Shown piece by piece: positions 1 through 64,000 of a stretch of DNA of 64,000 nt. A model generated the notes under the pieces. It ran no database searches, was not told the DNA's origin, and worked only from the letters and a program-made list of their open reading frames with translations. The stretch is taken from contig CAKPHC010000006.1 in the NCBI GenBank assembly GCA_934155645.1, positions 30,625 through 94,624 on the forward strand. Direction: 5' to 3'. Each line of letters opens with the position of its first letter. Within the stretch, counting starts at the first letter, position 1. This DNA is from an uncultured Bacilli bacterium. Lineage in GTDB: Bacteria; Bacillota_I; Bacilli_A; RF39; UBA660. Position numbers and translations under genes: made by a program.

Positions 1-865
1 CATCATACATCTCTGTTAGAAAATATTTTTCATTTTCTTTTACTACTTTACCTGCTAGGATTAAGCTATTTAATGTATTGATGAAATCCTCATCACTAAT
101 TTTAGTATTTAATACTTTTATAGTATTGCTATATATTTCATCTATTAATAGATAACTATGTCCAATAATATTACATATTTCGTTCATTACGTAGATTATT
201 ACTGCTTCTATTCTTCTAGAATCTGTTAAATTGTTTTCTTTATTTAAAAAGATTGAATCTACTTTTTTAAAACCTATATCTGGTAAATCATAAGTTACTT
301 GATATAAATTGTTATCAATCATATCCAATGTTTTAATTTTATATTTATTGTATATAATCATACTTTCTTTAGTAGAAAATCCTAAGTCAGTTAAAAGTAT
401 TATTGTTTTATAACTGTTTTCATAGTCCAATAAAGTATTGTGTAACATATCGGCTTGTTTTTTAGTAATAGTAGGAATAAGTATTAAGTTATCTGGATTT
501 TCTAGTATTATTTTTAAAGTATCTTTGCCTAAAACATCTACTATTTTTTGGGCTTTCTTCTCGCCTATTCCTTTGAATAATCCACTTGTTAAAAATTCAA
601 CAATTGAATCTATATCTTCTTTGGCACATCTTTCGTAATTATCAACTAGGAATTGTTCACCATATTTTTGATGAAAGACGAATTTACCGTTAAGTATATA
701 TGTATCCATTTCATTTAATTCATGAAAGTAACCGGTAAAAGTGATAATTTGGTTTGTTATATCTTTATTTTCATTGTTTGTTTCTTTCACTTTAAAAAGT
801 CCGACTAAATAGCCATTGTCTCCTTGAAATAATACTCTTTTTAAATTACCTTTTATAAAATCCAC
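1..865 (-). CDS. recD2: RecD2-type ATP-dependent DNA helicase, N-terminal part (gene continues past window start)
   Basis: Absent from the ORF track: it starts with GTG (863-865, AAGGAG 7 nt upstream) and runs off the window. Hand translation VDFIKGNLKRVLFQGDNGYLVGLFKV..ITFTGYFHELNEMDTYILNGKFVFHQKYGEQFLVDNYE..FLTSGLFKGIGEKKAQKIVDVLG fits the N-terminal OB/helix-hairpin-helix region of RecD/TraA-family helicases. Confidence 0.6.
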   Translation of the reverse strand, partial: MDFIKGNLKRVLFQGDNGYLVGLFKVKETNNENKDITNQIITFTGYFHELNEMDTYILNGKFVFHQKYGEQFLVDNYERCAKEDIDSIVEFLTSGLFKGIGEKKAQKIVDVLGKDTLKIILENPDNLILIPTITKKQADMLHNTLLDYENSYKTIILLTDLGFSTKESMIIYNKYKIKTLDMIDNNLYQVTYDLPDIGFKKVDSIFLNKENNLTDSRRIEAVIIYVMNEICNIIGHSYLLIDEIYSNTIKVLNTKISDEDFINTLNSLILAGKVVKENEKYFLTEMYD

Positions 866-952
866 ATTATCACTCCTTGCCGTTATAGGTATTTTTATTA
901 TACTCCTAATGTATTTTTTATTCCATAGAAAAAGTAAAAACCTTTTGGATTT

Positions 953-2551
953 TTACTTGATAGTTAATCTTGTGATTCTAGCGTATCCGTCACCACTTCG
1001 ACCTGTTGTTGCTGTACCACCTAACGTAGTACTTGGAATACTTGAGTCACCTGCGGTTAATACTGTCTCAGTCAAATAGTATTGGCTTCCTAGTAAGTAA
1101 CCAGTTGGTTTGCTGCTTGATGAAGTTAAAACGTATCCGCTTCCTCCACCGCCGCCACGGTCATCATCACTGGAAGTATCAGGAACTGAACCTGAACCAC
1201 CGTACCAGCCACCACCGCCGGCTCCACCATAACCGAAACTAGATGTTCCATATCTATATCCAGCTCCACCATAACCGAACGAACCCGCAGTAGCAGTATA
1301 TCCAGATGTTGTAGTTCCAGCACCTCCGGCAGTTTGTGTACCACCTTGACCACATGCGGTTGTGCTACAACCTTGTCCTGAGTAAGTTTCGGTAGTAGTA
1401 CCACCGGTAGTTCCACCACCGGCTCCACCTTTTTTAGAACTTCCTCCTACTGAACCACCACCACCAGCAACAATTACTCTGGCATAAAGTGATTGAGAAC
1501 CAACTCTTATATCAGTAGCACCACCACCATAAATATTAGTTGTACAACCATTGGCTACTGTGCAACCTGACATACCGCCACCATTATATCCACTGTGGTT
1601 AGTACCATTTCCACCAACATATATATACAATACTTCACCTTGTTTTAAGAATATCTTACCAGAGGCATATCCACCTTTACCTGAATAAGTATTACTACTT
1701 CTATATCCACCTTCTGCTCCCCATACTTCTAATTGATAATATCCAGTAGTTGGAACATTAAATGTAGAATAACTACCATTGTAACTATAAGTATACATAT
1801 AACCCCAAGTTGCATAAAGAGTAACTGTTTTACCTGGAGACGTTAAATTCATTACAGATTCTTTATCTCTATATACTGGTGCACCCGTAGGTGTTGTAGC
1901 CCATCCTAGGAATTTATAACCACTTTTTGTGTAGGCGTTTGTTGTTAATGTGCAATTATAATTGAATCCACAGGTATTAGTCGATGTTGTACCACTACCA
2001 CCATTAGCATTATAACTTACTGTATAATAATGAACACCATTAGGTGTTGTTCCTGTATATTGAACCCAGTCAATACTTACTTTTAATTTCTTTACTCTTT
2101 GTAATGGGTCTGCTACTACATTCGGATTATATTTAGCAACTACAGTTAATGTTTTAGTTTCCCCTGCTGCTATAGTATCACCATTATTTATTCCTGATAC
2201 TGTATATACAATTGCATCAGTACCACTTGTTGTTATATCAATATTGCTTACCGCTCCTGTTAAAGTACCTTTATTTTGAATTGTCACTGTATAAGTCATT
2301 GAATCTCCTGGGTCAACTAAGCTAACATTAAACTTGGCAGTAGTTGCTGTATATGAAGGAGCTTCAATATTATAAGCACCTCCTACATTTGTACCATCGG
2401 AAATACCAGTAATTCTAATATCCCAAGTAGATGTGATATTAGCTTTACCATTTATTTTTAATTCTGACATCAAAATGGAATATCCTACTGACATAAAGAA
2501 TACTCCTAAACAAAGTGCAAGTGCAATAATTGTTTTTTTATTTCGCATCAT
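953..2551 (-). CDS. Secreted modular protein, family paralog P1: shared N-terminal module + Listeria-Bacteroides (InlB B-type) repeat + glycine-rich domain
   Basis: The N-terminus MMRNKKTIIALALCLGVFFMSVGYSILMSELKINGKANITSTWDI..DPGDSMTYTVTIQNKGTLTGAV aligns with the four other paralogs. YTVSYNANGGSG..YKFLGWATTP..VTLYATWG looks like a Listeria-Bacteroides repeat. TTGYYQLEVWGAEGG..LYIYVGGNG..GGGATDIRVG..VAGGGG looks like the bacterial glycine-rich domain signature. RBS AGGTGA. Confidence 0.8.
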   Translation of the reverse strand: MMRNKKTIIALALCLGVFFMSVGYSILMSELKINGKANITSTWDIRITGISDGTNVGGAYNIEAPSYTATTAKFNVSLVDPGDSMTYTVTIQNKGTLTGAVSNIDITTSGTDAIVYTVSGINNGDTIAAGETKTLTVVAKYNPNVVADPLQRVKKLKVSIDWVQYTGTTPNGVHYYTVSYNANGGSGTTSTNTCGFNYNCTLTTNAYTKSGYKFLGWATTPTGAPVYRDKESVMNLTSPGKTVTLYATWGYMYTYSYNGSYSTFNVPTTGYYQLEVWGAEGGYRSSNTYSGKGGYASGKIFLKQGEVLYIYVGGNGTNHSGYNGGGMSGCTVANGCTTNIYGGGATDIRVGSQSLYARVIVAGGGGSVGGSSKKGGAGGGTTGGTTTETYSGQGCSTTACGQGGTQTAGGAGTTTSGYTATAGSFGYGGAGYRYGTSSFGYGGAGGGGWYGGSGSVPDTSSDDDRGGGGGSGYVLTSSSSKPTGYLLGSQYYLTETVLTAGDSSIPSTTLGGTATTGRSGDGYARITRLTIK

Positions 2552-2725
2552 ACTATCACCTATTCTATATTCATTATAATGATATCATTTTTTTTGATTT
2601 GCAACAATAGTATTATTGTCTTTTTTTTACATTTTTATAAATATTTGTAAAACACCTAGACATATACAGTAGCAAAATTAGTTATTCATAATAAACTATA
2701 TTAGAAAAGAAAAGGAGGAATAAGT

Positions 2726-2890
2726 ATGTATTACTACGGTGGTGGCTCATGTGGTTGCCAAGGTGGAGGATACCAATATCCTTTCTATCCATATTATGGA
2801 TATGGAAATGGTAACACATCATCATATGCAATAATATTAGTACTATTTATTTTATTAGTTATCGTAATCGGTTCTAGATTTACAAGATAA
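2726..2890 (+). CDS. YjcZ-like small Gly/Tyr-rich peptide (54 aa), below the ORF-track size cutoff
   Basis: ATG at 2726 follows AAAGGAGGAA. Translation: MYYYGGGSCGCQGGGYQYPFYPYYGYGNGNTSSYAIILVLFILLVIVIGSRFTR. The Gly/Tyr-rich head plus hydrophobic tail resembles Bacillus YjcZ-family sporulation peptides. A hairpin AGATAAG..CTTATCT plus T-run follows. Confidence 0.55.
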   Translation: MYYYGGGSCGCQGGGYQYPFYPYYGYGNGNTSSYAIILVLFILLVIVIGSRFTR

Positions 2891-2978
2891 GGGTTCATCT
2901 CTTATCTTTTTTTGATTTGACATTTATTTATTTTTGTAGTATTATTATTCTCCGTGCATAAAAAAAGGGGGTAATAAT

Positions 2979-3476
2979 ATGTCAATTGATGAAAAAGATG
3001 AAATCCAATATAGAAAAGCACAAATAAAAATTGGTGCAGTTAATGCTACTATACCTAGTTTAATTGAATTAAACAATGAATTAATTCCAAGTGAAAGAAA
3101 GGCTTATACAATACTACTTGATTATCAAAATTTTGGTGATTATTATAAGTTTATAGTAGATATTAAAAGAACTTATGGATTCGATAATAATTCACTATTA
3201 AAAATTGTTTATAGTTTAAAAGATAAAAAAGCAGGTTTAAATTTATTAAAACAAGCTTGTGAATGCTATGCAGAAAATAGTGAAATGGATTATATATCTT
3301 TTACTAGTAGAAATGACGCTATTGTAAGTTTTAATATGATTGGTTCTAATAAAGTTGATTTAAACTTTGCAATTCATGATGAAGAAATAGTTGAAGAGTT
3401 AAAAGAACTTCAAAATAAATTCTATCGAAGTATTCCTGAACAAATCAAATTAAAAAAACTAGGCCATAATTGTTAA
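2979..3476 (+). CDS. Hypothetical protein (165 aa)
   Basis: ORF with RBS AAAGGGGG upstream; no motif recognised. Confidence 0.6.
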   Translation: MSIDEKDEIQYRKAQIKIGAVNATIPSLIELNNELIPSERKAYTILLDYQNFGDYYKFIVDIKRTYGFDNNSLLKIVYSLKDKKAGLNLLKQACECYAENSEMDYISFTSRNDAIVSFNMIGSNKVDLNFAIHDEEIVEELKELQNKFYRSIPEQIKLKKLGHNC

Positions 3477-3519
3477 ATCCGACAAATTATGATAGAATAA
3501 AAGTTGTTGAGGTGGTCTT

Positions 3520-4068
3520 ATGTTAAAAACTAAAGATATTTTAGATGAAAAAAATAAAATTTTAAGAACAGTAAGTAAAGAAGTAGTATTTCCTTTATCT
3601 GAAGAAGATTTAAAAACTATAGATGATATGATTGAATACTTAACTAATAGTCAAATAGAAGAATTAGCAGAAAAATATGATTTAAGACCAGGCATGGGAA
3701 TGGCTGCTGTACAATTAGGAATTCCTAAAAGATATTTAACTATCGTTCATGAAGTTGATGAAGGTAAATTTGATAATTACGTTATTATAAATCCTAAAAT
3801 TGTTAGTTCATCTTCTGAAAAAATATATGTAGAAGATGGCGAAGGTTGCTTAAGCATTAATCGTGAAACAGTAGGAATTGTTCCTAGATATGCTAGAGTT
3901 ACAGTTGAAGGATATGACACTAAAGGTAATAAAATTAGTATTAGAGCAAGAGAAGAACTTGCTATAGCTTTTCAACATGAAATAGATCATTTAAACGGTA
4001 TCTTATTTATTGACCATATCGATAAAAAAAATCCATTTAAAGATAAAGATAAATATAGAGCAATATAA
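3520..4068 (+). CDS. def: Peptide deformylase
   Basis: All three deformylase motifs are present: GMGMAAVQLG, EGCLS, HEIDHLNG. Confidence 0.95.
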   Translation: MLKTKDILDEKNKILRTVSKEVVFPLSEEDLKTIDDMIEYLTNSQIEELAEKYDLRPGMGMAAVQLGIPKRYLTIVHEVDEGKFDNYVIINPKIVSSSSEKIYVEDGEGCLSINRETVGIVPRYARVTVEGYDTKGNKISIRAREELAIAFQHEIDHLNGILFIDHIDKKNPFKDKDKYRAI

Positions 4069-4069
4069 A

Positions 4070-4100
4070 AGAGTTTTCAAAATTAGAAAACTCTTTTTTT
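4070..4100. terminator. Hairpin terminator between convergent def and methyltransferase genes
   Basis: AGAGTTTTC-aaaatta-GAAAACTCT followed by T6; a short A-run lies on the other side. Confidence 0.6.
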
Positions 4101-4701
4101 AATTCCTTTTACTAACAGTAATTCCATCCCCTACTTCGTAAAAGTCAGTATGAAATTCTGAATTATTTTTTAGAAATGTAATATATTCTTTAATTTTTCT
4201 AACTAGTCCTCTTAAGTTTCTAGTTTTAATTTCACTCTCATCTTTATTAACATATCCATGGAAGTTAATATTATCGGTAACTATATATCCTTCTTTTACT
4301 AAGTTTTTAGAGAATTTTTCAAAAAACGCCCTGTTCTTACCTTTTGCTGCATCTATAAAGATTAAATCGTATTGGTCTTTTAATTCAACTAGTTCCGCAT
4401 CATTATATATTAAAGTTATTCTATCTTCTAAATCAAATTTTTTTACGTTTTTTACTGCTTCTAAGTATCTCTCACGGTCACGTTCGATAGAAGTAATTTT
4501 AACGTTTGGACTTGATAATGCCATCATAATGGCAGAATATCCTATCGCGGTACCTACTTCTAGAACGTTTTTTATTTGATGTTTAATAATGAAAGTAGTT
4601 AAGAAATTAATTCCATCATCTAACATAATTGGAACATTATTCTCTTTAGCGTATTCTTTAATTATTTTTATTTCTTGATGATTTTCTACCACTCTAACCA
4701 A
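4099..4701 (-). CDS. trmR: Class I SAM-dependent O-methyltransferase (YrrM/TrmR-like)
   Basis: SAM motif I VLEVGTAIGYS and IFIDAAK. It sits directly downstream of mltG, as in B. subtilis yrrK-yrrL-yrrM. Confidence 0.6.
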   Translation of the reverse strand: MVRVVENHQEIKIIKEYAKENNVPIMLDDGINFLTTFIIKHQIKNVLEVGTAIGYSAIMMALSSPNVKITSIERDRERYLEAVKNVKKFDLEDRITLIYNDAELVELKDQYDLIFIDAAKGKNRAFFEKFSKNLVKEGYIVTDNINFHGYVNKDESEIKTRNLRGLVRKIKEYITFLKNNSEFHTDFYEVGDGITVSKRN

Positions 4702-5765
4702 ACTCCTTTTGCTTTTAATTCTTTAATTTTTGCAAGATGTTCTTTATAAGTTTTAGTAAAATATACTTTTCTATTTTTATCGGCCACAAAATAATAGTTT
4801 TCAGTATCAGCTGGATATACAACAGCATTAATACTTGAAATAGATGGATTTGATACAGGTCCCACTGGAATTTTACCTTCCATTTGTGGTCCTCTTGTAT
4901 TATATGGATTTGCTGTATTAAATTCTTTATCAGTTAAACCTCTTTCGTTTAATTCAACTTTTAGGGCATAGTAAGTAGTAATATCACTACCTAAACTCAT
5001 TTTCTTATTTAAGCGATTATAGAAAACACTAGCAATGCCTTTTCTATCTTCATCAGTAACACCTTCTAATTCAACAATTGATGCTAAAGTTAGTATTTCA
5101 TGAACTGATTTGTTACTTTTTTCTATTTCTCCTTTTAATGGAGTTAATTTTTTATTTGTTTCATCTAACATAAGTTTAAATATATCTTCAATACTTGCAT
5201 CTTTACCTTCCAATGTATAAGTATTTGGATATAAGTAGCCTTCTAATGAATAATATAAGTTTTTATTTTTTATAGAATCAGTTAAGAACCAATATTTATT
5301 AATTAATTCATCTAAATAATTTTGATCTTTTAATTTGTTATAAACATCATCTTCTGTATTGTTTGTTTTATTTGCTATAATTGATGCTACTTTACGCATA
5401 TTAATTCCTTCTTGAAATGTAATATTAATAGCGTTTGGATTATAACTATTACCTTTTTGTAATATTTCTACGATTTCTTTTAAATCCATACTTTTATTTA
5501 ATTCATAAGTAGATGCCTTCATATCATTAATTTTATATATTTTAGCATACACATAAAAGAAGTTAGCATTACGTATTAATCCTTCTTTTTCTAAGATTTT
5601 TCCTATTTCTTTAGTTGTAGTCTTAGGTGGAATTACTACTATTACATTAGTAGTATCTTTTTTATTCATAGCAGATATATTTATATTAAAGAAAACACCA
5701 ATACTTATAATAAAGATGGATAAGATTATTAATAAAATAAGTGCAACATTTCTAAATATTTTCAT
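4686..5765 (-). CDS. mltG: Endolytic murein transglycosylase MltG (YceG-like)
   Basis: N-terminal TM segment, then YceG-type conserved regions (ASIVELE, NPYNTR, PVGPVSNPS). Synteny with ruvX. Confidence 0.85.
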   Translation of the reverse strand: MKIFRNVALILLIILSIFIISIGVFFNINISAMNKKDTTNVIVVIPPKTTTKEIGKILEKEGLIRNANFFYVYAKIYKINDMKASTYELNKSMDLKEIVEILQKGNSYNPNAINITFQEGINMRKVASIIANKTNNTEDDVYNKLKDQNYLDELINKYWFLTDSIKNKNLYYSLEGYLYPNTYTLEGKDASIEDIFKLMLDETNKKLTPLKGEIEKSNKSVHEILTLASIVELEGVTDEDRKGIASVFYNRLNKKMSLGSDITTYYALKVELNERGLTDKEFNTANPYNTRGPQMEGKIPVGPVSNPSISSINAVVYPADTENYYFVADKNRKVYFTKTYKEHLAKIKELKAKGVWLEW

Positions 5766-5792
5766 ATTACTACCTCGAACAAATAACGAGCA

Positions 5793-6101
5793 TTACTGCT
5801 CGTTATTTTCACTTTCAGCATTACTTGTTTTTTTCTTTATTTCATCTTGTAATGTACTTAAAATTGTTTCTATGATTTTCCATTCTTGTTCAGTTTCGAT
5901 TGGTTCTAATCTTGGATTATCTTGTTTTGGGTCATAAATTGATGCAAAAACTTGGATATTTCCTTCGTTATCTTTAGAATTATCTGTGTATACTATATAA
6001 CTCTTTTTTGTTTCTTCTGAATCAAATGTAAATAGTATATCGCATAATATTTCTTGTCCTTCATCATTAATTACTTTAAATGTATTATTATTGTTATCCA
6101 T
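5793..6101 (-). CDS. DUF1292 (YrzB/UPF0473) family protein
   Basis: DEGQEILCDILFTFDSEETKKSYIVYTD..EQEWKIIETIL pattern; position right after ruvX. Confidence 0.7.
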   Translation of the reverse strand: MDNNNNTFKVINDEGQEILCDILFTFDSEETKKSYIVYTDNSKDNEGNIQVFASIYDPKQDNPRLEPIETEQEWKIIETILSTLQDEIKKKTSNAESENNEQ

Positions 6102-6516
6102 TATTTCTCTCCTTATCTAAATATGATTGTAAAATAATTGTTGCTGCCATAGCATCAATTACTTGTTTTCTTTTTTTTCTACTTGTATCATTACTTATTA
6201 ATAAATCGGTAGCTTGTTTAGTAGTTAATCTTTCATCCATTAAATGAACTGGAAGATTTAATTCTTTTTCTAATTTTTCTTTGAATTTGTATGATAATTC
6301 TCCTTTTGGTCCAATTGTATTATTCATGTTCTTAGGAAGTCCTAAAACTATTTCTTGAACATTTTTTTCTAATACAATATTTTTTACATCTGTTATTAAT
6401 CTATCATATTCTTCATTGTGTCTAATGATAGTATAACTTGATGCGATTAAACCAGTAGGATCTGATATTGATACTCCTAATGTCTTGGTTCCAAGATCTA
6501 ATCCTAAGTAACGCAT
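6094..6516 (-). CDS. ruvX: Holliday junction resolvase-like RuvX (YqgF)
   Basis: N-terminus [19 protein letters not shown] and DERLTT motif typical of YqgF. Confidence 0.9.
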   Translation of the reverse strand: MRYLGLDLGTKTLGVSISDPTGLIASSYTIIRHNEEYDRLITDVKNIVLEKNVQEIVLGLPKNMNNTIGPKGELSYKFKEKLEKELNLPVHLMDERLTTKQATDLLISNDTSRKKRKQVIDAMAATIILQSYLDKERNNG

Positions 6517-6764
6517 TATTTTTTTAAATACTCTCTTAATAGTACTTCAATTATTTTACTACGATCAATCTTAGTAATCTTGTTTCTTGCTTCTTTATGA
6601 GAAGATATGTATCCAGGGTCACCACTCATTAAGTATCCAACTAATTGATTAATTGGGTTATATCCTCTTTCTTCTAAAGCATCATAAACTTCTTTTACAG
6701 TATCACTTACTAACTTACTTTCAAACTCTTCGATTGAATATAAGTGAGTTGTATCATTTTCCAT
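6516..6764 (-). CDS. IreB-family regulatory protein (DUF965/YrzL)
   Basis: [20 protein letters not shown] motif. Start moved to ATG 6764 (MENDTT), which has AGAGGTGG 4 nt upstream. Confidence 0.75.
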
Positions 6765-6814
6765 ATTACCACCTCTATCATTCAAATATATTTTATCATT
6801 ATTCTAAAAACTTA

Positions 6815-7954
6815 TCAACCAATATATTGTGTTCCCATAAATAGTAGAAATCCTAGTAATATAATTAAGACAATCCAGCCATTAATCCTTTCAAATTTTG
6901 TACTTTTATACTTTACTCCTACTGCTACTGTTGCTAATGCTCCACCTACTAATCCACCTATATGAGCAAAATTATCTATTCCAGGAGTAATAAATCCAAT
7001 TAATAAGTTAAGTAAAATCAAAGGAATAATTTGACTTTTTAAGACGTTACCTAAGTAAACTCGGTAATGATATCCAAAATATAATAATGAACCCATTAGT
7101 CCAAATATTGCCCCACTAGCACCTATACTAGCCCCATCACTTAATAAAGCTGACAACATGCTTCCGGTTATTGCACTAATGAAATATATTATTAAGTATT
7201 TCCATTTTCCCATAAAGTTTTCTATTTGACTACCAATTACGTATAAAGAATAACAGTTAAGAATTAAGTGAACAAAGTTAGCGTGTAAGAAAGCTCCTGT
7301 AATTAATCTATAATATTCATTATATTTAAAAATAAACGGTCCATATACTGCAAAACTATTTATAGTATTATCATATTGATTAAATAAAATCATTGCTAAA
7401 TAAATAATTACATTAATTGCAACAAGTGATATAGTTATGATATTTTTCTTTGGTTTAAATATCTCTTCTATTTTTTGAGCATCTTCTTTGTTTTTATGAT
7501 TTATGTCATTAGTTATTTTTATAAATAATTGAAGTCCTTCCTCTGAAAATGTTAGCTTTTTATTTATATCAGGGAAGTATTGATATAGAAAATCATATTT
7601 ATTAATATCTTTTTCATCATATAAATATATACAATCTATATCATGCTCATCTTTTAATTCAACATTATCTCCTAAATCAGTAAAAATACTTAATGCGTTC
7701 ATTTTTATTGAAAAAGTTTTTTTCTTTATTTTTTTCAAAACATGTCTTGTTTTGTATAAATCAAAATCTAATTGTTCTTCATTGTGAATATGATTAGATA
7801 CAATACGAATGATTTTGTAATCACTTTCTAAGTTTTCTAACCAGATTTCGTCTTCTGCACCTTGTAAAATTATTGGATTATAATTTTTTTCTGTTATAAA
7901 GTAATGAAGCAGTTTCATAACTATTAAGTTTTTTCTATCCAGTGACTCGTCCAT
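6815..7954 (-). CDS. Rhomboid-family intramembrane serine protease with N-terminal cytoplasmic extension
   Basis: FLHANFVHLILN, GASGAIFGLMG (catalytic Ser) and AHIGGL (catalytic His) in a polytopic C-terminal half. Confidence 0.85.
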   Translation of the reverse strand: MDESLDRKNLIVMKLLHYFITEKNYNPIILQGAEDEIWLENLESDYKIIRIVSNHIHNEEQLDFDLYKTRHVLKKIKKKTFSIKMNALSIFTDLGDNVELKDEHDIDCIYLYDEKDINKYDFLYQYFPDINKKLTFSEEGLQLFIKITNDINHKNKEDAQKIEEIFKPKKNIITISLVAINVIIYLAMILFNQYDNTINSFAVYGPFIFKYNEYYRLITGAFLHANFVHLILNCYSLYVIGSQIENFMGKWKYLIIYFISAITGSMLSALLSDGASIGASGAIFGLMGSLLYFGYHYRVYLGNVLKSQIIPLILLNLLIGFITPGIDNFAHIGGLVGGALATVAVGVKYKSTKFERINGWIVLIILLGFLLFMGTQYIG

Positions 7955-8050
7955 ATTAATTCTCCTTCAATGAAATATTATATACTATTTTCATTAATAA
8001 ATAAAGAGAAAGAACCAATTAAAAGAAAAAAACTACCGAAGTAGTTTTAA

Positions 8051-9109
8051 TTAATTTTGTCTCATTTTTCTATATGCTACAGAGCCAAATACTAGTGTTA
8101 CTATAGATAAAGTTGCTATTACATATAACAGATTATCTCCTGTACTTGGATTTTTTTCGTTATTAGGATTTAGTATCTTTTCTAATTCTGTAAGGTCATC
8201 TTTATCTACTTTACCATCTTGATTAATATCTGCTAGTTTTAGTTCATCGTCTTTAAGAGTTCCTTCATCTTTTTCTAGATGATTTTTTAATTTTTCTAAA
8301 TCTTTTTCATCTACTTTACCATCTTGATTGATGTCACCTGTTTCATAAATTTCTTTATCAGATGATACTGGTAAATTTTTATATGAACCCCAACCTTCAA
8401 CATATCTAATCAAAATAATTAAGTCTTTGTTATCTATTTTACCATCTTCGTTTAAATCAGCATATTTTAAGCCTTCTTCACTAATTGCTGATTCATCACC
8501 TGCTAAGTAATCAGTAAGTGCATCAATGTCTTTTTGATTGATTTCTCCATCTAAATTAACATCTCCGTAGGCATATACTTTACCTTCAGTTATTAAAGGT
8601 AGGATTTCATAACCTTCCCAATTTAATAGATGACGTAATAAAATAATACGATCAACATTATTTACTTTTTGGTCATCATTTAAGTCAGCGTACTTTAATC
8701 CTTCTTCTGATATTGCATCTTTGTTACCGTTTAAATATTCAACATATAAAGCTAAGTCCTTATTATTAACTTCTCCATCAAGATTAACATCGCCATAAGC
8801 AATCGTTACTAACGCTGGATTTAATGGTAAAGTTTTATAGTCATCCCAATTTAATAAGTGACGTAATAAAATAATACGATCAACATTATTTACTTTTTGG
8901 TCATTATTTAAGTCTGCGTACTTTAATCCTTCTTCTGATATTGCATCTTTGTTACCATTTAAATATTCAACATATAAAGCTAAGTCCTTATTATTAACTT
9001 CTCCATCAAGGTTAACATCGCCACATTTTTTGGTACCAGTAGCATATACATTTGTTAACATTAAAAAACTAATTACAAATGTCATTAATATCAAAAATTT
9101 CTTTTTCAT
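8051..9109 (-). CDS. Surface protein built only of dockerin-like (EF-hand pair) modules, with signal peptide and sortase-type C-terminal sorting signal
   Basis: Start moved to MKKKFLILMTFVISFLMLTNVYA (AGGAGG RBS). There are four GD(V/I)N(L/Q)DG..N..D modules. The C-terminus NPSTGD + LLYVIATLSIVTLVFGSVA + YRKMRQN resembles an LPXTG-class sorting signal. Confidence 0.75.
   Translation of the reverse strand: MKKKFLILMTFVISFLMLTNVYATGTKKCGDVNLDGEVNNKDLALYVEYLNGNKDAISEEGLKYADLNNDQKVNNVDRIILLRHLLNWDDYKTLPLNPALVTIAYGDVNLDGEVNNKDLALYVEYLNGNKDAISEEGLKYADLNDDQKVNNVDRIILLRHLLNWEGYEILPLITEGKVYAYGDVNLDGEINQKDIDALTDYLAGDESAISEEGLKYADLNEDGKIDNKDLIILIRYVEGWGSYKNLPVSSDKEIYETGDINQDGKVDEKDLEKLKNHLEKDEGTLKDDELKLADINQDGKVDKDDLTELEKILNPNNEKNPSTGDNLLYVIATLSIVTLVFGSVAYRKMRQN
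8616..9023 (-). repeat. In-frame tandem duplication, period 228 bp (76 codons), inside the dockerin gene
   Basis: 8616-8795 and 8844-9023 are nearly identical at the DNA level (a few substitutions seen by eye) and encode AYGDVNLDGEVNNKDLALYVEYLNGNKDAISEEGLKYADLN(N/D)DQKVNNVDRIILLRHLLNW. Confidence 0.85.
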
Positions 9110-9228
9110 ATACTCTATCCTCCTATTCTTACTTATATTATAACGATAAGTCTGTAAATTAATCAATGTTAAACAATATGTTTGTCATTTCATTTACATT
9201 TATTTTACATTTTCAAAGAAAAAAACCA

Positions 9229-10524
9229 CTAATGGTTAGTGGCTTTGTCTTCTGGTAATAAGATTACTGTCGAACTGTTTTCAAAATCAAAAGTTTCTCT
9301 TATTTCTTTTAATTTTTTCATATTCATACTTCTAATAATAGGAATTTTTTCTGGAACAATTTTTCCATACTCTATAATATCATTAACCATATTATCAACG
9401 GTTATCTCTACATTATCGGTCATAATTACTTCAGAGGAAATCCATACTCTTTTACAACGTTCGATTTCTTCTTCAGTTATTACATAATTATCAAATTGTT
9501 CTTTTATATTTTTTATTAATAACTTAGGTTTTTTACTTTCAATCCAGAATGTAATTACTAAATAATCGTCAACAATCATTCTTTCTAACATTAATGAATT
9601 TAAAAGATTACTTTTCATCATATTTTCTCTAAAAAGCGAAGAACTTCCAAATAAGATATTTAAAATCATACCAACATAAATATTATATTCGTATCGATCT
9701 TCTTCTTTAATATCTTTTATTGATATTTTTATTGTGTATCCTGCTTTAGGACTTGTTACATTGTGAAAAGTTAATTCTTTTTCCTTAGTATTTACTTTTA
9801 ATGGTTCATTTATTTCTTTATTCTTAGGTAACTTAGTTTTCTTTTTCTTGTTTACGTACTCATCATTACGAATTAAATCCATTATTTCATTAGGGTCAAA
9901 CTTTCCGCCTACAATTAAGCCCATATTACTTGGCTGATAAAATGTATTATAACAATTATACAAATCTTCTTTTGTTATATCTTTTATTGTATCTACATAT
10001 CCTGCTATGTCATCTCTTATTGGATGAACTTTAAAAGTTGCTTTTTCTACTTCTTCAGTTAAAATCCACTCAGGATTATCATCATACATTTTTATTTCTT
10101 CTGCAATGATTCCTTTTTCTTTTTCAACATTTTCATCTGTAAAGTAAGGACTATTTAGGTATTTTAATAGATATTTTAAGTTTTCTTTTAAATTATTAGT
10201 ACCATAAACTATATACCTAGTAGCTTTAAATCCAGTAGAAGCGTTACAACCAGTTCCACTTTTAGAATAGAATTCAAATGGGACATTACCATCTTCTTGT
10301 TCAAACATTTTATGTTCTAAGAAATGAGCAATACCTTTTGGGACTGTTATCATTTTTTTATCAGTTTCATTTTGAAAAGTTAAATTTATAGAGCCAAATT
10401 TAGTGAAATAACTCATAAAATAATTATTTTTATTATCATAAGGAATTAGGTAGATATTTAGTCCATTAGAAAGTACATCATGATATACAAATGTATCTGT
10501 TCCTGTTAATTCAAACTTATTCAT
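9229..10524 (-). CDS. M16-family zinc peptidase (insulinase-like, YmfH-like), catalytic motif present
   Basis: HFLEHKMFE (HxxEH). Start at MNKFELTG overlaps the upstream gene stop by 8 nt. Confidence 0.8.
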   Translation of the reverse strand: MNKFELTGTDTFVYHDVLSNGLNIYLIPYDNKNNYFMSYFTKFGSINLTFQNETDKKMITVPKGIAHFLEHKMFEQEDGNVPFEFYSKSGTGCNASTGFKATRYIVYGTNNLKENLKYLLKYLNSPYFTDENVEKEKGIIAEEIKMYDDNPEWILTEEVEKATFKVHPIRDDIAGYVDTIKDITKEDLYNCYNTFYQPSNMGLIVGGKFDPNEIMDLIRNDEYVNKKKKTKLPKNKEINEPLKVNTKEKELTFHNVTSPKAGYTIKISIKDIKEEDRYEYNIYVGMILNILFGSSSLFRENMMKSNLLNSLMLERMIVDDYLVITFWIESKKPKLLIKNIKEQFDNYVITEEEIERCKRVWISSEVIMTDNVEITVDNMVNDIIEYGKIVPEKIPIIRSMNMKKLKEIRETFDFENSSTVILLPEDKATNH

Positions 10525-11785
10525 CAACACCATTCCCTTCTAATAGATAAATAGTGTCCATTTTTATTTTTTTACTTAAGGAAACTATATCTTCTTTTGT
10601 TACTTCCATTATTTTCTTTTTTCTAACTTCTGGAAAATCAACTTTTAAAACTTCTGATGCATAGTATGCTGAAATAATTTGGTTTGGATAATCGTATATT
10701 TCATCTATAATACTGTTATATCTAATTTTGGCTTTTTCAATCATTTCATCAGGAAAGTTTCCACTACCAATATTCTTCATTTCTTTCTTTATTAGGCTTA
10801 AAACTTTCTTAAAGTTTTCTTTAGATATTCCAGAAGAAATAATCAATAAGTTATCAACTTTATTAGATGCTGATGAAACGTAGTAACATAGAGAATTCTT
10901 TTCCCTTACATTTTGGAATAATAATGACTCACTACCTCCACCTAAAATAATATTGTATAAAGTTAAAACATAATTCTTTTCAAAATCTGTTAAATCTTTC
11001 ATTTTACAACCTATTGCTAATTTAGATTGATTAATACTATCTTTTTCAATAATTGTTTTAGGTCTTGTTCTTATACTATTATGGTAAAGAATTGGACTAT
11101 TCCTTTTCTTTTTAAATACGTTAAACTTAAACTTTTCCTTTATAAGTTTTTCCATTTTAGTAAAATCTATATCTCCTATTACAAAGATATCAATACTGCA
11201 TTTTCTTAATAATTCTTTATAATATTCATATAAATTTTCTTCAGTTATTTTATCTAAATCTTCTAAGTATCCAAATCCATGATAACTATATGGTGCATCT
11301 TTGTTCATGTTTTCGAGCATTCTTATCATACTGTATTTTCTAGTATCTTCTTTAACACTTTCAATTTGAATATGCATATTATTTTTAATAACATTAAATG
11401 ATGCACTGTCAAATTTGTTGTTTTCAACATTTGGATTAAAGATAATTTCACTTAAGAAGTCTAAACTTTTTTCAGTCATATTTTCTTCACTATATTTTTC
11501 ATTTAAAAAATATAGGTTAATATCAGTATTATAATAATTACCTAATCTGTAACTGGTTGAGTATATACTTGCTGCATATAAATTTTGAGATTCTATTGAA
11601 ATATCTCTTTTGGTCTTATATTTCTTACTTGAATATGTAAGAATATCAGATAAAAAATTTCTCTTGGTGATATCTTCTTTTTTTACTTCATCGCTTAGTA
11701 TAATTTGCATATTAACAGTTTTAAATCTTTTTGTTTTAATCATGTGCAAATTATATGGTCCTACTTCTGTCTTTTTATATTGCAT
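10517..11785 (-). CDS. M16-family peptidase-like protein (YmfF-like), no HxxEH motif seen
   Basis: Length and pairing with the downstream M16 gene fit. No HxxEH in the N-terminal region, so it is probably the non-catalytic partner. Start moved to MQYKK (GAGGTGGG RBS). Confidence 0.65.
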   Translation of the reverse strand: MQYKKTEVGPYNLHMIKTKRFKTVNMQIILSDEVKKEDITKRNFLSDILTYSSKKYKTKRDISIESQNLYAASIYSTSYRLGNYYNTDINLYFLNEKYSEENMTEKSLDFLSEIIFNPNVENNKFDSASFNVIKNNMHIQIESVKEDTRKYSMIRMLENMNKDAPYSYHGFGYLEDLDKITEENLYEYYKELLRKCSIDIFVIGDIDFTKMEKLIKEKFKFNVFKKKRNSPILYHNSIRTRPKTIIEKDSINQSKLAIGCKMKDLTDFEKNYVLTLYNIILGGGSESLLFQNVREKNSLCYYVSSASNKVDNLLIISSGISKENFKKVLSLIKKEMKNIGSGNFPDEMIEKAKIRYNSIIDEIYDYPNQIISAYYASEVLKVDFPEVRKKKIMEVTKEDIVSLSKKIKMDTIYLLEGNGVDE

Positions 11786-11827
11786 AACCCACCTCACTTA
11801 CTATTATACTCGAACCATCGTTTTTTA

Positions 11828-12529
11828 TTAGATAATTGATTCTAATGCTAAAGAAATCATTTCATTAAAGTTTCTTTCACGTTCTAGTGCTGTAGTTTGT
11901 TCTTTTGTAACAAATGAATCTGATACTGTTAATAAAGTACTTGCTTCTTTATTAAGACTTTTAGCAATATGAAATAAAGCGTATGACTCCATTTCTACTC
12001 CTACGCAATCATGTTCTTTAATTAAATTAGATTCCTTATTTAATGTATAAAAGCACTCACTACAGTAAATATTTCCAATATTTATTTTTTTATTTAATCT
12101 ATTTGCAGTGTCTATTATTCTTTTATTTAAGGTATCACTACTCTTTGCTACATTAGTATCCTCTCCATAATATGTTAAAGCAAAGTTAGATTCACTATAA
12201 GAATTGTCTACTAATACTATGTCAAATATATTAATATCTTTTTTATATGAACCGCATGAACCAACTCTAATAATAGTATCTACATTATAGAATTTGTAAA
12301 GTTCATAAGCATATATTCCAATACTAGGAATACCCATTCCTGATGGGAAAATAGTTACTTTCTTACCTTTGTAGAATCCAGTATAAGCAGTCATATTTCT
12401 TACGCTATTTACTTGTTTAACGTCAGTTAAAAAGTTTTCAGAAATATATTTTGCTCTTAATGGATCTCCTGGCATTATTACAACTGGTGCTATATCGTTT
12501 ATGTCTGATGTAATATGTGGTGTTGCCAT
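11828..12529 (-). CDS. deoD: Purine nucleoside phosphorylase, DeoD type
   Basis: MATPHI..VVIMPGDPLRAKYI..GMGIPS..VGVEMES pattern. Start moved to ATG 12529 (AAAGGAG RBS). Confidence 0.9.
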   Translation of the reverse strand: MATPHITSDINDIAPVVIMPGDPLRAKYISENFLTDVKQVNSVRNMTAYTGFYKGKKVTIFPSGMGIPSIGIYAYELYKFYNVDTIIRVGSCGSYKKDINIFDIVLVDNSYSESNFALTYYGEDTNVAKSSDTLNKRIIDTANRLNKKINIGNIYCSECFYTLNKESNLIKEHDCVGVEMESYALFHIAKSLNKEASTLLTVSDSFVTKEQTTALERERNFNEMISLALESII

Positions 12530-12663
12530 GATGTCACTCCTTTCTAATTTAATTATAACACACATGAATTGAGTTAGTCGATAAAATACGCTATAAAATG
12601 AAGAACTAACAATTTTTTATACTAAAAAAATCACATTTACTAAGAAACATGATTTTAATCAGT

Positions 12664-13404
12664 TCATAATTTAAAATCTAGCATTTTACTGCATATTTTT
12701 TCATACATATCTTGAGCATTTTTTATTGTGTCAATTAAAAACATTTTATCACTTTTATACTCTTTTAATCCTCTTATATAATATGCTTTATCTCTATCTA
12801 AAATAATAAATGGAGTTATGTTATTTTTTAAACACTCTTTGAACATAATTATTCTTCCGACTCTACCATTTCCATCACCAAATGGATGAATTAATTCAAA
12901 CTTAACATGAAATTCTATTATGTCTTCCAAAGTAATAATTTTAAGATTATTATACCAATTTAAGAGGCATTTCAAATCATTTGCAACATTATCTGGACTG
13001 GAAGTTTCAACAATGTTTATTAATCCTATTTTATTTGGTACTACTTTAAATCCTCCTACATTATATCTAGGATTATCTTCATCTGTCGTATTTCTTTTTA
13101 AGATTTTATTCATTTCTATTATATTTTTCTCTGATAAGTCATCGTCTATTATATCGAGCATATAATCAAATAATCTAAAATGGTTTTTCATTTCGGTCAC
13201 ATCATCGAATTCAACAGCCATGTTATTCTTTGCTATAAATGAATTAGTTTCAAAAATTGCTTCTGTTTCATCTTCGGTTAAATGACTACCTTCCATTTTG
13301 TTAGAATTATATGCGAAGTTAACTTGAGAGTAATGATAAATATTACCTTTGAATTTTGACTTTTTTTGTTCTATTAATTCTTTCCTTAGTTTAGATAAAT
13401 CCAT
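12664..13404 (-). CDS. Fic-family protein (class II layout)
   Basis: Fic motif HPFGDGNGRVGR; N-terminal inhibitory-type motif SNKMEG, matching (S/T)xxxE(G/N). Confidence 0.85.
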   Translation of the reverse strand: MDLSKLRKELIEQKKSKFKGNIYHYSQVNFAYNSNKMEGSHLTEDETEAIFETNSFIAKNNMAVEFDDVTEMKNHFRLFDYMLDIIDDDLSEKNIIEMNKILKRNTTDEDNPRYNVGGFKVVPNKIGLINIVETSSPDNVANDLKCLLNWYNNLKIITLEDIIEFHVKFELIHPFGDGNGRVGRIIMFKECLKNNITPFIILDRDKAYYIRGLKEYKSDKMFLIDTIKNAQDMYEKICSKMLDFKL

Positions 13405-13547
13405 ACCCTCACTCCTTTCGGTATTGTTACATCAAATAATATTTCTTTTCTATAAAAATTATATCATAAACACTTTGGTTTTACTATTTTTAAGTTGACT
13501 TTTAATATAAAGTTAATTAGAATAATAACTCAACTAAGGGGGATTTT

Positions 13548-14639
13548 ATGGCAACATATAATTGGGATATAGAAAAAATAATTAAAAGAAGAAATCGTGT
13601 TGAATATTTAGCAAAAATATATGCAGAACAGCTAGAAATCTATAATGACATGATTAGAAATTATGATATTAAATTAGATTATGATGAACTAGAAGAAGAG
13701 TATAAAAATATGGTATTAAAATTTAAAGAAACGGTATTACCATTTGTTAGTAAAACTCAATTAGATTTAGTTATTGGTGCGATGAAGGTTGTAAAGGTTT
13801 ATGATTATCAGTTACGCGACTTCCCTACAACACCTCTTAAAGTAAGCAATGATGAATTAGTAGAAATTACTCGTGAATTATTTAAACAAATACCTAGCAA
13901 GCGATTATATAATGATTTTCTAGAATCAGTTAACCCTGAGAATATGAGATTGATGTTTAAATACTATAAAAGAGTCCCTACTGATGCTTATGGATTAACT
14001 TTCTCAAATCCTGAAGAAAAAGAGACATATGGACTTATTGCAAGACGTAATTCCCTTTCTGATATTATAACTTTAGCTCATGAAGTTGCTCATATGATTA
14101 TTAGAAAAAACGAAGGTCATTTATTTGATGAAACTCAAAGATGTATATATACAGAAACTGAAGGTTTATTTATGGATTTAATTTTCTCTGATTTGTTAAA
14201 AAGGAATAAATTCAATGTAAAAGATGAGTTTCAAACGACCGATTTAACTACACACATCGAATATATACATGATGTATTTACAATTAATGCGATTGATAAA
14301 TATACTGATATTTTTGGAAAAACAAATTTTAAAGAGTTAAGAAGGGAACTAAGAAGTAACAGAATAACTATTCCTGTTAATAAAAGAAATTTAAATTATT
14401 TCATTATTGATGAATATACCGAATTTTTAAATAATAGTTCATCTTATTTAGTTGCTCTTGATTTATATTATCTTTATAAAAAAGATTCAGAACGTGCGAT
14501 AGATTATTTTTATAAAATACCTAGTCTTACAGGAGAAAATCCTTATAAAGATTTAGAAGAAATAGATGCAACCTTCCATATAGATGGATATAGAAATCTA
14601 AATAATCAATGTAAAAAGTTATTAAAATTAAAAAAATAA
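13548..14639 (+). CDS. Hypothetical HExxH zinc-metallopeptidase-like protein (M3-like?)
   Basis: Single HEVAHM motif in a mostly helical-looking 363-aa protein; family assignment not verified. Confidence 0.4.
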   Translation: MATYNWDIEKIIKRRNRVEYLAKIYAEQLEIYNDMIRNYDIKLDYDELEEEYKNMVLKFKETVLPFVSKTQLDLVIGAMKVVKVYDYQLRDFPTTPLKVSNDELVEITRELFKQIPSKRLYNDFLESVNPENMRLMFKYYKRVPTDAYGLTFSNPEEKETYGLIARRNSLSDIITLAHEVAHMIIRKNEGHLFDETQRCIYTETEGLFMDLIFSDLLKRNKFNVKDEFQTTDLTTHIEYIHDVFTINAIDKYTDIFGKTNFKELRRELRSNRITIPVNKRNLNYFIIDEYTEFLNNSSSYLVALDLYYLYKKDSERAIDYFYKIPSLTGENPYKDLEEIDATFHIDGYRNLNNQCKKLLKLKK

Positions 14640-14641
14640 AG

Positions 14642-14670
14642 AAAAAGGCAGTTCAATTAGACTGCCTTTT
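14642..14670. terminator. Bidirectional hairpin terminator between convergent genes
   Basis: AAGGCAGT-tcaattag-ACTGCCTT flanked by an A-run and a T-run; overlaps the ftsK stop. Confidence 0.65.
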
Positions 14671-16918
14671 ATTCTTCATTATCGTTACTATTATCAAGTT
14701 TTACTAAAACTTCTCTTGGTTTAGAACCATTTTGAGGACCAATTATACCTCGTTCTTCTAATAAATCTATTATTCTTGCTGCTCTATTATACCCTAGTTT
14801 AAATCTTCTTTGTAATAATGATGCACTAGCTTTACCTGTTGTTACAACAAATTCAACTATATCGTTATATAGTGGGTCATCATATTCTTCTTCGACTGTT
14901 TTAACTTCTCCTCCTGCATTTCCTTGGTCCTTAGCTGCAGCAGTTAAGTTTAAGAATTTTTCATCGTATTGAGCTTTTTGTTGAGATACTGTGTAATCTA
15001 CCAATCTTTGCAATTCTTCATCGGAAACATATGCTCCTTGTACACGTTGTGGAGCATTTTCTCCCATAGGTAGGAACAACATGTCACCTTTACCTAATAG
15101 TTTTTCAGCACCCATCATATCTAGAATAGTACGTGAGTCGATGCTTGATGATACAGCGAACGATATACGTGATGGAATATTTGCTTTTACTACACCAGTA
15201 ATAACATCAGTAGATGGTCTTTGCGTTGCTATAATTAAGTGAATTCCTGCTGCACGTGCCATTTGAGTAATACGCATTATAGAATCTTCTACTTCTTTAC
15301 TTGCTACTAACATAAGGTCAGCTAACTCATCTACTATAACAACTATATAAGGCATTTTTTTAATTTTGGCATCTTCTGGTAATCTAGCATTTTGCTTTTC
15401 TACCCATTCGTTATACGTTGCAATGTTTTTTACGTTTTTATCACTAAATATATCATAACGTGATTCCATTTCACTAACAATTTTCTGTAGCGCTACTGAA
15501 GCCTTTTTAGGATCAGTTACCACTGGCATCATTAAGTGTGGAATACCATTATACATACTCAATTCAACTTTTTTAGGGTCAACCATCATAAGCTTTACTT
15601 CATCTGGTTTAGTACGCATAAGAATTGATGCAATCATACAGTTAATACATACTGATTTACCACTACCAGTAGCACCTGCTACTAATAAGTGCGGTGTCTT
15701 ATCAATCTCACAATAAATACTGTTACCCATAATATTTTTACCTAAAGCTACTAGCAATTTACTATTTACTTTATTGCTTGGAACGGTCTCTAATATTTCT
15801 CTTAGTGATACTGGAGATGTTGTATCATTAGCAATTTCTATTCCTACTGTACTTTTACCTGGAATTGGTGCTTGAATACGAACATCTTTTTTAGCAAGCG
15901 CTAAAGATATTTCACGGTTAATGCTTAATAATCTACTTAGTTTAGTACCACTTTGAATTTCCATTTCGTATTGGGTAACACTAGGTCCACTATTAACTTC
16001 TACTACTTTACCAATAATACCAAAGTCTTTTAATACTTTTTCTAGAATAACAATATTGTTTTCGATTGATGCTTGATTGTTATTACCTTTACTCTTCTTT
16101 GGTGGATTTAATAATGATAAACTAGGTAATTTATAATTAGAATTTTGAACTATTTCTTCAGTTTGTTCATTGTTAACAGGTACTTCTTCTTGTTTTGGTT
16201 CTTCTTTATGAGTTAATTCATCTATACTTGATACAACCATTTTATTTGAAGTATTATCGTTAATAATTACAGCTGGTTCATGAGATTCTTCTTCATCACC
16301 ATCTTCAACTTTATTCTTTTTGTGAGGTAATGCTTCTCTTCCTTTTTTAATACCTTTTCTAATTAAGTCAATAATTGATACTCCTGTAAATAAACATGCA
16401 CCTATAATCATTAATACAATAGCTACTATTTTAGTACCAGAATAATCAAATAATTTGTTAAACAAAACTGCTAAAAGGCATCCTAGAATTCCACCTCCAC
16501 TAGGTGAAAAGCTAATGTCATGCATTATAAAATCAAAATTGTTCATAAGACTATTTAATGATTCCTTAATTATAGTTATTGATTGGCCATCATTTAAATG
16601 AACATAATTCAAATGTGAGAACACAAGTATACCAATTGCTAATATATAAATACCTATCATCCTACTAGATAATAATTTAGGCCAAGACCTCTTAATTAAT
16701 AGGTATCCTCCTAAAATAAAACATGCAGCTAGAAGTACTAAATCCCAAGAACCTACTAAAAATACTGCAAAAGCTCTTGATATTTTTCCTACTAACCCTA
16801 ATGGTTTATTCATACCGATTCCTAATATTGATAATAGAATAAGACATATTCCATATAATTCATTCATGTATGGAAACCTTTTACTTTTTTCTTCTTTTCT
16901 TTTTTTTCTTTTTGTCAT
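14669..16918 (-). CDS. ftsK: DNA translocase FtsK/SpoIIIE
   Basis: N-terminal TM segments, Walker A GATGSGKS, Walker B VVIVDELADL, and a C-terminal gamma domain (LLQRRFKLGYNRAARIID). Start moved to MTKRKK (GGAGTGA RBS). Confidence 0.95.
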   Translation of the reverse strand: MTKRKKRKEEKSKRFPYMNELYGICLILLSILGIGMNKPLGLVGKISRAFAVFLVGSWDLVLLAACFILGGYLLIKRSWPKLLSSRMIGIYILAIGILVFSHLNYVHLNDGQSITIIKESLNSLMNNFDFIMHDISFSPSGGGILGCLLAVLFNKLFDYSGTKIVAIVLMIIGACLFTGVSIIDLIRKGIKKGREALPHKKNKVEDGDEEESHEPAVIINDNTSNKMVVSSIDELTHKEEPKQEEVPVNNEQTEEIVQNSNYKLPSLSLLNPPKKSKGNNNQASIENNIVILEKVLKDFGIIGKVVEVNSGPSVTQYEMEIQSGTKLSRLLSINREISLALAKKDVRIQAPIPGKSTVGIEIANDTTSPVSLREILETVPSNKVNSKLLVALGKNIMGNSIYCEIDKTPHLLVAGATGSGKSVCINCMIASILMRTKPDEVKLMMVDPKKVELSMYNGIPHLMMPVVTDPKKASVALQKIVSEMESRYDIFSDKNVKNIATYNEWVEKQNARLPEDAKIKKMPYIVVIVDELADLMLVASKEVEDSIMRITQMARAAGIHLIIATQRPSTDVITGVVKANIPSRISFAVSSSIDSRTILDMMGAEKLLGKGDMLFLPMGENAPQRVQGAYVSDEELQRLVDYTVSQQKAQYDEKFLNLTAAAKDQGNAGGEVKTVEEEYDDPLYNDIVEFVVTTGKASASLLQRRFKLGYNRAARIIDLLEERGIIGPQNGSKPREVLVKLDNSNDNEE

Positions 16919-16965
16919 GTTATCACTCCATATCATCTACATAATAATTATATCATGATTTAAAT

Positions 16966-16991
16966 AAAAAAAAAGAGAATATTTCTATTCT
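16966..16991 (-). terminator. Hairpin terminator, exact copy of the dnaE terminator
   Basis: Minus strand: GAGAATA-gaaa-TATTCTC followed by T9. 16969-16991 is identical to 17311-17333. Confidence 0.6.
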
Positions 16992-17310
16992 ACTTTCTGA
17001 AAAGATTTAATTTCATACTATCTTTTTTGATTAATTGAAGTGATTTTAATGAATTTTAATCGCATAATATTTCTTTAATAAGTTTAGTACTATTGTCTAA
17101 TTCTGATATTCCTACAACGTTATTATCTCTCATTAAAACTTCTAAATTGGATAAAACTATTAAATGCAAAATATTGGTATAGTTTCTAATATCTCCATCT
17201 ATTTGGAGTCATAGTGAACCTACTATAAGGATCTTCGTTAATTTTAATTCCGTGTGATTTCACAGAATTAAAAAATGTTAACTTATATTTTTAATTAATT
17301 TTCGTATCAC
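16992..17310 (-). pseudogene. Degenerate ORF remnant between two identical terminators
   Basis: The minus strand reads ..FFNSVKSHGIKINEDPYSRFTMTPNRWRY* and then, in another frame, DIRNYTNILHLIVLSNLEVLMRDNNVVGISELDNSTKLIKEILCD*. There is no start or RBS and the frames are broken. Confidence 0.3.
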
Positions 17311-17336
17311 AAAAAAGAGAATATTTCTATTCTCCA
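17311..17336 (-). terminator. dnaE terminator (overlaps the stop codon)
   Basis: Minus strand: GGAGAATAG-aaa-TATTCTC + T6. Confidence 0.6.
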
Positions 17337-20269
17337 AGTACTTTAATTTTATCTACAATTATTTGATATAAGTTAAGACGTTTTTCTACTCTTCCTCTTA
17401 TCAAAACAACGTCTCCTCGTTCTAAATCCATGTTTTCACTATAAACTTTTGGGAACAAAGTAAAGTCCATAATTCCTGAAGCATCACTTCCATATAAGAA
17501 AGACATTTTATCACCTTTTTTAGTTTCTATTACCTTAATCTTATCTATAAGTGCTACTACATCAACAGATTTATTAAAATATTTATTAACATCAGCTAAT
17601 TCGATAGTATTATATTGTTCTTTGTAAACAGTAGTAGGATAATCACTTAAATAGAATCCAAATAATTTCTTTTCATTAGCCATTATCGTTTCTTTAGTAA
17701 ATTCTTCTACGACATCTATTTCTGGTTTCATTACAAGTGATGGGTCCAAGTCTTTAGTAAGAGAAGCATAATTCAATAACTTATCTAAATTTGTTAGTAA
17801 AGTTTTCTTATTATAACCAAAAGAATCAAAACATGATGCAAGAATTAATACTTCAAGAGTTTTTTCACTAACATTTCTAGTCGTTATTTTAGAAATACAA
17901 TCAAATATATCAGTAAAACCTGTACCCCTATTATTTATAATATCTCTACATGTTACAATACCAATATTTTTTATATTTGATAAAGGATAACGAATACCAT
18001 CTTTCTCTACTTTGTAGTAACCCATACTCGAATTAATAGATGGTAATAATATCTTTATACCTCTTGTTCTTACTTCGTTTATATATTCTTTAGTTTTAAT
18101 CTCACTTCCTATTACTGAAGTTAATAAACTACTAAAGAAATATTTAGGGTATCTAGCTTTTAAATAAGCCATTTTATAAGCAATAATGGAATATGCTACT
18201 GAGTGAGCTCTATTAAATCCGTAGTTTGCAAAGTTTAGTATTAAATCAAATACTTTTTTAGCAGTTTCTTTTTTATATCCCCTGTTAATAGAACCATTTA
18301 TAAATTTTTCTTCTTCACCTTTTAAAACATCCATTTTCTTTTTACTCATAGCTCGTCTTAAAATATCAGCTTCACCTAAAGTATAACCTGCCATTACATT
18401 AGCAATCTGCATTATTTGTTCTTGATAAATTATAATTCCATAAGTAGGTGCTAAAATATCTTTTAGGCTTGGGTCAATATAATCTATTTCCTCTTCACCA
18501 TGTTTTCTTCTTATATAAGAGTCAATATTAACAGCAGGACCTGGTCTAAATAATGCGATTGCTGCAAATATATCTTCAAAGCAAGTAGGACGTAAATTCT
18601 TTAAGAAGTTTCGCATACCAGCTGATTCAAATTGGAATATTCCTGAGGTATCAGCAGTAGTAAATATCTTAATTGCTTCACTATCATCAAGAGGTATTTT
18701 AGAAAACTCTATTTTAATACCTTCGTTTTTCTCTATATCACTTAATATATTCATGATTGTAGTAAGGTTTTTAAGCCCTAGAAAGTCCATTTTTAATAGA
18801 CCTAGTTCTTCTAAATATTCCATAGAATATCCACTTAGATATAATCCTTCACTATTTTTAATTAGTGGTATTACTTCGTCTAGTTCTACTCTACTCATTA
18901 CAATACCAGCAGCATGCATAGATGTATGTCTAGGATATCCTTCTATAAAAGAAGCTATTTCAAACATTAATTTAAGCTTATCATCACTATCAATAATACT
19001 TCTAAATTCCGCATCTTTTTTATAGAAATCGTTTAATTTCATTTTAGTAATCATTGGAATATGTTTACATAAAATATCTATATCACTTGATTTAATATTT
19101 AATACTCTTGCTGTATCTCTAATAACTAAACGAGATGCCATGGTACCAAAAGTAACTATACCTGCTACGTTTTTTTCACCATATTTGTTTTTAACATAAT
19201 TAATTACTTGGTCACGATATATATCAGGAAAATCAGTATCAATATCAGGCATTGTTACACGTTCTGGATTAAGGAAACGTTCAAATAATAAATCATATTT
19301 AATTGGGTCTATATCGGTAATTCCTAAAGAATAAGCTACTAATGAGCCACCAGCACTACCACGACCTGGACCTACTAGTATTCCTTCTTGTTTAGCATAT
19401 CTAATAAAGTCATATACAACTAAGAAATAGTTAGAAAATCCCATCTTTTTAATTATATCAAGTTCATATATTAATCTATTTTTATATTCTGAAGGAACAT
19501 TATTATCAAGTCTTCTATTAAGACCTTTTATACTTAGTTTTTCTAGAAATTCATCACTATTATTATTTTCAGTTTTATATATAGGAAGTAAATTTTCCTT
19601 ACTAGGAAACTCTAAATTACATTTATCACTTATCTTTAAAGTATTAGATAATGCAGTACTAGTACTAAGAGTAAGTACTTCATCATTAAGAAAGTAATTA
19701 TAATTATCAATAAAATCTATATTATCACTTATAGTTTTATTATCTCTTATCATGTATAAGTATTTTAAATATTTAGAATCGTTTTTATGTATGTATAAAG
19801 TTTTATTAATGAATACTATATTATTAGTTATTTTCATTGATTCGTTTTCTTCTTTGATATTACTACAACCAACATATAGGTCATCATATATATTTTTTAT
19901 TTCGTTATAGATATTTAAATAATTATATGGAAGAATAGTAACTAAGGATTTGTTATATTTCTTTAAGTCATTAATATCTATTTTTCTTTCACTAGAAATA
20001 GTTGATAGTTTGATTAGGTCTTTGTATCCCTTATAGTCTTTAGCATATAATAGAATATGGTTATTATTATAATCTATATCTAATCCAATAATAGGTTTGA
20101 TATTATTTTTTATACACTCTTTATAAAAGCACATTACACCCATCATGTTATCATCGCATATAGCAATGCTTTTAACTTTTTTGTTAGTGCAGTATTCTAT
20201 TAGTTTATCAATAGATATTAGACTAGATAATAATGAATAGTTAGTTTTAATATATAATCTTGTAAACAT
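17327..20269 (-). CDS. dnaE: DNA polymerase III alpha subunit DnaE
   Basis: N-terminal PHP domain; PDIDTDF, GRGSAGGSLVAY, FRPGP and a C-terminal OB region. Confidence 0.95.
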   Translation of the reverse strand: MFTRLYIKTNYSLLSSLISIDKLIEYCTNKKVKSIAICDDNMMGVMCFYKECIKNNIKPIIGLDIDYNNNHILLYAKDYKGYKDLIKLSTISSERKIDINDLKKYNKSLVTILPYNYLNIYNEIKNIYDDLYVGCSNIKEENESMKITNNIVFINKTLYIHKNDSKYLKYLYMIRDNKTISDNIDFIDNYNYFLNDEVLTLSTSTALSNTLKISDKCNLEFPSKENLLPIYKTENNNSDEFLEKLSIKGLNRRLDNNVPSEYKNRLIYELDIIKKMGFSNYFLVVYDFIRYAKQEGILVGPGRGSAGGSLVAYSLGITDIDPIKYDLLFERFLNPERVTMPDIDTDFPDIYRDQVINYVKNKYGEKNVAGIVTFGTMASRLVIRDTARVLNIKSSDIDILCKHIPMITKMKLNDFYKKDAEFRSIIDSDDKLKLMFEIASFIEGYPRHTSMHAAGIVMSRVELDEVIPLIKNSEGLYLSGYSMEYLEELGLLKMDFLGLKNLTTIMNILSDIEKNEGIKIEFSKIPLDDSEAIKIFTTADTSGIFQFESAGMRNFLKNLRPTCFEDIFAAIALFRPGPAVNIDSYIRRKHGEEEIDYIDPSLKDILAPTYGIIIYQEQIMQIANVMAGYTLGEADILRRAMSKKKMDVLKGEEEKFINGSINRGYKKETAKKVFDLILNFANYGFNRAHSVAYSIIAYKMAYLKARYPKYFFSSLLTSVIGSEIKTKEYINEVRTRGIKILLPSINSSMGYYKVEKDGIRYPLSNIKNIGIVTCRDIINNRGTGFTDIFDCISKITTRNVSEKTLEVLILASCFDSFGYNKKTLLTNLDKLLNYASLTKDLDPSLVMKPEIDVVEEFTKETIMANEKKLFGFYLSDYPTTVYKEQYNTIELADVNKYFNKSVDVVALIDKIKVIETKKGDKMSFLYGSDASGIMDFTLFPKVYSENMDLERGDVVLIRGRVEKRLNLYQIIVDKIKVLGE

Positions 20270-20389
20270 AGTATCCTCCCACTAACATTATTCTAACACA
20301 AATTGCTTTTTTTAAAAATATATTTGACTATTATTAAATAATATGATAAAGTTAATAGGCAAGTATTATTAACTGAAGGAGGAAATATT

Positions 20390-20575
20390 ATGGCAATTAA
20401 TGTATCAAATAGAAAACCAAACTGTAAAGCTAATGATAGATCTCATGCTTTAAATACTCACAATCGTAAGCAAAAGTTAAATCTTCAAGTTGTTAGATTA
20501 GCTGATGGAACTAGAGTTAGAGTTTCTGCTAAAGAAAAAAGAACTTTATACAAAGATTTTGATGTAGCAGCATAA
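20390..20575 (+). CDS. rpmB: 50S ribosomal protein L28
   Basis: NDRSHALN..RK..LNLQ..VRVSAKEKRTL pattern, 61 aa, strong GGAGG RBS. Confidence 0.8.
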   Translation: MAINVSNRKPNCKANDRSHALNTHNRKQKLNLQVVRLADGTRVRVSAKEKRTLYKDFDVAA

Positions 20576-20580
20576 TAAAA

Positions 20581-20607
20581 CAGATATTTCAAATATCTGT
20601 TTTTTTT
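20581..20607 (+). terminator. rpmB terminator
   Basis: CAGATATT-tca-AATATCTG + T8. Confidence 0.75.
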
Positions 20608-20609
20608 GT

Positions 20610-21530
20610 CTATTTAACGTAAGCTAAAATATCAATTGGAATAATTGTATTATCTTTTAAAAGAATAAATTCATAGTTTGTGTACTTTACTTCTTTAAAG
20701 TACTTTTTATATGTTTCATTTTCTACTAGTTTCTTTTCACAAGCAATATCAATGTATTTCTTACACTCTTTTGTTTCTATTTCTTTTAGTAAATATATTT
20801 TATCAGTTGTTACGATTCTGTCTACTTCATCTTTTTCGTTACTCCTAAAATCTATTATATGTCCATACTCTTCTTTTGAATATGCTATTTTTTCAGAAAC
20901 GATTTCATATTTGGTTGGGTTGTAAGCATCAATATCATAATTGAATTCTGTAGATTGCTTTATTATGATTGAATAAATATTACCATCTGTTTTTAATACA
21001 AAAAACTTAGAATAATAAATATTTTCAGAAGGAGAATCAGCATATTCACTACCATCGTTATTTTGATAACTATAAGTGATGACATCATTATTTTGAACTA
21101 GTATACTTGAATTTGTATTATAGTATTCATCAATCATCACTTTATTTTCTATAGCATCATATCGGTACATTTTACCATCATTACCGACAATTGTATTATT
21201 TACTACCTTTTTCATAGTAGTATTTATATCAGCTTTCATACATTGTTCATCATTACTAAAAAGTTGATCACTATAAATATTTATTCTATATACTACACCA
21301 TCGCTAGTTATAAAATAGTCTCTAGCAAGCATCATTAAGTCATTGTCTTTTAATGCACTACACTTTACTGTTGTATACTTATCAATATATCTATACTCTT
21401 CATCATAGTTTTTTAGATAATTAACAAATGTATCATCTTTCTTTACTTCTTGGTTTTTCTGCTTAGTTTTGCTACATCCACATATCGCTAATAATATAAT
21501 TAACAAAATAATTAGTTTGCTTTTTTTCAT
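20610..21530 (-). CDS. Putative lipoprotein
   Basis: MKKSKLIILLIILLAICGCSK has a lipobox (LAIC-G-C). Start moved to ATG 21530 (GGGGTG RBS). Confidence 0.7.
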   Translation of the reverse strand: MKKSKLIILLIILLAICGCSKTKQKNQEVKKDDTFVNYLKNYDEEYRYIDKYTTVKCSALKDNDLMMLARDYFITSDGVVYRINIYSDQLFSNDEQCMKADINTTMKKVVNNTIVGNDGKMYRYDAIENKVMIDEYYNTNSSILVQNNDVITYSYQNNDGSEYADSPSENIYYSKFFVLKTDGNIYSIIIKQSTEFNYDIDAYNPTKYEIVSEKIAYSKEEYGHIIDFRSNEKDEVDRIVTTDKIYLLKEIETKECKKYIDIACEKKLVENETYKKYFKEVKYTNYEFILLKDNTIIPIDILAYVK

Positions 21531-21555
21531 AATTGACACCCCTACTAAAAAAGAC

Positions 21556-21996
21556 TTAATCGTTATCGTTTAAGTCTAGTATTTCTATTTCATCTACTAC
21601 TGCTAGTTGTTGTTCAATAACTAGTTTTAATTTTTTCTTAAATATTCTAGCATTTCTTTCTAGAGTATCTGCTTTTAATTCGATTCTTTCTGCTCTAAGT
21701 AGAGCGTCATTAACAATACGGGATGCATTACGACGTGCTTCTTCTACAATTATTTTTCCTTCATCCATAGCTTGTTTCTTAATATTAGTACTAGCTTCTT
21801 CTGCTTTATACATAGAACCCTTAAGAGTTTCTTCCATTTTTTTATATTTAACAAGTTGTTCTTTTAAGTTATTAATTTCAACTTGTTGAGTTTTAACTCT
21901 TTTTATCATGGATTCAGTATTAGTAATAACATCATCTATAAACTTATTTACTTCACTACAGCTATAGCCATTAGGTTCTATACTAAATTTGTCCAT
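21556..21996 (-). CDS. divIVA: DivIVA-domain protein
   Basis: The N-terminal F..NGYSCSEVNKFIDDV matches the DivIVA lipid-binding domain pattern; the rest is coiled-coil; it lies next to sepF. Confidence 0.75.
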   Translation of the reverse strand: MDKFSIEPNGYSCSEVNKFIDDVITNTESMIKRVKTQQVEINNLKEQLVKYKKMEETLKGSMYKAEEASTNIKKQAMDEGKIIVEEARRNASRIVNDALLRAERIELKADTLERNARIFKKKLKLVIEQQLAVVDEIEILDLNDND

Positions 21997-22022
21997 GTCA
22001 TCACCCCATTATTACTGATAAC

Positions 22023-22445
22023 TTACCAATCGAATTCTTCTTCCTCTTCTTCTTTTGCTTCTTGTTTTCTACCTTTTCCCTTTGCATTAGTAGGATTACT
22101 ATCGTCAGAAATCTTACCTTCTACATTTATATTTTTTGGAGTACATAAGAATATTCCTCCACCTAGTTTTTGTAAATCACCTTCGATTGCATATAATGTT
22201 CCACTTAGGAAATCAACAATTCTTTTAGCTTGGTCAGGAGTAACTCTTTTTAAGTTAACTACTACTGCACTATTGTTTTTTAAATAGTCTGCAATTTGTT
22301 GACTTTCAGAATATGCACGTGGTTCTAAAAGCATCATTCTATTTTCAGCACCCATTGCTGGTTCACTATAATATTCTGTTGCTGTCTCCTCTTTTTCTTG
22401 TATTTCCCCACCTGAAAAGAAATTTTTAAATTTATCTAAAGCCAT
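22023..22445 (-). CDS. sepF: Cell division protein SepF
   Basis: [54 protein letters not shown] is the SepF core; own extended -10 TGATACAAT upstream. Confidence 0.9.
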
Positions 22446-22518
22446 AATAATTCCTCCAATTATTTATACCTATCTTTTATACAGATATTGTATCATACTT
22501 TTTTTTATTTTTAAAGTC

Positions 22519-24315
22519 CTATTTTTCTCCATACCATAATTTTGAAATATCACTATTACTACTTAATGGTTCTGGGTCCGGTTTATCTATTTTTACATTC
22601 ACTGGAACTTTAAAAGCTGAACCAAATGCAATAGCATTACCAGGTTGTAATGTTTTTAGATGAGCTATTATCTCATCACTCACATTAGGTACCATTTGTT
22701 TTATATATGCTAAATCCTTAGGATGTAATGTTCTTAGAATTATAAAGTTAGAACATTGCGAAATACTTGTATCACTAAGTTCACTAGGTCTTTGAGTAAT
22801 AAGTCCTAATAGAACACCATATTTTCTACCTTCTTTAGTAATTCTATCAAATATATTGTATCCCAATAATTCTTGGTCCCTATCTAATTGAACATATCTA
22901 TGAGCCTCTTCTATAATGATATGAAATGGAATAGTTCCACGTTCACGAGACTCAGTAGCAAAATCAAATAACATTTTTGATATTATCTTAGTTAAAGTTT
23001 TGGCCATCCTATCATTAACGTAATTTATATTAAAATTAACTATTTGAGCTTTTTTACCATCTAAAGTAGTAAGTAGTCTTGCAATATAACTTTTTCTATC
23101 AATCATTTCATTATATTCAAAAAATGCGGCATATTCACTGTTTATTAAAGTATGTAATCTTACGCTTAATACATTAGCATAATCAAAGACTTTATCACTC
23201 TTTAAGACACCTTCAGATATAAGCGAAAAATCAAGAGCTAGTTCCAAGTCTTTTAATGTATATGGAATATTTCCTTTAGGTGATGGTATTTCTAACCCTT
23301 CTATTATAAAGGATGAAATAAAATCTACTACAAGTTCCATTTCTTGCATTTTACCAGTTTTATCTATAAATAAACATTGTCTTAGTGTTCTAACATATCC
23401 AGGTTGTACTATTTTACTCTCAAGATTTAAATCTTTAGTTTGATAAGTAGTTAAGATTGCTATTAATTGGTCTCTTAATTTACTAGAATCTTTACCACTT
23501 CTTAATATATCTAAAAGTGCTCTGGCTACTATATCATTACGATATCTAGTTACTTCTTCATCTTCTTCGTTGGGGTCACCTGAATTTCTTAAAATTGGTA
23601 CTAGTTTTAAAGCTTTTTCAATAATTGATAATTGAGCCGGTTCACTAGCATCAAGTAATAAGGCTATATCATCTATTCCTAGTAACCAAAGAGGTATTCT
23701 TAATATTTCCCCATCTGGATATAATGAATTAGTAGTATATGTTTTGTAATTTAATACTGGTGATATTTCACTAATCCTAGAAAAAGCATTAGTGTATTCA
23801 CCATAAGCATCAAAGATAAATATATTAGCGTTAACAGGTAAATAGTTGTTACTAGTAAAAATATTTTGTAAAAGTCTTGCTACAGTACAACTTTTACCAG
23901 ACCCAGTATTACCTAATATAGCAAAATGATTACTAAAGAAACTATTAACACCTACATTTATTCTATAGTTAGTATATATACTTGACTTTCCTAAGTAAAT
24001 TTGGTCATTATTTTGAATTTGTTGTTCACCTAATATAAGTGCAAGTTCATCCATAGTAATAATTCTAACATTTGATTTAAATGATGGTTTTTTGGTAAAT
24101 CCAGGTAAGAATTTATTATTTACTATTTCCCCTACTATACTTATTTTAGCGTTATCAATACCGATGTTTACTATCTCACCAACTATTTTCTGGTTGTCGT
24201 CTTCAAATACTACATGAACGTTAATTAAGTTAGTTTGAGTAGTAATATCTATTGCTAATTTAATTGTTACTATATTATTTTCTATATCTATAATATTACC
24301 TAGCATCTTCATCAA
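22519..24315 (-). CDS. HerA/FtsK-superfamily ATPase (DUF87-like) with N-terminal HAS-barrel-like region
   Basis: Walker A AILGNTGSGKSC, Walker B HIIIEEAHRY, GLITQRPSEL. The precise start is uncertain (TTG 24315 or an ATG a few codons in). Confidence 0.75.
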   Translation of the reverse strand: MMKMLGNIIDIENNIVTIKLAIDITTQTNLINVHVVFEDDNQKIVGEIVNIGIDNAKISIVGEIVNNKFLPGFTKKPSFKSNVRIITMDELALILGEQQIQNNDQIYLGKSSIYTNYRINVGVNSFFSNHFAILGNTGSGKSCTVARLLQNIFTSNNYLPVNANIFIFDAYGEYTNAFSRISEISPVLNYKTYTTNSLYPDGEILRIPLWLLGIDDIALLLDASEPAQLSIIEKALKLVPILRNSGDPNEEDEEVTRYRNDIVARALLDILRSGKDSSKLRDQLIAILTTYQTKDLNLESKIVQPGYVRTLRQCLFIDKTGKMQEMELVVDFISSFIIEGLEIPSPKGNIPYTLKDLELALDFSLISEGVLKSDKVFDYANVLSVRLHTLINSEYAAFFEYNEMIDRKSYIARLLTTLDGKKAQIVNFNINYVNDRMAKTLTKIISKMLFDFATESRERGTIPFHIIIEEAHRYVQLDRDQELLGYNIFDRITKEGRKYGVLLGLITQRPSELSDTSISQCSNFIILRTLHPKDLAYIKQMVPNVSDEIIAHLKTLQPGNAIAFGSAFKVPVNVKIDKPDPEPLSSNSDISKLWYGEK

Positions 24316-24367
24316 CCCTATTCTTTATTCTAGCAAAATTATAACACAATAAAATTTAATTGAAAAC

Positions 24368-24388
24368 AAAAAAAGAGATTTAATCTCT
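24368..24388 (-). terminator. Terminator of paralog P2 (overlaps its stop)
   Basis: Minus strand: AGAGAT-taa-ATCTCT + T7. Confidence 0.5.
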
Positions 24389-25823
24389 AATTTGTTTCTA
24401 TTACATATGGGTCTGTTACTGTACCAGTTCCACTTTTAACTGTTACTGTTGATTTTAAATTGATTACAGGTCTAACACCAGTGTAGGTGTTGCCAATGTA
24501 TTCCAACGACAAACCAAGTGAATTGCCGACGATATAACCATGGAGGACTGAAACAACAGTGGCTGAACTTGAACCTGAACTTGAACTTGAACCTGGACCT
24601 GAACCTGAACTATGAAGCGTAGATTTGGCAGGTGACATCGTCCAAAATGTTTCTCCCGTTATTATATAACAACCCGTACTAGCTGTTGCATAATTCACTT
24701 CACCAGCACTTATCAACCCAATCGGATATGTTAAGGCTTTATTACCTTTGGTTGATGTTAATAATGTATACAAATCGTTATTTTGTGGGCATTTAAACTG
24801 TGAAGTTTTAGAGCCGTACTCAGTGACAGCCGTTCCTATTCCTGTACCTCTTTTTAAACTTCTATCTCCACAAAATCCTGAGTCTGCTATTAGTGATGAA
24901 TAACTTATTAAATTATTTTGATACCATGTATCTAAAGTTGTCTTGATTGTACTTGAATTTGTATTTGCATGGGTTGCTGCATATGTTGTTGAACCAGCAG
25001 TTCCATACATATATCCTGCATATGCATTGTCTCCGTTCACACTATTAAATGCACTATTACCGATTGAATCTTGCTTTATTAATCTGACACTTTCATCTTC
25101 ATTTATTCTTACTACTCTCCATATAAATCCCGCAAAAGACACATAGTTGTTATCTACCGTCCCACTAAAATAATAAGTCGTTTTACCTTCTTCTGTATTT
25201 TTATTTGTGTAATACAATCCTTTTCCTGTTCTATAATCAGTAGTATCTGCTTGGGCCGTGTTCTTCTTTAAAATTAAACTGTTTAAACGTTTTACTTCGA
25301 TACTTGGTGTTTCGCTTGGTATTGTTTGACCTGTATCTTGTACTACTTCTATTGATAAATTAATACTTCCTATACTATCCTCTGGTAGTGATGTAATATT
25401 TGAATCTAGTTGTACTGTCACTGTAAATGTCTTTTCAGTAGCTTTTGCTAATTTATATCCTTTAGTTAACCCAGAAACATCATAAGTTACTTTTGGTGAA
25501 CTGTTACTAGTTATTTTTATATCATTTATGATTGCATTTACTGTTCCACCATTTTTTATAACTATAGTGTATACCATTTTATCTCCTGGTAATTTTAACC
25601 CTGTTCTAAAATTAGCTGTTGTTCCTGTTACGCTTGGAGTTTCAATATTATATGCTTCTCCTGTTGCAGATGATGTTATACTTGAGAAAAATATATTCCA
25701 ATTAGATGTTATGTTACCTTTAGAAGATATTCTTAACTTAGTTGCAAAGGCTGCATATCCAACCGCTAGTAATAATACTGCAATACATAATACCATACAT
25801 ATTATTGTTTTCTTTCTATTCAT
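24387..25823 (-). CDS. Secreted modular protein, family paralog P2
   Basis: The true start is MNRKKTIICMVL at 25823 (GAGGT RBS), the same start as the identical tandem copy; the 45-codon upstream extension in the ORF track is intergenic. Shared N-module plus shared C-terminal domain (WRVVRINEDES, GYMYGTAGSTTYAATHANTNSSTIK, GFCGDRS, FWTMSP, VRPVINLKST). Confidence 0.85.
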   Translation of the reverse strand: MNRKKTIICMVLCIAVLLLAVGYAAFATKLRISSKGNITSNWNIFFSSITSSATGEAYNIETPSVTGTTANFRTGLKLPGDKMVYTIVIKNGGTVNAIINDIKITSNSSPKVTYDVSGLTKGYKLAKATEKTFTVTVQLDSNITSLPEDSIGSINLSIEVVQDTGQTIPSETPSIEVKRLNSLILKKNTAQADTTDYRTGKGLYYTNKNTEEGKTTYYFSGTVDNNYVSFAGFIWRVVRINEDESVRLIKQDSIGNSAFNSVNGDNAYAGYMYGTAGSTTYAATHANTNSSTIKTTLDTWYQNNLISYSSLIADSGFCGDRSLKRGTGIGTAVTEYGSKTSQFKCPQNNDLYTLLTSTKGNKALTYPIGLISAGEVNYATASTGCYIITGETFWTMSPAKSTLHSSGSGPGSSSSSGSSSATVVSVLHGYIVGNSLGLSLEYIGNTYTGVRPVINLKSTVTVKSGTGTVTDPYVIETN

Positions 25824-25899
25824 ATCACATACCTCGATTATTATTAATATATATTTATTATATAATACCTTGATGGTATTTTCAATTAAAAAGAAGAAC
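25251..25899 (-). repeat. 649-bp near-identical block, copy A (P2 codons 1-191 + 5' UTR + promoter)
   Basis: Matches 26960-27608 at a constant offset of 1709. The stretches I compared base by base (about 25251-25560) and the upstream segment showed two mismatches (25263 C vs T, 25872 A vs G). In between, identity rests on the identical sense and antisense translations. Confidence 0.9.
25857..25885 (-). promoter_or_regulatory. Sigma-A-type promoter of P2 with an inverted repeat in the spacer
   Basis: Minus strand: TTGAAA-ATACCATCAAGGTATTA-TATAAT (17-nt spacer). ATACC-N5-GGTAT is a palindrome. Confidence 0.55.
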
Positions 25900-25968
25900 A
25901 TAATTTGTTTTGTTAGACACATTATTAACTTGACGTTAAACTTTTTAGTATATGACAAATTATTAGAT

Positions 25969-26006
25969 AAAAAAAAATTACAACAATTTTTAAATCTATT
26001 GTAATT
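25969..26006 (-). terminator. Terminator of paralog P3
   Basis: Minus strand: AATTACAA-..-TTGTAATT + T9. Confidence 0.6.
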
Positions 26007-26065
26007 TAATATTTAATATCACTTTATGCTTAGAAACAGATACTATGCTTGCTTTAAAAGAAATA

Positions 26066-27532
26066 TCAGTCTGTAAGTATTATGTATGGGTCGCTTGAAG
26101 TGCCGGTTCCACCTTTAACTGTTACTGTCGCTTTTAAATTAATTACAGGACGAGTTGCTCCCGAAAGATTAGTTTCGAATGGGTTAAAGTATACAGGGGC
26201 ACCATTAGCAGTGCGATACATTCTCCATATAGTGCTGCCACTAGATTGGCTTGAAGTATTCGGTGTCATTGTCAGAAAATAATAGTTACTTGTCAGTTCA
26301 GAGTTATCTGTCAAATAATAATCTTCACTAATTTTACCTAATACTGCCCCAGCATAAACTACTTCATCTGCTGTTATTAATCCTATTGGATATGTTAAGG
26401 CTTTATTTCCCTTTGTCGCTGTTTCTGTTGTATATAAATCATTACTTTGCGGACATGCATATTGGGGCTTATTACTGTTAGTGCTGAGTCTTTTCCAAGC
26501 CCCATAGTGAGTAAGAGCTGTTCCTATCCCCGTACCATCTGCTAGACTTCTATCGCCACAGAAACCTGTATCTGCTAAATATGATGAATATTGGCTCAGA
26601 TTACTACTATACCAAGTGTCAACGGCAGTTTTAATTGTACTTGAATTTGTATTAGCATGTGTTGCTGCATATGTTGTTGAACCTGCTGTTCCATACATAT
26701 ATCCTACATAAGATGCATCGGTATGATTAGTATTAAATGCACTATTACCTATTGAATCTTGTTTTATTAACCTAATGCTTTCATCCTCATTTATTCTTAC
26801 TACTCTCCATATAAAGCCTGCGAAAGATACATAGTTGTTATTTACTACTCCTCTAAAATAATATGTTGTTTTGCCTTCTTCTGTATTTTTATTTGTGTAA
26901 TATAATCCTTTACCATTTGTATCGCTACTTACTTTAGAAAAGTCTATACTAGCATCACTTTGGGCCGTGTTTTTCTTTAAAATTAAACTGTTTAAACGTT
27001 TTACTTCGATACTTGGTGTTTCGCTTGGTATTGTTTGACCTGTATCTTGTACTACTTCTATTGATAAATTAATACTTCCTATACTATCCTCTGGTAGTGA
27101 TGTAATATTTGAATCTAGTTGTACTGTCACTGTAAATGTCTTTTCAGTAGCTTTTGCTAATTTATATCCTTTAGTTAACCCAGAAACATCATAAGTTACT
27201 TTTGGTGAACTGTTACTAGTTATTTTTATATCATTTATGATTGCATTTACTGTTCCACCATTTTTTATAACTATAGTGTATACCATTTTATCTCCTGGTA
27301 ATTTTAACCCTGTTCTAAAATTAGCTGTTGTTCCTGTTACGCTTGGAGTTTCAATATTATATGCTTCTCCTGTTGCAGATGATGTTATACTTGAGAAAAA
27401 TATATTCCAATTAGATGTTATGTTACCTTTAGAAGATATTCTTAACTTAGTTGCAAAGGCTGCATATCCAACCGCTAGTAATAATACTGCAATACATAAT
27501 ACCATACATATTATTGTTTTCTTTCTATTCAT
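26066..27532 (-). CDS. Secreted modular protein, family paralog P3
   Basis: The first 191 residues are identical to P2; the C-terminal domain is homologous but diverged (WRVVRINEDES, GYMYGTAGSTTYAATHANTNSSTIK, GFCGDRS, TRPVINLKAT). Confidence 0.9.
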   Translation of the reverse strand: MNRKKTIICMVLCIAVLLLAVGYAAFATKLRISSKGNITSNWNIFFSSITSSATGEAYNIETPSVTGTTANFRTGLKLPGDKMVYTIVIKNGGTVNAIINDIKITSNSSPKVTYDVSGLTKGYKLAKATEKTFTVTVQLDSNITSLPEDSIGSINLSIEVVQDTGQTIPSETPSIEVKRLNSLILKKNTAQSDASIDFSKVSSDTNGKGLYYTNKNTEEGKTTYYFRGVVNNNYVSFAGFIWRVVRINEDESIRLIKQDSIGNSAFNTNHTDASYVGYMYGTAGSTTYAATHANTNSSTIKTAVDTWYSSNLSQYSSYLADTGFCGDRSLADGTGIGTALTHYGAWKRLSTNSNKPQYACPQSNDLYTTETATKGNKALTYPIGLITADEVVYAGAVLGKISEDYYLTDNSELTSNYYFLTMTPNTSSQSSGSTIWRMYRTANGAPVYFNPFETNLSGATRPVINLKATVTVKGGTGTSSDPYIILTD

Positions 27533-27608
27533 ATCACATACCTCGATTATTATTAATATATATTTATTATATAATACCTTGGTGGTATTTTCAATTAAAA
27601 AGAAGAAC
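26960..27608 (-). repeat. 649-bp near-identical block, copy B (P3 codons 1-191 + 5' UTR + promoter)
   Basis: See copy A. Confidence 0.9.
27566..27594 (-). promoter_or_regulatory. Sigma-A-type promoter of P3
   Basis: TTGAAA-ATACCACCAAGGTATTA-TATAAT, the duplicate of the P2 promoter with one substitution in the palindrome loop. Confidence 0.55.
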
Positions 27609-27612
27609 CGAA

Positions 27613-28233
27613 TTATTTTTTCGATTCTTCTTGTAAAATCTTTGAATATTTACAGCCACAATAGTTTTGTCTATATAAATTATATTCCTTAGATAATTCT
27701 ATACTTCTTTTATAACCATTTTTCTTTTTAAAGTCTGCGTACAAATAATTTATTCCATATTTTTTTGCTAAAGCTTCACCTATTTCATTTAATACTTTAG
27801 CATTTTTATAAGGACTTATTGATAAAGTCGTTGTAAAGTAATCATACCCTTTTTCTTTTGCTAACTTAGCAGTCTCTTCCAATCGCATATTATAACAAAT
27901 ATGACAACGAGAACCACCTTCTTTTTCTTGTTCTTTACCTCTAATTAATTCTTCATAACGATTATTATCGTAAACCCCTTCAATAAAATCCACTTTATTC
28001 TTTAAAGGCATTTCACTAATAAGTCTTTTTTGTTCTTCACACCGTTTTGTAAACTCCTCTTTAGGAGATATGTTTGGATTATAATATAGAATTGTTATTT
28101 TAAAATAATTAGACAAGTACTCTAAAACATAACTAGAACATGGTGCACAACAACTATGTAGTAATAAACTAGGAGTTTTTTTACTTTCTATAATTTTGTC
28201 TATCTCTTTCTCCAAGTTTTCTTGAAAATTCAT
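27613..28233 (-). CDS. queH: Epoxyqueuosine reductase QueH (DUF208)
   Basis: LLLHSCCAPCS, CHICY and NYCGC cysteine motifs; good RBS AAGGAAGGA. Confidence 0.85.
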   Translation of the reverse strand: MNFQENLEKEIDKIIESKKTPSLLLHSCCAPCSSYVLEYLSNYFKITILYYNPNISPKEEFTKRCEEQKRLISEMPLKNKVDFIEGVYDNNRYEELIRGKEQEKEGGSRCHICYNMRLEETAKLAKEKGYDYFTTTLSISPYKNAKVLNEIGEALAKKYGINYLYADFKKKNGYKRSIELSKEYNLYRQNYCGCKYSKILQEESKK

Positions 28234-29716
28234 GTTTATCCTTCCTTTTTTCTAGTATATAACATTTAGGATTAGAAACAGTGTCACTTGATATAATAAC
28301 TTTACCATCTCTTATACCATTGGAATCTATTTCATTAAAGATATCAGAAAAAGTATCATCTACTACTGATTTTAGTCCTCTAGCACCAGAACCCATATTA
28401 TCAGCTTTTTTAGCAACAGTTTCAATAAATCCCTTTTTATCTATATATACTATTTTTACTTTATCTTTTTTATATAGTGCTGTTTCATAAACTTTTAAAT
28501 CACTTATAGAAGATTCTCTTAAAAGTTTTTCTAAATCTTGTTGTTTTAATTGTCTAATAGGAATTTTTATAGGTAATCTTCCTATCATCTCTGCCATTAT
28601 ACCATATTTTACAAATTCATCATTAGTAATTTCTGTAATTTCTGTATTATTTTCTTGTTCTTTATTGGAAAATCCTACTACATTTCTTTTTTTCTCTTTT
28701 GTTAAATCAGCAAAAGCCCCGCATAGTATAAATGTTATATTAGAAGTATTCATAAGTAATTGGTCACTTGTTCTATTACTATCATTTATATCAAATTCTC
28801 CGCCTTCAATAATTTTAAGTAATTCTTCTTGAACATCTACTTTATTTACACTGTCTTTGCTACCTGCTAATTTATCAAATTCATCTAAAACAATAATACC
28901 TTTTTCAGCTTTTGCCATGTTGTTACCACTTGCTACATATAATCTTCTTAAAATCTTCTTAACTGAATCTCCTACATATCCACTAGCAGTATAAGAAGTT
29001 AAATCTTCTATTATAAGAGGTACTCTTACTTCTTTAGCAATGCTTCTTATTAACTCTGTTTTACCACAACCAGTTGGACCATATAATAAGATATTAGATT
29101 TCATTTTATCTATGTCACCATATTTTATATTTTTACATATAGCACCTATTAGTCTAAGAGCAGCATCATCTTGTCCAACTACTCTTTGAGTTACTTTTTT
29201 AAATACTTCCTTTGGACTATTATAACTTGCATGAATAGGTGTAACTTTTTTATTTTGTTTAATCTCTCCTACTTTATTTACAAATTCTCTTCCTAATTGA
29301 TGAATAAGACTTTTATTAAGGTCTACTACTTCCATTGTTTTATCTTTTAGTTTTATTGCAAAACAATTTGCATTTTCCATTTCATTAGCTTTCTCAAGCA
29401 TAAATGTATATCTTTTTACGAATTCAAAATAAAATTTAGCACACATTTCTGAATAGGTAACATCTTCTTCAGGAAATCCTCCATCTAGGAAAAACTTTCT
29501 TAGAACATCTTCTTCTACTGGAAAGGCATATAAATTATCACAGTTATTTATTCCTTTATATATATCTACTTTCTTGTATTCTCTATCATAGTCATCAGTT
29601 AGTACACCTATATCATCTATTGTACCTTCTACTATATTAATTGGTTTTAACATAATATTGTGTTCGTTTATCACAGTTGCCGAAAAAATAATACCATACA
29701 TATTAGTTTTACTCAT
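28181..29716 (-). CDS. ClpX-like AAA+ unfoldase lacking the zinc-finger N-domain
   Basis: LLYGPTGCGKTE (Walker A), ASGYVGDSV (pore-1 GYVG), IIVLDEFDK (Walker B), VVGFSN (IGF-loop-like), GARGLKSVV (sensor 2). The first ~190 residues have no CxxC pairs. Start moved to MSKTN (GGGGGA RBS). Confidence 0.75.
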   Translation of the reverse strand: MSKTNMYGIIFSATVINEHNIMLKPINIVEGTIDDIGVLTDDYDREYKKVDIYKGINNCDNLYAFPVEEDVLRKFFLDGGFPEEDVTYSEMCAKFYFEFVKRYTFMLEKANEMENANCFAIKLKDKTMEVVDLNKSLIHQLGREFVNKVGEIKQNKKVTPIHASYNSPKEVFKKVTQRVVGQDDAALRLIGAICKNIKYGDIDKMKSNILLYGPTGCGKTELIRSIAKEVRVPLIIEDLTSYTASGYVGDSVKKILRRLYVASGNNMAKAEKGIIVLDEFDKLAGSKDSVNKVDVQEELLKIIEGGEFDINDSNRTSDQLLMNTSNITFILCGAFADLTKEKKRNVVGFSNKEQENNTEITEITNDEFVKYGIMAEMIGRLPIKIPIRQLKQQDLEKLLRESSISDLKVYETALYKKDKVKIVYIDKKGFIETVAKKADNMGSGARGLKSVVDDTFSDIFNEIDSNGIRDGKVIISSDTVSNPKCYILEKRKDKHEFSRKLGERDRQNYRK

Positions 29717-29783
29717 AATATCCCCCATTTCTTAGTTGTTTATTATATATAAATTTATTTAGAAATACAAGAAAAAAAGACGC

Positions 29784-29969
29784 TTATTCAGCATCTTTAG
29801 TTTCAACAACTTTTTTTCCTTTATAACTTCCACATTCTTTACATACACGATGTGGTTTAATTACTGCTCCACATTCTTTACAAGTAGTAGTTCCAACTAC
29901 TTCTAAAGCGTTATGACTTCTTCTCATTCTTTTTCTTGTTTTTGAAACTTTTCTAAATGGTACAGCCAT
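29784..29969 (-). CDS. rpmF: 50S ribosomal protein L32
   Basis: [19 protein letters not shown] and CxxC..CxxC. Confidence 0.95.
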
Positions 29970-29973
29970 GTTA

Positions 29974-30435
29974 TCACTCCTCTTTCTTATTTTCAGCTAA
30001 GATGCTAAAAGGATTATCTCTTTTTATCTCATCTTCACTAATTACTTTCCATCCATCCCCTTGATATTTACTTAAATCTTCCACAACAGTGTATTTAAGT
30101 GGGACCTCTAAGACAATATTTTGCCACAAAACTTCAAGAATATCAATAGTATTTTGATTATTTTCTAGAAATTCGTCCAAATTTTCATCTAATTCTGTTG
30201 AAAAATGGTAATCTACATCATCTAGACTTATTGCATCTTCTAATATCATAGTACCTGTAAGAGTTCCTATTAAGTCGATAGTATCATCACTACCATTACT
30301 TATTTTACCTTTAAAATGGACATCTTTAAGTCTTTTTACAACACTAGAAGTATATTCTTCATTGAATACTAAATCAGTATCTAGGTTTATTTCTTCTTTA
30401 TTATGACAAAATAATTCATCTAATTCTATAATCAT
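29974..30435 (-). CDS. yceD: YceD/DUF177 family protein
   Basis: Acidic ~150-aa protein immediately upstream of rpmF (conserved pairing). Start moved to ATG after GGAGGTG. Confidence 0.7.
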
Positions 30436-30482
30436 TTCCAACACCTCCAAAGATTATAACTTAATTTATATATATATGCAAC

Positions 30483-31592
30483 CTATTTTGATATTTGATT
30501 AGGAGTAGTTTTTATTTGAATTTCAGTACTTAGGATACTATCTTTTATTTTATCAAATTTGTCTTTAGACATAGTACCTTTTGATATATCTTGGTATGCA
30601 CATAATGGTGAAAATGCTTCAACCATTAATTCTCTTGTTCTTCTAGCATATTCTGGTACTGGTAATTTATAACAATTACTAGCTAAAGTAAAAATTCCAA
30701 AGCATTTTTTATCAAAATAATCAAAGGCTTTATCACCTTCACAGTAGGTCTTGGCTATTTCACTTTTACTTGCTGTTTCGTTAAATTCTTTTAATACGCA
30801 CATATCGTTTTTATTTCGATATTGATATAATTTATCATCACCTAGAAGGTCAATTAGTTTTTCTGATAATGAGATTAAAGTTGGACTATAACTTGTATTA
30901 ACATGATTAATTGCATTTAACTCTTCCCTTACTTCTCTATAATCTTGTTTCTTCATTAAGCTGGTTAACATATCTTGAGTATATTTTTCATTAATGCCTT
31001 CTTCTATAATAATGTTTTTAGTATCAGTTGTAGTTACTTTTACTTTACCATTACTAGCTTCTACCTGCATTTGTTCTCTAAACATACCATGCTTACTGTT
31101 AATGGTATTACCTTCTTTTATGTATACTGGATTCTGCATTGCAAAGGCATGATTTATTTCGTGGATAAAGTAAGGCATATTAATACTTGTTCCAAATAAT
31201 TCTTTATAACGAGATGCATTGTATTCACCTTGCATATCTTTTACAACAACCCAATTTCTTTCACCTATTACATTAGCATTTTCATCAAATACTGGTACAT
31301 TAGCATAATAAGAACCTGGGTCTTTATCGTTCTGGTATGGGTCTTCTTCAATGAATTCTACATGTTCGTTAACACCTGAAGTCATTTCTCTTTCAATTCT
31401 ATCTCTTGTATCTTTTCCCATATCAGAAGATGAGAAAATTCTTGTATTTTCAAATAGATTACGTATATCTTGTATTTTATCTGTTCCATACTTTTCCACC
31501 ATTAAAGGAAGAGTAAGTCTAATAGCAATTCTTAACTCTTCACTATAATTGTATTTATCAGAAATTGTTTGTACAAAAGTATTGTAATCCAT
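30483..31592 (-). CDS. Hypothetical HExxH protein
   Basis: FIHEINHAF is the only motif recognised. Start moved to MDYNTF (AGGTGA RBS). Confidence 0.45.
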   Translation of the reverse strand: MDYNTFVQTISDKYNYSEELRIAIRLTLPLMVEKYGTDKIQDIRNLFENTRIFSSSDMGKDTRDRIEREMTSGVNEHVEFIEEDPYQNDKDPGSYYANVPVFDENANVIGERNWVVVKDMQGEYNASRYKELFGTSINMPYFIHEINHAFAMQNPVYIKEGNTINSKHGMFREQMQVEASNGKVKVTTTDTKNIIIEEGINEKYTQDMLTSLMKKQDYREVREELNAINHVNTSYSPTLISLSEKLIDLLGDDKLYQYRNKNDMCVLKEFNETASKSEIAKTYCEGDKAFDYFDKKCFGIFTLASNCYKLPVPEYARRTRELMVEAFSPLCAYQDISKGTMSKDKFDKIKDSILSTEIQIKTTPNQISK

Positions 31593-31719
31593 CTTGTTCA
31601 CCTGTAATTATTTTATCATGTCTTGTCTTTATTTTTTATAAAATAGATTACTTTTTACTCTTCTTTACATTTGCTTTATACACTTTTTTTAGTATAATAC
31701 TACTTAAGTGAGGCGTTTT

Positions 31720-32850
31720 ATGAAGAAAATAGGAATTATTTGTGAATACAATCCATTTCATAATGGACATATTTATCATTTGGAAAAAATAAAAGAAATG
31801 TATAATGATTCTCTTATTATTTTAGTTATGTCTTCTTCTTTTACAGAACGTGGTGAACTTAGTATTTTAAATAAATGGGAAAAGGCAGAAATTGCTTTAA
31901 AGTATGGAGTGGATTTAGTAATTGAACTTCCTTTTGAATTTGCTAGTCAAAGTGCCGATGTATTTGCAAGGGGTGCAGTTACATTATTAAAGAAATTACA
32001 AGTAGATACAATTGTATTTGGTAGTGAATCAAATAATAGAGATGAATTAATAAAGATTGCTAATCTTCAATTAAATAATAAGGATTACGATAATAAGGTT
32101 AAGGAATATCTTGATAAAGGAGAGAACTACCCTTCTTCTATGGCACATGCTATTAAAGATATGGGTTTAAATGAAATAAAACTTCCAAATGATATTTTAG
32201 GACTTTCTTATACTAAGGAAATAATAAAACAAAATGCTAATATAGAAGTTGTAACTATTAAAAGAACTAATGATTATCATAATAAAGAATTAAATAATTC
32301 TATTGTAAGTGCATCTGCTATTAGAAATAATTTAAATAATAAAGATATAATTAATTATGTACCTAGTATTACTTATAATTATTTAAAAGAAAAAGTTGTA
32401 AATAATAATTACTTTTTACTATTAAAATATAAAATTATAAGTGAACAAGAAGGTATAAGTAAATATCAAACTGTAGATGAAGGAATTCATAACAGAATAT
32501 TAAAATATATTGAAGAAGTTAATTCAATGGAAGAATTAATATTAAAAATTAAAACTAAAAGATATACTTATAATAAATTAAACAGGATGTTTACTCATAT
32601 ATTATGTGGTTTTACTAAAGAAGAAGCTAAAAATATTGAAATTAAATATATAAGAGTACTAGGATTCTCTAATTTAGGACTAAGTCATTTAAATAAAATA
32701 AAAAAAAGTTCTAGTATTCCTATTATAACTAATTTAAAGAAAGAGTACTCTTCTTTATTAAGCCTTGAGTTAAGAGTGGATAAAATTTATAATTTGATTA
32801 CTAATGATAAAAATAATAGTTATTTGAAAGGACCAATTAAAAAGAATTAA
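31720..32850 (+). CDS. tmcAL: tRNA(Met) cytidine acetate ligase TmcAL (YlbM/UPF0348 nucleotidyltransferase)
   Basis: IICEYNPFHNGHIYHL (HIGH-like) N-terminus typical of YlbM. ATG 31720 preferred over GTG 31708. Confidence 0.8.
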   Translation: MKKIGIICEYNPFHNGHIYHLEKIKEMYNDSLIILVMSSSFTERGELSILNKWEKAEIALKYGVDLVIELPFEFASQSADVFARGAVTLLKKLQVDTIVFGSESNNRDELIKIANLQLNNKDYDNKVKEYLDKGENYPSSMAHAIKDMGLNEIKLPNDILGLSYTKEIIKQNANIEVVTIKRTNDYHNKELNNSIVSASAIRNNLNNKDIINYVPSITYNYLKEKVVNNNYFLLLKYKIISEQEGISKYQTVDEGIHNRILKYIEEVNSMEELILKIKTKRYTYNKLNRMFTHILCGFTKEEAKNIEIKYIRVLGFSNLGLSHLNKIKKSSSIPIITNLKKEYSSLLSLELRVDKIYNLITNDKNNSYLKGPIKKN

Positions 32851-32895
32851 TTGGTTTTTTATTTATATTTTTAATATTTTAGTTAAATACTATAA

Positions 32896-34143
32896 TTGGT
32901 GGTTACTATGATTGAAAAATATGAAATAAGGAAAGTAGATAAAGAAAAAGTATTAGTATTATATCTTAGTTATGATTATGAATTTGGTGGAAGTAATAAC
33001 AGTACTTCTCTATTAAATAGAATTAATGCTTTTATTAAGGCTAATAAGATTAAATGGGATGGTAATAAAGTTATTATTGTTGTAGGAGGATTAATTCTTG
33101 GAACTGTAGTATTAGGTAAGATTGATTTTGATAATAATAGTGATTCTTTTAATTATGTTAGTAATATTATATTAAATCATTTTGATTATGATAATAATGA
33201 GGTTGGATATTCTAAAATTGATATAACAGACCCAGTAATAATAACTGAGGAAAAGGAAGATGATTTAGAAGTTGTGAGTGAAGACCCAGTAATAATTACT
33301 AATGCAAAAGTTGTTGAAAAGGAAGAAATAAAAGAAGAAAAACAAGATAATAATTTAATAACTCTTTATCGAAGTAATGGTACTATTTTAAATATAGAAT
33401 TAGAAGAATATGTAGTTGGGGTTGTTGGAGCTGAAATGCCTGCTTCTTTCAATATCGAGGCTTTAAAAGCACAAAGTGTTGCAGCAAGGACTTATGCTTT
33501 AAAACATTTAAAAGAGAATAAGGTTTTAACTGATGATGTTAAAACACAAGTATATAATGATAATAATGAGCTGAAAGAAAAATGGAAAGATACTTTTGAT
33601 GTCTATTATAATAAGGTTAAATCAGCTGTAGAAAGTACTAAGGGTCAAGTAATGATGTATGATAATGATTATATTGAGGCTTTATACCACTCTACTAGCA
33701 ATGGCTATACTGAGGATTGTTATCAAGTTTTCGGATATAGTTATCCTTATCTAGAAAGTGTTAATTCTAGTTGGGATTTAAGTGCAACTAGTTTTTTAAG
33801 AAATGTTACCTACTCTTTTGATGAATTTAGTAAATTACTTAATATTAATTTTGATGAAAATACTGAAGTTGAAATATTATCTAGAACTAATTCTGGAAGA
33901 GTTTCTACTTTGAGAATTGGTGATAATTATTATAGTGGTATTGATTTTCGTAAAATGCTTGGATTAAGGTCAGCTGACTTTGATATTGAAGTTACCCCTA
34001 TTAATGTAATTATAACTACTAGAGGATACGGTCATGGTGTTGGATTAAGTCAATATGGTGCTAATGGGATGGCTAATAGTGGCAAAACTTATGTAGAAAT
34101 ATTAAAACACTATTACAAAGGTATTACAATTAAGACTATATAA
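32896..34143 (+). CDS. spoIID: SpoIID/LytB-domain protein (stage II sporulation protein D-like)
   Basis: EEYVVGVVGAEMPASFNIEALKAQSVAARTYAL..YHSTSNGYTE..GHGVGLSQYGANGMA. The start is either TTG 32896 or ATG 32908. Confidence 0.85.
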   Translation: MVVTMIEKYEIRKVDKEKVLVLYLSYDYEFGGSNNSTSLLNRINAFIKANKIKWDGNKVIIVVGGLILGTVVLGKIDFDNNSDSFNYVSNIILNHFDYDNNEVGYSKIDITDPVIITEEKEDDLEVVSEDPVIITNAKVVEKEEIKEEKQDNNLITLYRSNGTILNIELEEYVVGVVGAEMPASFNIEALKAQSVAARTYALKHLKENKVLTDDVKTQVYNDNNELKEKWKDTFDVYYNKVKSAVESTKGQVMMYDNDYIEALYHSTSNGYTEDCYQVFGYSYPYLESVNSSWDLSATSFLRNVTYSFDEFSKLLNINFDENTEVEILSRTNSGRVSTLRIGDNYYSGIDFRKMLGLRSADFDIEVTPINVIITTRGYGHGVGLSQYGANGMANSGKTYVEILKHYYKGITIKTI

Positions 34144-34146
34144 TTT

Positions 34147-34167
34147 GAGCGAAATTCGCTCTTTTTT
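34147..34167 (+). terminator. spoIID terminator
   Basis: GAGCG-aaatt-CGCTC + T6. Confidence 0.7.
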
Positions 34168-34168
34168 A

Positions 34169-34200
34169 TTGACATATATTAACTAAAATGTTAATATATG
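34169..34200 (+). promoter_or_regulatory. Promoter with overlapping 11-bp perfect inverted repeat (putative TA operator)
   Basis: TTGACA-17 nt-TAATAT. CATATATTAAC-taaaat-GTTAATATATG spans from the -35 to the -10. Confidence 0.55.
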
Positions 34201-34210
34201 CTTATATTAA

Positions 34211-34552
34211 AGAAAGAGGGATTTTCCAACGCAACTTGATACTAATTACTTAAAAAAAGAAAGAAAAAAACTAAAAAAGCATTTCATTGAGGAACAGAGG
34301 CTAGATAAAATTTTAGTCCATATCAAGCAGTGTCAATCATATAATGAATTATATAATAACCCTATTTCTTACATATACGGTTTTGAAGAACTGAGGCATG
34401 AAATGACTGGTTTTTGTAGTTTCAATCTTTGTAAAAATGGTGGCACTATCAGATTAATCTTTACCGTGGATAAAGATAAAAATTTAGTCATTATTAAATA
34501 CATCTCAATGGACCACTATAAAGATTTTAAAAGAAAAATAAAGGAAGATTAA
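34211..34552 (+). pseudogene. RelE/HigB-like toxin ORF with no canonical start codon
   Basis: The 113-codon stop-to-stop frame reads ..DFPTQLDTNYLKKERKKLKKHFIEEQRLDKILVHIKQ..YGFEELRHEMTGFCSFNLCKNGGTIRLIFTVDKDKNLVIIKYISMDHY. It has the RelE/ParE-superfamily pattern, ends 1 nt before the XRE gene, and has no ATG/GTG/TTG in the first 63 codons. Confidence 0.5.
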
Positions 34553-34553
34553 C

Positions 34554-35582
34554 ATGAATAATATAAGATTTAAAGATTTTTTAATTGATTACTTAGAGGC
34601 AAATAATATAACAAATAAGGACTTTGCTAATAGACTTGGAATTACTCCTAAACATCTTATTGATATATTATCTGGTACTACTCAATTATCATCTCAATTA
34701 ATTGATAAAATATCATTTATTACCGATATACCTGCTGACTATATATATAGAATTGAATCAAACTATAACTTGGAATCAAGAATAGATACATTTTTAATTA
34801 GAGAAGACCTAAGCGAAACGGATTACCTTAATAAATTTGATTATAAATATCTAATTAAAGATAATTATATAGATATTACTGATAAAAATGATAAACTTGA
34901 AATAATTAAAGATATATTAAAATTTTTAAGAGTACCTAGTCCTGAAGAAATTTATAAAATAGATAACAACGCTTATTTTAAAAGTAAAAATGATAAACCT
35001 GAACTTTTACTTTTATGGCTTGAAAAATGTTACCGAGAAACATTAAAACAAGAAGTATCAGAATATCATAAAGAAAATATTGATGTCTTAGTAGACTATG
35101 TATCCAAATCTGCTAAAGATGGAAAATATAACGAGGGAGAACTTATTAATGAGTTTAATAAAAATGGAATATTCCTAGTTATTCAAGATGATATTCCTGG
35201 TTCAAAAATTAGAGGTGCATTTAAAGTTCATCGTGGTATACCTGCAATATATTTAACTCATAAGCATAAAAGAATTGCTGATATATATTTTGCTTTACTA
35301 CATGAGTTAGCACACTGTAAAACAGACTTTAATAAAGCCCAAGCGACTAATCTAATCTCATATGAAACATGTGATGATAAAGAAGAAGTAAAAAGAGATA
35401 ATCAAGCTTTTAATTGGGCAGTCGATGATAATTATTACTATAATATTTGTTGTAAAAAAGATTATGACATTGAAAAAGAAACTGAATTTCCAAAGTGTTT
35501 CGTCCTATATCGTTTAGCAAAAGATGGCAAAATTAAATATAGTGACTCTAAATATCAAAAATATAATTTCTTACTAAATTAA
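34554..35582 (+). CDS. XRE-family HTH (HigA-like) fused to an ImmA/IrrE-type metallopeptidase domain
   Basis: N-terminal ITNKDFANRLGITPKHLIDILSG HTH; central HELAHC (HExxH) in the COG2856-like context. Confidence 0.75.
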   Translation: MNNIRFKDFLIDYLEANNITNKDFANRLGITPKHLIDILSGTTQLSSQLIDKISFITDIPADYIYRIESNYNLESRIDTFLIREDLSETDYLNKFDYKYLIKDNYIDITDKNDKLEIIKDILKFLRVPSPEEIYKIDNNAYFKSKNDKPELLLLWLEKCYRETLKQEVSEYHKENIDVLVDYVSKSAKDGKYNEGELINEFNKNGIFLVIQDDIPGSKIRGAFKVHRGIPAIYLTHKHKRIADIYFALLHELAHCKTDFNKAQATNLISYETCDDKEEVKRDNQAFNWAVDDNYYYNICCKKDYDIEKETEFPKCFVLYRLAKDGKIKYSDSKYQKYNFLLN

Positions 35583-35583
35583 A

Positions 35584-35612
35584 AGAATGCTTCAACGCAT
35601 TCTTATTTTTTT
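35584..35612. terminator. Bidirectional hairpin between convergent genes
   Basis: AGAATGC-ttcaac-GCATTCT + T-run; overlaps the rnhB stop. Confidence 0.6.
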
Positions 35613-36241
35613 ACATAATCACATACTGGTTTAAATGTTTTTCTATGCTGTTCTATTATTCCATATTCTTTTATTGCTTCTACATGTTTTTTAGTAGGAT
35701 ATCCTTTATTATGTTTAAAATCATACATTGGATACTTTTCATCTAATTCATCCATCATCCTATCTCTTGTTACTTTTGCTATTACACTAGCGGCAGAAAT
35801 AGTAATGCTTTTTAAGTCACCTTTAATAATTGAAGTAGATGGAACACTTAAGTTTTCTAATTTCATAGCATCGATTAAAACATGTTCAATCTTGCATGGG
35901 CATTTAGAAATAGCTTCATACATTGCTAATTTAGTAGCTTCATATATGTTTACTTCATCTATTACCTTTTCACTTTTTATTCCTATACCTACTCCTAGTG
36001 CTTGTTCCATAATAATGTCATAAAACAAATCACGTTTTTTAGCAGTTAACTTCTTGGAATCAGTAAGACCTTCTAACTTAAAGTCATGAGGTAACACTAC
36101 ACATGCGGTTACAACTGGTCCTACTAAAGGCCCTCTTCCCACTTCATCAACACCTGCAATAAAATTTATACCTTTATCATATAATTCACGTTCATATTTT
36201 GTATTATCTATTTTATTTAACTGGGTTGTAGACTCTGCCAT
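35603..36241 (-). CDS. rnhB: Ribonuclease HII
   Basis: [15 protein letters not shown] and DSKKLT motifs. Confidence 0.95.
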
Positions 36242-36737
36242 CTTTACCTACAAATTTAATATTAGCGCGATAATCTTCATGAACATAAACCCTAACTAAA
36301 GGATATTTTAATAAATTATAATTGTAAATAGTTTTATCATTTAAACTATTAATTCCTAAATCATATAAAGATACAATGTTCTTCCACTCAGGAACTAAAT
36401 CACTATCTAAATTAATTCTATTTACTTCTTTATTATTACTTTTAACAGTAGAATAATTGCTATGTAACATTAACATTTCAGCATAGTTGATTTCGATTCT
36501 TACTTTATTAGTTAAGTTGTTATCTATTATTAATTGCATATTTTTATTAGTATTACTATTGCTTAGTATAAATTCTTTATCTTTAGATATTTCATATTCT
36601 AAAACTTCTTCTTGCATTACGATATTTGAGGCTAAATTAGTATCTATTTTATAATCAATAGTTTCAATATAAAAGTAAGTAGCACCTACTAGAAAAATAA
36701 CAAATCCTAGGAATAATTTAAATAAATATTTTCTCAT
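36213..36737 (-). CDS. Hypothetical membrane-anchored protein
   Basis: Single N-terminal TM segment; GGAGG RBS; start overlaps the upstream stop. Confidence 0.55.
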
Positions 36738-37393
36738 TATTTTTCGCCTCCTTTATCAAAATAAACAACATCTGATACATATGATAAAGAGACACTTACC
36801 ATAACGATTAATCCAATAACCATTATAAATGGTCCAATTATTAGTATTCCATGTGATAGTACTGCAAATAACATACCTAAAGCACTAAATAAGAATAAAT
36901 CTGCTAACATTAATGGAATTAGTGCTATACCTATTATTACTTGGAAAATACTTTCTAAAGCACAATAGAAATTCTTACCTATTTGTGGATTTTCTTTTAT
37001 AGAGAATTGATATTCTTTATTTCTTGCCATATTATAAATAACTTTAAATAATATGATTAAAGATATAATTCCATATGCATAATCAATAGTAGAAGTCCAT
37101 ACTGCAAATATACCCCATTTAAACGCAGAACCAAATAAATATATAATTGCTTCTCCTAATTTTCCTACTATAAAGAAAGGTAGTTTTAAAATCCAAAGTA
37201 GTAATAAACAACTAATAATTCTGATAATAGCTTTTGCTATAGGTTTATCATTTTTATTAGATAAGAAACTACTTACCTTCTTTATTGCTGTTACAAATGC
37301 TGATGTTAAAACATCCAAAAAATAATTAAATGAGTATTTTTGTTCTTTCTTTGATGTGGTTTTTTTCTTTTCTTTTTCTTTCAAATTAACCAA
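36737..37393 (-). CDS. Hypothetical polytopic membrane protein
   Basis: Lys-rich N-terminus followed by several hydrophobic segments. TTG start; exact position uncertain. Confidence 0.5.
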   Translation of the reverse strand: MVNLKEKEKKKTTSKKEQKYSFNYFLDVLTSAFVTAIKKVSSFLSNKNDKPIAKAIIRIISCLLLLWILKLPFFIVGKLGEAIIYLFGSAFKWGIFAVWTSTIDYAYGIISLIILFKVIYNMARNKEYQFSIKENPQIGKNFYCALESIFQVIIGIALIPLMLADLFLFSALGMLFAVLSHGILIIGPFIMVIGLIVMVSVSLSYVSDVVYFDKGGEK

Positions 37394-37446
37394 CTCCTAT
37401 TATAAGATGATTATATCAAAAGAATTATTCTATATCAAGAATAATC

Positions 37447-38511
37447 CTATGCTTTATTTTTATCTTTTATATCATCTAATTTTTCATCAATATCTTTCTT
37501 ATAAAACTTCCATGTTGCTATAGTAATGATTGCTAGAGGTAAGGAAATAATAATTCCTAGAACTCCAAATAATATACCTCCTGCAAATACTGAGAATATT
37601 ACTACTAATGGATGTACTTCATTAGTTTTACCATATACAAATGGATTAATTACGTATCCATCTATTGCTGATAAGATAAAGAAACATATTATTGTTCTAA
37701 TAAATAATCCTGGACTTATTACAAATGCTGTTATAGCAGCAATAATATTAGTAATTATTCCTCCAAAATAAGGAATTAATGTTGCTATTGCAGCTAAGAA
37801 ACCTAGAAGAATTGCATTAGGATGTCCTATTATTAGAAATGCTAAAGTATACTCTATTAAAGTAATTCCTACTATTTTAATAAAACCACTTAAATAATTA
37901 CGCATTTCGGTATCTAATATTTTTACATAATTAAATGCTCTTTTATTCTTACGGCGTAAAAACAATTTTATTTCTTTTCTTATTTTATCCATATCTACTA
38001 ACAAGTATATAGAAGATGCAAACGCAATAAGAAGAATAGATAATATACTAAGCGAACTATTTATAGCACTAACTGCTCCGTCAGATACATATTTACCTAA
38101 ACCAGATATTATCTCATTAAATGTATTAGTTAATGTTTCTTGTAATGGTCCTAATTCTAAATCATAATTAGTCATAAGTTCTTTTACAAATGTTAATATT
38201 CCATTAAATAGACTAGATAATTGACTAAACAATAATGGGAATATTAAAGCAATTAATAATACTACAAGTCCTAATATTATGCCAACTATAATAAATATTG
38301 CCACAGTTTTTGGTATTTTCTTCTTTATCATGAATTGTAAAAAGGGATACAAAGCATATGCTAAAACAAATGCTATAAAGAACGGGAATATTATTGATAA
38401 TATCTTACCTACTATTCCTAACCATAAAGGTCCCGTTCTATATAAAACTAAAACTATTACTGATATAAGTGCTAGATTAACTAACTTATAATTTATTTTA
38501 TCTTTGAACAT
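37447..38511 (-). CDS. AI-2E family transporter (PerM/UPF0118)
   Basis: ~8 TM segments with the typical PYFGG and NP..YGK regions. Confidence 0.75.
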   Translation of the reverse strand: MFKDKINYKLVNLALISVIVLVLYRTGPLWLGIVGKILSIIFPFFIAFVLAYALYPFLQFMIKKKIPKTVAIFIIVGIILGLVVLLIALIFPLLFSQLSSLFNGILTFVKELMTNYDLELGPLQETLTNTFNEIISGLGKYVSDGAVSAINSSLSILSILLIAFASSIYLLVDMDKIRKEIKLFLRRKNKRAFNYVKILDTEMRNYLSGFIKIVGITLIEYTLAFLIIGHPNAILLGFLAAIATLIPYFGGIITNIIAAITAFVISPGLFIRTIICFFILSAIDGYVINPFVYGKTNEVHPLVVIFSVFAGGILFGVLGIIISLPLAIITIATWKFYKKDIDEKLDDIKDKNKA

Positions 38512-38565
38512 ATTATCACCTTCTATTAAATTATAACAAATAGAAAAAAAGAATTAAATCTTTTT

Positions 38566-39939
38566 TTAAAATTTAACTCTTTCTTTGATATATTCTTCTA
38601 TTTCATCTACTTTAACAGTTATTTGTTTCATAGTATCTCTATCTCTTATAGTAACAGTATTATTATTTATTGTTTCATCATCTATAGTAATTGCAAAAGG
38701 TGTACCAATAACATCACTTCTTCTATAACGTTTACCTATATTACCTGATTCATCATAAGTAACCATAAATTCTTTAGATAATTCTTTATATATTTCCATG
38801 GCTTTTTCACTATGGAATTTTTTTACTAGAGGTAAGATAGTAGCTTTGTAAGGAGCTAGATATGGATGTAGTTTTAATACTTCTCTTGTTGTACCATCTT
38901 CTAGTGTTTCTTCATTATAAGCATCACTTAATACTGTTAATACTAGTCTTTCTACTCCTAATGATGGTTCTACTACATATGGAATATATTTTTCATTAGT
39001 TTCAGGGTCTAAGTATTCCATTGATTTACCAGAGAATTTTTGATGTTGAGTTAAGTCATAATTAGTACGGCTTGCAATACCCCATAATTCTCCCCAACCA
39101 AATGGGAATTTATATTCTATATCAGTAGTTGCATTACTATAAAAACATAATTCTTCTTGTGAATGGTCTCTAAGTCTTAAATTCTCTTCTTTAATTCCAA
39201 GTGATAATAAGAAATTCTTACAATATTCTTTATAATGTTTGAACCATTCAAGTTCCGTTCCTGGTTTACAGAAGAATTCTAACTCCATTTGTTCAAATTC
39301 TCTTACTCTAAAGATAAAGTTTCCTGGAGTTATTTCATTTCTAAAACTCTTACCTACTTGACCAATACCAAATGGTAGTTTTAATCTCAAACTTCTTTGA
39401 ACATTTAAGAAGTTAGTAAATATTCCTTGAGCTGTTTCGGGTCTTAAATATATTGTATTTTTAGAGTCTTCAGTTACACCTTGGAAAGTTTTAAACATTA
39501 AGTTAAATTGTCTTATATCAGTAAAATCACTTTTACCACATTTAGGACATTTAATATTATGTTCTTTTATATAGCTAACTAATTCTTCACTAGTCATACC
39601 ACCAGCATCTTCTACTCCATCTTCTTCAACTAATTTATCTGCTCTATGTCTTGTTTTACATGCTTTACAATCGATTAATGGGTCAGAAAATGTTGATAAG
39701 TGTCCTGATGCTTCCCATACTCTAGGATTCATTAAAATAGCACTATCTAATCCTACGTTATTAGCATCTTCTTGAACAAATTTCTTAAGCCAAGCCTTCT
39801 TTACATTGCTTTTCAATTCAGCTCCTAAAGGTCCAAAATCCCAAGTATTAGCAAGTCCATCATATATTTCACTTCCTTGAAATATATATCCATATTGCTT
39901 ACATAAATTAACTAATTTATCCATTGTTAAGTTTTCCAT
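38566..39939 (-). CDS. glyQS: Glycine--tRNA ligase (single-chain alpha2 type)
   Basis: [42 protein letters not shown]. Confidence 0.95.
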
Positions 39940-39940
39940 A

Positions 39941-40705
39941 TTAATTATTCTCCTTCTCTATTTGTATTTTTTTATTATTTCTTTTTTCTGAATTATATTT
40001 ATTATACCCTTTTATTACAGCAGGTAATAATTCTGTACTGTTAATACTAATGTATAAATCACCACAAGTAAGGTCATAACCCAAGTTAATGTAGTCTTCA
40101 CTATCTTCATTAAATAGATTTTTATTCTCTAGAGTTGCTTCTTCTCCTTTTTGTTTTAATTTATTATAAATAAACTTTTCTAAGAAATTCTCTTCTAAAG
40201 GATTAACAATATGATTAGTAATAAAAATATTTAATTCTAAATAATCTCCAAATATGTCTTTTCTTTTATTATATGTAGAATAAAAATTAGTATTTATTTC
40301 AATTCTATCAATATCTTGTTCTTTGTCTAAGAAAGATAATCTATCATGACTATATTTAGTATACATCATAGAAAAGGCATTTCTTAGTTTATAATTTGTA
40401 GAAGACAAACCTATTCTTCTATCTCCTCCTACTAGTGCATACGTTCCTTGTTGCCATACTATTTTTCTGTTATCACTATAATATATTAAATTATTATTTT
40501 CTAAACAAAGTCTTAGAACTTCTAACATTTTTTCATCATCTGTATAGCAATCCAAGTTATCATAAAAATGATTATTGATATGTTCTTTTTCATTATATTC
40601 ACAACCATTTACTTGAATACTGTAATCATTATCTTCTTCACTAAAAATAACTGACTTGTAATTACCATTATCTAGGTATTTTTTACCAGTAATTCTAATT
40701 CCCAT
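39941..40705 (-). CDS. Hypothetical protein (254 aa), first gene behind the Gly T-box and translationally coupled to glyQS
   Basis: True start is MGIRITGKK (AGGAGG + 4 nt). The 21 upstream codons in the ORF track are T-box RNA. Stop TAA lies 1 nt before the glyQS ATG. Confidence 0.7.
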
Positions 40706-40843
40706 AAAACCTCCTATATAAATAAAAACTCCTAGAATATATAGGGACGATTTTACTCGCGGTTCCACCCTACTTATTCTAGAAGAATCACTCTTTTACA
40801 TTGCTGAATGGGTTTCCAAGCCCGTCATCGCATCAATAAATAT
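40706..40843 (-). promoter_or_regulatory. T-box leader (glycine), unusually short
   Basis: Minus strand has AGGGTGGAACCGCG (40758-40771, T-box 14-mer with a UGGA bulge), GCGATGA (GA/K-turn-like) near the 5' end, and a GGG-CUUGGAAA-CCC hairpin with GGA in its loop. Confidence 0.7.
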
Positions 40844-40849
40844 GAACTT

Positions 40850-40877
40850 ATTATAGCACAAATAAGTTATTTGTAAA
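40850..40877 (-). promoter_or_regulatory. Promoter of the Gly T-box operon
   Basis: TTTACA-16 nt-TGCTATAAT (extended -10) directly after the upstream stop codon. Confidence 0.5.
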
Positions 40878-41108
40878 CTAGATTTCTAAATCTTCTCTAT
40901 GTTTATCAGCAAATGCTTCTAATACTGTGTTGAATTCTTCCCTACTATCAAGTCCTACTAAATATTCTTCACCGTCTTCGATTTCAACTTTTCTTATACA
41001 AAAGTCTTCAGGATTTTCTATATTTGCCAAATGTAAGTATTTTGAGCCATTAACAACAAGTTCTAAAGAAATTACATAATTTTTTCCATCTAATTCTACT
41101 GTTTCCAT
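40878..41108 (-). CDS. Small acidic hypothetical protein (76 aa), possibly DUF1292-like
   Basis: AGGAGG RBS; G.NY..S.ELV..G.KYL..A..E pattern weakly reminiscent of DUF1292. Confidence 0.5.
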   Translation of the reverse strand: METVELDGKNYVISLELVVNGSKYLHLANIENPEDFCIRKVEIEDGEEYLVGLDSREEFNTVLEAFADKHREDLEI

Positions 41109-41117
41109 TTAGTCCTC

Positions 41118-41756
41118 CTATTTAACCCCATAAGTGGTTTCGGTATCTTTAATATTTTTTTCTGCTAAAACTCGTTTTGTCATTACTTCTCTATATTTTT
41201 CAATACTTGGGTCTCCATTTTTATCAACAAAACCTTTTTTAGTTAAGTAATCACTAAAGTCCTCATATCTTACGCCTTCACCAAAGTTTGTTCTTGATAC
41301 TACTTCGTTCATATTCCAAATTGTATTTTGGCTTATACGACAATAGATACTAAATAGAGATATATCTTTGTTTTCACTCTTTTCTACAAATTCAGAAAGG
41401 TCATTTTGATTAAATCCAACTACATGGCCATATTGATTCATACCATCCCACATAGTACCATTTATTACTTGATAATAACTCTTTTCACCATCATAATATT
41501 CTGATTGACTATAGAATTCATTTATTGCTGAACGTGTTTGAACTTTCTCTATTCCCTTATCAATTGCTCTATATGTACCAATAGAAGCTGTTATTAAAGC
41601 TGCTGATGCTACAACAAGGATAGTCTTTGCAATAGCGGCATCTCTTTTTCTATTGGCTTTTTGTCTTTTTACTCCTTCTTTTTTAGAACTATTACGGTAA
41701 GCATTTTCATATAATTGTTCAGGTGATGAAACCGTTCTTTTTCTTTTCTCCTCCAT
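41118..41756 (-). CDS. Hypothetical membrane-anchored protein
   Basis: Basic N-terminus, one TM (ILVVASAALITASIG), extracytoplasmic domain; AGGAGG RBS. Confidence 0.55.
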   Translation of the reverse strand: MEEKRKRTVSSPEQLYENAYRNSSKKEGVKRQKANRKRDAAIAKTILVVASAALITASIGTYRAIDKGIEKVQTRSAINEFYSQSEYYDGEKSYYQVINGTMWDGMNQYGHVVGFNQNDLSEFVEKSENKDISLFSIYCRISQNTIWNMNEVVSRTNFGEGVRYEDFSDYLTKKGFVDKNGDPSIEKYREVMTKRVLAEKNIKDTETTYGVK

Positions 41757-41820
41757 AAAAATACCTCCTATTTTTATATTACAATTATAATATACTATAA
41801 AACAAAATAAGTGTCAATTT

Positions 41821-41838
41821 TTGAAAAGTACTTTACAT
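41821..41838 (+). promoter_or_regulatory. Imperfect palindrome upstream of ldh (Rex-like operator?)
   Basis: TTGAAAAGTACTTTACAT contains the perfect palindrome AAAGTACTTT. Half-sites TTGaaAA/TTtaCAt resemble the Rex consensus TTGTGAA-N4-TTCACAA. Confidence 0.25.
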
Positions 41839-41889
41839 TTAATTTTATAATCATAGTGAATTGAGATATAATAAGAATAGAGGTGAATT

Positions 41890-42798
41890 ATGAAAAATAA
41901 AGTTGTAATTATTGGGTGTGGTAATGTTGGTATGAGTTATGCTTATGCATTATTAAACCAAAGAACATATGTAAATGAATTAGTATTAATAGATTTAAAT
42001 TATGAAAAGACGGTTGGTGAAGCAATGGACTTAAATCATGGCCTTGCTTTTGCTCCTTCTAATGTAGTTACTAAAGCTGGTACTTATGAAGATTGTCGTG
42101 ATGCAAAGATTGTAGTTATTGCAGCAGGTGCTAATCAAGAAGTTGGAGAAACAAGGATGGATTTAATCCATAAAAATGATAAGATATTCAAATCTATTAT
42201 TAGTGAAGTAAATAAAAGTGGATTTGATGGTATTTATATTATTGCTACTAATCCAGTTGATGTAATGACTTATATAACATGGAAACACTCTGGATTTGAT
42301 AAACGTAAAGTAATTGGAAGTGGTACTACTCTAGATACTGCAAGACTTAGATATGAAGTTGCCAAAAGAGTTAATATTCATCCTAAAAATGTTCATGCTT
42401 ACGTTATTGGAGAACATGGTGACAGTGAATTTGTCCCATGGAGTAATGCCAATATAGGCATTCAAAATATAAGAGATTTTCTAAAAGAAGAAGAACTAGA
42501 TGAGATATGTAACAATGTGAGATATGCTGCTTATGAAATAATTAATAGAAAAGGTAATACTAGTTATGGAATAGGAATGAGTTTAGTAAAAATAACTAAT
42601 GCTATTCTAGGTGATGAAAACTTAATATTAACTGTATCTTCTTATGATGAAAATAATGACGTCTTTGTCGGAGGACCTACTATTATAAATAAAGATGGTG
42701 CTAGTAAAAGAATTTTTGTTAAATTAACAGGTGAAGAAGAAGGAAAATTGCAAAACTCTATCGATATATTAAAAGATGCAATTAATAAGGTTAGTTAG
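41890..42798 (+). CDS. ldh: L-lactate dehydrogenase
   Basis: KVVIIGCGNVGMSYAYAL, IATNPVDV, GEHGDSEFV. Confidence 0.95.
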   Translation: MKNKVVIIGCGNVGMSYAYALLNQRTYVNELVLIDLNYEKTVGEAMDLNHGLAFAPSNVVTKAGTYEDCRDAKIVVIAAGANQEVGETRMDLIHKNDKIFKSIISEVNKSGFDGIYIIATNPVDVMTYITWKHSGFDKRKVIGSGTTLDTARLRYEVAKRVNIHPKNVHAYVIGEHGDSEFVPWSNANIGIQNIRDFLKEEELDEICNNVRYAAYEIINRKGNTSYGIGMSLVKITNAILGDENLILTVSSYDENNDVFVGGPTIINKDGASKRIFVKLTGEEEGKLQNSIDILKDAINKVS

Positions 42799-42812
42799 GA
42801 GAATTATAAAAA

Positions 42813-43262
42813 ATGAAAGAATTTTGTGATTCATTAGATTATGATAATAATTATTATTTTTATCATGAAACTAGTGATAATAAAGCAAAAAGCATTTGTG
42901 AACAGGGTTTATTATTATCAGGATACAATATTGTAAAAGCAAGAAATTTATTGTTAACAACTGCCCTACCTTTACCTAAAGAAATTGCTTGTGATGAGGT
43001 AGCTTTCAGTGATTTCTTAGAAGATGAAATTAGTCCTTCAGATATTAGACCAATTACTGAAATGGTTATAATAGCAGTTCCTAAAGAAGATATTGATTAT
43101 GTCGTTATAAAAAATGAGAATAATTACTATCACAGTGATGTTGATTCTCCTAACTATATGGTTCAACCTCAATACATTTTAGGGTACTTTGATTTGGAAA
43201 CAAAGAACTTTACTCTTAATCCAGAATCTTATTATTCAGGAGAATTTAGTTACAAATTATAA
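42813..43262 (+). CDS. Hypothetical protein (149 aa)
   Basis: AGGAG RBS; no motif recognised. Confidence 0.55.
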   Translation: MKEFCDSLDYDNNYYFYHETSDNKAKSICEQGLLLSGYNIVKARNLLLTTALPLPKEIACDEVAFSDFLEDEISPSDIRPITEMVIIAVPKEDIDYVVIKNENNYYHSDVDSPNYMVQPQYILGYFDLETKNFTLNPESYYSGEFSYKL

Positions 43263-43263
43263 A

Positions 43264-43293
43264 AACCAAACTTATTCGTTTGGTTCTTTTTTT
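43264..43293. terminator. Bidirectional hairpin between convergent genes
   Basis: AACCAAAC-ttattc-GTTTGGTT + T-run. Confidence 0.65.
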
Positions 43294-43307
43294 ATTAGTA
43301 ATTATAA

Positions 43308-44747
43308 TTAACTAGTTTTAATTACATATGGATTAGAACTAGTACCATCTCCACCATCAACGATTTCTGTAGTGGATTTAAGATTGATGACTGGGCGCAC
43401 ACCAATAAATTGACTGTCGACCTCTTCGTGATCAAGTAAACTACCATCGGTGCCTACGCCCCACGCGTTAGGCACATAACCGTCATAGAGATTAGGTGTC
43501 ATCGTCCAAAAAGCTACTCCTTCTAGATAAAGGTAATAATTTTCATTCGATTCAAAATCAACACCACCAGCATATGCCACTTCATCTGCTGATATTAAGC
43601 CGATTGGATATGTTAATGCTTTGTTTCCCTTTGTACTTGTTGTAATTGTATATAAGTCATTGGTTTGTGAGCATTTGAATTGGGGTAGATTATTGCTTAT
43701 TAATCTATTATATGCACCATATTTAGTCTTCGTTTTTCCTATTCCTGTTTCAGTATTTAGACTTCTGTCACCACAGAAACCGGAATCCACTATTACTGGT
43801 GAATAATTAATTAAATTATTTTGATACCATGTATCTAACAATGTTTTAATTGTACTTGAATTTATATTTGCATGCGTTGCTGCATATGTTGTTGAGCCTG
43901 CCGTTCCGTACATATATCCTACATATGCATTATCACTATAATTAGTATTAAATACACTATTACCTATTGAATCTTGTTTAATGAGTCTTACTGTACCATC
44001 TTCGTTTATTCTTACTATTCTCCAAGTATTGCTTGCAAATGATACATAGTTGTTTTCTACCGCTCCTCTAAAGTAATATGTTACTTTATTATCTTCAGTA
44101 TTTGTGCTTGTATAATATAATCCTTTTCCATTTGTGTCGCTACTTATTTGTGAGAAATCTATATTTGTATCTGGTTGTGCCGTATTGTCTTTTCGTATTT
44201 GTTTAGCTAATAGAATTGGTCCTTCTACAACAACATCTTCACCAGTAATAGTTTGCCCTGTATCTTGAACATAATTTATATCTACCGTCAAATTATCATT
44301 TAAAATTCCAGGTTGTTCTGTGACACTGTCATCAAAGGAGATTATTACGTTAAAAGTAGTACTTGCTTTTCCTGCTAATCGGTCGCCTTTTTTAATACCT
44401 GTTATTTCAAATTTAATGGCATTGTTTGATGTTTTGCTTGCCTTAATATCACTTATTATTGCATTTATTGTTCCTTTGTTTTCTACAGTTATTTCATACG
44501 TGATAGAATCGCCTGGAGCATGTACATCTAAATCAAATGTAGCACTTGTTCCACTTGCTGTTGGTGCTGAATTAATAGTTACACCACTTGTTTTAGATAC
44601 TTCTTCTATTTTGGTAAATACTACCTCCCAAGTAGAAGAGATGCTTACCATACCATTTATTTTAAGATTAGCTGAGAACGCTGCATACCCTACTGCCATA
44701 AATAGTATTGCTATACACATTACAATTATTATTTTCTTTTTCTTCAT
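43308..44747 (-). CDS. Secreted modular protein, family paralog P4
   Basis: MKKKKIIIVMCIAILFMAVGYAAFSANLKINGMVSISSTWEV..APGDSITYEITVENKGTINAI..VQDTGQ plus the shared C-terminal domain (WRIVRINEDGT, GYMYGTAGSTTYAATHANINSSTIK, GFCGDRS, FWTMTP, VRPVINLKST). Confidence 0.9.
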   Translation of the reverse strand: MKKKKIIIVMCIAILFMAVGYAAFSANLKINGMVSISSTWEVVFTKIEEVSKTSGVTINSAPTASGTSATFDLDVHAPGDSITYEITVENKGTINAIISDIKASKTSNNAIKFEITGIKKGDRLAGKASTTFNVIISFDDSVTEQPGILNDNLTVDINYVQDTGQTITGEDVVVEGPILLAKQIRKDNTAQPDTNIDFSQISSDTNGKGLYYTSTNTEDNKVTYYFRGAVENNYVSFASNTWRIVRINEDGTVRLIKQDSIGNSVFNTNYSDNAYVGYMYGTAGSTTYAATHANINSSTIKTLLDTWYQNNLINYSPVIVDSGFCGDRSLNTETGIGKTKTKYGAYNRLISNNLPQFKCSQTNDLYTITTSTKGNKALTYPIGLISADEVAYAGGVDFESNENYYLYLEGVAFWTMTPNLYDGYVPNAWGVGTDGSLLDHEEVDSQFIGVRPVINLKSTTEIVDGGDGTSSNPYVIKTS

Positions 44748-44868
44748 CTATATCACCCGAATTTTATTATCTATTAATAGTATATCAATTATTGTAATTC
44801 TTTTACAAGATTATTCTTGTATTTTTAGAAATTCTTTTACAATATATTGTCATTTTTATTATAAAACA

Positions 44869-44892
44869 AAAAAATTTCGCAATGCGAAACCT
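44869..44892 (-). terminator. Terminator of the ZIP transporter gene
   Basis: Minus strand: TTTCGCATTGCGAAA hairpin + T7. Confidence 0.55.
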
Positions 44893-45627
44893 TTATAAAA
44901 ACATTGTTATAACTATTAGTAAGATTCCAAGTAGTATTCCTGCTATAGAGTACTTTTTATTTTTCATTTCTAATATTCTAGGTAATAATTCAAAAACACT
45001 TATGTATACTAACATACCTAAAGTAATACTTAATAAAACTCCTAGAATTATTTCATTTACTAATATACCGGATAACATCATCATAATTAATCCACCTAAG
45101 AAAGTAGATAATGATACTGTTATAATAATTAACCATGTCTTTCTCTTATCGTTATTAGCTTTATAAAAAGTTGATGCGATAACCATCCCTAGAGGAATAT
45201 TGTGAAGTCCTACTCCAATACTTATTAGAATACCAGACTTTAATGAATTATTTACAGTAGTATATACTGCCATGCCTTCAATAATATTATGAAGAACTAA
45301 AGCAATACTAGAAATAAGTCCTATATGGTTTAATTCTTCTTTATCATGTCCATCATGGTCAGGAATAAATAAATCTAATAGTTTTAATATTCCTATTCCT
45401 AGTAAAATACCTAAAGCACTGTAGATAATACCTTTAACACTACCATATTCATCTATAAATATTTCTTTTACTTCAGGAATTAAATCTACAAATATTAACA
45501 TTATCATTACTGAAAATGCTAAACTTATTGAAAAATTAACGAATTTATTATTATTCTTACTTGCAAATGTTATTAATGCACCTATTACAATAAATATTCC
45601 TAATACTAGTGTGATTATTAGTCCCAT
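44893..45627 (-). CDS. ZIP-family metal transporter (ZupT-like)
   Basis: HNIIEGMAVY and GLHNIPLGM motifs in a polytopic protein with a His/Asp-rich loop (PDHDGHDKE). Confidence 0.8.
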   Translation of the reverse strand: MGLIITLVLGIFIVIGALITFASKNNNKFVNFSISLAFSVMIMLIFVDLIPEVKEIFIDEYGSVKGIIYSALGILLGIGILKLLDLFIPDHDGHDKEELNHIGLISSIALVLHNIIEGMAVYTTVNNSLKSGILISIGVGLHNIPLGMVIASTFYKANNDKRKTWLIIITVSLSTFLGGLIMMMLSGILVNEIILGVLLSITLGMLVYISVFELLPRILEMKNKKYSIAGILLGILLIVITMFL

Positions 45628-45639
45628 AATAACTCCTAT

Positions 45640-46440
45640 CTATATTAGAGTCCAAAGAATTACTAAGATACCTAAAGCTAGGCGATACCACATGAATACT
45701 TTAAAATCATGTTTTTTCAAATACTTCATTAAGAATCTAATACATAACATACCTGTTACAAATGATACTAATATACCTGTTGCAAACATTGGTAAATTAG
45801 CCATTATTATATCTATACTATCTTTTAGACTTAGTATAGTTGCACCTAGTACTACTGGTGCTGATAAATAAAATGAAAATTTAGCAGCATCTTCTCTTTT
45901 AAGTTTTAAACATCTTCCGGCTGCTATAGTGGTTCCACTTCTAGAAAACCCTGGTATTAGTGCAAATACTTGACTACAACCTATTATAAAAGCATCTTTA
46001 AGTGTTAAATCACTAATACTTTTTTTAGTAGCAAAATGCTTATCAACTAAGTAAATGATTATACCCATGATAATTAGTGCTAGAGCTATTAAGATAAAGT
46101 TAGTTCTAATAGCATTTTCTATTACATCCTCAAATAAAACTCCTGCAATAGCAGCTGGTATTGTAGCTACTATAATATACCAAAGTATTTTACCTTCTTT
46201 ATCTTTTATTCCTTTAGTAAATCCTTTTGTTATCATATTAATAAAGTCTTTAAAGAAATAAATTCCTATTGCTAATAAAGTACCAAAGTGTAATGCTACG
46301 TCAAAACTTAAAGCAACATCACTTCCTATATTAGCGCCTATACCAAATAAATCTCTAAATATTATTAGATGTGCTGAAGATGATATAGGTAGAAATTCCG
46401 CTATCCCCTGAATTAATCCTAAAATAATTACTGACCACAT
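45640..46440 (-). CDS. uppP: Undecaprenyl-diphosphate phosphatase
   Basis: GLIQGIAEFLPISSSAHL and PGFSRSGTT motifs. Start moved to MWSVII (GGGAGGA RBS). Confidence 0.95.
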   Translation of the reverse strand: MWSVIILGLIQGIAEFLPISSSAHLIIFRDLFGIGANIGSDVALSFDVALHFGTLLAIGIYFFKDFINMITKGFTKGIKDKEGKILWYIIVATIPAAIAGVLFEDVIENAIRTNFILIALALIIMGIIIYLVDKHFATKKSISDLTLKDAFIIGCSQVFALIPGFSRSGTTIAAGRCLKLKREDAAKFSFYLSAPVVLGATILSLKDSIDIIMANLPMFATGILVSFVTGMLCIRFLMKYLKKHDFKVFMWYRLALGILVILWTLI

Positions 46441-46501
46441 AAATTGTCCTCCCATCATACTTATTCAGTATACCATATAAAGCAATTTATAAAAATCTTT
46501 T

Positions 46502-47170
46502 TTATTTATTTTTTTCTTTCATCAATCTTTTAGCTTGATTTTTTCTTCTTCTTTCTATTAATTCTACTTTTTTCAATGTAATATTTGCTGCTCTTCTGAA
46601 TTCAGAATATGGCTTACTTCCATTTAATTCTTTCATCTTACGATGCTTTGCAATTTTCTTTAATTGTTCTAAATCATTTTCTTCAAAATATCCTGGATAT
46701 CTTGTTAAAAGTAAGTTATTAGTAATTAAGAAATTAGTATTACTTTTGTATTTATCAAATGCTGTACCATCTTTGTAAGCTTCATTTATTTTATCTGGAT
46801 TCATTATTCTTTGTGCTATAACTTCAGCATAGCTTTCATCCCATCTATATCCAGTATTAACATTACTTACATAATATGAGTAACTTATTTCTTCTCCTAA
46901 TCTTGTAGGTCCATATTTTTTAATTGAAACTATTTGAGTAAGAATATCTATTGCACCCATACCTACTTCTGGGTCTTCACAATATTTATTGCAAAGTTTA
47001 TATATTTTATCAAACTTTTCACGGATTAAGAACATGTATGAAGGGTCAGTTGCTCTTTCTACTAAAGTTTCAATCATTAATCTTTCTTCATCTTCAGTAT
47101 ATACTGCTCTATCAAGTATTACTAATCTTTCACCATGTATCTCTTCTTGCATTTTTTCTATATTTCTCAT
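46502..47170 (-). CDS. Hypothetical protein (222 aa) translationally coupled to lon
   Basis: Its ATG shares one nucleotide with the lon stop (TAATG); basic C-terminal tail; no motif recognised. Confidence 0.6.
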   Translation of the reverse strand: MRNIEKMQEEIHGERLVILDRAVYTEDEERLMIETLVERATDPSYMFLIREKFDKIYKLCNKYCEDPEVGMGAIDILTQIVSIKKYGPTRLGEEISYSYYVSNVNTGYRWDESYAEVIAQRIMNPDKINEAYKDGTAFDKYKSNTNFLITNNLLLTRYPGYFEENDLEQLKKIAKHRKMKELNGSKPYSEFRRAANITLKKVELIERRRKNQAKRLMKEKNK

Positions 47171-49485
47171 TATTTTTTCTCCTTTATCTTTTTATATATA
47201 TCAATATAGTTATCAACATATATAATTTCTAAATCCTTTTTTACTTCGGTAGGAACTTCTTTTAAGTCTTTTTCATTTTGTTTAGGTAAAAATACTCTTT
47301 TTATATTAGCTCGATGTGCTCCTATTAGTTTTTCTCTTACTCCCCCTATAGGTAATACTTTTCCTCTTAGAGTGATTTCACCAGTCATACTTATATTAGA
47401 AGAGACTAAAGTATTAGTCAATGAACTAAGCAATGCTGTTGTAATAGCAACACCAGCACTAGGTCCTTCTTTAGGTACTGCCCCTTCTGGTACATGGATA
47501 TGAATATCTATATTATCTATGTATTCTTCATCTATTTTGTACTCTTTAGCATTTGCTTTTATATAACTTAGTGCAATTCTTGCTGATTCCTGCATTACAT
47601 CTCCTAAAGAACCAGTTAATATTAAATTACCTTTTCCTTTAAAAGTAGTTACTTCTATTGGTAATATATCTCCTCCAAAAGGTGTATAAGCAAGTCCATT
47701 AACAATACCTATTCTTTTAGAATCATCATTATTAGTATAGAAATATTTTTTATTACCTAAATATTTTTCAATATTAGATTCTGTAATTTTATATGCTTTA
47801 TTTTCTTTATTTAGTACTCTATCTTTAACTACTTTTCTTAAGATTGTAGCAATCATTCTTTCTAATTCACGAACTCCTGCTTCTTTTGTGTAGTTTCTAA
47901 TAATTGTAAATATTACTTCGTTAGAGAAGGATACCTCTTCTTCTTTTAATCCATGTTCTTCAAGTTGTTTTTTTATTATATATTTTTTTGCTATATCTAG
48001 TTTTTCATATTCAGTATATGAAGATAGTTCTATTATTTCTAATCTATCTCTTAATTCACTAGGAATTTGTTCAATATAGTTAGCAGTTGCTATAAACATA
48101 ACGTTACTTAAATCGAATTCTTCTTCAATATAATGGTCTACAAAGTTTTTATTTTGTTCTTTATCTAATACTTCTAATAGGCTTGATGCTGGATCTCCTT
48201 TAATATCTTTAGTCATTTTATCTATTTCATCGATGATAAATACAGGGTTACTAGTACCCGCTTTCTTCATGCCTTGAATAATTAATCCAGGAGCTGCCCC
48301 AATATAGGTTCTTCTATGTCCTACTATTTCGGCTTCATCATTTACTCCACCTACTGATATTTTAGTACATTTACGTTTTAAACTATTAGCGATACTCTTA
48401 GCAAGAGTAGTTTTTCCAACGCCAGGAGGTCCTACTAAGCAGATAATTGGGCTTGTTAGGCCATTAGTATTCTGTTTTACAGCTAGATACTCAAGTATAC
48501 GCTCTTTAACTGTATCTAATGCATAATGAGTACTATCTAGACTTTCTTTTACTTTATTTAAATCACTAGTATCTTTAGTAAATTTATTCCATGGTAATTT
48601 TAATAACCAATCTATATATGTTCTTACAATACCTATTTCTGGTGAATTAGGATTAAAGCTAGAATATCTATTTAACTCAGTAAGTAATCTTTTACGTACT
48701 TTTATTGGACAATCTAATGATTCTATCTCTTTCTTTAAATTATCTACTTCATCATCTTTATCATTGGTATCTCCAAGTTCTTCTTTAATAACTCTTATTT
48801 TTTCACGTAAAACGTATTCTTTTTGACTTTCATCTAATTGTTTACTTACTTCTTGTTCTATTTCTTTTTCTAATTTTAGAATTTCCATATCTTGATTGAT
48901 GTCATCTAAAATCATTTTAACTCTAGATGTTGCAGATACTTCTTCTATATATTCTAGTTTTCTTTCAAATGTTGTTGGTAAGAAAAGTGCTACTACATCA
49001 GTTAGTTTATCTATATCATTAATACCTGCTGTTTGAGCTAAAACAGTATTGGACATATAAGGTACTTCTCTTACATAAACTTCTACATGTTTCATTAAAC
49101 TTCTAGCATAAGCAAGTTCTTCTTTAAGTTCTAATTCTTCTTTAGGAATATTACTTATCATCGCATCATAAGTATTATCTTCTTTGTTATATGTATGAAC
49201 CTTTACTCTATTAGTACCAGATAATATAATCCTAGTTTTACCATTAGGCATTTCTATTTTCATTTTAATTGTTGCAACTACACCTATTTTAGGTAATTCA
49301 CTAATATCAGGGTCTATTTCTAGATTATCTTTAGGATTAACTACTAAGATACTGTTATTGTAATAAGATTCTGCTAGTGATAATAATTTCTTATCATTAT
49401 CGTTATCAAATTCTAGACGCATTTCACTATGAGGGAATAAGACCATATTACGAATTAAAAGTACAGGTAAGTTAGTTTTAATCAT
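47170..49485 (-). CDS. lon: ATP-dependent Lon protease (LonA)
   Basis: LON N-domain, GPPGVGKTT, FIIDEIDK, PKEGPSAGVAITTAL (catalytic Ser). Confidence 0.97.
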   Translation of the reverse strand: MIKTNLPVLLIRNMVLFPHSEMRLEFDNDNDKKLLSLAESYYNNSILVVNPKDNLEIDPDISELPKIGVVATIKMKIEMPNGKTRIILSGTNRVKVHTYNKEDNTYDAMISNIPKEELELKEELAYARSLMKHVEVYVREVPYMSNTVLAQTAGINDIDKLTDVVALFLPTTFERKLEYIEEVSATSRVKMILDDINQDMEILKLEKEIEQEVSKQLDESQKEYVLREKIRVIKEELGDTNDKDDEVDNLKKEIESLDCPIKVRKRLLTELNRYSSFNPNSPEIGIVRTYIDWLLKLPWNKFTKDTSDLNKVKESLDSTHYALDTVKERILEYLAVKQNTNGLTSPIICLVGPPGVGKTTLAKSIANSLKRKCTKISVGGVNDEAEIVGHRRTYIGAAPGLIIQGMKKAGTSNPVFIIDEIDKMTKDIKGDPASSLLEVLDKEQNKNFVDHYIEEEFDLSNVMFIATANYIEQIPSELRDRLEIIELSSYTEYEKLDIAKKYIIKKQLEEHGLKEEEVSFSNEVIFTIIRNYTKEAGVRELERMIATILRKVVKDRVLNKENKAYKITESNIEKYLGNKKYFYTNNDDSKRIGIVNGLAYTPFGGDILPIEVTTFKGKGNLILTGSLGDVMQESARIALSYIKANAKEYKIDEEYIDNIDIHIHVPEGAVPKEGPSAGVAITTALLSSLTNTLVSSNISMTGEITLRGKVLPIGGVREKLIGAHRANIKRVFLPKQNEKDLKEVPTEVKKDLEIIYVDNYIDIYKKIKEKK

Positions 49486-49577
49486 AAAATCCCTCCTTGA
49501 AACATGTTTTTTATTATAACCAGTTAGTACTAAAAAAGCAACAAATATGACAAATTTTTACATGAGAAAAATTGGTT

Positions 49578-49602
49578 AAAAAAAGGACTTGTTTGAAGTC
49601 CT
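49578..49602 (-). terminator. Terminator of paralog P5
   Basis: Minus strand: AGGACTT-caaac-AAGTCCT + T7. Confidence 0.65.
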
Positions 49603-49607
49603 ATATA

Positions 49608-51263
49608 TTAATTTGTTTTTATAACATATGGATTTGATTCAGTGCCACCTCCGCTTATAACTTCTACAGTGGATTTTAGATTGATGACAGGACGCACAGC
49701 TGCTTGGCTGCTATACACATCGCCGTAACGAAGTCTACCGTCAGGAGATACTCCCCCCACCATAGCGTAAGTTTCATTTGTCCCGTTTGTCCCGCATGGC
49801 GTCATTGTCCAGAATAAATCACCGTTCGCTAAAAATGAATTTTCACCTGAATCACCCATATAAATTACTTCATCGGCTGTTACTAATCCTATTGGATACA
49901 TTAAGGCTTTATTTCCATTATTACTAGACGTCGTTGTATATAAATCATTACTTTGTGGGCACTTAAATTGTGGAATTCTTGTAGTCCCAACATATAATCT
50001 TTTAGCTACACCATAATCAGTACTTGTAGTTCCTATTCCAGTTCCACTTGATAAACTTCTATCTCCACAAAATCCTGCATCAGCGATAAGTGCTGAATAA
50101 TTAGTTAAATTATTTTGATACCAATTATCTAAAAATACTTTTATTGTACTTGAATTTGTATTAGCATGTGTTTCTGCATATGTTGTTGAACCTGGGGTTC
50201 CGTACATATATCCTACATATGCTGCATCATTATTTTTATCATTAAACACACTATCACCTATTGAATCTTGTTTGATTATTCTTACACTGCCATCTTCATT
50301 TATTCTTACTATTCGCCATAATTCCTCTTTAGAGCCATAAGTTGCATAAGCATTCGTCCATATTCCTCTAAAATCACTACTTCTACATGCTGCTTCGTCC
50401 ATTCCCACTATCATACCTAAACCATTTGATGTTGCATCGCATACTTTAGTTGATGTGCATTGAGCTTGAGTTGAATTCGAGCGAAGTCTTTCATTATCAT
50501 ACAAATTAACTTTTTTACCATTGTATGTACAGGTACTTACTTCTTCATTCCTTAATTTAACATAATTATTTTGAACATCTCCTCTAAAGTAGTATGTTCT
50601 CTTATTATCTTCTGTATTTGTACTTGTATAATATAATCCTTTTCCATTTGTATCACTACTTGCTTGTGAAAAATCTATATTTGTATCTGGTTGAGCTTTG
50701 TTATTTTTTAGTATTTTGCTTACTAATGTAGTGTCTTCGATAATCACATCTTCACTAGGAATAGTTTGTCCTACATCTTGCACACAATCTATATCTACTG
50801 TTAATATTTTTGATGTTTCTTCTGGTTGACTGGTGAAGTTTTCATCATATTCTATTTTTATAGTTATTGTTTTTGAGTCCCCTATCGCTAGTTTATCTCC
50901 TTTTTTTATTCCATCAATCGAAAATACTATAGCATTAGAACCTTCAGCTTTTGCATTTACATTTTCTATTATTGCATTAACATTACCGTCATTTGCAAGT
51001 GTTAAAGTATATGTAATTGAGTCACCTGGTAATTCTAAGTTAGCATCCATGGTTGCAGTTGTACCGCTTGCTGTTGGGTCAGTATTATTGCTTGCTCCAG
51101 TAGTTTTTTCTCCCGTTGTTATGCTTGTAAAATGTACTAACCATCTACCACTTATACCTACTGAACCATTTATTCTTAAATTAGTTGCAAAAATAGCATA
51201 TCCTACTGCCATAAATACAGCTGTTATACATAATGCGATTGATATTATTTTTTTATTTCTCAT
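49608..51263 (-). CDS. Secreted modular protein, family paralog P5 (with a Cys-containing insertion)
   Basis: MRNKKIISIALCITAVFMAVGYAIFATNLRINGSVGISGRWLV..LPGDSITYTLTLANDGNVNAI..VQDVGQ plus the shared C-terminal domain. About 74 extra residues lie between NNYV and WRIVRINEDGS. Confidence 0.9.
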   Translation of the reverse strand: MRNKKIISIALCITAVFMAVGYAIFATNLRINGSVGISGRWLVHFTSITTGEKTTGASNNTDPTASGTTATMDANLELPGDSITYTLTLANDGNVNAIIENVNAKAEGSNAIVFSIDGIKKGDKLAIGDSKTITIKIEYDENFTSQPEETSKILTVDIDCVQDVGQTIPSEDVIIEDTTLVSKILKNNKAQPDTNIDFSQASSDTNGKGLYYTSTNTEDNKRTYYFRGDVQNNYVKLRNEEVSTCTYNGKKVNLYDNERLRSNSTQAQCTSTKVCDATSNGLGMIVGMDEAACRSSDFRGIWTNAYATYGSKEELWRIVRINEDGSVRIIKQDSIGDSVFNDKNNDAAYVGYMYGTPGSTTYAETHANTNSSTIKVFLDNWYQNNLTNYSALIADAGFCGDRSLSSGTGIGTTSTDYGVAKRLYVGTTRIPQFKCPQSNDLYTTTSSNNGNKALMYPIGLVTADEVIYMGDSGENSFLANGDLFWTMTPCGTNGTNETYAMVGGVSPDGRLRYGDVYSSQAAVRPVINLKSTVEVISGGGTESNPYVIKTN

Positions 51264-51292
51264 ATTATCACCCTTGCGTATTCTATACTAGT

Positions 51293-51321
51293 ATTATATC
51301 TGTTTTAACACTTATTTTCAA
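51293..51321 (-). promoter_or_regulatory. Sigma-A-type promoter of P5
   Basis: TTGAAA-17 nt-TATAAT on the minus strand. Confidence 0.5.
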
Positions 51322-51330
51322 TAAATTATT

Positions 51331-51600
51331 TTATTCCTTCTTTATTTTTTCTAATTCTTTACTTATTTTGTCAACAGCATCTTTTAAAGTATCAATATCG
51401 TTACTAGAATTATCAGTGTTATCACCTTCTAAAGTTGTTACTTGTGATGCATATGTCTGCATTACTAATCCCACTAATTGTAACCAGTTACCTACACTAC
51501 CTTGTTCATTTGGACTTAATTCATTAACTAAAACTAGTCCTATTACTAAGGCGCTTCCAGTAAAAGTATAAGGGTCAATATCTATAATTATCTTTTTCAT
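51331..51600 (-). CDS. Small hypothetical protein (89 aa)
   Basis: Start moved to MKKIIIDIDPY (GAGGTA RBS). Hydrophobic core GNWLQLVGLVMQ, acidic coiled tail. Confidence 0.5.
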   Translation of the reverse strand: MKKIIIDIDPYTFTGSALVIGLVLVNELSPNEQGSVGNWLQLVGLVMQTYASQVTTLEGDNTDNSSNDIDTLKDAVDKISKELEKIKKE

Positions 51601-51665
51601 AATACCTCTACTGTAATTTATGTTTTTTTGAGTTTCTAGTAACAAAAAAGAAAGATTACTCTTTC

Positions 51666-52724
51666 TTAGCTAAAAAACATTCTTATTACATCATTAAATG
51701 TTATATATATTAATAATATCATTAGTAAGATAAATCCAATACTGTGGAAGATGTTTTCTACTTTAGGTTTTACTGGAGAACCTTTAATTTTTTCTATTAC
51801 TAAGAATAAGATTCTTCCTCCATCAAATGCTGGAAATGGGATTAAGTTAACAAATCCAACGTTTAGACTTAATAGTGCTAGTAATTGCAATACGCTTTCT
51901 AATCCAGCACTTCTTGTTTGACCTACTATTGAATAAATTCCTACTGGACCAGATAAATTATTCATACTTACAGCACCTGTAAATAATAATTTAAGAGTTA
52001 TACCCATTTGTTTAAATAATGCACCTGTTTTAACAAAGGCATATTTAAGTGGTGCAAAGAAACCTTTTTCTACTTCTTTTTGGAATTCAATACCAAATTT
52101 GTAAGTAGTTACTTCATCTATGGTTTCTTTTTGAGGAGTTATTTCATAAGTTGCAACTTCTCCTGTAACTTTCTTCATTTTAAAAGTCATCGTTTTTCCA
52201 GGCTTTGTAACAGACATATATAATCTAACATCATCAATAGTACTTATATGATTACCATTAACTTCAAGGAATTTGTCTCCTACTTCTATTCCTGCTTCTT
52301 TCATTGGATATCCATCAGTTAGTTTTCCTACTACTGGGTCCATATTAGTAGCACCAAAGAAAATACCACATAATAGCAATACTAGGAACGCTAAAATAAA
52401 GTTATTTCCTGCTCCAAAGAACATAATTAAGAATCTTTGCCATATTGGTTTAGAGTACATTTTTTTATCTTTAGGTACTCCTGTATCATCTTCTATTTCT
52501 TCACCTGCTAGTTGAACAAATCCTCCGATAGGAATTGCTCTTATACAGTATTCTGTCTCATCTTTTTTATTTTTTCTCCTATGAGACCATATTTTAGGTC
52601 CCATACCTATTGAAAATTCATAAGCATGAACTCCAAACATTTTAGCAAATATAAAATGTCCAAATTCATGTACTAAAACTATTATTCCTAATATTAAGAT
52701 GAAATATATTAATGTTAATATCAT
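51666..52724 (-). CDS. rseP: RIP metalloprotease RseP/RasP (M50 site-2 protease)
   Basis: HEFGHF, PDZ region, FDGG (NxxPxxxxDG-like) motif. Confidence 0.95.
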   Translation of the reverse strand: MILTLIYFILILGIIVLVHEFGHFIFAKMFGVHAYEFSIGMGPKIWSHRRKNKKDETEYCIRAIPIGGFVQLAGEEIEDDTGVPKDKKMYSKPIWQRFLIMFFGAGNNFILAFLVLLLCGIFFGATNMDPVVGKLTDGYPMKEAGIEVGDKFLEVNGNHISTIDDVRLYMSVTKPGKTMTFKMKKVTGEVATYEITPQKETIDEVTTYKFGIEFQKEVEKGFFAPLKYAFVKTGALFKQMGITLKLLFTGAVSMNNLSGPVGIYSIVGQTRSAGLESVLQLLALLSLNVGFVNLIPFPAFDGGRILFLVIEKIKGSPVKPKVENIFHSIGFILLMILLIYITFNDVIRMFFS

Positions 52725-52732
52725 AAATCCTC

Positions 52733-53533
52733 CTATAAAACTGCTAAAAACAAGATAAATCCTAGAACAATAAAGATAATACTATCTAATCTATCTAAGA
52801 TACCACCATGACCTGGTATTAAATTAGAGAAATCTTTAACTCCATAATATCTTTTAATTGCTGAGAAAACTAAGTCTCCTAATTGACCAATTAAAGATAA
52901 ACATAAAGTTACAAATATAATAATTCCTATATCAAGCCCTGGATTAATTACTGTACTATAATAAATAGAACCAGTAATTACACCCATTAATGTTCCACCC
53001 ATTAATCCTTCTATTGTCTTTTTAGGAGATATTAATGGTGCTAAAGGATTTTTACCTATATATCTACCTGTAATATAAGCAAATGTATCAGTAATAGTTG
53101 CAATTAAGAATAGATATATTACATAGTCTAGGCTAAAGTTTCTTAAAAGTATTAATAGATTAAAGCTTAATCCAATAAATAGAATTGAACCTATTAAGAA
53201 TAATGCATCGTTTAAGTTATACTTTTTACTGTCATTTATAAATACCATCGGTGCTAAGAAAACGAACATCATAATTGTCATTAATCTATAATCCATTAAG
53301 AAGTATAAATCTTTTGATTGATAATTATTTAATGTCATAAAAGCCACTAAAATATAGGCACATAATTCTACAAAGAAGGGAAATTCTTTTTTAGTTTTCC
53401 TTATCTTTAATAATTCATATAGTCCTAATAGTGCTATTAACAGCATTAGTAATGAATATGGTAATCCTCCTACTAATAATAATGGAATAAATATTGCTAA
53501 TAATACTACTGCACTTATAACTCTTACTTTCAT
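52733..53533 (-). CDS. cdsA: Phosphatidate cytidylyltransferase
   Basis: Polytopic protein with C-terminal IKRYYGVKDFSNLIPGHGGILDRLDS signature. Confidence 0.95.
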   Translation of the reverse strand: MKVRVISAVVLLAIFIPLLLVGGLPYSLLMLLIALLGLYELLKIRKTKKEFPFFVELCAYILVAFMTLNNYQSKDLYFLMDYRLMTIMMFVFLAPMVFINDSKKYNLNDALFLIGSILFIGLSFNLLILLRNFSLDYVIYLFLIATITDTFAYITGRYIGKNPLAPLISPKKTIEGLMGGTLMGVITGSIYYSTVINPGLDIGIIIFVTLCLSLIGQLGDLVFSAIKRYYGVKDFSNLIPGHGGILDRLDSIIFIVLGFILFLAVL

Positions 53534-53535
53534 AT

Positions 53536-54246
53536 CTAATTTCCTCCAAATCTTCTATTTCTTTTTTGATATTCTTCTAATGCTATATCAAATTCTTTTT
53601 CTTTGAAATCTGGAAATAATATGTTAGGAAATGTCATTTCACTATACGCCATTTGATATAACATGAAGTTACTTATTCTTAATTCACCACTAGTTCTAAT
53701 TAATAAATCTATTGGTGGTAAGTCATTATATAAGTATTTTGCAAATGTTTCTTTATTTAATGAATCTAAATCTAGAATTCCTTTTTTATAATCTTCTGCT
53801 ATTTTTTTACTAGCATCAATTATTTCTTCTTGTCCTCCATAGTTTAAGCAAATGTTTAAGATTCCATTTTTATTATTTTCTGTTTCTTTTTGAAGGGTAT
53901 CCATAGCTTTTAAAACGTCATCGCGTAATGGTTTTTCTCTTCCTGAAAATATTACTTTAATTCCTTCTTTTTTGAATCTTTTACATTTTTTAGTAAACAT
54001 ATCTATAAATAAATTCATTAAATAATCTACTTCTTCATCACTTCTTTTAAAGTTTTCTGTTGAAAAAGCAAATACGCTTAACACTTTTACTCCTTTTTTT
54101 AGAATATAGGTGCCAAGTTTTTCTAATGTTTTACTTCCTTCTAGGTGTCCCATACTTCTATTAAGTCCACGCTTAGTAGCCCACCTACCGTTACCATCCA
54201 TTATAATAGCAACGTGATTAGGAATATTTATATTCTCTTGATTCAT
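53536..54246 (-). CDS. uppS: Undecaprenyl diphosphate synthase
   Basis: HVAIIMDGNGRWA, FAFSTENFKR, IRTSGE.R.SNF. Start moved to MNQENI (AAGGTGGA RBS). Confidence 0.95.
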   Translation of the reverse strand: MNQENINIPNHVAIIMDGNGRWATKRGLNRSMGHLEGSKTLEKLGTYILKKGVKVLSVFAFSTENFKRSDEEVDYLMNLFIDMFTKKCKRFKKEGIKVIFSGREKPLRDDVLKAMDTLQKETENNKNGILNICLNYGGQEEIIDASKKIAEDYKKGILDLDSLNKETFAKYLYNDLPPIDLLIRTSGELRISNFMLYQMAYSEMTFPNILFPDFKEKEFDIALEEYQKRNRRFGGN

Positions 54247-54318
54247 AATCATCCACCTTACATTATAATTATAATACACAAACTTAAAAGTAACAATAAA
54301 AAAAAGAACCATTGGTTC

Positions 54319-54567
54319 CTAAAAACTGTCAATATTGATTTTTATTCTTTTATTATCTTTAAGATAGCTACTAGCTTGCACGATAGTACGGATAGAATTA
54401 GCAACTTTTCCTGCTTTTCCTATTACACGTCCCATATCGCTTTCATCAATCATTACTTGAATAACCATAGTATCTTCATCTTCAGATTCAAATTCTTTTA
54501 CACTTACTGCGTCTTTATTCACAGCAAGTGCTTTAACTAATTCTTCTGTTAATAAAACTAAATCCAT
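54319..54567 (-). CDS. KH-domain RNA-binding protein (YlqC/UPF0109)
   Basis: MGRVIGKAGKVANSIRT (GxxG KH loop); located right after rpsP. Confidence 0.85.
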   Translation of the reverse strand: MDLVLLTEELVKALAVNKDAVSVKEFESEDEDTMVIQVMIDESDMGRVIGKAGKVANSIRTIVQASSYLKDNKRIKINIDSF

Positions 54568-54569
54568 AA

Positions 54570-54842
54570 TTATTTTCCTTTTTTATTTTCAGCGTATTTT
54601 TTCATGATACCTGCTTTACTAAATAAGTTTCTAACAGTATCAGTGATTTCAGCACCATTACCTAACCATTTTAAAGCAACTTCTTCATTAATTTTTACTT
54701 CTGCTGGATTAGTTAAAGGATTATATGTACCAACTAATTCAAGATATTGTCCATCTCTTGGTCTTCTAGAATCAGTAGCAACAATACGATATACAGGTTT
54801 CTTTTTAGCACCCATTCTTGTTAATCTAATTTTAACTGCCAT
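54570..54842 (-). CDS. rpsP: 30S ribosomal protein S16
   Basis: [21 protein letters not shown]. Start moved to ATG 54842. Confidence 0.95.
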
Positions 54843-54934
54843 GTTATCCCTCCATTCCACTCGAATTCAATTTAATTATATATTAGCATTATATGTAATG
54901 TCAAGTATTTTTTGTTAACAGATAATAAAATTCT

Positions 54935-54963
54935 AAAAAAAGAAAACAGCTTTGAGCTGTTTC
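54935..54963 (-). terminator. Terminator downstream of valS copy A
   Basis: Minus strand: AAACAGC-tcaaa-GCTGTTT + T7. Confidence 0.6.
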
Positions 54964-55103
54964 TTTACTATTTTACTTTTTCTTGTAATATTACTAGCTT
55001 TTCTTCTTCCTCTTCTAATTTCTTACGGTCTAAGTCAACAATATTCTTTGATGATAATTATAAGTAGTATTCAACTTATTATAATTATTTAATTTTATAG
55101 ATG

Positions 55104-57521
55104 TTATAAATTTTCTGTATCTAAAACAATTTTATTAATTTTATAATCTTTTTCTATATCATTTAAAATTAAATTTTCTATAAATAAGGTTGCTTTAAAA
55201 TCCTTTTTGGATTGTTTAATTGCATCTTTTACTCCAGTCGAACAATCTATATCTAATTCTTTAACAACTGTTTTTAATGACAAATTGTTACTAGATTTTT
55301 CACCTCTTACTGCACTTATTACTTCACACATTAAATCACCATTTAACATTTCACTATCAAATGAATAATTTAAAGGTTTAATTTCAGTGATATGTATTGA
55401 CTTCATATCGTGATATATGTCTTGATATATTTCTTCAGTAATAAACGGAAAGAAAGCACTGAAGTCTTGTAATAATTTATAAAGTAATATATAGACTGTC
55501 TTTTGCCCTGAATATCTTGCTTTTTCTCCAAATTCTTCTGGTCTGTATAATCTGTGTTTAACTATTTCTATATAATTATCACAAAAATTCCAGAAGAACT
55601 TTTCTAAAATATTTAAAGCTAAGCCTATTTCATAATTATCTAAATACTTTATATACTCCTTTTCCATCTTAATAAAGTTGCCTAAAATCCACTTGTCAAC
55701 ATATTCAAAATCATCAAATTCTTTATCTTGATAGTCTTGAAGGTGCATTTGAATAAATTTTGAAACATTCCATATTTTATTAATTAACTTTTTGCCACGA
55801 AGTAATGTTTCTTCATTATACGTGATATCTGTTCCTAACCTTCCAGAAGCAGCCCAATATCTTACAACATCTGCTGAATATTGTTTTATTAAATCTAAAG
55901 GTTCAACATTCGAATTTCCCTTACTTTTACTTATTTTTTCACCTTTGTTTGCCATAACAAATCCTGAAATCATAACGTTGTCCCAAGGTCTAATACCAAA
56001 ATGATAATAACTTTTTACGATAGTGTAAAAATCCCATGTTCTTATTATTTCAGATGCATTACTACGCAAACTCATAGGTTTTAAAATTGATTCATAATTA
56101 TCTTTTTCACCATATTTCATGTTAATAAGTGGAGTAACTGAAGAAGTTGCCCAAGTATCCATAACATCAGACTCAGGTATGAATTCTTTACATCCACACT
56201 TAGAACATTTTTCAATTGGTGGATTATCAGTTAGTGGATTAACTGGCAATTGTTCTTTTGATGCGAATACAGGTTCTCCACATTCTTTACAATACCATAC
56301 TGGAAATGGCACCCCAAAGTATCTTTGTCTTGATATACACCAGTCCCACGCAACATTATTAACCCATTCTTCATATCTATTGTGCATATGTGTTGGATAC
56401 CAATTAATTTCGTTTCCAATTCTTAAGAAATCTTCTTTATGATTCATTATATCAATAAACCATTGTTTCATTACTGAATATTCCACTTCTCTACCACATC
56501 TTTCATGCGTTTGTACTTCGTGTTCCAATTCCTCAATTTTAACAATATATCCACCAGCTTGTAAATCATCTACAATTTGTTTTCTTGCCTCTTTTATTTT
56601 TAATCCACCATAGTTAGCTACAGAATCGATTATTCTTCCATCATTAGTAAAAATGTATTTAAGTGGTAAGTTGTATTTTTTCCACCACTCTATGTCTGTT
56701 TGATCTCCAAATGTACAGCACATAACAACACCTGTACCTTTATCAATCGCAACTTTTTCATCCCCCATAATTGGAACATTAACATCAATTACTGGAATAT
56801 GAGCAGTTTTTCCTATTAAATGCTTGTTTTTCTCATCATTAGGATTTACGAACACGCAAACAATAGCAGGCATCAATTCCGGTCTTGTTGTAGCAATAGT
56901 AAATTTTTCACCATCTTCAACTGTTTCAAAATTTACATAATTAAATGTTGTTTTAATAGTTTTGGTTTCCAATTCAGCCTGAGCAATAGATGTTAAACAC
57001 TCATTACACCATAATGCAGGGCTTTCCTTGTGATAACAATGTCCTTTTTCTATTAAATCTAAAAATGAATTTTGACTTATTTTTATTGTAGATGGGCTTA
57101 CTGTTTTGTAATACATATTCCAATCCGTACTTACACCAAGTCTAGAAAATAAATCCTGAAATTCTAATTCGTACTTATCTGTTGTTTCGTAACACAATTT
57201 TGAAAAATCTTCTCTGCCAATCTCATGAGCTTTTTTACCTTGTTCTTTTTCTACTAATCTTTCGCTTGGCAAGCCATTATCATCAAAACCAAATGGATAA
57301 AACACATTATATCCTCTTATTCTTTTGTATCTTGCAATCATTTCTGCTTGTGAATAAGAAAATATATGTCCAATATGTATTTTGCCATTAACTGTTGGAG
57401 GAGGTGTATCTATTGAATATACCTTCCTTTGATCAGGTTTAAATTCATATATTTTGTTTTCTTTCCAATAATTTAACCATTTTTCTTCTTTTTCAAGTGA
57501 ATTATACTTCTTATCTAACAT
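55104..57521 (-). CDS. valS: Valine--tRNA ligase, type-2 (archaeal/actinobacterial-like), copy A, T-box controlled
   Basis: SIDTPPPTVNGKIHIGH (HIGH), GFDDNGLPSERLVE, TTRPE, GTGVVMCCTFGDQTD (editing domain), WCISRQRYFGVPFP, KISKSKGN (KMSKS). Confidence 0.85.
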   Translation of the reverse strand: MLDKKYNSLEKEEKWLNYWKENKIYEFKPDQRKVYSIDTPPPTVNGKIHIGHIFSYSQAEMIARYKRIRGYNVFYPFGFDDNGLPSERLVEKEQGKKAHEIGREDFSKLCYETTDKYELEFQDLFSRLGVSTDWNMYYKTVSPSTIKISQNSFLDLIEKGHCYHKESPALWCNECLTSIAQAELETKTIKTTFNYVNFETVEDGEKFTIATTRPELMPAIVCVFVNPNDEKNKHLIGKTAHIPVIDVNVPIMGDEKVAIDKGTGVVMCCTFGDQTDIEWWKKYNLPLKYIFTNDGRIIDSVANYGGLKIKEARKQIVDDLQAGGYIVKIEELEHEVQTHERCGREVEYSVMKQWFIDIMNHKEDFLRIGNEINWYPTHMHNRYEEWVNNVAWDWCISRQRYFGVPFPVWYCKECGEPVFASKEQLPVNPLTDNPPIEKCSKCGCKEFIPESDVMDTWATSSVTPLINMKYGEKDNYESILKPMSLRSNASEIIRTWDFYTIVKSYYHFGIRPWDNVMISGFVMANKGEKISKSKGNSNVEPLDLIKQYSADVVRYWAASGRLGTDITYNEETLLRGKKLINKIWNVSKFIQMHLQDYQDKEFDDFEYVDKWILGNFIKMEKEYIKYLDNYEIGLALNILEKFFWNFCDNYIEIVKHRLYRPEEFGEKARYSGQKTVYILLYKLLQDFSAFFPFITEEIYQDIYHDMKSIHITEIKPLNYSFDSEMLNGDLMCEVISAVRGEKSSNNLSLKTVVKELDIDCSTGVKDAIKQSKKDFKATLFIENLILNDIEKDYKINKIVLDTENL

Positions 57522-57540
57522 TTTAATTCCTTCCTTTCAT

Positions 57541-57775
57541 AAAAAAAAGTCCATCCTAATCAAAGGATGAACTTGAAGTCCACGGTACCACCTTAATTCA
57601 TATTATTAAAATAATATGCAACTTAATGCTTTAACGCAGCTATACGTAAATTCCTACTAATAATTCAGAAAATCTGCTCCCAAGCTACTTTCAATTACCT
57701 ATTATGCAAATTTACACCAATCATTTGCTCTCTATAATAAAATTAATAATCTACTTCTCTTGTTCTCAGCAATTG
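57541..57775 (-). promoter_or_regulatory. T-box riboswitch leader (valine) with intrinsic terminator
   Basis: Minus strand, in 5'->3' order: Stem I elements TTGCTGAGAA (GA motif), AGAGAGC and GGTGTAA (distal loops); specifier region TTGAAAGTAGCTTGGGAGCA; AATTAAGGTGGTACCGTGG (T-box); then GTTCATCCT-ttgatt-AGGATGGAC + T8 (terminator). Confidence 0.85.
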
Positions 57776-57780
57776 CAAAT

Positions 57781-57809
57781 ATTATATCAAGTTTTCTTTA
57801 TATATTCAA
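57781..57809 (-). promoter_or_regulatory. Promoter of the valS-A T-box leader
   Basis: TTGAAT-17 nt-TATAAT, with TG two nt upstream of the -10 (TGATATAAT). Confidence 0.55.
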
Positions 57810-57843
57810 TAAAATTAGAAAAATTACAAAAAAAAGATAAGTT

Positions 57844-60306
57844 TTATTGATTTTTCTTATCTTTCATAACAAGTTTCATAACTTTTGTATCTTCTATGTA
57901 ACTGTCTTCAATCTTTTTACCAACAATTGATACTTCAGTTACATCACTCTTTTCAACGTCAATATGTTCAGCACGAGTACAATTTTGAATATCTAAAATT
58001 GAATCTTTTAAACATCTGATATTATCTAATGATGTTGAAATTTTTAATTCTTCAATTGGTTCTTTCATTGATAAATTACGTTCAGTTTTATATTTTCGTA
58101 CATCTCCAACTACTTTTTTCATTGCATTACCAAATTCTATATACTTTTTATCATAAGGTAACTCTGTAAATTTGCTTGTAGAAAGGAGCTCATCCTTAAA
58201 CTTAGATTTATATAATTCTTGATAAATATATTCTGTAATATGTGGAACAAAAGGTGAATACATTTTTAATACTTCAAGGAATACAGTTGATAATGTTTGT
58301 TGAGCAGCTTTTTGGGAATTGCCATATTTATTATCAGGATTATATAATCTTTCCTTTACCATTTCTAAATAATTATCACACAAATCATTCCAGAAAAATT
58401 TGTCAATTTCTTGTCTTGCTAATCCCATTTCATAATTTTCCATTTGTTGTTGGTATTTTTCAAACGTTTCATGGCATCTAGAGATTAACCATTTATCAAT
58501 AGATTGTAATTCCGTTTCTTTATTTAAATCAGCGTCTTTGATTTGCATATCTACAAACTTAGCAGAATTCCATAGTTTATTCATAAATCTTTTTGAACTT
58601 TCTATATCTTTTGTATCAAACCATGTATCTGTTCCTAATTTATTTGATGCAGTCCAATATCTTATCATATCAGCACCATAAGTATCCAATAAATCATTAG
58701 GAGACATTTTAGCGTTATTTTTGGATTTGCTTATTTTCTCACCTTTTTTAGCAAGTACAAATCCTGAAATCATCAAATCTTTCCAAGGCACTTGCCCAGT
58801 ATGATATAAACTTTTTACAATTGAATAAAATGTCCATGTTCTTATTATTTCATGTGCATGACTTCGCATACTCATAGGATATAAAAATTCTCTTTCGTCA
58901 TTTTCACCATATTTCATATTAATAAACGGTGATACGGATGAAGTTGCCCATGTGTCCATTACAGCTGTTTCAGGTATGAAGTTTTTACATCCACACTTAC
59001 AAGCAGCATGTGGATTATGTTCTAATGGATTTAATGGTAATTCCTTATCTTCCGGAATCATTACATCGCCACATTCTTTACAATACCATATTGGGAACGG
59101 TACTCCAAAATACCTTTGTCTTGATATACACCAATCCCATTTTAAATTGTTAACCCAATCTAAATATCTATTTTTCATAGATTCTGGGTGCCAATTAATT
59201 TCATCTGCAGCTTTAATCAATTCATTTTTTATACTTAAAATATCAATATACCATTGTGGAGAATTAATTATTTCTATTTCGTTTCCGCATCTTTCATGCG
59301 TACTTACAGAGTGTTCAATTTTATCACTTTTTATTAATAGACCTTGTTTTTGTAACTCTTCAACAATCTTCATTCTTGCATCGAGTGTTTTCATCCCACC
59401 AATTATAGCAACATCTGGGTTGATTGTTCCGTCAGCTTGCATTATTCTTTTTATTGGAAGATTATATTCTTTTTGCCATTCCATATCAGTTTGATCGCCA
59501 AATGTACAGCACATTACAACGCCTGTACCTTTGTTTATTGCAACTCTTTCATCTGCAATGATTGGAACCTGATTGTTATATAATGGAACGATAGCAGTTT
59601 TTCCTATTAAGTTCGTATATCTTTCATCACTAGGATTTACAAATATTGCAACACATCCACCTAGAAATTCTGGTCTCGTTGTAGCTATTTGCAAATTTTT
59701 ATTATCAACTGAAAAATTAACATAATTAAAATAACTTTTTACGTCTTTATTTTCAAGTTCTGCTTGTGCAATAGAAGTTTGGCAACAAGGGCACCATAAC
59801 ACTGGCATTTCTTTTCTATATGCCTTTCCTTTTTTTACTAGATCTATAAAAGATCTTTGTGAAACTTTTCTAGATAATTCATTAATGGTATCATAACTCA
59901 AATCCCAATCGGCACTAATTCCTAAACGTTTAAATAAATCCTGAAATTCTTTAATATATTTATCTTTTGTAGCGGTACATTTTTCAATAAACTCACTTCT
60001 AGGTAAATCTTTTGCAAATATTCCTTCTTCTCTTTCAACTAATCTTTCCGTTGGCAAACCATTATCATCGAATCCAAATGGATAATATACATTTTCACCT
60101 TTTAATCTGTGATATCTAACAAGCATTTCGGATTGAGTGAAGGAAAATATATGTCCAACATGTAATTTACCACTTACTGTTGGTGGAGGCGTATCAACTG
60201 AATAAACTGGTCGTTCATCAACACCTTTAAATTTATAGGCTTCTTTTTCTTCCCATAGTTTTTGCATTTCTTTTTCATTTTCAAGACTAAATCTTTTGTC
60301 CAACAT
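57844..60306 (-). CDS. valS: Valine--tRNA ligase, type-2, copy B (no T-box)
   Basis: SVDTPPPTVSGKLHVGH, GFDDNGLPTERLVE, GTGVVMCCTFGDQTD, WCISRQRYFGVPFP, KISKSKNN. About 60 percent identity to copy A by eye. Confidence 0.85.
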   Translation of the reverse strand: MLDKRFSLENEKEMQKLWEEKEAYKFKGVDERPVYSVDTPPPTVSGKLHVGHIFSFTQSEMLVRYHRLKGENVYYPFGFDDNGLPTERLVEREEGIFAKDLPRSEFIEKCTATKDKYIKEFQDLFKRLGISADWDLSYDTINELSRKVSQRSFIDLVKKGKAYRKEMPVLWCPCCQTSIAQAELENKDVKSYFNYVNFSVDNKNLQIATTRPEFLGGCVAIFVNPSDERYTNLIGKTAIVPLYNNQVPIIADERVAINKGTGVVMCCTFGDQTDMEWQKEYNLPIKRIMQADGTINPDVAIIGGMKTLDARMKIVEELQKQGLLIKSDKIEHSVSTHERCGNEIEIINSPQWYIDILSIKNELIKAADEINWHPESMKNRYLDWVNNLKWDWCISRQRYFGVPFPIWYCKECGDVMIPEDKELPLNPLEHNPHAACKCGCKNFIPETAVMDTWATSSVSPFINMKYGENDEREFLYPMSMRSHAHEIIRTWTFYSIVKSLYHTGQVPWKDLMISGFVLAKKGEKISKSKNNAKMSPNDLLDTYGADMIRYWTASNKLGTDTWFDTKDIESSKRFMNKLWNSAKFVDMQIKDADLNKETELQSIDKWLISRCHETFEKYQQQMENYEMGLARQEIDKFFWNDLCDNYLEMVKERLYNPDNKYGNSQKAAQQTLSTVFLEVLKMYSPFVPHITEYIYQELYKSKFKDELLSTSKFTELPYDKKYIEFGNAMKKVVGDVRKYKTERNLSMKEPIEELKISTSLDNIRCLKDSILDIQNCTRAEHIDVEKSDVTEVSIVGKKIEDSYIEDTKVMKLVMKDKKNQ

Positions 60307-60340
60307 TAGTATTCCCCCTTAAATTTTCAGATTTCTGTTT

Positions 60341-60368
60341 ATTGTAGCATAAAATTAATTTTAGTCAA
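60341..60368 (-). promoter_or_regulatory. Candidate promoter of valS copy B
   Basis: TTGACT-16 nt-TGCTACAAT on the minus strand, about 35 nt upstream of the AAGGGGG RBS. Confidence 0.45.
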
Positions 60369-60449
60369 TATTTCTAGAAAAAAATTTCTCTGTTCCTGTA
60401 TTTTTTTAAGTTATTAAGATTTCTTCTGTTTTTATCATAATTATCAGCT

Positions 60450-61367
60450 TTATATTTTTTTTAAAATTTTAGCATGATTATCGTTGGTAAAACTTCTTTC
60501 AAATAAACTCAATTGCTCTTTCTGCCTTTCTGTGTCTTTTCTTGATAAATCATTACTAACGATATACAACCAAGATGTTGTTTTAACTAAATCTAAAATG
60601 TATATTTTTTTTAATAAATCAACGTCAATTTGCTCAGTTATGTTTGGCTCATAATTATTTTTAAATGAGTTCCAAAAAGACAGTGAATTATACACTTCAT
60701 TGGAGTTTATTAAATGATTCCACATTAGCCTCTGGATATCATATTCTTTTGGAGACATTCCCATTCCATCTGTGTCTATTAATTTATACACCCCATTGAT
60801 AGACATTACGTTGAGATTATATGGATCATTATGGCATAAAACCATGTCGCTTTTTAAATGTATATTCTCTACATCCGTTTCTTTAAATAATTTTAAAATT
60901 TTTGATTTTATTTCATGATTCATTAATTCTTTCGCTGCATTTAATAAATTAATTGTTTGATTATAAAAATCATTTGAAAAACAAACCGCATATTTATTAT
61001 TTGCACTTATACTGTGAATACTACTTAAGCATTTAGCCCACCATATTGAATCTGGGTTATTTGTTATTTCTTTTAATTCTTCGTATAAAAGAACTATTTT
61101 ATCTTTAAATAATGATATATATTTATTGTCTTTCGTAAGGATTGGTTTCTCAACGCTATCTATATTTGATAAATCAGAATACAATACATTAAGATCTTTA
61201 CAATGAATTCTATTTTTATCTACTAATTTTATAAATAAAGAGCGATTGTGAAACTCTATCTTAAAAATGTGAGGATATTGTTCTAACTGACATATTTTAA
61301 ATGAAGATACTTCTTTTTTAAGATTATAGTTATTAATTATATGTTGAAATAATAGTTCTTCTTTCAT
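60450..61367 (-). CDS. APH/choline-kinase/CotS-type phosphotransferase-fold protein
   Basis: Brenner-type motif VLCHNDPYNLNVM and metal-binding LIDTDGMG. Confidence 0.65.
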   Translation of the reverse strand: MKEELLFQHIINNYNLKKEVSSFKICQLEQYPHIFKIEFHNRSLFIKLVDKNRIHCKDLNVLYSDLSNIDSVEKPILTKDNKYISLFKDKIVLLYEELKEITNNPDSIWWAKCLSSIHSISANNKYAVCFSNDFYNQTINLLNAAKELMNHEIKSKILKLFKETDVENIHLKSDMVLCHNDPYNLNVMSINGVYKLIDTDGMGMSPKEYDIQRLMWNHLINSNEVYNSLSFWNSFKNNYEPNITEQIDVDLLKKIYILDLVKTTSWLYIVSNDLSRKDTERQKEQLSLFERSFTNDNHAKILKKI

Positions 61368-61391
61368 AGTTTAAATCATTCCTTTATATAT

Positions 61392-62387
61392 CTAGTTTTT
61401 TGTTTTTGAAGAGTCATATAAAATTTTTGCTCTTTTCTTAACTGCAATTTCAGATATAGGTTGAAATTCATTTGTTGATGAAGCCCATGATTTATATTTT
61501 TTTAGATTTTCACGCATTTCTTGCCATTTCTTTTCTTCACTACCACTATGTGGTTCATGCTTTATATGATATGAACCAACTTCCGTCGGAATAACAAATA
61601 AATGCTTTGATACCGCTAAAAAACCAAGTGCAATATCTTCTCCTCCCCATCCTATAATCCATTCTGGGAAACCACCTATTTCAATAAATTCACTTCTTGG
61701 AATAGCTAAAGTATGTGATATTACCATACAAGCTAAGTCCCAAAATCCTATAGTAAAATCTTTTCTCATACCTAAATTTCTGAATTTATTACTTTGTTTA
61801 TATATTTCTAGAATTTTATCTTTTTTACAATTGTTGTATGATGATCCACAATTAGAAACTGTCAAATCAAGAAATTCATCACTAATAGGTGTAGCTATTC
61901 TCCAATCGTTAAAATAATTAGATTCCTTCCACTTTTCTAAAGTAGGAACATCTTCATAATCAACAGTATCTCTGAATCCTACAACTAATCCTTTATAATC
62001 GTTTGCACTTAATAAATTTAAAGCATTTGGTATAAACTTAGGTGATAAAATCATATCCTGATCTAAAAACAAAATAATATCTCCAGTTGCATAAATTGCA
62101 CCCGTGTTATTTGCAGCAGGAGCATTGCGGTTTTGGTCATGCTGAACTATGAGTAATTTAAAATTATATTCTCCCATAATTAAATTAGGATTGTCATCGT
62201 GGCTATCAAAAACAGTAATTACTTCATAAATAAAATTTAATTTAGACAAATGCATTAATACTTCTTTTAAATATCTAGGATGATAAACTGGAATTACTAC
62301 ACTAATTTTTTTACTTTCATAATTATTATTACTTGGGTTTTTCCAATTATTTATAAAAGATAGTGAATTGTTATATAAGTTACCCAT
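61392..62387 (-). CDS. Family 2 glycosyltransferase (GT-A) with GT7C-like C-terminal motif
   Basis: ISVVIPVYH, DxD as FLDQDM, and GWGGEDIALGF. Confidence 0.75.
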   Translation of the reverse strand: MGNLYNNSLSFINNWKNPSNNNYESKKISVVIPVYHPRYLKEVLMHLSKLNFIYEVITVFDSHDDNPNLIMGEYNFKLLIVQHDQNRNAPAANNTGAIYATGDIILFLDQDMILSPKFIPNALNLLSANDYKGLVVGFRDTVDYEDVPTLEKWKESNYFNDWRIATPISDEFLDLTVSNCGSSYNNCKKDKILEIYKQSNKFRNLGMRKDFTIGFWDLACMVISHTLAIPRSEFIEIGGFPEWIIGWGGEDIALGFLAVSKHLFVIPTEVGSYHIKHEPHSGSEEKKWQEMRENLKKYKSWASSTNEFQPISEIAVKKRAKILYDSSKTKN

Positions 62388-63231
62388 TACTCACCTCGTC
62401 AATGTCACTTTCTATTAATTTAAATGCTTTATATAAAATATTTCTTTTAGTGATAAATTCCTCTGATGTTACTGCGTTAAATAATAAATGTTTTTTTAAC
62501 AGTTCTAAAAACTTTGCTTTATTGTTCCAATTAGTTCTTAATAGTAACGCCTCATTCCACTTATCTCCAGGAAAATGAGTGTCACCTATTGCAAAAGCCA
62601 TTACCATTAAGCATCTAATTATTCTTGCTGAGATTGATTCATATAAGAAAATGTCTGCTCTTTCGGTTGCTGCTAAAAGTTTACCATTTATTAGAGATTT
62701 TGCTGTTTCAAAATATTCAAGTTTTAATGACAAAAATAACTTTTTAGGAAAATCCATAGCTATTTTTTTTAGCTCTAATAATTCCTCTGTTTCTTTAATC
62801 AAAATTTTTTCGGATGCTACTGAAGCCGCTAATCCACTGGGCATATAACCTAATCCTAAATCATGACAATCTTGAATCGGAGCTACATTTCCGCTTTCAT
62901 AATAAATTATTCGATTTTTTATGTCGTCTATATTTCTATAACCAATTTCAAAATATAAATCCTCAATTACAAAAAATGAATGTGGACCCCATGGCATGTC
63001 GTTTTCCCATAAAAATGTATCGGTCCTCTTGTGTTTTGCATTAAACTTCGCTAAGGCTTTTGTTATACTATCTACTGAAGGTGCACCTTTATGTGTATAA
63101 AAATACATTTCTACATCTGATTTTTCATCTTCTAAACCATTCATTCTTGATCCCCCTAAAGTAACACCACAACAATCTGGAATCAAAGATGATATTTCTT
63201 CCGCAATATCCATTATTATTTTTTTATTCAT
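62380..63231 (-). CDS. Pol-beta-superfamily nucleotidyltransferase-domain protein with a helical C-terminal domain (DUF4037-like?)
   Basis: GVTLGGSRMNGLEDEKSDVEMY matches the G[SG]..x(9-12)..[DE]x[DE] NTase signature. The start is 21 nt after the rel stop, and the stop overlaps the GT2 start by 8 nt. Confidence 0.6.
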   Translation of the reverse strand: MNKKIIMDIAEEISSLIPDCCGVTLGGSRMNGLEDEKSDVEMYFYTHKGAPSVDSITKALAKFNAKHKRTDTFLWENDMPWGPHSFFVIEDLYFEIGYRNIDDIKNRIIYYESGNVAPIQDCHDLGLGYMPSGLAASVASEKILIKETEELLELKKIAMDFPKKLFLSLKLEYFETAKSLINGKLLAATERADIFLYESISARIIRCLMVMAFAIGDTHFPGDKWNEALLLRTNWNNKAKFLELLKKHLLFNAVTSEEFITKRNILYKAFKLIESDIDEVSNG

Positions 63232-63252
63232 ATATTTTCCTCTTTTCTATAT

Positions 63253-64000
63253 TTATTTTCTATTAAATTCTTTTATTTTTCTTTTAGCTAAACTCGTTTG
63301 AGCTTTATCTATCCAATCTTCTCTCGGACCATATGATAGTTCATCAGTAACAATCCTAACTCTATCCTTATTTCTTAATACATAATCTATTGGTACAAAT
63401 TCATCATTTACAAATGCCCCTACCATTGTATTTCCTATATCCGTATGTATTTTATATGCAAAATCTATTGGTGTTGCCCCTTTAGGAAGTTCTATGATAT
63501 CTCCTTTTGTTGTATATACATATACTCTATCTGCAAATAATTCATTTTTTACTTGATTCACAAATTGTTGATTATCTCCAAACATAGAATTGATTTCTGT
63601 TAATGATTTGAAAAACTGAAATTTTTGTTTTAAATCATCTTGCATTATATCCCTTGCCTTTCCCTTTTGTTCATCCCAATATGCTGTTAATCCAAATGAT
63701 GCTACTTTATCCATATCAAACGTTCTTATTTGGGTTTGAACGAGTCTATCATCTGGTCCAAAAACTGTTGTATGTAAACTTTGATACATATTTGTTTTAG
63801 GATTACAAATATAATCTTTAAATTTATCGTTTATTGGGTGATATTCTTGATGAATCATTCCCAAGGTATAATAACAATTTGCTACTTCATCCACCATTAT
63901 TTTTAATGCTAACAAGTCATGTATATCAGATAATTTATGACCCTCACTTAATCTTTTATATATACCATAAATATTCTTTGTTCTTATTTTTATTTCATTT
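63253..64000 (-). CDS. rel: RelA/SpoT-homolog (Rel), C-terminal part; ends shortly after the TGS domain; 5' part beyond window end
   Basis: The frame is open to the window edge: ..NIYGIYKRLSEGHKLSDIHDLLALKIMVDE..YQSLHTTVFGPDDRLVQTQIRT (synthetase domain), then VYVYTTKGDIIELPKGATPIDFAYKIHTDIGN..VNDEFVPIDYVLRNKDRVRIVT (TGS), then only ~40 more residues. Confidence 0.85.
   Translation of the reverse strand, partial: NEIKIRTKNIYGIYKRLSEGHKLSDIHDLLALKIMVDEVANCYYTLGMIHQEYHPINDKFKDYICNPKTNMYQSLHTTVFGPDDRLVQTQIRTFDMDKVASFGLTAYWDEQKGKARDIMQDDLKQKFQFFKSLTEINSMFGDNQQFVNQVKNELFADRVYVYTTKGDIIELPKGATPIDFAYKIHTDIGNTMVGAFVNDEFVPIDYVLRNKDRVRIVTDELSYGPREDWIDKAQTSLAKRKIKEFNRK

Follow-up and report, generated by a model that had tools for sequence, protein, structure and literature searches.

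Five modular proteins with a constant N-terminal unit, probably fibre or adhesin subunits, in an uncultured RF39 bacterium

Five paralogs and their genomic surroundings

The window analysed here, i.e., the whole stretch of 64,000 nucleotides from an uncultured gut Bacilli bacterium (GTDB lineage RF39; UBA660; contig CAKPHC010000006.1), carries five minus-strand open reading frames (P1 to P5), which were confirmed as real and at the coordinates given in the initial annotation. Searching an HMM of their N-terminal module (N-module) against the six-frame translation of the window returned these five only (E 1e-87 to 1e-94). Their common plan consists of a signal peptide, a conserved amphipathic stretch of ~18 residues, an Ig-like sandwich of ~125 residues, and a variable head. 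The genes are listed below with the parts of P1 and of P4, the latter being the reference member, for which an AlphaFold2 (AF2) model was used.

953..2551, minus strand: P1, 532 aa; signal peptide, N-module, Flg_new, and ALK/LTK-type glycine-rich domain
residues 1-25, minus strand: P1 signal peptide, ending in ...SVGYS↓IL
up to about residue 170, minus strand: P1 N-module
1811-2026, minus strand: P1 Flg_new repeat (residues 176-247)
968-1747, minus strand: P1 ALK/LTK-type glycine-rich domain (residues 269-528)
24387..25823, minus strand: P2, 478 aa; signal peptide, N-module, and divergent DUF6273-like C-domain
26066..27532, minus strand: P3, 488 aa; architecture as P2, tandem neighbour of P2
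43308..44747, minus strand: P4, 479 aa; reference member
44682..44747, minus strand: P4 signal peptide (residues 1-22), ending in the family motif MAVGYA↓AF
44628..44681, minus strand: P4 amphipathic N-terminal stretch of the predicted mature protein (residues 23-40), AFSANLKINGMVSISSTW
44253..44627, minus strand: P4 Ig-like beta-sandwich body of the N-module, eight strands (residues 41-165)
43311..44180, minus strand: P4 C-domain, divergent DUF6273 (residues 190-479)
43398..43577, minus strand: hypervariable part of the P4 head, between FWTMTP and VRPVINLK (residues 391-450)
49608..51263, minus strand: P5, 551 aa; architecture as P2-P4, with a ~72-residue insertion with four Cys in the C-domain

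The start of P2 had rightly been placed at the ATG at 25823, which has a ribosome-binding site and is homologous to the other starts; the mechanical reading frame extends upstream to a TTG at 25958. Pairwise identity of the N-modules is 33-52%, with the exception of P2 and P3 (100%). As had been described, P2 to P5 have a C-domain of ~290 residues in common (62-69% identical), from which the C-terminus of P1 differs (Flg_new, E=5.8e-9; ALK_LTK_GRD, E=3e-40). The landmark motifs quoted for the paralogs were recovered with small deviations (RTGKGLYYT in P2, YFLTMTP in P3). The 90%-identity cluster of P1 has 37 members, and those listed were 532 aa long in 15/15 cases.

P2 to P5 had each been credited with their own promoter and hairpin terminator. 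Promoter-like sites were located directly upstream of all four genes, that of P4 being weaker, and terminator-like hairpins were detected for P4 and P5. On the 3' side of P2, a short A/T-rich hairpin with a T-run was seen by eye only, and the terminator scan found nothing convincing after P3 or P1.

25857..25885, minus strand: P2 promoter-like site, TTGAAA-17-TATAAT (11/12 matches)
27566..27594, minus strand: P3 promoter-like site, TTGAAA-17-TATAAT (11/12 matches)
44761..44808, minus strand: P4 promoter-like sites, TTGTAA-18-TATACT with TG, and TTGATA-16-TAAAAT (weaker)
51293..51321, minus strand: P5 promoter-like site, TTGAAA-17-TATAAT (11/12 matches)
43261..43288, no strand assigned: bidirectional terminator-like hairpin downstream of P4 (terminator scan)
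49584..49602, minus strand: terminator-like hairpin downstream of P5 (terminator scan)

Assignment of the window ORFs confirmed that the paralogs sit among housekeeping genes (def, mltG/yceG, ruvX, dnaE, ftsK, divIVA, sepF, queH, a ClpX-like AAA protein, ldh, uppP, lon, rseP, cdsA, uppS, glyS, and two class-I aaRS genes) and that sortase and S26 signal peptidase genes are absent from the window. Wall genes in the window were mltG, uppP, uppS, and spoIID, with murG and murB found elsewhere in the same lineage.

Head diversification by recombination

The P4 C-domain has an enlarged C-type-lectin-like fold with two invariant cysteines (C325 and C359), and its hypervariable part reaches a column entropy of 2.6 bits and contains indels among the paralogs. 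P2 and P3 carry copies of one duplicated block:

25264..25911, minus strand: P2 copy, 100% identical to P3 over the coding part
26973..27621, minus strand: P3 copy of the same block

The block starts with about 88 nt covering the promoter and 5' UTR (1 mismatch) and continues through the coding sequence up to +560 (identical). Past +560, identity falls sharply to roughly 35-90% per 60-nt block, and this break is the boundary of N-module and linker. In a conspecific strain, the DNA of the P4 head was just 50-80% identical at 97-100% identity of the flanking proteins, and the P5 protein was 99.3% identical. The heads have diversified by recombination, in which the promoter and N-module are kept constant and the 3' half of the gene is replaced.

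The N-module family and its peptidase-linked loci

P1 to P5 belong to a very large Firmicutes family without name or annotation, the N-module family falling into 11,215 clusters at 50% identity. In 150/150 best representatives the module was located at the extreme N-terminus, and heads among the 102 multi-domain representatives scanned included DUF6273, Flg_new, ALK_LTK_GRD, DUF285, LRR_5, PA14, F5/8-C, Laminin_G_3, and CBM_X2. In L015, the same head is attached to the N-terminus of a canonical type IV prepilin. The initial idea of a scaffold with interchangeable tip domains thus stands as an architecture, across thousands of proteins, while fibre formation is what we infer.

Stand-alone N-module genes (160-220 aa, tandem arrays of 2-6) lie directly upstream of a signal peptidase gene and a DUF5305 gene in at least six related gut lineages of low GC content. 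The gene next to the array, on the same strand, encodes a protein of 380-390 aa with 7-9 predicted TM segments, whose C-terminal peptidase domain scored 89-104 bits against TIGR02228 (cut-off 51.85 bits), above the bacterial LepB-type model; judged by sequence, it is a polytopic SipW/archaeal-type signal peptidase. The DUF5305 gene (54-82 bits) follows. TIGR02228-type peptidases were present at 14/57 N-module loci versus 0/60 control loci, and 10 of the 15 stand-alone loci with at least 1.5 kb of downstream DNA had the peptidase and DUF5305 immediately downstream. The cluster was present in two "Bacilli bacterium" MAGs, and in L137-L139 it was flanked by N-module proteins with LRR_5 heads. N-modules of the window are 26-43% identical to the peptidase-linked subunits (BLASTP E 1e-9 to 1e-38). 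The window itself contains no SipW-type peptidase, DUF5305 gene, or stand-alone subunit, about 330 kb of sampled sequence from the same lineage yielded neither peptidase nor DUF5305, and a peptidase was nearby in 0/22 metagenomic loci with head-bearing genes. Gene context in relatives (10/15 versus 0/60 controls) lends strong support to the proposal of a SipW-cognate signal, which would by extension hold for this genome.

Signal peptide and conserved N-terminal stretch

Small residues at positions -3 and -1 constitute the signal peptidase I rule. The junction motif, which by itself fixes position -1 as A or S, was matched by 285/292 sequences, and position -3 was G, A, S, or T in all 285. Conservation over 438 family members is highest at positions such as M17, G20, Y21, L28, I30, G32, I36, and W40; hence, it is no lower from the signal-peptide end through mature residue 18 than in the domain core. 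Conservation within the stretch reached 99% for L28, 96% for I30, 97% for G32, and 94% for W40. Residues 23-40 of P4 are a candidate donor strand or juxtamembrane segment. They were unstructured and unplaced beside a confident eight-strand sandwich in AF2 monomer models, with pLDDT below 50 at residues 27-37 of the full-length P4 model; in a domain-only model the first 19 mature residues were coil (block pLDDT 51 and 74). Signal and strand are portable: cluster-encoded CBM_2/Big_2 proteins match HMM positions 2-49 only, the match is likewise limited to these positions in "strand-only plus head" proteins (L073, L099), and internal second sandwich copies are without them.

Interpretation

The array-peptidase-DUF5305 loci of relatives have the layout of TasA/AbpX donor-strand fibre loci; in the published AbpX/TasA-superfamily locus, a signal peptidase I with 10 TM segments is accompanied by a DUF5305 accessory and by minor and tip subunits. 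The AbpX donor strand is unstructured in monomer predictions and buries W2, L6, L8, A10, and I12, a pattern resembled by the P4 strand (F2, L6, I8, G10, A12, I14), which is, however, without the acidic residue 4 of AbpX-type donor strands. Nor was a Lys-Asp/Glu-Asn triad for BsaA- or CLIPPER-type isopeptide bonds conserved in the family. TasA is matured at WA↓AF, with residues 28-38 as its donor strand. Because the module adjoins a dedicated signal peptidase in relatives, as in biofilm-fibre systems, P1 to P5 are probably fibre or adhesin subunits. More specifically, we lean towards exported subunits whose N-terminal unit serves as both substrate and assembly module in a TasA/AbpX-like system with a dedicated peptidase.

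In the constant unit, the signal peptide would thereby be a specialised one, followed by the conserved amphipathic strand and the Ig-like sandwich. Export via Sec, as suggested by the n-h-c signal layout, would be followed by cleavage at GYA↓AF by a polytopic SipW/archaeal-type peptidase and its DUF5305 accessory, both presumed for this genome. The freed strand AFxxxLxIxGxAxI may then pair with the sandwich of a neighbouring subunit, tying subunits into a surface fibre or oligomer. Going by fold and domain company, the C-terminal heads (enlarged C-type-lectin-like DUF6273 in P2-P5; Flg_new and glycine-rich domain in P1) would be interchangeable ligand-binding adhesin domains on this scaffold, swapped by the recombination described above.

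A less likely alternative is that the proteins are monomeric adhesins anchored by an uncleaved N-terminal signal-anchor, GYAAF...L.I.G being the junction of membrane and ectodomain and the Ig-like domain a short DUF11/DUF7507 "CLIPPER" stalk holding the lectin-like head outward. Stalk first, head last, and an LPXTG motif or C-terminal anchor in 0/145 representatives checked is the orientation expected for N-terminal anchoring. Residues 4-27 form a single helix in the AF2 model, the last charged residue lies 17-19 residues from the junction, and the N-terminal features would also suit a signal-anchor followed by a juxtamembrane segment. The better profile matches of the N-module (DUF7507/CLIPPER_2, DUF11, CARDB, choice-of-anchor D) are stalk domains of fibrillar adhesins, WSSV VP26-type proteins (N-terminal TM helix plus sandwich) were among the fold matches, and the "strand-only plus head" proteins can just as well be read as an anchor with a head. 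The small residues at -3 and -1 speak against this anchoring, and the tight linkage with a dedicated signal peptidase and accessory gene favours cleavage. Moreover, 165-aa stand-alone tandem copies would make little sense as stalks with nothing attached, and a single Ig domain is too short for a Gram-positive wall, for which genes are present.

It is unlikely that P1 to P5 are ordinary secreted or wall-associated lectin-like proteins which are cleaved by a specialised or general peptidase and do not polymerise, with the N-module serving only as folding, spacer, or wall-binding domain and the N-terminal stretch as peptidase recognition. The sandwich is predicted to be complete and is also found in internal tandem copies that lack the strand, which may count against an open acceptor groove, and known donor-strand pilins gave no structural match: TasA, AbpA, and the thread pilin were absent from the top 50 Foldseek matches of the N-module model (pLDDT 87.8) in the PDB, where nothing scored below E=1e-3 and matches were generic Ig-like sandwiches. 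HMMER with the family profile matched no PDB chain. Head-bearing genes are also scattered, monocistronic, and without assembly genes in their vicinity, and their heads are typical binding modules. However, strict alternating hydrophobic conservation over 18 residues past the cleavage site exceeds the needs of a peptidase, the same strand occurs on accessory proteins with unrelated bodies, and minimal subunits arrayed in tandem, together with an AbpX-like locus, are what polymer systems typically have.

True membership in the TasA/CalY/camelysin family (Peptidase_M73), as initially suggested, was not upheld and is very improbable, with Pfam and NCBIfam matches all below curated cut-offs. PF12389 matched P1 at 16.6 bits (E=0.007, cut-off 22.5) and 10/70 close homologs at E<=0.1 (best E 0.004), with no match in P2-P5 in the Pfam profile search; NCBIfam TasA and SipW-substrate models matched 2-3/75 members. 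Profile-profile comparison (hhalign) with a real TasA/CalY alignment gave 88-90% probability over 80 columns, with the junctions YA↓AF and WA↓AF in register, and 79% over 32 columns after removal of signal peptides. Reversed or shuffled controls stayed at <=0.3%, and the signal, which also counts in favour of the TasA/AbpX-like reading, is above noise. However, the aligned part is the signal peptide plus one hairpin (PGD...N.G), which is common to DUF11, DUF7507, CARDB, choice-of-anchor D, and TasA, and the N-module (~145 aa mature) is shorter than TasA (234 aa mature), of which it has neither the helical insertions nor the C-terminal part.

Targets of diversity-generating retroelements (DGRs) or phage-derived receptor-binding proteins, as suggested by DUF6273 C-type-lectin heads being DGR targets in phage "tentaclins", by the hypervariable segment at the C-terminal end of the head (the usual place of such variable regions), and by a phage DUF6273 protein among the fold matches, can be dismissed as highly improbable, since no reverse transcriptase or phage family was matched among the Pfam-scanned window ORFs of at least 90 aa, the variation consists of indels and whole-domain replacement instead of adenine-specific substitutions of fixed length, and the genes have orthologs at the same positions in a core genome context.

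Paralogs in the window

The five ORFs named in the initial annotation were recovered on the minus strand with translations in agreement with that description. A HMM built from the first 185 residues of P1–P5 matched only these ORFs in the six-frame translation of the window (E-values 1e-87 to 1e-94):

953–2551, minus strand: paralog P1
24387–25823, minus strand: paralog P2
26066–27532, minus strand: paralog P3
43308–44747, minus strand: paralog P4, the modelled reference
49608–51263, minus strand: paralog P5

Each paralog consists of a Lys-rich N-terminus, a hydrophobic stretch ending in M-A-V-G-Y-A↓A-F (arrow, junction), a strand of 18 residues, an Ig-like sandwich of ~125 residues, a short linker, and a C-terminal domain (the head). 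Signal peptide, strand, and sandwich are together termed the N-module. Pairwise identity among the paralogs was 33–52% for the N-modules (apart from those of P2 and P3, which are identical) and 62–69% for the common C-domains. The C-terminus of P1 is swapped, as had been noted, and carries a Listeria-Bacteroides repeat (Flg_new; E = 5.8e-9, 36.4 bits, cut-off 27) and an ALK/LTK-type glycine-rich domain (ALK_LTK_GRD; E = 3e-40, 139.2 bits, cut-off 24.5), both above the Pfam cut-offs.

G+C content of the window was 27%, and the nearest genome records were “uncultured Bacilli bacterium” MAGs from the gut of Hadza humans and rabbit. The paralogs are indeed flanked by core genes (def, mltG, ruvX, dnaE, ftsK, divIVA, sepF, queH, ldh, uppP, lon, rseP, cdsA, uppS, glyS, and aaRS genes), and neither a sortase nor an S26 peptidase was found among the scanned ORFs of the window, in line with the first description. 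The promoter and hairpin terminator described for each of P2–P5 were recovered in part: strong promoter-like TTGAAA-17-TATAAT hexamers lie upstream of P2, P3, and P5, with weaker ones for P4, and hairpins follow P4 and P5, the scan finding none elsewhere. The promoter of P1 (2552–2680) is atypical as reported, with a TATAAT box, the nearest TTGCAA 20 nt upstream, and two A8 runs close by.

Size and architecture of the family

Homologs of P4 numbered more than 5,386 in a 90%-identity cluster database, nearly all from metagenome assemblies, and the N-module profile matched 11,215 clusters (50% identity) at an E-value of 1e-3 or below and 5,863 at 1e-10 or below. Members that had been named by a source were always called “hypothetical protein,” and the sampled copies came mainly from gut metagenomes. 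The N-module was located at the extreme N-terminus in 150/150 best matches (proteins of 161 to ~1,080 residues). Stand-alone modules, i.e., N-modules without a head, of less than 250 residues made up 26 of 145 representatives (about one in six) and mostly measured 161–220 residues. Heads identified among 102 multi-domain representatives were DUF6273 (20), Flg_new (8), ALK_LTK_GRD (3), DUF285 (3), and BspA-type LRR_5 (2), with PT-HINT, Laminin_G_3, F5/8 type C, PA14, and CBM_X2 seen once each.

The 557-kb contig of the window's species holds at least eight paralog copies, P1–P5 included. Family member P0066 was placed directly on this contig, and P0038 and P0051 were assigned there too, the retrieved loci of the latter two being related Hadza contigs; a second member of 548 aa directly adjoins P0051. 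Locus L142:7324–11425, from a lineage near that of the window, contains a 169-aa stand-alone N-module gene beside a 630-aa head-bearing member. The same locus holds a member split into two ORFs (284 and 173 aa), probably a frameshifted pseudogene.

Signal peptide, strand, and sandwich

The junction motif was matched by 285 of 292 family sequences, in which position -3 was always G/A/S/T; the motif itself fixes -2 as Y/F/W and -1 as A/S, and -2 was found to be Y or F. The last charged residue precedes the junction by 17–19 residues. The 18-residue stretch reads A-F-x-x-x-L-x-I-x-G-x-A-x-I-x-S-x-W with strictly alternating hydrophobic residues. Across 438 members, M17, G20, Y21, L28, I30, G32, I36, and W40 were 90–99% conserved, on par with the core PGD...N.G hairpin, and the mature-strand pattern F2, L6, I8, G10, A12, and I14 was conserved at 74–99%. 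AlphaFold2 models of full-length P4 (mean pLDDT 82.5) and of the isolated mature N-module (87.8) both showed a confident sandwich with residues 23–40 as unplaced coil, pLDDT falling below 50 at residues 27–37.

Signal peptide and strand make up a unit of their own, confined to the N-terminus, because second, internal sandwiches (family members P0408, P0409, and P0454) are devoid of HMM positions 1–43. The unit is also portable: it directly precedes a DUF6273-like head in loci L073 and L099, and CBM_2/Big_2 proteins from the peptidase clusters of relatives (described below) match HMM positions 2–49 only.

Other surface-attachment signals were considered on the same sequences. A lipoprotein was rejected, as the conserved signal-peptide Cys occurs too early, M or L occupies -1, and no lipobox can be read. 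A type IV pilin, prompted by weak matches to Sulfolobus AAP pilin and UpsA, was rejected for want of a prepilin-peptidase site: the paralogs start with KK and the hydrophobic stretch, with neither the preceding Gly nor the Glu at +5 of G↓F/M-x-x-x-E, and the N_methyl motif of Pfam and NCBIfam gave no match in the five paralogs. An LPXTG motif with hydrophobic tail was absent from P1–P5 and from the 145 representatives.

Likeness to TasA and camelysin

The initial annotation had tentatively placed the N-module near TasA/camelysin, an assignment that profile searches did not bear out. PF12389 reached 16.6 bits in P1 (E = 0.007, residues 73–128 only) against a gathering threshold of 22.5 and gave no match in P2–P5 at E ≤ 0.1; among relatives it was found in 10/70 close homologs (E ≥ 0.004) and 1/102 representatives (2e-4). 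The NCBIfam models for TasA (NF046066) and TIGR04088/04089/04090 did not match P1–P5 at E ≤ 0.1, and over 75 N-modules yielded three TasA (best 0.0015), two TIGR04089, and two TIGR04090 matches, all far under the cut-offs. Nor did structure comparison support it: a Foldseek search of the N-module model against the PDB returned nothing at E ≤ 1e-3, with TasA (structures 5OF1 and 8AUR) absent from the top 50, which were Ig folds of GAE/adaptin ear, TRAP, MSP, VP26, and PapD type. Foldseek against viral structures returned weak matches only, to WSSV VP26-type proteins and one phage DUF6273 protein. PDB sequence searches with P4 and two N-module profiles, against a set in which TasA chains are present, yielded nothing beyond chance matches to coiled-coil peptides and a TCR chain.

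Profile–profile alignment was performed with hhalign against a 38-sequence TasA/CalY alignment (the TasA query being identical to PDB 8AUR over residues 28–261). Probabilities were 88–90% over 80 columns when signal peptides were included, the two cleavage junctions then falling in the same columns, and 79% over 32 columns when they were removed; reversed or shuffled controls stayed at 0.3% or below. Judged on sequence, the likeness to TasA/CalY is genuine yet local, comprising the junction and one hairpin that is common to DUF11 and CARDB. The N-module was not assigned to the TasA family and may be kin to it at the superfamily level. Proteins of loci L006–L008, which carry the C-domain and whose N-termini look camelysin-like by eye, were likewise rejected as TasA members (1–3.5 bits with the TasA-family HMM).

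TasA matures at WA↓AF and uses residues 28–38 as donor strand, a strand common to TapA; BsaA of C. perfringens forms a donor-strand fibre as TasA does, with an isopeptide lock added. The N-module resembles TasA in its aromatic-A↓A-F cleavage junction and PGD...N.G hairpin. Features of TasA/CalY/BsaA that find parallels here are a donor strand made of the first ~11 mature residues, a dedicated SipW-type peptidase, and an accessory protein, TapA, with a donor strand. Unlike TasA/CalY, the N-module is much shorter and bears large C-terminal heads, of which TasA/CalY have none; unlike in BsaA, the Asn-Glu-Lys triad is not conserved.

Likeness to Ig-like stalk domains

No Pfam or NCBIfam model exceeded its threshold in the N-modules of P1–P5. 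Across the family, choice-of-anchor D was matched by 57/75 members (best 3.9e-9) and the DUF11 repeat by 47/75. DUF7507 (CLIPPER_2) matched 19/102 representatives (best 7.7e-8), with P0408 above the cut-off of 27 at 32.7 bits and P4 and P5 below it (14.3 and 17.9 bits); HYDIN/VesB-type Ig domains and CARDB recurred below threshold. A recent study describes DUF11 and DUF7507 as “CLIPPER” domains, which form the stalks of fibrillar adhesins and contain an isopeptide bond within the domain (PMC12617251).

The top profile matches of the N-module, covering most of the sandwich, are CLIPPER/choice-of-anchor D domains, and in both groups of proteins a stalk is joined to an adhesive head. In contrast to the internal tandem repeats of CLIPPER proteins, the N-module occurs as one copy at the extreme N-terminus, has no C-terminal sorting signal, and possesses the extra N-terminal strand and the link to a peptidase. 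The CLIPPER Lys-Asp-Asn triad is not kept (D80 95%; first-strand position 46 N 32%/K 25%; last-strand Asn 51%). A CLIPPER-type isopeptide, a BsaA-type Asn-Glu-Lys lock, and a Thr-Gln ester were all rejected, no Lys or His being conserved.

Peptidase–DUF5305 loci in relatives

Related loci were drawn with a degenerate DNA pattern for MAVGYAAF, which yielded 117 metagenomic loci, 57 of them with N-module ORFs; the remaining 60 were chance matches and served as control set. Many of the 57 loci contained stand-alone N-module genes (~165–220 aa) in tandem, two to six per array, usually followed, where flanking DNA exists, by a polytopic SipW-type peptidase and DUF5305. The arrays were observed in low-GC contigs, at least some of them from the human gut (six genes in L049; four each in L081, L070, and L132; also L043, L129, L118, and L107).

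Directly downstream and on the same strand, a protein of 380–390 residues with 7–9 predicted membrane segments and a C-terminal peptidase domain is encoded. It is a fusion of ~250 N-terminal residues with 7–9 hydrophobic segments to a TIGR02228 domain (SGSMSPTF motif). All five peptidases tested (5/5) scored 89–104 bits with TIGR02228 (cut-off 51.85), well over their scores with the bacterial LepB-type model:

L132:12234–13376, peptidase fusion gene
L101:7581–8747, peptidase fusion gene
L056:315–1487, peptidase fusion gene
L110:5382–6521, peptidase fusion gene
L069:3903–5075, peptidase fusion gene

A tblastn search with B. subtilis SipW served as a lead only, and its matches were confirmed with Pfam and NCBIfam; tblastn with B. 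subtilis SipS and S. aureus SrtA returned nothing. The next gene downstream encodes DUF5305 (PF17231; 81.6 and 54.8 bits, cut-off 29) and was found in 17 loci by tblastn.

The peptidase was present in 14/57 N-module loci vs 0/60 controls; among stand-alone loci with 1.5 kb or more of downstream sequence it was present in 10 of 15, and among head-bearing loci in none of 22. Linked peptidases fell into at least six groups (at most ~66% identity to the L132 or L101 query), and their loci had 25–31% G+C. A rabbit-gut “uncultured Bacilli” MAG (L009) and “Bacilli bacterium” GCA_910578855 (L137–L139) have this cluster too. In GCA_910578855 it consists of two stand-alone subunits, the peptidase, and DUF5305 and is bordered by LRR_5-headed N-module proteins, with ftsA and ftsZ adjoining.

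Heads and their exchange

The ~290-residue C-domain of P2–P5 matched no Pfam family, PF19789 (DUF6273) included, at E ≤ 0.1; in relatives, DUF6273 was matched by 25/70 close homologs (best 4.2e-6) and 20/102 representatives (best 3e-15). By fold, the P4 model found its best PDB match in 9QA6, an IgA peptidase of Thomasclavelia ramosa (E = 1e-4, 316 columns), whose N-terminal domain is an enlarged, C-type-lectin-like DUF6273 of 291 residues and dispensable for IgA cleavage. The C-domain of P2–P5 equals this domain in size (~290 aa); TM-scores were modest, and the C-domain has two invariant Cys (C325 and C359 in P4). DUF6273-like heads were also found on other N-termini (L006–L008, L010). DUF6273 heads also serve as DGR-targeted receptor-binding domains of gut phages (“tentaclins”). 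DGR targeting was rejected for the paralogs: no reverse transcriptase was found among the scanned window ORFs, and the variation consists of indels and segment replacement.

Exchange of heads was traced within the window and between strains. The tandem pair P2/P3 is identical over the first 560 coding nt, preceded by ~88 nt of promoter and leader with one mismatch; beyond 560 nt, identity falls abruptly to ~35–90% per 60-nt block, exactly at the module–linker boundary. The sharp breakpoint lies at codon ~187 (window 24828–25911 vs 26516–27621) and points to recent gene conversion or duplication restricted to the 5' half.

The conspecific contig L018 has the same gene order, with flanking proteins 97–100% identical and a P5 ortholog at 99.3%. 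The P4 ortholog (L018:10001–11434 vs window 43308–44747) shares 80% aa identity, i.e., it is a different head allele. At the DNA level, promoter, signal peptide, and first ~60 codons are nearly identical, no 60-nt block showing more than one mismatch; identity is ~90% over the remaining N-module and 50–80% over the head, and an indel of ~240 bp follows the stop codon. The most variable part of the head spans P4 residues 391–450, between FWTMTP and VRPVINLK. Since the flanks are conserved and the heads swapped, the loci are stable positional orthologs in which heads are replaced by recombination. Such replacement among strains of one species suggests that hosts, phages, or antibodies exert selection at these loci, and the genes are therefore candidate strain-level colonisation determinants.

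Comparison with pilus systems and proposed mechanism

AbpX of P. abyssi and its Bacillota homologs belong to bundling-pilus loci of the TasA superfamily. Such loci, found in archaea and Bacillota, encode their own signal peptidase I, which crosses the membrane about ten times, together with DUF5305 as accessory subunit, minor subunits, and tip proteins. In the donor strand of AbpX, W2, L6, L8, A10, and I12 are buried, and monomer predictions leave this strand unstructured (bioRxiv 10.64898/2026.01.04.697558). Like these loci, the clusters in relatives contain several small secreted beta-sandwich subunits, a many-TM TIGR02228 peptidase, DUF5305, and subunits with extra domains. The N-module strand, compared with AbpX by description, is likewise aromatic at mature position 2, hydrophobic at 6 and 8, and unstructured in monomer models. 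Unlike AbpX-type subunits, the N-module has neither an acidic position 4 nor an acidic, low-pI composition (acidic residues 4–13%), and its body looks like an Ig/DUF7507-type sandwich, whereas TasA is a jelly roll. In this genome, by contrast with AbpX-type loci, the members are head-bearing and dispersed, and no peptidase adjoins them. Tip adhesins of chaperone-usher and type IV pili offer a functional analogy only, with a pilin-type module and a lectin-like head that varies by paralog and strain; an usher, chaperone, or prepilin-peptidase motif is absent here, and the domains come in the opposite order to those of FimH.

The mechanism proposed is a fibre-forming system that would rely on a dedicated peptidase, with the head-bearing paralogs acting as adhesin subunits. 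It is the best-supported mechanism because of the parallels to AbpX, TasA, and BsaA and the tandem arrays of minimal subunits, and we consider it somewhat probable for P1–P5, for which cleavage, strand exchange, and a peptidase encoded in this genome are predicted. The main rival, in which each paralog would be a monomeric adhesin anchored by its N-terminus, is regarded as unlikely. Neither the window nor ~330 kb from its lineage, all sampled around head-bearing genes, yielded a peptidase. The N-modules of the window share 26–43% identity with the peptidase-linked subunits of relatives (BLASTP E-values down to 1e-38).

The earlier idea of a SipW-type secreted scaffold with interchangeable heads finds support in its architecture and in the gene context of relatives; the TasA/camelysin family label does not find such support. 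What is new is a TasA/AbpX-type variant with an Ig/DUF7507-like subunit body, massively expanded in uncultured gut Bacilli, in which head-bearing paralogs are dispersed and have their heads swapped through recombination. A broader reading is put forward tentatively and is rather doubtful at present: the N-module would define a fibre system that is widespread, yet unannotated, among low-GC gut Firmicutes, and in which a core locus (major subunits, polytopic SipW-type peptidase, DUF5305) would provide a donor-strand polymer into which scattered paralogs (at least eight on the ~557-kb contig) would plug different lectin-like heads, exchanged by recombination between paralogs and strains. If true, uncultured gut Bacilli with small genomes would possess a cassette-like system for varying their adhesion or antigens.

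Should the fibre mechanism hold, SipW-dependent donor-strand fibres would reach beyond biofilm models and archaea to abundant uncultured Bacilli of the human gut, adhesin display without sortase signals would be accounted for, and a modular scaffold with naturally interchangeable heads would be at hand. For DUF6273, also present in a gut IgA protease and in phage receptor-binding proteins, the paralogs offer a tractable context for ligand discovery.

Additional observations

In another Firmicute, a DUF6273-like head (C-domain HMM, E = 2e-10) is borne by a protein of 346–357 aa whose N-terminus is that of a canonical type IV prepilin (KRGFTLVELI, N_methyl; L015:2574–3644, also L016 and L017); a DUF5305 gene lies at the locus edge. 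The window's lineage itself encodes giant proteins that join a type IV prepilin N-terminus to Flg_new repeats (829 to 1051 aa) and a T2SSE ATPase (L143:145–5889; L019:18598–21437; L145:1–523), so that machinery of type IV pilus or pseudopilus type is present there as well. Secretion of BsaA in C. perfringens is reported to depend on type IV pilus/pseudopilus-like machinery.

Two adjoining class-I aaRS paralogs of 805 and 820 aa (window 55104–57521 and 57844–60306, minus strand) both match tRNA-synt_1, Anticodon_1, and the LeuRS editing domain. A rhomboid-family intramembrane protease of 379 aa (window 6815–7954, minus strand) is, besides RseP, the sole membrane protease among the scanned window ORFs. 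A dockerin protein of 371 aa with four type I dockerin repeats (window 8051–9166, minus strand; Pfam E = 3.8e-46) and a cohesin-plus-cadherin-like protein elsewhere on the same species' 557-kb contig (L144:17125–18669) suggest a cohesin–dockerin surface assembly in this small-genome gut bacterium.

Follow-up and report, generated by a model that had tools for sequence, protein, structure and literature searches.

The window, that is, the whole stretch of 64,000 nucleotides that was analysed, carries two genes for PRK13208-type valyl-tRNA synthetase (ValRS) in tandem on the minus strand. Copy A (55104–57521) encodes a protein of 805 aa and is the housekeeping gene; copy B (57844–60306) encodes a protein of 820 aa and is accessory, assignments that draw on orthology for A and on cassette context for B (below). 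Both open reading frames are complete and are separated by a spacer of 322 bp, as a preliminary description of the sequence had stated. Whole-protein scores against the NF009687/PRK13208 valine--tRNA ligase model were 995.6 bits for copy A and 1009.3 bits for copy B, the curated cut-off being 738 bits. The tRNA-synt_1, editing and Anticodon_1 domains are present in both proteins, and PF00133, PF13603 and PF08264 were matched in each. The class I signature is HIGH in copy A (within KIHIGH) and HVGH in copy B (within KLHVGH), and both copies have KISKS (within KISKSK), GTGVVMCCTFGDQTD and WCISRQRYFGVPFP, so that the motifs listed in the preliminary description are all in place. Its estimate by eye of about 60% identity between the copies was too high, the measured value being 51% over 795 residues. 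The genome has no valS gene besides A and B, and it has one tRNA-Val, with the anticodon UAC. The host is a small-genome gut bacterium.

Both genes encode complete ValRS proteins under purifying selection. Of 96 alignment columns with 90% or higher conservation among other type-2 ValRS, copy A keeps 94 and copy B likewise 94. Omega for the valS copies lies between 0.04 and 0.17, and a comparison of G000 with L028 gave 0.037 for A and 0.057 for B. The tighter constraint on A indicates that A is no rarely used spare. A decaying copy devoid of catalytic residues, an outcome that the preliminary description had considered, is ruled out by the conserved columns and by omega values of at most 0.17 in two full-length genes. 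Against an assembly artefact, many metagenomes have yielded the tandem pair in independent assemblies, with contigs reaching 1.4 Mb. The chance that one copy is either a decaying duplicate or an artefact is negligible.

Copy A is preceded by a valine-type T-box leader (57547–57776, minus strand), as had been noted earlier. The leader comprises an RF00230 match at 57560–57776, directly upstream of the 805-aa gene, and a terminator. The covariance-model score was 135.3 bits over model positions 1–219 (gathering threshold 93), and this was the sole Rfam match in the window. The specifier loop reads GAA-A-GUA-G, and its specifier GUA (57688–57686) fits the single tRNA-Val(UAC). The T-box core lies at about 57594–57581; the T-box bulge UGGU pairs with A73-CCA of tRNA-Val, A73 being the discriminator. 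The terminator is an 11-bp hairpin followed by a U-run (57574–57547). A promoter-like site for the leader, TTGAAT-17-TATAAT with a TG extension, is found at 57781–57809 on the minus strand and was assigned solely by its match to the consensus. Control by a valine T-box means that A is turned on by uncharged tRNA-Val. The Rfam search of the window detected no T-box upstream of copy B, where there is a sigma-70-type promoter-like site, TTGACT-16-TGcTACAAT (60341–60368, minus strand), in agreement with the preliminary description. This site is conserved in six of the eight aligned B lineages, and the promoter looks constitutive. It is very likely that the genome has two functional ValRS enzymes with split regulation.

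Three genes on the minus strand lie upstream of copy B and constitute what we call cassette type 1. They encode an ANT/KNTase-like nucleotidyltransferase (NTase) with Pol-beta NTase and DUF4037 domains (62380–63231, 283 aa), a GT2 glycosyltransferase with a Glyco_transf_7C signature (61392–62387, 331 aa) and, by fold match, an APH/choline-kinase-like kinase (60450–61367, 305 aa). Beyond them is the 3' part of a relA/spoT homologue with RelA_SpoT and TGS domains (63253–64000, minus strand), which in most B lineages is conserved and borders the variable locus on its left side. The NTase fold resembles the antibiotic-modifying enzymes ANT(4'), LinB and AAD(9). The kinase fold resembles APH(9), the amicoumacin kinase AmiN and APH(2''), matches that are indicative only because the kinase model has a low-confidence pLDDT of 61. 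At the level of fold, all three genes are of the small-molecule-modifying type that the preliminary description had seen upstream of copy B, and the trio resembles drug-modifying enzymes more than a synthesis pathway. PADLOC defence models gave no match to the trio or to copy B. A known anti-phage defence system was rejected, the cassettes giving only generic radical-SAM/pVip and desulfurase/DndA-SspA similarity in PADLOC. Carriage by phage was also rejected, as viral contigs contain neither B nor the NTase. Composition likewise gave no sign of recent foreign origin: A, B and the cassette all have 25–30% GC, the same as the genome.

A census of 401 genomes of the family, in which the two best valS candidates per genome were scored, found nothing but a bacterial-type ValRS in about 299 and a single A-type gene in about 77 (a few of these being fragments). 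The pair of B and A occurs in only two (G000 and G258). About 20% of the family rely on the A orthologue as their sole ValRS, and copy A is the housekeeping gene of the lineage. Copy B falls in a different type-2 ValRS clade, the sister of which is the sole ValRS of one relative, G225. The B tree does not sort by cassette type; it tracks A and relA, and hence the species. A close relative with A only (G156) has neither B nor a cassette. Copy B is accessory. Relatives mostly have one copy, and a lineage-wide duplication with identical regulation, the other outcome considered in the preliminary description, is not what is seen, B being accessory and the T-box being on A only. Both proteins are predicted to charge tRNA-Val and to edit Thr-tRNA-Val. 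The existence of genomes that have the sister of the B clade, or an A-type gene, as their only ValRS gives indirect support for charging.

Copy B was found directly downstream of a variable enzyme cassette in every one of at least 17 lineages, and four unrelated cassette types occur upstream of this one B clade. Among the genomes screened there was no cassette without B and no B without a cassette, and none of the at least 17 B contexts had an empty upstream site. The junction of cassette and B is constant, but the left flank of the cassette varies, being relA, A, a dCMP deaminase gene or a NUDIX gene. All B lineages trace to one ancestor, so the adjacency of B and cassette within the clade reflects one historical event followed by maintenance. 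Exchange of cassettes between near-identical strains is evident from L027 and L028, which are 98.6–99% identical to G258 at the nucleotide level over B, the T-box and A but only 88% identical in relA, and which carry cassette type 2 where G258 carries type 1; sequence divergence climbs in the flank of swapped cassettes. A search of 185,579 species genomes with a type-2 marker found the whole cassette in six Bacilli MAGs only, with B following it each time. The type-1 kinase was found in 2 of the 401 family genomes, both of them B-bearing. A type-2 cassette with another ValRS in other taxa was not found; the homologues of its GCS2-like ligase in Clostridia (25–31%) stand alone. Pfam revealed no exporter in any cassette, no core biosynthetic enzyme was recognised in them, and the cassette proteins all look cytoplasmic.

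One explanation of the pair involves no link to the cassettes at all. B would provide a constitutive floor of ValRS and A would be inducible by starvation, broadly as with thrS/thrZ or tyrS/tyrZ in Bacillus subtilis, and accessory cargo would be swapped by way of conserved flanks at a recombination hot spot ahead of B. The presence of a T-box on A only and the conserved promoter of B are in keeping with such a division of labour. The single origin of the B lineages, the agreement of the B tree with the species and the uniform GC content are consistent with it, and cassette exchange does resemble homologous replacement between conserved flanks. A hot spot nevertheless fits poorly with a junction that stays while the left flank changes, and an independent site fits poorly with the lack of any empty site or of any cassette without B. 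In addition, about 77 related species live on A alone, A is under tighter constraint than B and the trio of cassette type 1 adjoins ValRS in deeply separate lineages (below). We regard this explanation as unlikely.

Outside the B clade, a set consisting of the NTase and GT2 genes, in places with the APH-like kinase and DegT, adjoins ValRS in L155/156, L157/162, archaeal contigs L159/160, and L163. Eight NTase homologues of greater divergence served as controls, and none of them had a ValRS within 8 kb. In the archaeal and other distant contigs the genes often share an operon with the order ValRS, GT2, NTase, and aminosugar genes (DegT, RmlA/RmlB, GMD) often accompany the trio. The trio-linked ValRS proteins represent four separate deep ValRS lineages, which rules out one mobile clade of ValRS plus trio crossing phyla. 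In the archaeal and distant contigs the trio-linked ValRS is typical of its lineage and is probably the sole copy. A sole ValRS beside the trio would be easier to reconcile with a partnership in metabolism or around tRNA than with immunity. From the strict co-occurrence of B and cassette, together with the adjacency of trio and ValRS in distant lineages, B appears to be functionally coupled to the cassette, and we consider this coupling probable.

As to mechanism, we rate target-replacement immunity or resistance the likeliest, if only tentatively. The cassette would make or handle a small molecule that interferes with ValRS; the ANT-like NTase, GT2 and APH-like kinase all belong to enzyme types that modify antibiotic hydroxyl groups. 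B would be an insensitive enzyme that keeps tRNA-Val charged, and A would stay the efficient, feedback-regulated enzyme. Insensitive cluster-encoded synthetases are exemplified by the IleRS MupM/IleRS2 for mupirocin, the ThrRS BorO for borrelidin, a TrpRS for indolmycin and a SerRS for albomycin. The present locus shares with these a divergent and complete second synthetase, a housekeeping copy of the same specificity beside it, and an enzyme block that B adjoins and with which it co-occurs in all contexts examined. It differs from them in its valine specificity, in having no known biosynthetic core or exporter, and in that one ValRS clade, evolving with the species, is combined with four unrelated cassettes. 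Synthetase copies encoded in clusters also give immunity to RiPPs that target synthetases, and the ArgRS-BGC of the tiarins is another cluster-encoded case (preprint 10.64898/2025.12.02.691738).

The preliminary description had read the second copy as a signature of target replacement. The accessory, cassette-linked genomic pattern fits this, and the binding pocket and the phylogeny do not support it. An active-site comparison, which that description had suggested, gave no difference: at the positions that align with the valine pocket and with the HIGH and KMSKS motifs of T. thermophilus ValRS, A and B have the same residues, and this holds for the valine- and ATP-pocket residues that could be mapped. 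Six changes at conserved sites are specific to the B clade (I37V, Y56F, A63V, L214F, A217G and D448A); they are mostly conservative, and none is at a pocket residue mappable to 1GAX. Active-site remodelling of B was accordingly rejected. The combination of four unrelated cassettes with one B clade whose tree tracks the species is unlike that expected of a specific immunity gene. It also counts against immunity that B usually has its own promoter, which makes co-transcription with the cassette unnecessary. The pocket, the phylogeny, the variety of cassettes and the probable sole-copy ValRS of archaeal contigs are no less consistent with a role in biosynthesis or one linked to tRNA, and resistance is one of several live mechanisms.

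The first such role would be the supply of activated valine. B would be dedicated to providing Val-tRNA-Val or enzyme-bound Val-AMP for cassette chemistry and would be insulated from the T-box of A; it might, for instance, serve to N-valylate a 4-amino-4,6-dideoxyhexose that is formed through the RmlA/RmlB/DegT or GMD/DegT genes beside the trio. Related arrangements are known in the SerRS VlmL, which is cluster-encoded and takes part in tRNA-dependent valanimycin synthesis, and in MshC, a CysRS relative that acylates an amino sugar. The likeness lies in an extra synthetase within an enzyme cluster and in the DegT, RmlA/B and GMD genes that are often found beside the trio. Unlike the VlmL case, no aminoacyl-tRNA transferase was recognised here, and unlike MshC, copy B retains the editing and anticodon-binding domains. 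Valine supply is favoured by the association of B and cassette being strict both ways, by the trio and aminosugar genes beside a probable sole ValRS in archaeal and distant contigs, often in the operon described above, by the lack of an exporter in the cassettes and by B being, as predicted from its sequence, a complete tRNA-charging enzyme. Steps that depend on tRNA are the second standard reason for a synthetase gene in a cluster (preprint 10.64898/2025.12.02.691738). Pfam, NCBIfam and fold searches nevertheless found no transferase that uses aminoacyl-tRNA in cassette type 1, only the NTase, GT2 and kinase; transferases of the Fem/GNAT, cyclodipeptide synthase and LanB/PEARL types were unrecognised in it and in types 2 and 3, GNAT occurring in cassette type 4 only. 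A need for valine would, moreover, have to hold for all four unrelated cassettes. We think it quite unlikely that B has this function.

The second role would be tRNA-linked. The cassettes would modify tRNA-Val, or ValRS itself, and B would be a synthetase adapted to the modified partner. Families with known members in tRNA modification occur in every cassette type (U32 peptidase, PP-loop ATPase, SufS-like desulfurase, radical SAM, GNAT and GT2), the proteins look cytoplasmic, and the link to ValRS is found in both bacteria and archaea. The U32 protein of L156 weakly matches TrhP, the NCBIfam prephenate-dependent tRNA U34 hydroxylase (E = 4e-7), and the U32 peptidase gene, of the prephenate-dependent TrhP family, adjoins a gene for DAHP synthase, which scores above cut-off and is the final gene of many type-2 cassettes. 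Against this, the U32 proteins are far under the TrhP cut-off, that of L028 having no NCBIfam match, and the same enzyme families are as frequent in natural-product clusters. The T-box of copy A still reads the same tRNA, and the identity elements by which ValRS recognises tRNA-Val are A35 and C36 rather than position 34. Modification of tRNA-Val or ValRS is therefore very unlikely to be the basis of the association.

A broader possibility, which we consider rather unlikely, takes the distant lineages as its starting point. The trio, usually with genes for a 4-amino-4,6-dideoxyhexose, would constitute an undescribed partner pathway of ValRS, linked to it from archaea to gut Bacilli and acting on valine, Val-tRNA-Val, tRNA-Val or ValRS, for example to glycosylate tRNA-Val or to form an N-valyl aminosugar. 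In these Bacilli the partnership would have passed to the paralogue B, freeing the site for strain-specific cassettes, and the T-box copy would have been kept for ordinary translation.

ValRS is among the synthetases that are least often duplicated (PMC5388404). The preliminary description had named no well-characterised ValRS example, and the literature searched likewise yielded neither a pair of bacterial ValRS genes nor a gene for resistance at ValRS nor a ValRS linked to a cluster; searches for ValRS2, valS2 and ValRS self-resistance found nothing relevant. The comparative signal is unusually clean, in that the extra ValRS and a strain-variable cassette are never apart in the genomes screened and the tie of one cassette type to ValRS spans domains of life. 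Its constant place beside swappable small-molecule-modifying genes suggests that the optional second copy could be insensitive to a drug or reserved for one pathway, neither of which has been described for valine. If B confers immunity or resistance, the cassettes of these abundant human-gut Bacilli would be pointers to the first natural ValRS-directed compounds and to enzymes that detoxify them. If B instead feeds or partners the cassette, they would point to a valine- or tRNA-Val-dependent pathway that has so far not been looked for.

A close parallel among synthetase pairs of Bacilli is that of IleRS1 and IleRS2, one a fast housekeeping enzyme and the other resistant to mupirocin. There, as here, two full-length class Ia synthetases from different clades and under different regulation share one genome of the Bacilli class, and kinetic or resistance trade-offs have been proposed. 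The ValRS pair differs in that both copies are archaeal-like and in tandem, only one has a T-box and a variable cassette accompanies the extra copy. The thrS/thrZ and tyrS/tyrZ pairs of Bacillus subtilis likewise comprise two isoenzymes for one amino acid, with T-boxes that sense uncharged tRNA; in those pairs both copies have T-boxes and are non-adjacent, whereas here the T-box is on A alone and B is constitutive-looking, cassette-linked and adjacent to A. Capsule and O-antigen loci, which are strain-variable cassettes between conserved flanks, resemble the B locus in that unrelated gene sets alternate at one site and are exchanged between near-identical strains. Unlike those loci, the B locus has products that look cytoplasmic, no flippase, polymerase or exporter, and, as its fixed right flank, an accessory aminoacyl-tRNA synthetase.

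The two tandem valyl-tRNA synthetase (ValRS) genes occupy the minus strand at 55104-57521 (A, 805 aa) and 57844-60306 (B, 820 aa) and are separated by 322 bp. Both ORFs scored above the curated cut-off of 738 bits for the archaeal-like ValRS type (NCBIfam NF009687/PRK13208; A, 995.6 bits; B, 1009.3 bits), and class I catalytic, editing, and anticodon-binding domains were found in A and B alike, in agreement with the complete paralogs of the preliminary description. The identity of about 60% claimed there was too high, the measured value being 51% over 795 residues. When aligned with a further 42 type-2 ValRS representatives, each copy retained 94 of the 96 columns with conservation of 90% or more. 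In the suggested comparison of active sites, A and B have identical residues at the positions corresponding to the valine pocket, HIGH, and KMSKS of T. thermophilus ValRS (1GAX). Changes specific to the B clade at otherwise conserved sites are I37V, Y56F, A63V, L214F, A217G, and D448A, and those specific to the A clade are T86S and C220I; several of these replacements fall in the region of the TTRPE editing motif. Against the nearest relative of this genome, dN/dS was 0.037 for A and 0.057 for B, and over all pairs 0.04-0.13 and 0.06-0.17, respectively, with dS mostly saturated. A, B, and the adjoining genes have the base composition of the genome.

A T-box leader (57560-57776, minus strand; 135 bits versus an Rfam threshold of 93) lies directly upstream of A. 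This was the sole Rfam family at or above threshold across the 64-kb window, where the same scan detected no T-box before B. The specifier loop reads GAA-A-GUA-G in the model alignment, with the GUA specifier fitting the anticodon UAC of the genome's sole tRNA-Val and the UGGU bulge matching the A73-CCA end of this tRNA. An 11-bp hairpin with a U-run comes next. B has its own promoter-like site, TTGACT-16-TGcTACAAT, about 35 nt ahead of a strong Shine-Dalgarno sequence; it lies within the 143-bp spacer that separates B from the genes upstream and is kept in six of eight aligned B lineages. T-box control of A only, and a separate promoter for B, had been read from the DNA beforehand, and both readings held. 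At the sequence level A and B are both working genes for predicted ValRS enzymes with split regulation. A role for B as a regulatory back-up at a recombination hot spot is rather unlikely in our estimate.

The assembly (1.19 Mb, 28% GC, 94.6% complete) represents a small-genome member of the class Bacilli, and related records are labeled "uncultured Bacilli bacterium" from the guts of human, rabbit, and ruminant. Its valS genes are A and B only, and no bacterial-type valS was found in the genome. Whether relatives carry one copy or two was examined by scoring the best two valS candidates in each of 401 genomes of the same family. Most carry one: a bacterial-type valS in about 299, an A-type gene in about 77 (a few as fragments), and in one genome (G225) a single T-box-preceded ValRS 58% identical to B. 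A and B occur together in two genomes, this one and G258. All three valS states were found inside single genera, and a patchy in-situ swap from bacterial-type to archaeal-like type-2 valS is seen in about 20% of the 401 genomes (also L008-L012 versus L015-L026).

The usual operon in relatives runs from a T-box through an HD-domain gene to valS, and it is kept with either type, the A-type gene occupying the place of the bacterial type. The HD-domain protein, of about 250 aa, is encoded first and valS second in most of the family (L008, L009, L010, L018, L020, L022, L023, L025; L040:1765-2514, L144:2017-2808). In a sister-species strain that already has A and B, the HD gene is followed by a 290-aa N-terminal remnant of a bacterial-type valS (L027:20658-22281, minus strand), 70% identical to the gene of the congener G006. 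The shared operon slot and this remnant indicate that the resident valS is being displaced by the type-2 gene inside the family; the remnant appears to be the displaced synthetase caught decaying. This strain also has, between B and the T-box, an inserted gene for a 466-aa HTH protein. In a very abundant A-only sister lineage (L035-L037:1-9528; A 90% identical), valS lies behind serS and a run encoding three S51 peptidases, two GNAT acetyltransferases, an S66 (LD-carboxypeptidase/MccF family) peptidase, an ASCH protein, and a long NUDIX protein, which recalls aminoacyl-nucleotide detoxification, with NCBIfam matches that are generic only.

Phylogenetically, A clusters with the family's single-copy type-2 genes (100% SH-aLRT), and B falls in a clade of its own, to which the sole ValRS of G225 is sister (100% SH-aLRT), so B is not a recent duplicate of A. 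The tree does not order the A clade, the B and G225 clade, and a few other representatives. Descent from a lineage that is elsewhere the sole ValRS argues that B is a genuine tRNA-charging enzyme. The G225 gene (L042, G225:C6:43266-45725) has a T-box-like leader before it and proS after it, and no cassette. In the A tree, species with A alone are scattered among those with A+B; G156, for example, matches an A+B lineage at 87% identity over dUTPase-A, yet lacks B and any cassette. This pattern implies repeated loss or gain of B.

B contexts were compared in at least 17 lineages, in which B is 71-100% identical to that of this genome. Directly upstream of B in every one is a block of cytoplasmic enzyme genes, here termed the cassette, of one of four types. 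Type 1 (this genome, G258, L038, L144-L146, L150-L154) comprises a trio of ANT-like nucleotidyltransferase (NTase), GT2, and APH-like kinase, sometimes joined by RmlA, RmlB, and a DegT aminotransferase. Type 2 (L027-L033, L039, L064-L069, L147) encodes a C26 amidotransferase, CoA-ligase-like, SufS-like, U32 peptidase, radical SAM, GCS2-like ligase, and RimK-type ATP-grasp proteins, in some cases also DAHP synthase and additional radical SAM enzymes. Type 3 (L034) has PanD-like, radical SAM, and B12-radical SAM proteins, and type 4 (L040/L041) a PP-loop ATPase, a small RRE-like protein, two radical SAM/SPASM enzymes, a GNAT, and an amidohydrolase. Many type-2 cassettes, carried by genomes of 1.2-1.4 Mb, end with a gene for DAHP synthase that scores above the NCBIfam cut-off (L028:9171-9917, L031:9147-9887). 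Just upstream of the type-4 genes is an uncalled 44-aa cysteine-rich ORF (L040:5008-5142, plus strand) that could be a RiPP precursor.

The right flank of the cassette is B in all contexts, usually with A next, behind its T-box. The left flank differs, being relA, A itself, a dCMP deaminase gene, or a NUDIX gene. The usual one is relA, 21 nt from the cassette in this genome; its product (window 63253-64000; L027-L034, L038, L147) has only about 476-479 aa, with HD, synthetase, and TGS domains and without C-terminal regulatory domains. The nucleotide identities of relA, B, and A are 90%, 91.5%, and 91% versus the sister species and 72-80% versus more distant lineages, and this parallel divergence indicates a vertically inherited backbone. 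The cassette itself is not vertically inherited, since L027/L028 (type 2) and G258 (type 1) share B-T-box-A at 98.6-99% nucleotide identity, with relA at only 88%. When a type-2 marker was run against 185,579 species genomes, the complete cassette turned up in six Bacilli MAGs only, with B next each time; Clostridia homologues of the marker (25-31%) stand alone. The type-1 kinase is confined to the two B-bearing genomes among the 401. Neither an empty site upstream of B nor a cassette without B was seen in these contexts and marker scans. A is the core gene, and B an accessory one tied to a variable cassette that strains can exchange; we infer that B and this cassette work together.

In this genome the trio is tightly packed behind relA. 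For the 283-aa protein, the Pol-beta NTase and DUF4037 signatures are weak, and its model (pLDDT 77) best matched kanamycin, lincosamide, and spectinomycin nucleotidyltransferases (TM ~0.5). The APH and choline-kinase signatures of the 305-aa protein are likewise weak, and its low-confidence model (pLDDT 61) best matched APH(9), the amicoumacin kinase AmiN, LicA, and APH(2''). The remaining protein, of 331 aa, is a GT2 carrying a Glyco_transf_7C signature. The earlier wording "small-molecule-modifying-type operon" is fair for such a set. PADLOC and scans of viral contigs gave no specific match. Modification of tRNA-Val or ValRS by the cassette is quite improbable.

There are two standard reasons for an aminoacyl-tRNA synthetase gene in an enzyme cluster, immunity to a synthetase inhibitor and a tRNA-dependent step (preprint 10.64898/2025.12.02.691738). 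We tentatively rate the first highest, with B as an immunity or target-replacement ValRS that would accompany the cassette, because it accounts for a cassette never without B and for the loss of B once the cassette is gone, because the trio looks like drug-modifying enzymes, and because strain-level turnover is typical of antagonism loci. Immunity is weakened by the single B clade shared by four unrelated cassettes, by the lack of exporters in the cassettes, and by the identical pocket residues of A and B. Literature searches found nothing specific on paired ValRS genes or on self-resistance through ValRS. That B supplies the cassette with activated valine is rather unlikely.

A metagenome scan with the NTase alignment gave 15 loci, five of them of the B clade. 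Outside it, L155/L156 have APH-like, NTase, GT2, and DegT genes upstream of a type-2 ValRS 51% identical to A (plus a U32 peptidase in L156), and L157/L162 have an 850-aa ValRS followed by GT2, NTase, GDP-mannose-dehydratase-like or DegT genes, and an APH-like kinase. L159/L160, called archaeal from aRF1 alone (eRF1 domains 1-3), have the order ValRS, GT2, NTase, the L160 ValRS being convergent with GT2-NTase-APH; the ValRS beside this trio is probably a sole copy, which also speaks against immunity. In L163 (61% GC) the NTase and a bacterial-type ValRS are 1.9 kb apart. Only in L161 (8.8 kb) does the trio have no ValRS in reach, and two others were too short to judge. The trio-linked genes are spread over four separate deep lineages of the ValRS tree, beside ordinary representatives, and of eight more distant NTases of the DUF4037 type, taken as controls from other Bacilli genomes, none had a ValRS, GT2, or APH-like gene within 8 kb. 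The link is therefore unlikely to have arisen by chance or through one hitch-hiking event, and one cassette type is tied to ValRS across domains. The aRF1 gene of the ValRS-GT2-NTase contig L159 (5286-6779) is split by an intein (Intein_splicing, HINT domains).
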